Of a stretch of DNA of 19,173 nucleotides, positions 1-19,173 are shown piece after piece. Made by a program: the position numbers and the translations under genes. Below the pieces are notes generated by a model that made no database searches, was not told where the DNA came from, and saw only the letters and a list, made by a program, of their open reading frames with translations. The number at the start of each line of letters is the position of its first letter. Positions within the stretch are counted from its first letter, which is position 1. The stretch is from an uncultured Pseudomonadota bacterium (GTDB lineage Bacteria > SAR324 > NAC60-12), in assembly GCA_913020725.1 (NCBI GenBank), contig CAJWCD010000070.1, forward strand, positions 1-19,173, given 5' to 3'.

Positions 1-358
1 CTGCTTTGCCGCCGAACATATACTTGAATTTTGCTGCTTGATTATATATTTGATCGAAACAGACTCCCATGAAGTCAACAAACATCATTTCTGCCACCGG
101 TCTCATTCCGCAGGCAGCCGCTCCGATTGCCGCTCCGATATAAGCGGATTCCGAAAGCGGGGTGTCCATGATCTGGTTTCCATGTTTCCCGTAGAGTCCT
201 TTAGTGACACCCATAGGTCCACCCCAAGCATCGTCTTCACCAGGACTTCCGGTGCCACCGATGCTATCCTCTCCCATTACAATAACTGACTTATCGCGTG
301 TCATCTCCTGATCGAGGGCTTCGTTAATTGCGTCTTTGAATGAAATAGTTCTTGCCAT
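1..358 (-). CDS. acoB: Acetoin dehydrogenase E1 beta subunit, N-terminal part (runs off the left edge)
   Basis: Not in the ORF track. Manual translation from ATG at 358 gives MARTISFKDAINEALDQEMTRDKSVIVMGED...GGPMGVTKGLY...DTPLSESAYIGAAIGAAACGMRPVAEMMFVDFMGVCFDQIYNQAAK, with typical E1-beta motifs. GAGGAA RBS upstream; follows acoA. Confidence 0.93.
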   Translation of the reverse strand, partial: MARTISFKDAINEALDQEMTRDKSVIVMGEDSIGGTGSPGEDDAWGGPMGVTKGLYGKHGNQIMDTPLSESAYIGAAIGAAACGMRPVAEMMFVDFMGVCFDQIYNQAAKFKYMFGGKA

Positions 359-402
359 TGTTCCTCTTTGTTTTTGGTGGTAGGCCGAGTAATATCACGG
401 CC

Positions 403-1386
403 TTAATAGTTGACATAAACATCAGTGAGCAAATCAACCTCAGTCGGAAATTCAGCTTCCCGGGCCTCAGAAACAGCCTCGTCAATTAAACTCACGATCT
501 CGGAATCACACGCTTCTAAATCGGCTTGGGACAGCACTCCGGCGGATGTAACAGATTTGCTGAAAGACTTAATGCAATCGCGGTTAGCGCGAATATCATC
601 TACTTCTCCAGCTGCACGGTAGGTTTGCGCATCGCCTTCAAAGTGTCCAAAAAACCGGATCATTTTGCATTCAAGTAGTGACGGGCCGCCGCCTTCTCTG
701 GCACGTCGGATGACTTCTCCGGCGGCTTCATAAACTGCAAAAATATCAGTACCGTCAACCGTCACTCCCGGCATTCCGAATCCGGTAGCACGATCCACAT
801 AACTGTCACCGGCCACCGCCCAATCCACCGAAGTAGATTCGGCATAACCGTTGTTTTCAACAACAAAAATTATCGGTAAATCCCAGATGGACGCAAGATT
901 CAGGCTTTCCAAAAAAGTTCCTTGATTTGAGGCTCCGTCGCCAATGAAACTGATAGCGATATCTCCCTTGCCCCGATATTTTGCGGCTAGTGCGGCTCCG
1001 CAGGCTAAAGGTGCACCTGCGCCGAGAATTCCGTTTGCGCCCATCATGCCCTTGTCAAGATCGGCAATGTGCATCGAACCTCCTTTTCCTCCGCAAACTC
1101 CAAGTTTTTTACCGAAGATTTCAGCCATCATACCTTTTACGTCCACACCTTTTGCGATACAGTGACCGTGTCCCCGGTGTGTGCTGGCGATACGGTCTTC
1201 CTGACGCAAGTGAGTCATAATACCTGTAGCAGATGCTTCCTCTCCAGCGTATAGGTGGACGAATCCTGGGATATCTCCACGAGAAAATTCAACGTGTACA
1301 CGCTCCTCAAATTCTCGGATTGTCCGCATGGTTTGATAAATTTGTAGTAGTTCTTCCCTGCTCAATGGGAATGGGTTATCACTCAT
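403..1386 (-). CDS. acoA: Acetoin dehydrogenase E1 alpha subunit (TPP-dependent)
   Basis: GFVHLYAGEEA, STHRGHGH, GKGGSMH, TPP motif GDGASNQG...ENNGY, RFFGHFEGD; lies between acoX and acoB. Confidence 0.95.
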   Translation of the reverse strand: MSDNPFPLSREELLQIYQTMRTIREFEERVHVEFSRGDIPGFVHLYAGEEASATGIMTHLRQEDRIASTHRGHGHCIAKGVDVKGMMAEIFGKKLGVCGGKGGSMHIADLDKGMMGANGILGAGAPLACGAALAAKYRGKGDIAISFIGDGASNQGTFLESLNLASIWDLPIIFVVENNGYAESTSVDWAVAGDSYVDRATGFGMPGVTVDGTDIFAVYEAAGEVIRRAREGGGPSLLECKMIRFFGHFEGDAQTYRAAGEVDDIRANRDCIKSFSKSVTSAGVLSQADLEACDSEIVSLIDEAVSEAREAEFPTEVDLLTDVYVNY

Positions 1387-1400
1387 GATATATCCATAAT

Positions 1401-2498
1401 TTAGGTTGGTAACAAATCAAGGGGTGCTCCGACCAAAAGTCGATGCTTCCCAGTGTAGCGCATACATGCACCCACATCAACAGTCCGGAAGGCCTTTTCA
1501 TGCAGTGTAACTTGCACCGTGTCTTCTGTACCAAATTCAAGTTCGCGCTCTCCGTCCAAAGCAATCGTTCCTGCGGATTGCCGTAAAGTAACCGGCATTC
1601 CGGCACCAAGTTTCTGCCAAGATTGCACTCCTACGGTGCGGATAAGTCCGGGAGCAATCGGAACTTGTAATGCGGTTATTGCTTGTTCCGGAACAGCCAG
1701 CGAAACATGCAAGCCCCCGGAATCATTGCGACCAATCGGTTCTAACAATCCAGCAATTGCTGACATACCAATCACTTCAGGGTCGGAAAATGTCACAAAG
1801 AGTTCACGCAGATTTTCGGTGCGCCAAAGCGCACGTGCTCCGATGTAGCGTTCGGTCGAAACCACAACGTCCACCAAGGCAATATCGCGGCGTTCTCCAC
1901 CGTTGATCTCCACATATAACACCTTGTTCGGAGCAAAAGCAATACTTTCCGGAATGCGCCCGGTGGCTGCCAGCCCGACAGCCAATCCGGTAATCGTCGG
2001 TTCACGGTGTTCTGGAAAAGCGTTGTTCGTTCCGGTAGAAATCCCGGCAATCGGCACTTGTCCGCAAACTTTGACGACCGCCCGATGAGTGCCATCACCT
2101 CCGAGTACAACAATCGCTTTGACTCCAGAATCAGCCATGGCTTGGGTTGCTGCAAAAGTATCGTCAACAGTCCCGGAAATCGGAGTGTCCGTCATTTCAA
2201 GTTCAGGAAAACGATTATCGCCGAGCTTTTGCTCACGTTGCAAGCCGCGCTTGAGCAAACTACGGATACCGCCGTTTTCCGGCATCATCAACACCCGATT
2301 CACACCACAAGCCCGCATAGCAGCCAGAACGTGCATGACGATATTTGCACGATCCGCAACCTGTAAACTGGTAGCATTGGCAATCACACGGCGAATATCC
2401 CGTGCCGAAACCGGATTGGCCACGAGGCCAACGCTTATTGTGGAAGAATTTGTGTCCAAAGATTCCTGTTTTCTGCCGAGGTTTACAGTGGATTTCAT
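1401..2498 (-). CDS. acoX: AcoX, ATP-NAD kinase-like protein of acetoin catabolism
   Basis: ANPVSARDIRR, LGGDGT, ISTGTNNAFPE and ALDGERE motifs; directly upstream of acoA as in acoXABC operons. Confidence 0.92.
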   Translation of the reverse strand: MKSTVNLGRKQESLDTNSSTISVGLVANPVSARDIRRVIANATSLQVADRANIVMHVLAAMRACGVNRVLMMPENGGIRSLLKRGLQREQKLGDNRFPELEMTDTPISGTVDDTFAATQAMADSGVKAIVVLGGDGTHRAVVKVCGQVPIAGISTGTNNAFPEHREPTITGLAVGLAATGRIPESIAFAPNKVLYVEINGGERRDIALVDVVVSTERYIGARALWRTENLRELFVTFSDPEVIGMSAIAGLLEPIGRNDSGGLHVSLAVPEQAITALQVPIAPGLIRTVGVQSWQKLGAGMPVTLRQSAGTIALDGERELEFGTEDTVQVTLHEKAFRTVDVGACMRYTGKHRLLVGAPLDLLPT

Positions 2499-2526
2499 GC
2501 TTTAAAGGCTCCCGATCCTGTTTTGA

Positions 2527-2871
2527 TTAGATGGAACTCTCCCCCAAGAAGCTCACCAAGGCAAGCAAGGTGCAGACACCGACAAGGATGGCCAGCCAGA
2601 GCCGTTTGCCGAATCCGTAGAAGACGAGATATGCGCTGCCAATCGCAATGAGGCGATAGGCGATCGGAACTTCCGCGAGCATGCCGACCGGAAAGATCAG
2701 GGTTCGGGCGACCAAGCCTCCGATGATCGCATAGGCGACACATCCGAACCATTGAAAAACTGGACTATTGGGGTTGAGCCGATGTCCGATCAACACGGCG
2801 GCATAGCGCCAGCCATAAGTGGCAAGAGCGGCAACCGCCAGCATGGTCCAAGCGTAAAGTTCCTTTTCCAT
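2527..2871 (-). CDS. azlD: AzlD-family membrane protein (small subunit of AzlCD-type exporter)
   Basis: 114 aa hydrophobic protein from ATG 2871 (MEKELYAW...ATYGWR), GGGGAG RBS; follows the azlC-like gene. The ORF-track start at 2961 overlaps azlC and is unlikely. Confidence 0.75.
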   Translation of the reverse strand: MEKELYAWTMLAVAALATYGWRYAAVLIGHRLNPNSPVFQWFGCVAYAIIGGLVARTLIFPVGMLAEVPIAYRLIAIGSAYLVFYGFGKRLWLAILVGVCTLLALVSFLGESSI

Positions 2872-2885
2872 GCGCACTCCCCTTG

Positions 2886-3668
2886 CTACCGTTTGGAAAA
2901 CTTCAGTCCGATGCCAAACGCGAACGTTCCAGCCAACAATCCGGTCACAACCATGCCCCATTCCGGTAACAGCAGATGCAATGGCGGTCCCAAGGCACAG
3001 CCCGCCACAAACGCGAAGAGGTTGCTGAACTGAGGCGTGTTGGACATGATCAACCCAAAGTAGATGGGAATCATGAACACCAGTCCTAAAGTCACGATGT
3101 GGGGCAGGATTCCGGCCAGCACATAACCCTGAAATGCCCCCAGCGTTCCGGCCACCATGCAGGTGGACGAAAAACCGATAAAATACGGGGCACGTTGCTC
3201 CGGAGGGATTTCAGGTCCGTGCTTCATGAAATCAACCCAAGTGTTGATGGAGATCAGATGCGCAAGGACATAGTGCCATTTGCGGTTGCGGGTGGCTCCG
3301 TGAAAGAGGGGCATGAGGGAGAGGGTCATCGGCAGAAAGCGGGCGTTGACGACAGCCACCGCGACAGCAATCGTGAAGACCGAAACCCCCAGGCCGAATA
3401 ACTCGACAAACACGACTTGCCCCGGAAGCGCCCAGATGATTGCTGGCGCGAGGGTTGTGATCCAAAGGCTCAGTCCGCTCTCCCGTGCCAGCGATCCGAA
3501 TCCCGTCTGCGCCGTGTAGAGGATCAAGGCCGGTGTGCCGAAGGCATTCACCACGCCCTGCCAAAACGCAGCTTTCCCGGAAGCGAAGCGAAGCCGAAAC
3601 CGAGATTCCTGAAGGGTAGATTCGGTTTTAGGAAGTTCCAGATGCTCGGTGCCGGAGGCTCGTTTCAT
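2886..3668 (-). CDS. azlC: AzlC-family membrane permease
   Basis: Multi-TM protein with GFGSLA, WALPGQV and VNARFLPMTLSL motifs. Start placed at ATG 3668, 2 nt after the nbaC stop; start uncertain. Confidence 0.82.
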   Translation of the reverse strand: MKRASGTEHLELPKTESTLQESRFRLRFASGKAAFWQGVVNAFGTPALILYTAQTGFGSLARESGLSLWITTLAPAIIWALPGQVVFVELFGLGVSVFTIAVAVAVVNARFLPMTLSLMPLFHGATRNRKWHYVLAHLISINTWVDFMKHGPEIPPEQRAPYFIGFSSTCMVAGTLGAFQGYVLAGILPHIVTLGLVFMIPIYFGLIMSNTPQFSNLFAFVAGCALGPPLHLLLPEWGMVVTGLLAGTFAFGIGLKFSKR

Positions 3669-3670
3669 CC

Positions 3671-4307
<637 letters not shown>

Positions 4308-4330
4308 AGGAACGTCCGCTTCTTATTCAG

Positions 4331-4849
4331 TCACAAATCCTGATCCACCTCCAAGGGCGCCGTGAGAGCCAGCCGCTGCAACGGTGCGCAAATGCGCTGA
4401 TTGCACGACTGAAAATGCAGTTCCCCTTTCCAATCCTGCACTCCGGACTTGGTCCCTTCCGCAATTTTGAAACGCTGAGTCAGCACAAAGGCTTGCCGAT
4501 GCACAGGCAGTTTCACTCCAAACGCTTCGTCCTCAACCCACTCCGGTTGCGTTTCCTGCAAGACGCCGACGGCGAGGTGCGTGGCCGTTGATGTCACGAT
4601 CCGTGTGGGTTCCGGACCGTCTGCGGGTGACACCAAAATCGAATAGAGGTACCATCCTGTCACCGGAAAGACACGGACCGTGAGCGTCACGATTTCGCCT
4701 ACTTTTGCGGTGTAGTGGTCGAACTCGACGTAGGTTTTTGGAGGTGGCGGGGTGGTGGCTTCAAGAAAGCCCGAAAACCCCTGACCCCAGAGCAGGGCAG
4801 GGGCCAGCAGGAAAGTTGCGGCGAGCCAGAGTCCGGAGTTCCGGAACAT
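4331..4849 (-). CDS. Exported stand-alone DsbD N-terminal (alpha) domain protein
   Basis: N-terminal signal peptide, GWYLYS strand and FQSCNQRICAP (CxxxxC) like the DsbD-alpha active site; no transmembrane or thioredoxin domain. Confidence 0.8.
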   Translation of the reverse strand: MFRNSGLWLAATFLLAPALLWGQGFSGFLEATTPPPPKTYVEFDHYTAKVGEIVTLTVRVFPVTGWYLYSILVSPADGPEPTRIVTSTATHLAVGVLQETQPEWVEDEAFGVKLPVHRQAFVLTQRFKIAEGTKSGVQDWKGELHFQSCNQRICAPLQRLALTAPLEVDQDL

Positions 4850-4852
4850 GGC

Positions 4853-6754
4853 TCAAGAGGCGCTGGGCAGCGTGAACAACGGGTTGATGACTTCGACCGT
4901 TGCGGACTTCCGGAGTTGCTGCACGCGCAGTGCCAGCATGGCTTGGTGCAGGGTTTGCTCCAGTCGTATCCGCACTTGATTGCGCTGAGTCGTGGCTTGC
5001 TCGGCGTCAAGCGTCCGACCCTTGATGAGCATCAGGTCGACACGTTCCGCAGTTTCGCTGAGGGCAAAAGGTTGCTCGACGGTGAGCCGCAGAGCAGCTT
5101 TGCGGAATTCTAGATTTTCGCCAAGTTTCGGCAGGAAACGTGTGGCGGCGGTGAACTTGGCGTTCTCCACTTCCAGTCCGTGCTGCTTTGCCAGCGTCTC
5201 CAGCGCAGCCCCAGAGTCCATGCCCTCCAGCGCCTGTTGCGCGGTTTGCTTGGCCAGCACAGAAGCTTTCTGCAAACGCACAGCGGCTGCCACTTGCTCC
5301 TTCGCCTCAAACAACGAAAGCGGCTTGGGTGTTTCGCGCTCTAGCAACTTGTAAAACAAATGCCCTTGCATGGGGTTGCGTTTCCACGCTCCAGAATCTC
5401 CGGGTTGCTTGCTCGCAAACTCAGGAACCAGCGAGAACGCGGAGCCAAAGCCCTCGACGACGGTGTTGCGTTCAAACCAGTCCGTGGACTTGAGTTCGCC
5501 GCCGTGGGTGGTAGCCAACTCGCTGGGGACGGGCGCGGCCCCCAAGCTGGAGTGATGCTCCAAAAGCTCTGCCAGCACCTTTTCGGCACGCCGATCAGCC
5601 AACTGCTCGGTGATCTCTGCCCGGACGTCCTCCAGAGCCTTCTCCGTGCCGTCCTTGCGCTCTTCCACCAGAATGAGATGCAGCCCAAAGGGCGAGGTCA
5701 CGACTTCGCTGAGCTGGCCGGATTCCAGCAAAAACGCAGCGGTTTCAAAAGCCGGAACCATCTCTCCGGGCTTGAACCAACCCAAATCACCACCCTGAGA
5801 CGCCGAAAAGTCTTCTGACAATTCCTTGGCCAGTTCCTCAAAGGACTCGCCTTGAGCGACACGTTCGCGGACGACATTGAGTTCGGCTTTGCGCTCGGCA
5901 ATCTGGTCCTCGGTCGCACCAGATTCAACCTTGAAGAGGAGGTGCCGGGCACGCACTTCCGGAGGCGTGGTGTACTGTTCGCGGTTGCGCTCGAAGTAGC
6001 GGCGCATCTCGCGTTCCTTCACTTTGGCAGTGTCCCGGAACAGATCGAGCGGTAGCACAACATACTCGATCTTGAAGCGCTCCTGTGACTGAAAATCGTT
6101 GGGGTTGGCCTCGTGGTGTCTGGCGAGTTCGGCATCACTGACCTCCACCTTGTCAAGGAATTTTTTTGGATCAAAGTACAGATACGCCACCTCCACCTGC
6201 TCATGTTCGGCAAGGTAGGCCTGTTCCACCTCGGCAGCGCTCACGAACAGTCCGGCGCCTAACAAGGCCTGTTGCTTCTGCACCAGCAAATCATGTCGAG
6301 AACTGTCTTCGTAATCGTTGAGAGGAATCCGGTTCTGGTTGAGGATGGTGGTGTAGGTTTCGTAGTCGAACTGGCCGTCTTTTTGAAAAAATGGCTGCTG
6401 GCGAATGTACTCCTGCAACTCAAGATCAGTGACCAGCAATCCTTGGGTCTCCGCTGCCTGCACGAGCAAGGCCTGATCCACCAACTGTTGCAGCACCTGA
6501 TTGCGGAGGCCAAGCTGTTCGGCAAGTTTATCCGCGCTGTCTCCAAAAGTGCGGCGCAGGTTTTCCATCTGATTCTGGTAGGCCCGTTGGAAGTCCTTGA
6601 GCAAAACATCCTGGCCGTTCACAGTGGCCAACACCTCCTTGCGCTCCCCAAAAAAGGAGCCGACCCCGAAAGAGATCACCAGGGTGACCGCAATAACGAG
6701 TAGGAGGAGCTTGAAGAAGAGGCTTTGCGAATACTCTCGCAGTTCTTGAATCAT
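4853..6754 (-). CDS. ppiD: PpiD/SurA-family membrane-anchored periplasmic chaperone and parvulin PPIase
   Basis: 633 aa; N-terminal TM anchor, SurA N domain, parvulin motifs VRARHLL, FEELAKELSED, GGDLGWF, MVPAFE, SPFGLHLI. Confidence 0.9.
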   Translation of the reverse strand: MIQELREYSQSLFFKLLLLVIAVTLVISFGVGSFFGERKEVLATVNGQDVLLKDFQRAYQNQMENLRRTFGDSADKLAEQLGLRNQVLQQLVDQALLVQAAETQGLLVTDLELQEYIRQQPFFQKDGQFDYETYTTILNQNRIPLNDYEDSSRHDLLVQKQQALLGAGLFVSAAEVEQAYLAEHEQVEVAYLYFDPKKFLDKVEVSDAELARHHEANPNDFQSQERFKIEYVVLPLDLFRDTAKVKEREMRRYFERNREQYTTPPEVRARHLLFKVESGATEDQIAERKAELNVVRERVAQGESFEELAKELSEDFSASQGGDLGWFKPGEMVPAFETAAFLLESGQLSEVVTSPFGLHLILVEERKDGTEKALEDVRAEITEQLADRRAEKVLAELLEHHSSLGAAPVPSELATTHGGELKSTDWFERNTVVEGFGSAFSLVPEFASKQPGDSGAWKRNPMQGHLFYKLLERETPKPLSLFEAKEQVAAAVRLQKASVLAKQTAQQALEGMDSGAALETLAKQHGLEVENAKFTAATRFLPKLGENLEFRKAALRLTVEQPFALSETAERVDLMLIKGRTLDAEQATTQRNQVRIRLEQTLHQAMLALRVQQLRKSATVEVINPLFTLPSAS

Positions 6755-6792
6755 AGTGAGGTTGTGATCTGATTGTTATTCCAAAATAAATC

Positions 6793-6821
6793 AGTATTAC
6801 GTTCCCACCGCAGGGGTGCAA
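6793..6821 (-). promoter_or_regulatory. Candidate sigma70 promoter for ppiD
   Basis: Minus strand TTGCAC-17 nt-AATACT in the intergenic gap. Confidence 0.35.
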
Positions 6822-6839
6822 GTCGAATGCGACTGAGGC

Positions 6840-7079
6840 TCAGGCGTGTCCGGATTCATCATCGGGATTTTCGAGCCAGATGTAATCCTGCACCTCAAAG
6901 CGGATGCGGTGCATGACGAGATAGGAGATGAAGAGTTCTAGGTCCAGCCCAGTGAACTCCAGTTTCTGTGCGCGGTTGTCCACCACCATGCTGTAAGCGT
7001 AATCGGTGCGCTGGAGCATTTGGCAGAGCATGTCCCACTCTCCGGACATCTCGATGACATGAATCACAATTTTGTACAT
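6840..7079 (-). CDS. Small hypothetical protein (79 aa)
   Basis: MYKIVIHVIEMSGEWDMLCQML...; fills the gap between rlmI and ppiD on the same strand; GGGG RBS before ATG 7079; protein-like amphipathic pattern. Confidence 0.7.
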   Translation of the reverse strand: MYKIVIHVIEMSGEWDMLCQMLQRTDYAYSMVVDNRAQKLEFTGLDLELFISYLVMHRIRFEVQDYIWLENPDDESGHA

Positions 7080-7138
7080 GAAACCCCGTTGGAAATGAAG
7101 TGAGAACCATTGGATTGAAACGAATTGGACGGGCGATG

Positions 7139-8332
7139 TCAAGTGCGGCGCACCAACAATCCCGTGAGGTATTCGCCTTCCGGAAAGTGCAGCGCTCCAG
7201 CGTGGTCCGGAGCCGGACCCAGCACCTCAATCACGCGGCCCTCCACTCCGGCATCCAACGCGGCGGAGCCGATCACCTTGCGAAAAAGCGCAGGCCCCAC
7301 ACCTGCCGAGCAGGAGCAGGTGAGCAGTAACCCTCCAGGAGCCAGCAACCGGAATGCCCAGAGGTTGATGTCCTTGTAGGCCCGCGATGCCTTTTCAGCG
7401 TGTTTGGCGGTGGGGGCAAATTTTGGAGGATCAAGGATGATGAGATCAAACGTGGCCACCGCGTCCCGAAGTCGGCGCAAATGCTCAAACACATCCGCCT
7501 CGACCAGAGTGATGTCCCGGTCCTCAAATCCGTTCATGCGGCAGTGCTGCTCCACCAGCGCCAGTGCAGGTTTCGAGGACTCAATCGCCGTCACCGACTC
7601 CGCCCCACCCTGCAACGCAGCGAGCGTGAAACCGCCGGTGTAGCAGAAGGCATCCAGAACGCGCTTTCCGGAGGCAAGGGTTCGCACCCGCTCACGGTTG
7701 TCGCGCTGGTCAAGGTACAACCCGGTTTTCTGTCCCTTTTCGACATCCACCTCCAGCGTCAACCCCTGCTCCGTGATCTGGAGGGGTTCCGGGAGCGTTC
7801 CGGAAAGCAGACCCCGACGCCGCTCCAGCCCTTCCAATTTGCGTACTTCGGCATCGGAACGTTCGTAAATCGCAGTGCATTCCGTCAGTTCGTTCAGCAG
7901 ACCCACCAAAGTGTCCCGCCACTGATCGGTTCCGACGCTTAGGCATTGCAACACCAACACCTCTCCGTACTGATCCACGATCAGCCCCGGCAGGCCATCC
8001 GCCTCGCCATGAACAAGTCGCCGTGCGTTGCTTTGGAAATCCGGAAGGACAGTCTGCCGAAACTGAAGGGCCGCCGAGAGCCGCTTCCGGAAGAACTCAT
8101 CGTCTATGGATTCATCCTCCTGCCAGCTCCAAATCCGAACACGAATCTGCGAGCTAGGGCTCCATGCCCCCCACGCGAGAAAATGACCGTCTGCGTTTTC
8201 GACCCGCACGGTGGCTCCGGGATCTGGCGAGCCAGCGACCCGCTCCACGGCTCCGGAGAAAACCCAAGGGTGTCGACGCTGGAGAGATTTCTCCCGCCCT
8301 AGTTTCAGTGTGATTTTAGAATGGTTTGTCAC
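7139..8332 (-). CDS. rlmI: RlmI-family 23S rRNA m5C methyltransferase
   Basis: PUA domain RRHPWVFSGAV, HGEADGLPGLIVD, GQKTGLYLDQRDNR, VLDAFCYTGGF, DPPKF, CSCS, EYL; GTG start overlaps the upstream TAG. Confidence 0.9.
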   Translation of the reverse strand: MTNHSKITLKLGREKSLQRRHPWVFSGAVERVAGSPDPGATVRVENADGHFLAWGAWSPSSQIRVRIWSWQEDESIDDEFFRKRLSAALQFRQTVLPDFQSNARRLVHGEADGLPGLIVDQYGEVLVLQCLSVGTDQWRDTLVGLLNELTECTAIYERSDAEVRKLEGLERRRGLLSGTLPEPLQITEQGLTLEVDVEKGQKTGLYLDQRDNRERVRTLASGKRVLDAFCYTGGFTLAALQGGAESVTAIESSKPALALVEQHCRMNGFEDRDITLVEADVFEHLRRLRDAVATFDLIILDPPKFAPTAKHAEKASRAYKDINLWAFRLLAPGGLLLTCSCSAGVGPALFRKVIGSAALDAGVEGRVIEVLGPAPDHAGALHFPEGEYLTGLLVRRT

Positions 8333-9636
8333 TATGGAAGTTTTTCGAGAGCATGACCGTTGTGGATTTCGAGGTGCAGGTCCACCCTCCGGTTCTTCAT
8401 GCGCATTGGAATGGAGGTGTTTTCTACAGTCGGTTTGAGATGGGCGCGGCCTGTGACATAAACTCGTTCCCGAGGAAAGTCGAGCTTTTCCGTGATGTAC
8501 TGGCTGGCCACAAGGGCGCGGCGGTGTGAGAGAAAGAGATTCACTGCACTGTAGTTGCCTGTGCTGTCCGTGTGCCCGATGAGCTTGAGTTGCACCTCCA
8601 GCGGCTTCAATAGCGGGATCAGACGGTTCAGCAATTCCTTATGCCCCGGAAGCAGGATGGCCTCATTGAACTTGAAGCCCTCCAAGCTGGCGGCGAGCTT
8701 AAGTGAGGTGATCTTGAACACATCCGCATGGACAAGCGCATTTTCCTGCAACACTTGCAGCACCTCGGAGACCGACGAAGCCTCGCTGATTTTGACCGGT
8801 TGGGGCTGAGAAACCGGCTCGGTTTTCTCAGCTTGTGCGACTTGAGCGGCTTGTGCTGCTTGCGCCGTCCGAGTCGCTTGTTCCGCCTGAGTGACCTGCT
8901 CGAGCAGGGCTTGCGCCTTAGACTGCAAATCGGCGATTTCGGTGTCTGCGGACTCCAACCGGTTTTGTGTGGTGCTGAAACGCTTTTCCAGCTCTGAGTG
9001 ATCACTTTCCGTTTTTGCAACCTGCTGGTTGAGGTCCGTGATCTGAGTTTGCAGAGCCGTTCGCTCGGCTTGCAAATCGGCAACCTGTTGCTCCAGTTGC
9101 TGGGTGTCCGGCGCCGTTGCCAGTTTTGCCTCCAAGCTGTTCACCTGCTCAGCGGCGCCTTGGTAGAAAATCACGCCAATGATGATGGAAGCGAGCAACA
9201 GCACTCCCCAGATCACATGCGGAATCGGGCTGTTTGATGAGGTCTCGGTCGCCGATGCCTCTTCTGGCCACGGTTGAGGTGCAGGAGGCAGTTGCTTGGG
9301 AGGTGGTGGCGGTGTCTGAGTCGGAGGCGGGGTCGGACGCGGCGGTTCGGGTTGAGCAAGCTGATCCGGATGCACAGCCTGTTCGATGGCCGGAAGTTGT
9401 CCGGCAAACCATGCGGCAGCTTTGGGGGTAAAGCGGTAATTTTCCCGGATGTGCTTGAGGGTCCGGAGTTCTGTCTCCGTGACGCGCCCGCCGTCCTTGG
9501 ACAACTCGACAAGCTCTTTCGCATCCTGTTCAGAAATGCGGCCATCCCCCTGTCCAGCAATCCGTTCATCTGCCGCTTCCAGCAACGAACGGTCGTAGCG
9601 GACTCCGTGAATCGTCTTGTAATAACTCTGTGCCAT
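8332..9636 (-). CDS. Single-pass membrane protein: unknown N-terminal domain, Pro-rich linker, TM helix, coiled coil, C-terminal OmpA/MotB-type peptidoglycan-binding domain
   Basis: C-terminal IGHTDSTG...NLFLSHRRA...KNRRVD motif; TM VIWGVLLLASIIIGVIFY; Q/E/A-rich heptads. Confidence 0.85.
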   Translation of the reverse strand: MAQSYYKTIHGVRYDRSLLEAADERIAGQGDGRISEQDAKELVELSKDGGRVTETELRTLKHIRENYRFTPKAAAWFAGQLPAIEQAVHPDQLAQPEPPRPTPPPTQTPPPPPKQLPPAPQPWPEEASATETSSNSPIPHVIWGVLLLASIIIGVIFYQGAAEQVNSLEAKLATAPDTQQLEQQVADLQAERTALQTQITDLNQQVAKTESDHSELEKRFSTTQNRLESADTEIADLQSKAQALLEQVTQAEQATRTAQAAQAAQVAQAEKTEPVSQPQPVKISEASSVSEVLQVLQENALVHADVFKITSLKLAASLEGFKFNEAILLPGHKELLNRLIPLLKPLEVQLKLIGHTDSTGNYSAVNLFLSHRRALVASQYITEKLDFPRERVYVTGRAHLKPTVENTSIPMRMKNRRVDLHLEIHNGHALEKLP

Positions 9637-9671
9637 ACGTCTTTTTTGTTTCCGTTTGCTTCAAGAAGCAA

Positions 9672-9716
9672 AGGGTAGTCCAATTTGGCAGCCCGTACAA
9701 GTTCTTATGCTAAGAA
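9672..9716 (-). promoter_or_regulatory. Candidate sigma70 promoter with adjacent palindrome for the OmpA-domain gene and rlmI
   Basis: Minus strand TTGTAC-17 nt-TACCCT (9700-9672); palindrome TTCTTA-TGC-TAAGAA at 9702-9716 just upstream of the -35. Confidence 0.45.
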
Positions 9717-9724
9717 TCATGCGC

Positions 9725-11236
9725 TCAATAAATCGAGAAATACTCGCGCTGTTCCCAGTCGGTGACGGAGGCAAGAAAACGTGCAACTTCGGCTTCCTTG
9801 ATCGTCAGTAAATAGTCGATAAACGGAGCACCCATCGTGCTGCGGTACAACTCACTACCCCGCAACGCTATGATCGCGTCCATCAGACTTTGGGGCAATC
9901 GCGGAGCAGCTTCTTCGTAAGGAGTATCGGTGGGTTCTCCCGGATCAAGCTGTCGTTGCATCCCGTCAAGGCCCGCATGGATTTGAGAGGCAAGGTAGAG
10001 GTACGGATTCGCCGCAGGCTCGCCCACACGGTTTTCAATGCGTGTGGCCGGATCACCAAACGAACCAAGCGCCCGGATCATCGCGCCCTTGTTGTCACGC
10101 CCCCATGTCAGGCGATCCGGAGCAAGTGTGTAGGGTCGGAAGCGTTTGTAGCCGTTGATCGTTGGTGTGGTGAACACTGAAGCCGCTGGAGCATGGGCCA
10201 GCAAGCCGCCGACAAACTGCCGCCCCGCTTCCGACAAGACCTTCCCCTCGCTCGTTGGCGTGAAGGCATTGCTTGCGGGTTGAGCCGCCGCCTTTGGACG
10301 AGTCCACAGCGACTGGTGCAGGTGCCAGCCGTTGGAAAAAACGTTGGGCAATGCCGGTCGGCACATGAAAGTGGCGTGATACCCCTGACGTCGGCAAACT
10401 TGCTTAACGGCACTACGGAGCAGCACCATCGTGTCTGCAGCTTCCAGTCCGGAACTCGGATGCAGGGTCAGTTCGAACTGACTAGGACCGAACTCCACCT
10501 CGATGGTGCGCAACGGCAACCCGAGTTCCACTAGGTTGCTGCGGATCACGGAAAGGATGCCTTCGGCCTCGTCGTAGCGTTGTTCGGTGAGGTACTGGAA
10601 GCCTTGGTTGAGCAAACCAACTTCTGGAGGGGTGCCCGGCTGTCCAGCGTCTGCGAGTCCTGTTTTCGCGTCCTCAAGCGTCAGCAAAGTGAATTCGACT
10701 TCCAGCCCAGCGAGGTAATCGTAGCCCGCTGCCCTCAGCGCTTCTAAGGCTTGCCGCAGAATCCCCCGCGTGGAGAAGGGAACCGGACGTCCGTTGGTGA
10801 AGTAAATGTCGCAGAGCAGCCAACCTGATTTTGGAGACCACGGAAGCAAGCGAAACGTTGCTGGGTCCGGAACCATGATGATGTCTCCTGCTCCCGCCAT
10901 TTCAGCCATGCCGAAACCTCCTCCGGACGAGAAGACAGGAAACACTGAGCGATGCGATGTGTCCTTGGCTAGCAGGCTGGAGGTCATTGTGCACCCATTC
11001 CGGAAGCTCGATGCCAAATCCCGTGCTTCGATCACCTTGCCTCGCAACAACCCATGTTGATCAGCAAAGGACAAGCGGATGGTTTCCAGTCCGGATTCCT
11101 CGACCTTCCGCAAAACTGCTTCAGCAGCAGCAGATTCGGCCTCCCCCCAAATCTGCTGTTGTTTGACAAAATTGGAACGTCCTCCGTCTGCGATTGACGT
11201 GGGGGTAAACTGCATTTGCGGTTGGTTTGTGAGCAA
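9725..11236 (-). CDS. Glutamine synthetase-like gamma-glutamyl amide ligase (TdnQ/AtdA1-like)
   Basis: DQHGLLRGK, GLEVEF, EVEFGPSQFE, GWHLHQS, ENRVGEPAANPY, WEQREYF; the flap reads PYTLAP rather than GYEAP. Start is TTG 11236 or ATG 11215. Confidence 0.85.
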   Translation of the reverse strand: MLTNQPQMQFTPTSIADGGRSNFVKQQQIWGEAESAAAEAVLRKVEESGLETIRLSFADQHGLLRGKVIEARDLASSFRNGCTMTSSLLAKDTSHRSVFPVFSSGGGFGMAEMAGAGDIIMVPDPATFRLLPWSPKSGWLLCDIYFTNGRPVPFSTRGILRQALEALRAAGYDYLAGLEVEFTLLTLEDAKTGLADAGQPGTPPEVGLLNQGFQYLTEQRYDEAEGILSVIRSNLVELGLPLRTIEVEFGPSQFELTLHPSSGLEAADTMVLLRSAVKQVCRRQGYHATFMCRPALPNVFSNGWHLHQSLWTRPKAAAQPASNAFTPTSEGKVLSEAGRQFVGGLLAHAPAASVFTTPTINGYKRFRPYTLAPDRLTWGRDNKGAMIRALGSFGDPATRIENRVGEPAANPYLYLASQIHAGLDGMQRQLDPGEPTDTPYEEAAPRLPQSLMDAIIALRGSELYRSTMGAPFIDYLLTIKEAEVARFLASVTDWEQREYFSIY

Positions 11237-11420
11237 TGGAATGCTTCAGCTTCGGCGTAGTCTTCAAAACACTAGCCACAGATCACGCGGATCAAAACGG
11301 ATGTGTGCTTTCAAAACATCCGTGAAATTCGTAGCGAAAAAACAGCTGCTGAAGCCGCCACATCAACGCTCAACAGCCTAGCTTGTGTGGAGGTGAGACT
11401 CCCGGGAAAAGTCAGGGAGT

Positions 11421-11906
11421 TCAGGTCGGAATCGGTGCTTCCTGAGTAACGACAGGTGGCGGGTCGCTGGAGGCTTCAATGACGCTGGAGGCTTCGCAGC
11501 CTGCGCTCCATGCAGAAAACCCGTCTTCAAAGTGTTCCTTCTTCCAAATGGGAACCGAACGTTTGATTGTGTCAATGATGTAACGACTGGACTCGTAGGC
11601 ATCCGCACGGTGAGACGAGGAAACGGCGGTGGCAATGGAGCAATCCAGCACCGCCATCTTGCCGAAACGGTGGATGACCTCTACGTAGTGCAAGAGCCAG
11701 CGTTGCTGGGCTTCCTCAACAATGCGATCGATCTGCCGGAGCGCCATGCGCTCATGAGCTTCGTATTCCAAGATAGTCACGGAACGCCCAGCACTGTGGT
11801 TGCGGATGTCCCCGCAGAAAATCAACACGGCTCCAGCCTGCGGATGTTGGGCGCGACGACGCAGATTTTCCAGATCGATGGCTGCTCGGGTGACCGAATT
11901 GGGCAT
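11421..11906 (-). CDS. moaE: Molybdopterin synthase catalytic subunit
   Basis: GAVLIFCGDIRN, LEYEAH, HRFG, SSHRADAY, IKRSVPIWKKE motifs; start set to ATG 11906 to avoid overlap with the upstream gene. Confidence 0.92.
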   Translation of the reverse strand: MPNSVTRAAIDLENLRRRAQHPQAGAVLIFCGDIRNHSAGRSVTILEYEAHERMALRQIDRIVEEAQQRWLLHYVEVIHRFGKMAVLDCSIATAVSSSHRADAYESSRYIIDTIKRSVPIWKKEHFEDGFSAWSAGCEASSVIEASSDPPPVVTQEAPIPT

Positions 11907-11919
11907 CGGCAGTGGCGGG

Positions 11920-12156
11920 CTAGTCCTTGCGAAAGGGTTCTTCGACCGCTTCGTAGGTGTTCCAATGCTCCTTGCCGCCAATCAGCGTGCGAGTTTTCAC
12001 CTCCTGTGGAGGTAGCACCTCAATCTTTTTGCCGTTTTGCAAAAAATGATTAACCGCTTCCTGAAGGATACGTTGCTCCTCTTCCTTCCTGCGTTGCTCG
12101 ACCTCCAAACCCTCACCAAAGTTGGCGGTGGCTTCGTCAGGCTTAACTCTGGCCAT
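11920..12156 (-). CDS. Small protein (78 aa) with a SutA RNAP-binding-domain-like motif
   Basis: GGAG RBS; charged helix followed by LQEAVNHFLQNGKKIEVLPP, resembling the SutA core (EFLxxGGKxQEI). Coding status well supported, function tentative. Confidence 0.6.
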   Translation of the reverse strand: MARVKPDEATANFGEGLEVEQRRKEEEQRILQEAVNHFLQNGKKIEVLPPQEVKTRTLIGGKEHWNTYEAVEEPFRKD

Positions 12157-12288
12157 TTCTCACTCCACTTCATTGGGTCGCTTCATTGGGACTGCACGAT
12201 CCTACTGCCTGCACCCGCGCACCCGGATTTCCTAGTCGAAACCAAGCACTCCGGAGCTAGCATCGTCAGCACTGCAATCAGTTTGATA

Positions 12289-12317
12289 ATCATAGCTGAT
12301 TCCAGCGGCGCATGCAA
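12289..12317 (-). promoter_or_regulatory. Near-consensus sigma70 promoter for the SutA-like gene and moaE
   Basis: Minus strand TTGCAT-17 nt-TATGAT, preceded by an AT-rich tract. Confidence 0.65.
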
Positions 12318-12445
12318 GTCCATCCTTTGACATGTTCTCTGTGAAATCCATTCAAACGATTGATTTTTATTAGATTTTCAAAAGACCGTTAATATATCAA
12401 TCTGAAACAGTATTTTGCAAAACGATACCCGTTAAGCGTGAGAAC

Positions 12446-14011
12446 TCAGGCCATGTAGGTCGCTCGCGGGCTGCGGTCCATCGAGTCCATCATTTCGTGC
12501 GCCAGTCGTGTGATGAGTTTGGCTTTGACGTTGGCAAAGTCGGGATCGTCCCAACGATTATAGGTTTCGTCAGGATCGTTAAGGAGATCATACAACTCAC
12601 CCCACGGTTGTCCTTTGTAGAGCGTCAGGCGAAAGTCATCGGTCATCAAACTGCGGACTATAGCCGGTTCCTCAAAGCCAAGGCGAGCCAAGCCATCGTG
12701 GTATTCGATCAGGCAGGCATCACGCAGTTCGTCGCTGCCTTGCAGACAGCCGGACAAGTCCATGCCCTGAATCCCCCAGAAGGGCTTGAGTCCAGCACGG
12801 GCGATGATGCTGGGGGCAATGTCCAGCGTGGATGCAAGGGCGTTGCTTTGCCGCGCCTGCTGAGTTTCCGGATCGGACCAGATGAAAGGCACATTGGTAA
12901 TCGATTTAAACGGCAGTGCCCCCTTGAGCATCAAATTGAAATCCCCCAGATAATCTCCATGATCGGAGGTGAACACGATGACAGTGTTGTCATATTGTCC
13001 GTTGTTCTTGAGCGTCTGGATGAGTTCACCCACGGCATCATCAATCATGGATATCATGCCACAAGTCAGGGCCATCGCCTCCTGAACCTGCCGTTGTTCT
13101 GCAATGAAGACCGTCTGCGGCGTTGCAGGTGTGGCACCTTGCTTGTACAACTCCAACGCCTTCTGCATCGGTGGAATGGGATTCTGGTGGGCCTCAAACG
13201 GCAGCGGCACTTCAAAGCTGTCCGGATCGTACAGTTCCCAGTATTTCCCCGGTGGGTTGAAGGGATGGTGCGGGTCCGGGAAGGAGACAAAAGCGAAAAA
13301 CGGAGCCTCGGAGCTTTGCTGCGCATTCAGATAGTCAATGGCGCGATCGCGGATGTAAGAGGTGTGGTATAACTCTTCCGGAATCGGGGTGCGATATGCT
13401 TGCGGACAGGTGTAATCGTGCGGGAGTTCGTTGTTGCGGTCGCGGATGAAATCAATGTCCACTCCGGTTTTCCGTAACCATTGCAGGTAGTGCCCTCCGG
13501 CCAAATGCCCGTGGTTCAGCACCATGTCCACATGCTCAAAGCCGTAAAACGGCTCAGTGAATTCAAACCGCTTGTCGCCCTCATAGGTCTCCGGACGCTC
13601 CAAATCGTAAGGGTTGCCGTCCGGCCAACGGGCTTCCTTGATGGGACCAATGGTGTCAGGATTCACCCGTTCATAGGCGGGAACGGGGGTGAAGGGTTGC
13701 AGGTGCGACTTGCCGATGGCTGCAGTACGATAGCCCCCCTCACGCAAGACATCCACGAACGTCACCGTGTTGCCCGGCAACGGGTTGCCGTTGTGGCGCA
13801 ACCCATGCGTGGACGGCAGACGTCCGGTCAAGAGGCTGGCGCGGTTGGGCATGCAGATCGGACTCGCCACCTGAAAGCGCTGGAAGTTGGTTCCTCTTGC
13901 TGCGAGCGTATCCAGATGCGGAGTTTTCAGTACCTTGTGGCCATTGACGCCCAAGTAATCTTTGCGCTGCTGGTCCGTGATCAGAAAAAGAAAATTTGGT
14001 TGACGAGCCAT
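12446..14011 (-). CDS. Cys-type (formylglycine-dependent) sulfatase, probably cytoplasmic
   Basis: PNFLFLITDQ, CMPNRASLLTG (CxPxR), GYRTAAIGKSH, DPHHP, SDHGD, ELYDLxxDPxE; no signal peptide; AAGGAG RBS. Confidence 0.93.
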   Translation of the reverse strand: MARQPNFLFLITDQQRKDYLGVNGHKVLKTPHLDTLAARGTNFQRFQVASPICMPNRASLLTGRLPSTHGLRHNGNPLPGNTVTFVDVLREGGYRTAAIGKSHLQPFTPVPAYERVNPDTIGPIKEARWPDGNPYDLERPETYEGDKRFEFTEPFYGFEHVDMVLNHGHLAGGHYLQWLRKTGVDIDFIRDRNNELPHDYTCPQAYRTPIPEELYHTSYIRDRAIDYLNAQQSSEAPFFAFVSFPDPHHPFNPPGKYWELYDPDSFEVPLPFEAHQNPIPPMQKALELYKQGATPATPQTVFIAEQRQVQEAMALTCGMISMIDDAVGELIQTLKNNGQYDNTVIVFTSDHGDYLGDFNLMLKGALPFKSITNVPFIWSDPETQQARQSNALASTLDIAPSIIARAGLKPFWGIQGMDLSGCLQGSDELRDACLIEYHDGLARLGFEEPAIVRSLMTDDFRLTLYKGQPWGELYDLLNDPDETYNRWDDPDFANVKAKLITRLAHEMMDSMDRSPRATYMA

Positions 14012-14266
14012 GTGTCGCTCCTTTAGGTTAAACGGATTCTTATCGTAAGTTTAACATTGGGATTTGGTTCCAAAGCATAGCCGATTTGGGCCTTAAAAGC
14101 CAAGATATTTTGGGTCCAGATTCACGCCAAAATCCCCGCAAGGAGCGAGTGAGGCAGCGAGACACAAGCTGCTGGTGTATTCTATGATTGCCTGTTGCTG
14201 CTGTTTATGGCAAGTTCTTGGGGCTGGGGCATATGCTGAGCCTCAAACTTTATTTTGACAAAACGG

Positions 14267-15058
14267 ATGGACTCGAGCGAAACGGAAGAAGCAGCCCGTA
14301 TGATTTGGGGTGCGTGGAGTGCCGGGGAGGTGATCCCGGAACTCCCGGAGGGCTGTCGTCCGCTGAATGAGCTGGAAGGACATCAGGTGCAGGCCGCACT
14401 GACCCGGATCGCCCGACAGGACACCGAAGGCTGGAAAATCGCGGCCACCAGCAAGGCGGGTCAGCAGCACATCAACGTGAGCGGGCCGCTGGCGGGGCGG
14501 ATGTTGGCCAAGTTTGTTTGTCCGGACGGCGCTGAAGTGGACCTCTCGTCCAACCAGATGAGGGTGGCCGAGGCGGAGTTTGTGTTCCGTTTTTGGAAAA
14601 ACCTTCCGGTGCAGAAGGACCCGTACTCGCTCGCCGAGGTGCTGGAGGCGGTCGATCAACTCCAACCGGGCATCGAGATTCCCGATTCACGTTACATTGA
14701 TTTCACGCGGGTGGGCGCGGCCCAGCTTTTGGCCGATAACGCCTGCGCCAGTTGGATGATCCTAGGTCCGGAAGTAAAAGTAGCGTGGAAAGACCGCGAC
14801 TTGGCCGAGCATGAGGTCCGGGTCTTGAAAAACGGCGCTGAGGTGGCCGTGGGTAGCGGACGCAACGTGCTGGAAAGCCCCCTGAAGGCGCTGACGTGGT
14901 TGGTGAACGACCTGCGTCGTCGCGGTCAGATGCTCTACCGACACCAGTTCGTCACCACCGGCACCTGCGTGACCCCCGTGCCCATTGCCCCTGGTGATGC
15001 CTTGGTCGCAGACTTTGGCGAGTTTGGACAGGCGCAGATGACGTTCTCTAGCAATTAA
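14267..15058 (+). CDS. 2-keto-4-pentenoate hydratase / 4-oxalocrotonate decarboxylase family protein (FAH superfamily)
   Basis: GWKIAATS, EAEFVF, IEIPDSR, ADNA, VTTGT motifs; ATG 14267 preferred over TTG 14255. Confidence 0.88.
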   Translation: MDSSETEEAARMIWGAWSAGEVIPELPEGCRPLNELEGHQVQAALTRIARQDTEGWKIAATSKAGQQHINVSGPLAGRMLAKFVCPDGAEVDLSSNQMRVAEAEFVFRFWKNLPVQKDPYSLAEVLEAVDQLQPGIEIPDSRYIDFTRVGAAQLLADNACASWMILGPEVKVAWKDRDLAEHEVRVLKNGAEVAVGSGRNVLESPLKALTWLVNDLRRRGQMLYRHQFVTTGTCVTPVPIAPGDALVADFGEFGQAQMTFSSN

Positions 15059-15061
15059 AGA

Positions 15062-16093
15062 ATGGCGATGGAAAAGGAAACAAACACGGAGCAAGCAAAC
15101 GAAACCACCACCCAAACGCCCGGTCCGGTGCTCATTCCGGTGGCCAGCGGCAAGGGTGGAGTGGGCAAGACCTTCATGGTTGCAAACCTCGCAATCGCCC
15201 TCGCGCAGTTGGGCAAGCGCGTGATTGCCGCCGACCTCGATTTCGGCGGATCAAACCTCTACACCCACCTCGGCTTCGATAACCGCCATCCCGGCATTGC
15301 CCACTTCATCAGTTCCGGGGATACTCGGCTGGATGAGTTGCTGGTGAAAACACGCTTTGACGGGCTCCATTTTTTGCCCGGAGAGGTCCGGATGCCCTTC
15401 CTCGCTAATATGGGGTACTCCCACAAGCAAAAGCTGCTGCTCAACCTCAGCAAGCTTGACACCGACTATGTCCTGCTCGATCTTGGAGCTGGGACGTCTT
15501 TCACCGTGCTGGATTTCTTCAGCATCTCCACGAAGGGCATGTTGGTGACAACGCTAGATTATCCCTCGTTGATGAACATGCTCCAGTTCCTCAAGAACTT
15601 CTCCTTGCGAGTGGTGGAACGCGCCTTGCCACCAAAATCGTACCTGCGTGCTATGGTGACCGAGTACATCAACGATGCCAACACCTCGGACAAATTCACC
15701 ATTCGTGAGCTCTTCCAGCGGTTGGATGCGGAATATCCGGACGAGGCTCAGCGAGTGCAGGAACTCTGGGGAACTTTCCGTCCGCACATTGTCTTCAACC
15801 AAGGAAAACATCCGGACGAAATGATCGTGGTGGAAAACCTGCAAGAATCGCTGGCGGCCAACCTCTCCCTCAAGGTCGATTTCTTCGGCTATGTCTTTCA
15901 CGATGATGCCGTGGAAACCGCCTTGCGGGACAAACATCCTTTCTTGGACATGAGTGCCGATTCTCCTGCCGCCGAAGACCTCTATCGGCTCGCCGACCGC
16001 GTCATGCGACTCTGGGACACGCCCATCCGCAACAGCGGCCAACTGCTGCGTAGCAACACCCTCAAGATCCACACCGACCGCCAAACGGGTTAG
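15062..16093 (+). CDS. MinD/FlhG(FleN)-like P-loop ATPase
   Basis: Deviant Walker A SGKGGVGKT, DLDFGGSNL, LLDLGAGTS. Confidence 0.87.
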   Translation: MAMEKETNTEQANETTTQTPGPVLIPVASGKGGVGKTFMVANLAIALAQLGKRVIAADLDFGGSNLYTHLGFDNRHPGIAHFISSGDTRLDELLVKTRFDGLHFLPGEVRMPFLANMGYSHKQKLLLNLSKLDTDYVLLDLGAGTSFTVLDFFSISTKGMLVTTLDYPSLMNMLQFLKNFSLRVVERALPPKSYLRAMVTEYINDANTSDKFTIRELFQRLDAEYPDEAQRVQELWGTFRPHIVFNQGKHPDEMIVVENLQESLAANLSLKVDFFGYVFHDDAVETALRDKHPFLDMSADSPAAEDLYRLADRVMRLWDTPIRNSGQLLRSNTLKIHTDRQTG

Positions 16094-16126
16094 AGCATCC
16101 TCAGCAAATTAACACATTCCGGATTC

Positions 16127-16192
16127 ATGAATTCTGTGCATGAATCGAATGAAGAAATATCATTTCTTCAACGGGAAAAATGCGGATATGCT
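16127..16192 (+). promoter_or_regulatory. Two LysR-type T-N11-A boxes and a -10 element upstream of the MFS gene
   Basis: ATGAATTCTGTGCAT (16127-16141) and ATGAAGAAATATCAT (16149-16163) are 22 bp apart; TATGCT at 16187-16192 with a poor -35. Confidence 0.5.
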
Positions 16193-16222
16193 TTATTATT
16201 TCGCATGAACGGAGGGAGGGTC

Positions 16223-17519
16223 ATGAACCGCATGATTGATTCGCTGGGAATGTTGCTGTTGAGCTGCGCCTTGCTTGCGGTTGGCAATCACTTGCTTAAT
16301 GTCCTAATCCCACTACGTCTTAATGAGGCGGAGGTGGAGACCCTGTTGATCGGGGTGGTGATGTCCGCTAACGCGGTGGGGATCGCGCTGGGGTGTTTTT
16401 ACGGAAAGTTGTTGGTCATCCGGGTCGGCTATGTGCGCACTTTTGTGCTGTCCTGCACTCTTTTTACCGCCATTGTTCTGACCTATGCTCTCTTCACCAA
16501 TGCTTACGCATGGCTGGTTCTACGAGTATTAGGCGGTTTTTTCACTGCAACAGCCTATGTGGTGGTGGAAAGTTGGCTGAACTCCAGTTCCAGCGTGGAG
16601 AACCGGGGGCAGGTTTTGGGGTGGTATCTTGTGGTGCATTACGCCGCCACCGCCACCGGACAGTTGCTGGTCAATGCGGATGGCCCGAACCCTTACTTCA
16701 TCTTCATCATTGCCGCGCTGGCGATTGCGCTTGCCAGCGCCCCAGTGGCTTACAGCACCGCACCGGTTCCGGAATCGCAGGAAACCGAATTCCTCTCCTT
16801 CTCTGAACTCTTCCGCATTGCGCCTGTGGGTGTGGCCGGGGTGATCGCCGCAGGTTTCAGTTTCGGCTCGGTTCAGGCCATGACCCCAATCTACGGGGAA
16901 GCACTGGGTTGGTCGGTCGCCCAGATTTCCTTCTTCATGGCCACCGTGACAGGCGGGGCGCTCCTGTTCCAGTATCCGCTGGGGCGTTTGTCCGATTCCT
17001 GGGACCGCCGCAAAATACTCGGAGTTGTACAGGTGTTAGGGATTACCACACTGGTTTGGATGATCTGGGAGCCTGAAATGTCTGGAGTTTCATGAAAGGT
17101 TTTGGTGCTGGCGGTGTTGCTGGGAGGTGTGATTGGCAGTTCCTACCCACTCAGCAGTGCCGTGGTGTTCGACTGGCTGCGACCCTCCCAGATGGTTGCG
17201 GCCACAGGCAAGCTGATCTTCACCTACGCCATCGGGGCCATCACCGGACCTGCCCTCATCGCCTTGGTGATGGAAGGCATCGGCACCACCGGATTTCCAC
17301 TCTTCCTGATTGTGGTCCACTCAAGCTTGCTGCTCTACATCCTCTACCGGGTGCAAGTCCGGAAAGCCTTGCCCGTGGAAGTGCAAGAGGATTTTGTGCT
17401 GGTGCCAAGAATGCCGCCCGGCTCCCCTCGATCCCCGCACCGACCCGGATTACGATGCCAACGACCCCGGCCCCCTGCTCGACATCGACTCCGATTATCT
17501 AACGGTGCCGTCCTCCTAA
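16223..17519 (+). pseudogene. YcaD-like MFS transporter, disrupted
   Basis: ATG 16223 after GGAGGGAGG; VGYVRTF, VVESWLN, RGQVLGWY, QYPLGRLSDSWDRRK. In-frame TGA at 17093-17095 is followed by continuing TM helices in the same frame, and the expected LDPR tail is in another frame after about 17420. Confidence 0.75.
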
Positions 17520-17540
17520 TAACTGAAAACTGATAACTGA
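17520..17540 (+). repeat. Three tandem heptamers (T/A)AACTGA
   Basis: TAACTGA AAACTGA TAACTGA between the MFS stop and the carboxylase ATG. Confidence 0.7.
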
Positions 17541-17544
17541 ACCA

Positions 17545-19173
17545 ATGCTTGAATCGGTCCTGATTGCCAATCGCGGGGAAATCGCCCGCCGCATCCTCCG
17601 CACCTGCCGCAAGCTCGGAGTCCGGACCATTGCGGTCTATTCCGAGGCGGATGCCAACGCGCTGCATGTTGAAGAGGCGGATGCTGCGTTTCAGCTAGGT
17701 GGGCTGACTCCGGCAGAATCCTACCTGCGCCTCGACAAGCTGCTGGACGTCGCCAAGCAATCCGGAGCGCAGTCGGTGCATCCGGGCTACGGGTTTCTCT
17801 CGGAAAACGCGGAATTTTCCAAGGCGTGTGTAGAGGCCGGGTTGGTGTTCATCGGGCCGACTCCGGAGGTGATCGCAGCGCTGGGCCGCAAGGACCAGGC
17901 CAAGCGCATCATGAGCGAGGCCGGGGTTCCGGTGGTTCCGGGTTATCACGAAGACGCACAGGAACCCGAAGCCTTGCTCGCTGAGGCCGAGCGCATCGGC
18001 TGGCCCATCTTGATCAAGGCGGTCGCGGGCGGCGGCGGCAAGGGTATGCGCGTGGTTACGTCTGCCGAGGCATTTGCAGATGCCCTGCAAGCAGCACAGC
18101 GCGAAGGTGCCGCCGCGTTTGGTGACGGACGGGTGCTGCTGGAACGCTATGTTGCCCATCCCCGGCACATCGAAGTGCAAATTCTCGCGGATCAGCACGG
18201 CAACACCCTGCACCTCTTCGAGCGTGAATGCTCCTTGCAGCGACGGCAGCAGAAGGTCTGGGAGGAAGCCCCCTCGGTTTTTGTGACCGACGACCTGCGC
18301 GAGCGCATCACTGCCGCCGCCGTGGCTGCCGGAAAGGCGGTCGGCTACACCAACGCCGGCACCGTGGAGTTTCTCGTTGGACCCGACCGCGAGTTCCATT
18401 TCATGGAAATGAACACGCGCCTGCAAGTCGAGCATCCTGTCACGGAACTGATCACCGGACTCGATCTCGTCGAGTGGCAACTCCGCATCGCCGACGGAGA
18501 GAAACTTCCGATCACGCAGGAGCAGGTGGGATGTTGTGGACACGCCATCGAAGTGCGGCTCTACGCGGAGCAACCCGAACAGGGTTTCCTGCCCAGCACC
18601 GGAATCTTGGAGCGACTGGAGTTCCCAGAAACCGAGGCCCGCATCGAATCCGGAGTGCGCGAGGGTGCTGCGGTTTCCGTCCACTACGACCCCATGCTGG
18701 CAAAGCTGATCGTGCTGGGAAGAAACCGTCCGGACGCCCTGCGGAAACTACGGGGGGCACTTCAGCACTGTGGGATTGCCGGACTCCACACGAACCTGCG
18801 TTTTCTGGAACAACTCGCACGGCATCCGGTCGTGGTCGCGGGTGCGGCGGACACGCTGTTTATCGAATCCCGGCTTGACGAACTGCTGAATTCGGGTTCT
18901 GGAGCGGTGGTTCATTGGTGCGCGGCTCTCCACCTGCTTCGTCGCCGCGCCGCACACGGAATGCGGAGCAAGCTCCAAGCCGCCGTCTCGCCGTGGGAGC
19001 GGTTCGACAACTGGCGCTTGTCCGGAACGGAAGCAGAAACCATTGAGTTGCAAACCATGTCCGGAGAAGTCTCGCTTGCCGTGAAGACCAGCGCACGGCA
19101 GGTTTCCGGTGGGGGCGGGGTTCAAACCCGCCCCCACCTCCCCCTGTGGTTCACGGTGGTTCAGAATGACGAA
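17545..19173 (+). CDS. Biotin carboxylase (alpha) subunit of an acyl-CoA carboxylase, methylcrotonyl/geranyl-CoA type; runs off the right edge
   Basis: Not in the ORF track. Manual translation: MLESVLIANRGEIARR, HPGYGFLSEN, KAVAGGGGKGMR, ERECSLQRRQQK, EMNTRLQVEHPVTE, YDPMLAKLI, then SPWERFDNWR; open to the window end. Confidence 0.93.
   Translation, partial: MLESVLIANRGEIARRILRTCRKLGVRTIAVYSEADANALHVEEADAAFQLGGLTPAESYLRLDKLLDVAKQSGAQSVHPGYGFLSENAEFSKACVEAGLVFIGPTPEVIAALGRKDQAKRIMSEAGVPVVPGYHEDAQEPEALLAEAERIGWPILIKAVAGGGGKGMRVVTSAEAFADALQAAQREGAAAFGDGRVLLERYVAHPRHIEVQILADQHGNTLHLFERECSLQRRQQKVWEEAPSVFVTDDLRERITAAAVAAGKAVGYTNAGTVEFLVGPDREFHFMEMNTRLQVEHPVTELITGLDLVEWQLRIADGEKLPITQEQVGCCGHAIEVRLYAEQPEQGFLPSTGILERLEFPETEARIESGVREGAAVSVHYDPMLAKLIVLGRNRPDALRKLRGALQHCGIAGLHTNLRFLEQLARHPVVVAGAADTLFIESRLDELLNSGSGAVVHWCAALHLLRRRAAHGMRSKLQAAVSPWERFDNWRLSGTEAETIELQTMSGEVSLAVKTSARQVSGGGGVQTRPHLPLWFTVVQNDE
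19108..19138. repeat. REP-like GC-rich palindrome inside the carboxylase CDS
   Basis: GGTGGGGGCGGG-GTTCAAA-CCCGCCCCCACC; perfect 12-bp arms. Confidence 0.75.

Follow-up and report, generated by a model that had tools for sequence, protein, structure and literature searches.

The window analysed here is a stretch of 19,173 nucleotides from an uncultured SAR324 bacterium (contig CAJWCD010000070.1 of assembly GCA_913020725.1, hereafter G000). Between positions 1484 and 19065 it contains exactly 48 copies of the palindrome TCCGGA, as the original prediction had estimated, and each coordinate that it cited is a true site. The copies lie in minus-strand genes (31), in plus-strand genes (14) and outside genes (3), which agrees with the claim that genes on both strands and the gaps at 4292, 12250 and 16118 are involved, and all three frames are occupied on both strands. 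The features are as follows.

Starts 1484, 1687, 1948, 3199, 4292, 4442, 4611, 4832, 4840, 4909, 5958, 6849, 7041, 7179, 7206, 7667; unstranded; the 48 dispersed TCCGGA sites, first part
Starts 7799, 8040, 8086, 8252, 9365, 9462, 10116, 10448, 10866, 10922, 10999, 11090, 12250, 12867, 13221, 13377; unstranded; second part
Starts 13590, 14521, 14767, 15387, 15736, 15811, 16118, 16768, 17358, 17621, 17761, 17862, 18649, 18729, 19021, 19060; unstranded; third part
1484..19065; unstranded; near-cognates CCCGGA/TCCGGG (n=29)
4292..4297; unstranded; intergenic TCCGGA between the 3-hydroxyanthranilate dioxygenase and DsbD-N genes
12250..12255; unstranded; intergenic TCCGGA between the moaE and sulfatase genes
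16118..16123; unstranded; intergenic TCCGGA between the MinD/ParA-type ATPase and MFS genes
4832..4914; unstranded; TCCGGA at spacings of 8 bp and 69 bp (the latter about 6.5 turns), spanning the DsbD-N/PpiD gene boundary
7179..7211; unstranded; TCCGGA pair on opposite faces, spaced 27 bp or about 2.5 turns, in the SAM-methyltransferase gene at 7139-8332
8040..8091; unstranded; TCCGGA pair spaced 46 bp (opposite-face half of the 10.5-bp cycle)
10866..11095; unstranded; four TCCGGA spaced 56, 77 and 91 bp in a glutamine-synthetase-like gene
19021..19065; unstranded; TCCGGA pair spaced 39 bp (opposite-face half) in the biotin carboxylase gene

The window has a GC content of 55.9%, and 200 dinucleotide-preserving shuffles of it gave on average 5.96 copies (sd 2.43, maximum 14; none reached 48), close to the six or so that had been expected from composition. 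At 2.50 sites/kb against 2.23/kb for the genome, whose 204 contigs range from 0.52 to 3.29/kb, the window does not stand out in site density. It is not an assembly artefact, because near-identical contigs cover most of it in all four marine metagenome runs compared. Every one of the window's five TCCGGA pairs at 9-70 bp belongs to the opposite-face half of the 10.5-bp cycle.

In the whole assembly of G000 (93.3% complete, longest contig 92.6 kb), TCCGGA occurs 7,675 times and is the commonest hexamer. It ranks first among the 64 palindromic hexamers under an order 2 model and is about 8-fold enriched on base composition. Such an excess might be a by-product of codon usage, of demand for Ser-Gly and Pro-Glu/Asp, and of avoidance of other palindromes and CCWGG. 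Indeed, these dipeptides are enriched, and CCWGG stands at 0.21 of expectation. However, in synonymous-codon shuffles, which fix amino acids and codon usage, TCCGGA remains 3.41-fold over expectation, with 3.70, 1.88 and 4.25 for the three frames, and it is the top intergenic hexamer as well. Genus g2 carries the trait with a far weaker CCWGG depletion or none (0.74-1.06), and the dipeptide excess of G000 (Pro-Glu ranks first at 1.67, Ser-Gly fourth at 1.48) is absent from relatives without the trait (1.07 and 0.97). The codon shuffles, together with the phasing across frames described below, already refute the by-product reading; rather, the TCCGGA signal itself raises Pro-Glu and Ser-Gly in proteins. 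The HIP-like signature that had been suspected is thus a DNA-level, lineage-wide one, which passes the proposed checks by codon-preserving shuffles and by frame. The proposed maximal-order Markov check gave a divided answer: the observed/expected ratio is 1.00, so that the enrichment formally disappears, as the by-product reading would have it, but this value reflects the independence of the 5' T and the 3' A (odds ratio 0.99) and is no sign of a missing signal. The top pentamer is CCGGA (1.56, z 117), and TCCGGA contributes 51% of the count of each of TCCGG and CCGGA. The unit consists of two independent half-sites, TCCGG and CCGGA, with TTCCGGAA as the best context. Long stretches free of TCCGGA are often low-GC, foreign-looking DNA.

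The spacing of neighbouring sites follows the DNA helix. At distances of 9-70 bp, 227 TCCGGA pairs lie on the same face vs 606 on opposite faces, and the corresponding counts for five control palindromes are 10-24 and 14-34. The pair distances are fitted by a damped cosine with a period of 10.53±0.05 bp, a half-turn phase of 5.4±0.3 and a decay of 51±8 bp, and the phasing amplitude is the maximum among 202 frequent hexamers. The phasing holds for pairs of differing frame (93 same-face, 295 opposite) and for pairs not within a single called gene (43 and 89), and therefore it does not come from a repeat of protein helices. The effect can also be read from the use of codon-allowed positions. Isolated positions carry the site in 4117 of 11833 cases (35%), and those with an opposite-face neighbour in 413 of 1066 (39%). 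With a same-face neighbour, defined as one 2-4 whole turns away, 79 of 921 (8.6%) are used, at a neutral level of 8.3%; this agreement is one of averages, the values by frame being 9%, 3% and 18% vs neutral levels of 5-12%. By the 10.5-bp rule, whatever causes the pattern works along a single face of duplex DNA across 50-100 bp, and the phasing lends strong support to a DNA-binding site, one of the options raised in the original prediction.

The sign of the rule is specific to the genus. Over whole genomes, pairs three turns apart number 20 vs 142 expected (0.14) in g1, the source genus, where same-face spacing is avoided, and 1072 vs 282 expected (3.8) in g12, where it is favoured. The trait is present in several genera with 43-63% GC; genus g3, family f2 and three g12 genomes are without it. 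In a set of 23 genomes, the phase of a genome could not be predicted from its site density (rho -0.23, p 0.28). A PpiD tree, built by a quick method and arbitrarily rooted, is compatible with one origin of the trait or with several. No description of a TCCGGA system was found in literature searches.

These results bear on DNA mechanics as a cause, whereby TCCGGA would bend easily or be favoured as a gate site by gyrase or by a short ParC-type enzyme, and phasing would arise from bends that add or cancel or from wrapped flanks. The period equals the pitch of B-DNA, the reach of 50-100 bp is of the same order as the length of DNA that gyrase wraps, the centre of the word tolerates a pyrimidine-purine step (TCTGGA/TCCAGA), and G000 encodes GyrA and a 657-aa ParC-like frame. 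On the other hand, CCGG words lacking the T or A are unphased, and the AA/TT rhythm near sites is mostly lost after masking of CCGG words, with about 0.01 left. GyrA and ParC both occur also in trait-negative g3 and were rejected as readers that track the trait, and plain mechanics would not flip sign between genera. This explanation is regarded as improbable.

Among single-base variants, phasing is limited to near-cognates (CCCGGA -0.41, TCTGGA -0.14, ACCGGA -0.14, GCCGGA -0.10), and the remaining five are within noise. At 4-fold degenerate positions, all three alternative bases are disfavoured against TCCGGA at all six positions of the word. CCCGGA and TCTGGA are among the least disfavoured and are also the main products of turnover (192/289). 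For T at the central C, ln odds against are only 0.71 and 0.28, and for transversions 1.4-2.6. In highly iterated palindromes such as HIP1, one-off variants cluster at the outer positions; for TCCGGA they amount, per consensus site, to 0.44 for CCCGGA and 0.30 for GCCGGA at the outer positions, but also to 0.29 for TGCGGA and 0.25 for TCTGGA. Conservation in relatives, another proposed check, was borne out in part. In the relative G002, 698 of 800 4-fold positions within sites are conserved vs 0.782 (z 6.2); in G001 the effect is not significant (z 1.3), and retention of the whole hexamer in G002, 424 of 632 (0.67), lies among the values for six control words (0.55-0.72). Retention there shows no clear difference among neighbour classes (17/30, 44/72 and 275/405). 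Conservation and enrichment would be equally expected from a biased repair process.

One such process is a ratchet of the Elhai type, as set out in PMC4390886, section 3.4. A methyltransferase, P0001, would mark CCGG or TCCGGA, biased mismatch repair would fix the half-sites stepwise, and bound enzyme would block (g1) or promote (g12) same-face sites. The independence of the halves is as a two-step process would give, and MutS and MutL motifs are present in G000. P0001 is the sole orphan amino-methyltransferase gene of G000 (C49, 18035-19339, minus strand), to which the PF02086 match also corresponds; two further methyltransferase motif hits are rRNA methyltransferases. It sits amid housekeeping genes and, as in N4-cytosine/N6-adenine enzymes, its motif I precedes an SPPY/NPPY motif IV, but it resembles tRNA/rRNA methyltransferases too. 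As a marker of the trait it was rejected: 36 of 41 genomes contain matching relatives, trait-negative g3 and f2 among them. In G000, 93.3% complete, neither C5 methyltransferase (PF00145; control matches in 9/14 genomes) nor Vsr (PF03852; control matches in 3/14) gave a match, and PF00145, present in 14 of 41 relatives' genomes, does not follow the trait. The search that had been suggested for an orphan methyltransferase and Vsr thus yielded P0001 alone. Transversion variants are disfavoured at least as strongly as transitions, which also argues against the ratchet. Further, as set out in the section cited, Elhai's model has a range of about 1 kb, depends on a methylated GC step, of which TCCGGA has none, and does not predict a 10.5-bp rule (PMC4390886). 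The ratchet is considered unlikely, though it deserves more weight than the mechanical explanation.

The original prediction had in mind a methyltransferase with coupled repair such as Vsr. Dcm/Vsr very-short-patch repair skews word use across the genome around a CC..GG core, and the TCCGGA signal is alike in this. The idea did not hold up, however, since neither Dcm nor Vsr turned up in G000, CCWGG is depleted and not enriched, and TCTGGA, at 1.5-fold its count in codon-preserving shuffles, is the least disfavoured and not the most drained variant. Searches of G000 found neither Mrr (PF04471) nor the histone fold (PF00808); EcoRII-C gave no match, but its control was also 0/14 genomes, which makes the result uninformative.

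No candidate reader tracks the trait: HU/IHF is present in 41 of 41 genomes, and 8 of the 9 trait-negative g3 genomes have a conserved RHH protein, whose form is long in g1 and short in g12. Short ParC occurs in 22 of the 24 genomes of the family. The only PF01402 match resembles an antitoxin-type RHH, pattern searches of G000 for serA and RHH gave no match, and most of the 76 small basic proteins listed for G000 are ribosomal, with no obvious reader among them. RHH or winged-helix proteins read helically phased operator and iteron arrays, which are local at origins or promoters. Their short palindromic cores at whole-turn spacing are like the arrangement in g12, whereas TCCGGA forms thousands of single intragenic sites whose same-face pairs are avoided in g1. 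Viral loci with three TCCGGA at 31-32 bp were found (n=14, 4 within replication-initiator genes), but this lead was dropped because control palindromes gave 12 and 21 loci, a 36-37 bp spacing gave 90, and G000 gave no match to Lin1244_N.

The closest likeness is to HIP1 of cyanobacteria (GCGATCGC). According to the portions of the HIP1 papers drawn on here, both are palindromes scattered at more than 1/kb over all reading frames and the DNA between genes, both extend across a clade and are conserved more strongly than codons require, and neither has a proven function (PMC5861425, PMC4390886). TCCGGA is HIP-like in these respects, but it is a different word in a different phylum: it is not GCGATCGC, and the HIP1 core CGATCG is depleted in G000 (0.34). 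The enrichment given for HIP1 is 15- to 300-fold, against about 8-fold here, and its reported periodicity is 18-94 kb, as opposed to a 10.5-bp rule with genus-specific sign; the main text of the HIP1 periodicity paper does not contain the word 'helical'. A cognate methyltransferase, as a further point of difference, is for TCCGGA at most a candidate (P0001). The same portions describe alternate HIPs of single cyanobacteria, GGCGCC, rCCGGy and GCsGC (PMC4390886). These too are hexameric palindromes, rCCGGy with a CCGG core, and have raised half-site variants, but they are sporadic and come with a matching methyltransferase and a GC step (PMC4390886). TCCGGA spans several genera over 43-63% GC, and rCCGGy palindromes are depleted in G000 (GCCGGC 0.19, ACCGGT 0.27).

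TCCGGA could also be a tag for DNA uptake or recombination that accumulates through molecular drive, as is known for USS/DUS. USS/DUS are 9-10-bp non-palindromic words, spaced more evenly than random. TCCGGA, in contrast, is a short palindrome (6-8 bp), not an oriented tag, and its gaps show no even spacing on the kilobase scale (CV 1.06), the sole repulsion being helical and below about 70 bp. A tag would suit the ComEC match in G000 (E 1.7e-47) and the foreign-looking nature of many site-free stretches. The same has been proposed for HIP1, which has been linked to transformation. This reading is judged slightly more improbable still than the mechanical one.

The reading preferred here, at a probability of roughly 0.6, is weak selection for binding by an abundant, putative double-strand DNA-binding complex; selection, and not biased mutation, would be the driving force. 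TCCGGA would be the preferred site of this two-fold symmetric complex, most likely a chromosome organiser, with CCCGGA/TCCGGG and TCTGGA/TCCAGA as weaker versions. The benefit per site would be small (scaled advantage about 1.7), so that about one third of the protein-permitted positions carry the site and sites turn over freely. One complex, stretched out on a single helix face for some 50-100 bp, could meet two sites. In g1, a second same-face site would bring no gain, since the complex at the first would already cover or engage it, and would stay at neutral frequency; in g12, a second same-face site three turns off would strengthen binding and hence be favoured.

Why cyanobacteria iterate HIP1 has been debated for about thirty years, and a repair by-product, chromosome structure and gene transfer have all been proposed. 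With TCCGGA, an ocean lineage of high abundance provides a second, independent case of an iterated palindrome, one whose spacing offers a physical handle on the cause. The phasing yields a specificity profile without experiment, and the same test of pair distances is directly applicable to HIP1. Natural controls exist in genera with the opposite rule, one genus without the trait, and the three g12 genomes without it. More tentatively, SAR324 may possess an undescribed type of chromosome lattice addressed by sequence, in which an abundant putative complex would read thousands of intragenic TCCGGA sites and reshape the dipeptides of the proteome, and whose neighbour geometry, recorded in the genome, would have switched, from one genus to another, from same-face cooperation (g12) to same-face exclusion (g1). 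In any case, a signal at the level of DNA alters protein sequence genome-wide in this lineage.

The window had been claimed to hold about 48 copies of TCCGGA where about 6 are expected. It does contain 48, against a mean of 5.96 in 200 dinucleotide-preserving shuffles, none of which reached 48, and every coordinate cited is correct. The sites also lie, as described, within genes of both strands and between genes: 31 copies fall in genes of the minus strand, 14 in those of the plus strand, and 3 are intergenic. The window is contig C70 of the source SAR324 genome G000 (GCA_913020725.1; 3.45 Mb, 204 contigs, 56.8% GC, 93.3% complete). Its genes serve ordinary metabolism and housekeeping, with a Pfam match for 16 of the 18 tested, and thus it samples a genome-wide property and is no special locus. 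The stretch is present in 19 of the 23 metagenome runs listed, nearly all of them seawater or marine. Two regions of the window have features of their own:

Window 16127-17533 (+), MFS transporter in two frames, 16127-17095 and 17102-17533
Window 1-2500, dehydrogenase E1 and NAD-kinase-like genes at lower GC (49-50%)

In the MFS region, contigs from all four metagenome runs compared have 5 additional bases behind 17426, and the assembled copy may represent either a variant or an error. The low-GC genes are possibly a recent acquisition; the window is free of TCCGGA from its start to 1484, and positions 1-1386 match the relative G002 at just 68% identity.

TCCGGA is the commonest hexamer of G000 (7,675 sites, 2.23/kb; 0.52-3.29/kb per contig) and the top hexamer of its intergenic DNA (117 kb). 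Most GC-rich palindromic hexamers stand at 0.08-0.25 of expectation, and those other than TCCGGA are strongly depleted at order 2 (CCGCGG 0.08, GCCGGC 0.19, CCCGGG 0.25). Genes were called by a self-trained script (2,708 genes), and the 2,384 best-scoring were used. The excess survives codon-preserving shuffles, in which amino acids and per-gene codon usage are fixed (6,401 vs. 1,875, 3.41x), and it extends over all three reading frames (3.70, 1.88, and 4.25). By frame, TCCGGA fills 33%, 17%, and 48% of protein-allowed positions, where codon usage predicts 8-10%. The ribosomal-protein cluster is enriched as well (23 sites vs. 7.6 expected), and the 44 tRNA genes (3.4 kb) have none. Among dipeptides, Pro-Glu is first and Ser-Gly fourth in G000 (1.67 and 1.48), and likewise in genera g2 and g12. 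This excess is without counterpart in relatives lacking the genome-wide iteration (1.07 and 0.97 in 132,000 residues); Pro-Asp differs little (1.42 vs. 1.28). Thus, the dipeptide bias is a consequence of the signal and does not cause it. The reading of the word as a by-product of coding is excluded. As for other words, the most depleted pentamer of G000 is CCWGG (0.21 at maximal order, 0.12-0.19 vs. codon shuffles; 9 copies in the window). Its depletion is common to the source genus g1 and far weaker or absent in g2, and no Dcm-type enzyme was found in G000.

Against Markov models, the observed/expected ratio of TCCGGA is 3.37 at order 2, 2.43 at order 3, and 1.00 at maximal order. Among pentamers, CCGGA/TCCGG ranks first (1.56, z 117), CCGG alone reaches just 1.14x, and given CCGG the 5′ T and the 3′ A occur independently of each other (odds ratio 0.99). 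TCCGGA is thus composed of two half-sites that act additively. At four-fold degenerate positions, each of the three alternative bases is disfavoured at all six positions of the word. Central transversions cost 1.4-2.6 in ln odds, and the weakest penalties fall on the central transition to TCTGGA/TCCAGA (0.71 and 0.28) and on G at position 6 (0.88). A T immediately flanking the word is favoured 1.85-fold, giving the extended word TTCCGGAA.

The sites follow a helical spacing rule. Where 17.1 TCCGGA pairs are expected per distance, there are none at 20, 22, and 31 bp and one each at 13 and 43 bp; the counts peak near 27, 37, 48, 59, and 69 bp. A damped cosine fit gives a period of 10.53 ± 0.05 bp, a phase of 5.4 ± 0.3, and a decay of 51 ± 8 bp. 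Between 9 and 70 bp, 227 pairs are same-face (whole-turn spacing) vs. 606 opposite-face (half-turn offset), the same-face half comprising 30 of the 62 distances. Five control palindromes give 21/23, 24/34, 12/15, 10/19, and 15/14. Among 202 frequent hexamers, none phases with a greater amplitude than TCCGGA, and ranks two to five fall to words that overlap it or are variants of it. The same-face/opposite split is 91/222 within a frame, 93/295 across frames, and 43/89 outside single called genes. TCCGGA occupies 34.8% of isolated codon-allowed positions (4,117/11,833), 38.7% of those with an opposite-face neighbour (413/1,066), and 8.6% of those whose neighbour lies 19-23, 30-33, or 40-44 bp away (79/921; neutral 8.3%), a three-way count that excludes positions whose neighbours sit solely at other distances. 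By frame, same-face occupancy is 9%, 3%, and 18% (neutral values 5-12%), so that the neutral level holds as an average. Cross-phasing, a specificity profile not dependent on abundance, is -0.65 for TCCGGA, -0.41 for CCCGGA/TCCGGG, -0.14 for TCTGGA and ACCGGA, and -0.10 for GCCGGA; the remaining five single-base variants, and CCGG words that have neither the T nor the A, do not rise above noise.

The rhythm has B-DNA pitch and is limited to TCCGGA and near-cognate words, which means that something makes contact with a single face of double-stranded DNA at the sites. Each occupied site would bring a small benefit, of about 1.7 in ln odds (34.8% vs. 9.0%), and one complex may cover or engage a second same-face site. 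A second site already covered or engaged is predicted to show neutral frequency, and g1 fits this prediction. Weaker single-site binding with the same geometry would instead favour same-face pairs, as in g12.

Individual sites matter little. A 252 kb alignment with G002 (89% identical) contains 424 sites common to both genomes, 208 present in G000 alone, and 165 in G002 alone. Excess conservation of four-fold positions within sites is seen in G002 (698/800 vs. 0.782, z 6.2) but is not significant in a second relative, G001 (76/123 vs. 0.561). Whole-word retention in G002 (0.67) does not stand out from that of six control words (0.55-0.72), and of 289 one-step changes, 192 lead to CCCGGA- or TCTGGA-type words; this retention and turnover are the grounds for that view. 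A density of at least 1 site/kb is reached in 17 of 45 family genomes, all within g1, g2, g12, and g5; the 40 genomes from other families all stay below it (maximum about 0.7, with rounded genome sizes). All nine g3 genomes have 0.13-0.24 sites/kb. In five genomes of other families (G027, G032, G080, G081, G084) the word is nearly purged (15-40 per genome), which suggests its restriction there.

The spacing rule is genus-specific. Whole-genome pair counts at 25-28, 30-33, and 35-38 bp, relative to random placement, are 0.94, 0.14, and 1.28 in g1 (three of three genomes alike), 0.90, 3.80, and 0.85 in g12 (18 genomes, 13 significant one by one), and 1.06, 2.49, and 1.17 in g5. Genus g2 is mixed, with three-turn ratios of 0.41 (G014), 1.03 (G003), and 1.15 (G020). 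Phases fitted on partial stretches are 5.7 for G000, 6.7 ± 0.7 for G014, 9.1 ± 0.4 for G020, 10.0 ± 0.7 for G003, and 10.4 ± 0.3 for G019. Since related genomes are not independent, the genus-level evidence amounts to a handful of contrasts. G017 (g7) has 36 pairs at 25-28 bp (6.7 expected) and no surplus at 35-38 bp, a pattern that may reflect a repeat element.

The following genes of G000 were considered or lie beside such genes:

C49:18035-19339 (-), orphan amino-methyltransferase P0001 (L096)
C1:54785-55057 (-), RHH-like gene, two genes before parC (L403:1788-2057)
C1:56349-57591 (+), serA-like gene in two overlapping frames (frameshift or assembly error)
C1:57594-59552 (+), short ParC-type subunit of about 650 aa (L244)

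The original prediction named a methyltransferase with coupled repair as one option, but neither a C5 methyltransferase nor Vsr was found in the 93.3% complete genome. P0001 is the sole DNA-methyltransferase-like gene found; its motif I precedes an SPPY/NPPY motif IV, its neighbours are housekeeping genes, and its PDB matches are DNA N4-cytosine and tRNA m2G enzymes alike. It does not track the trait, with relatives in 36 of 41 genomes whether the trait is present or absent. It is conserved throughout the SAR324 order, Myxococcota also have relatives, and some g1, g2, and g12-like homologues carry long basic N-terminal tails. Biased repair steered by a putative methyl mark agrees, as a two-step ratchet, with the independent half-sites, and MutS and MutL are present. 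However, the ratchet model of PMC4390886 (section 3.4) needs a methylated GC step, has a range of about 1 kb, and in its first part gives no helical rule; this explanation is unlikely. A drive by DNA uptake is a weaker reading and quite improbable; ComEC is present. Topoisomerase or DNA-bending effects, also a weaker reading, are slightly less improbable than uptake. The presence of HU/IHF, GyrA, and the short ParC is not matched to the trait. Of the 24 other family genomes searched, 22 have the short ParC, and the 16 genomes of family f2 gave no match. Mrr and a histone fold were searched for in G000 and not found. The RHH-like gene is shared by 38 of the 45 family genomes, among them eight of nine in trait-negative g3, and the first 55 residues of its protein are nearly invariant. 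The C-terminal helix is missing in all 11 g12 copies shown and present in g1, g2, g3, g5, g7, and g8 copies. Its absence in g12 is a suggestive parallel to the phase change, yet g5 has the helix together with the same-face rule, and the gene is very unlikely to be the cause. Phage replication-initiator genes carry iteron-like TCCGGA arrays at 10, 11, 21, and 32 bp spacing:

L267:1723-1808, phage TCCGGA array
L268:1840-1945, phage TCCGGA array
L275:3001-3076, phage TCCGGA array
L276:3001-3114, phage TCCGGA array

Control palindromes yield comparable numbers of triple arrays.

The signal is real, non-coding in origin, and bound to a helical rule. Of the proposed likeness to HIPs, abundance, dispersion, and independence from coding hold; alternate HIPs are marked by a methyltransferase link, which here is at most putative. 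TCCGGA is a different element from HIP1, whose periodicity is 18-94 kb and for which the main text of PMC5861425 does not use "helical"; a term search of PMC13756078 found none of TCCGGA, SAR324, and helical. No description of TCCGGA as an iterated palindrome was found in the literature searched, which covered few subscription journals. Like a HIP, the TCCGGA system belongs among highly iterated palindromes, as a variant with a helical spacing rule. Three g12 genomes without the trait (G044, G051, G052; 0.12-0.16 sites/kb, 51-57% complete; 0.4-2.1 in the other 15) constitute a natural loss experiment.
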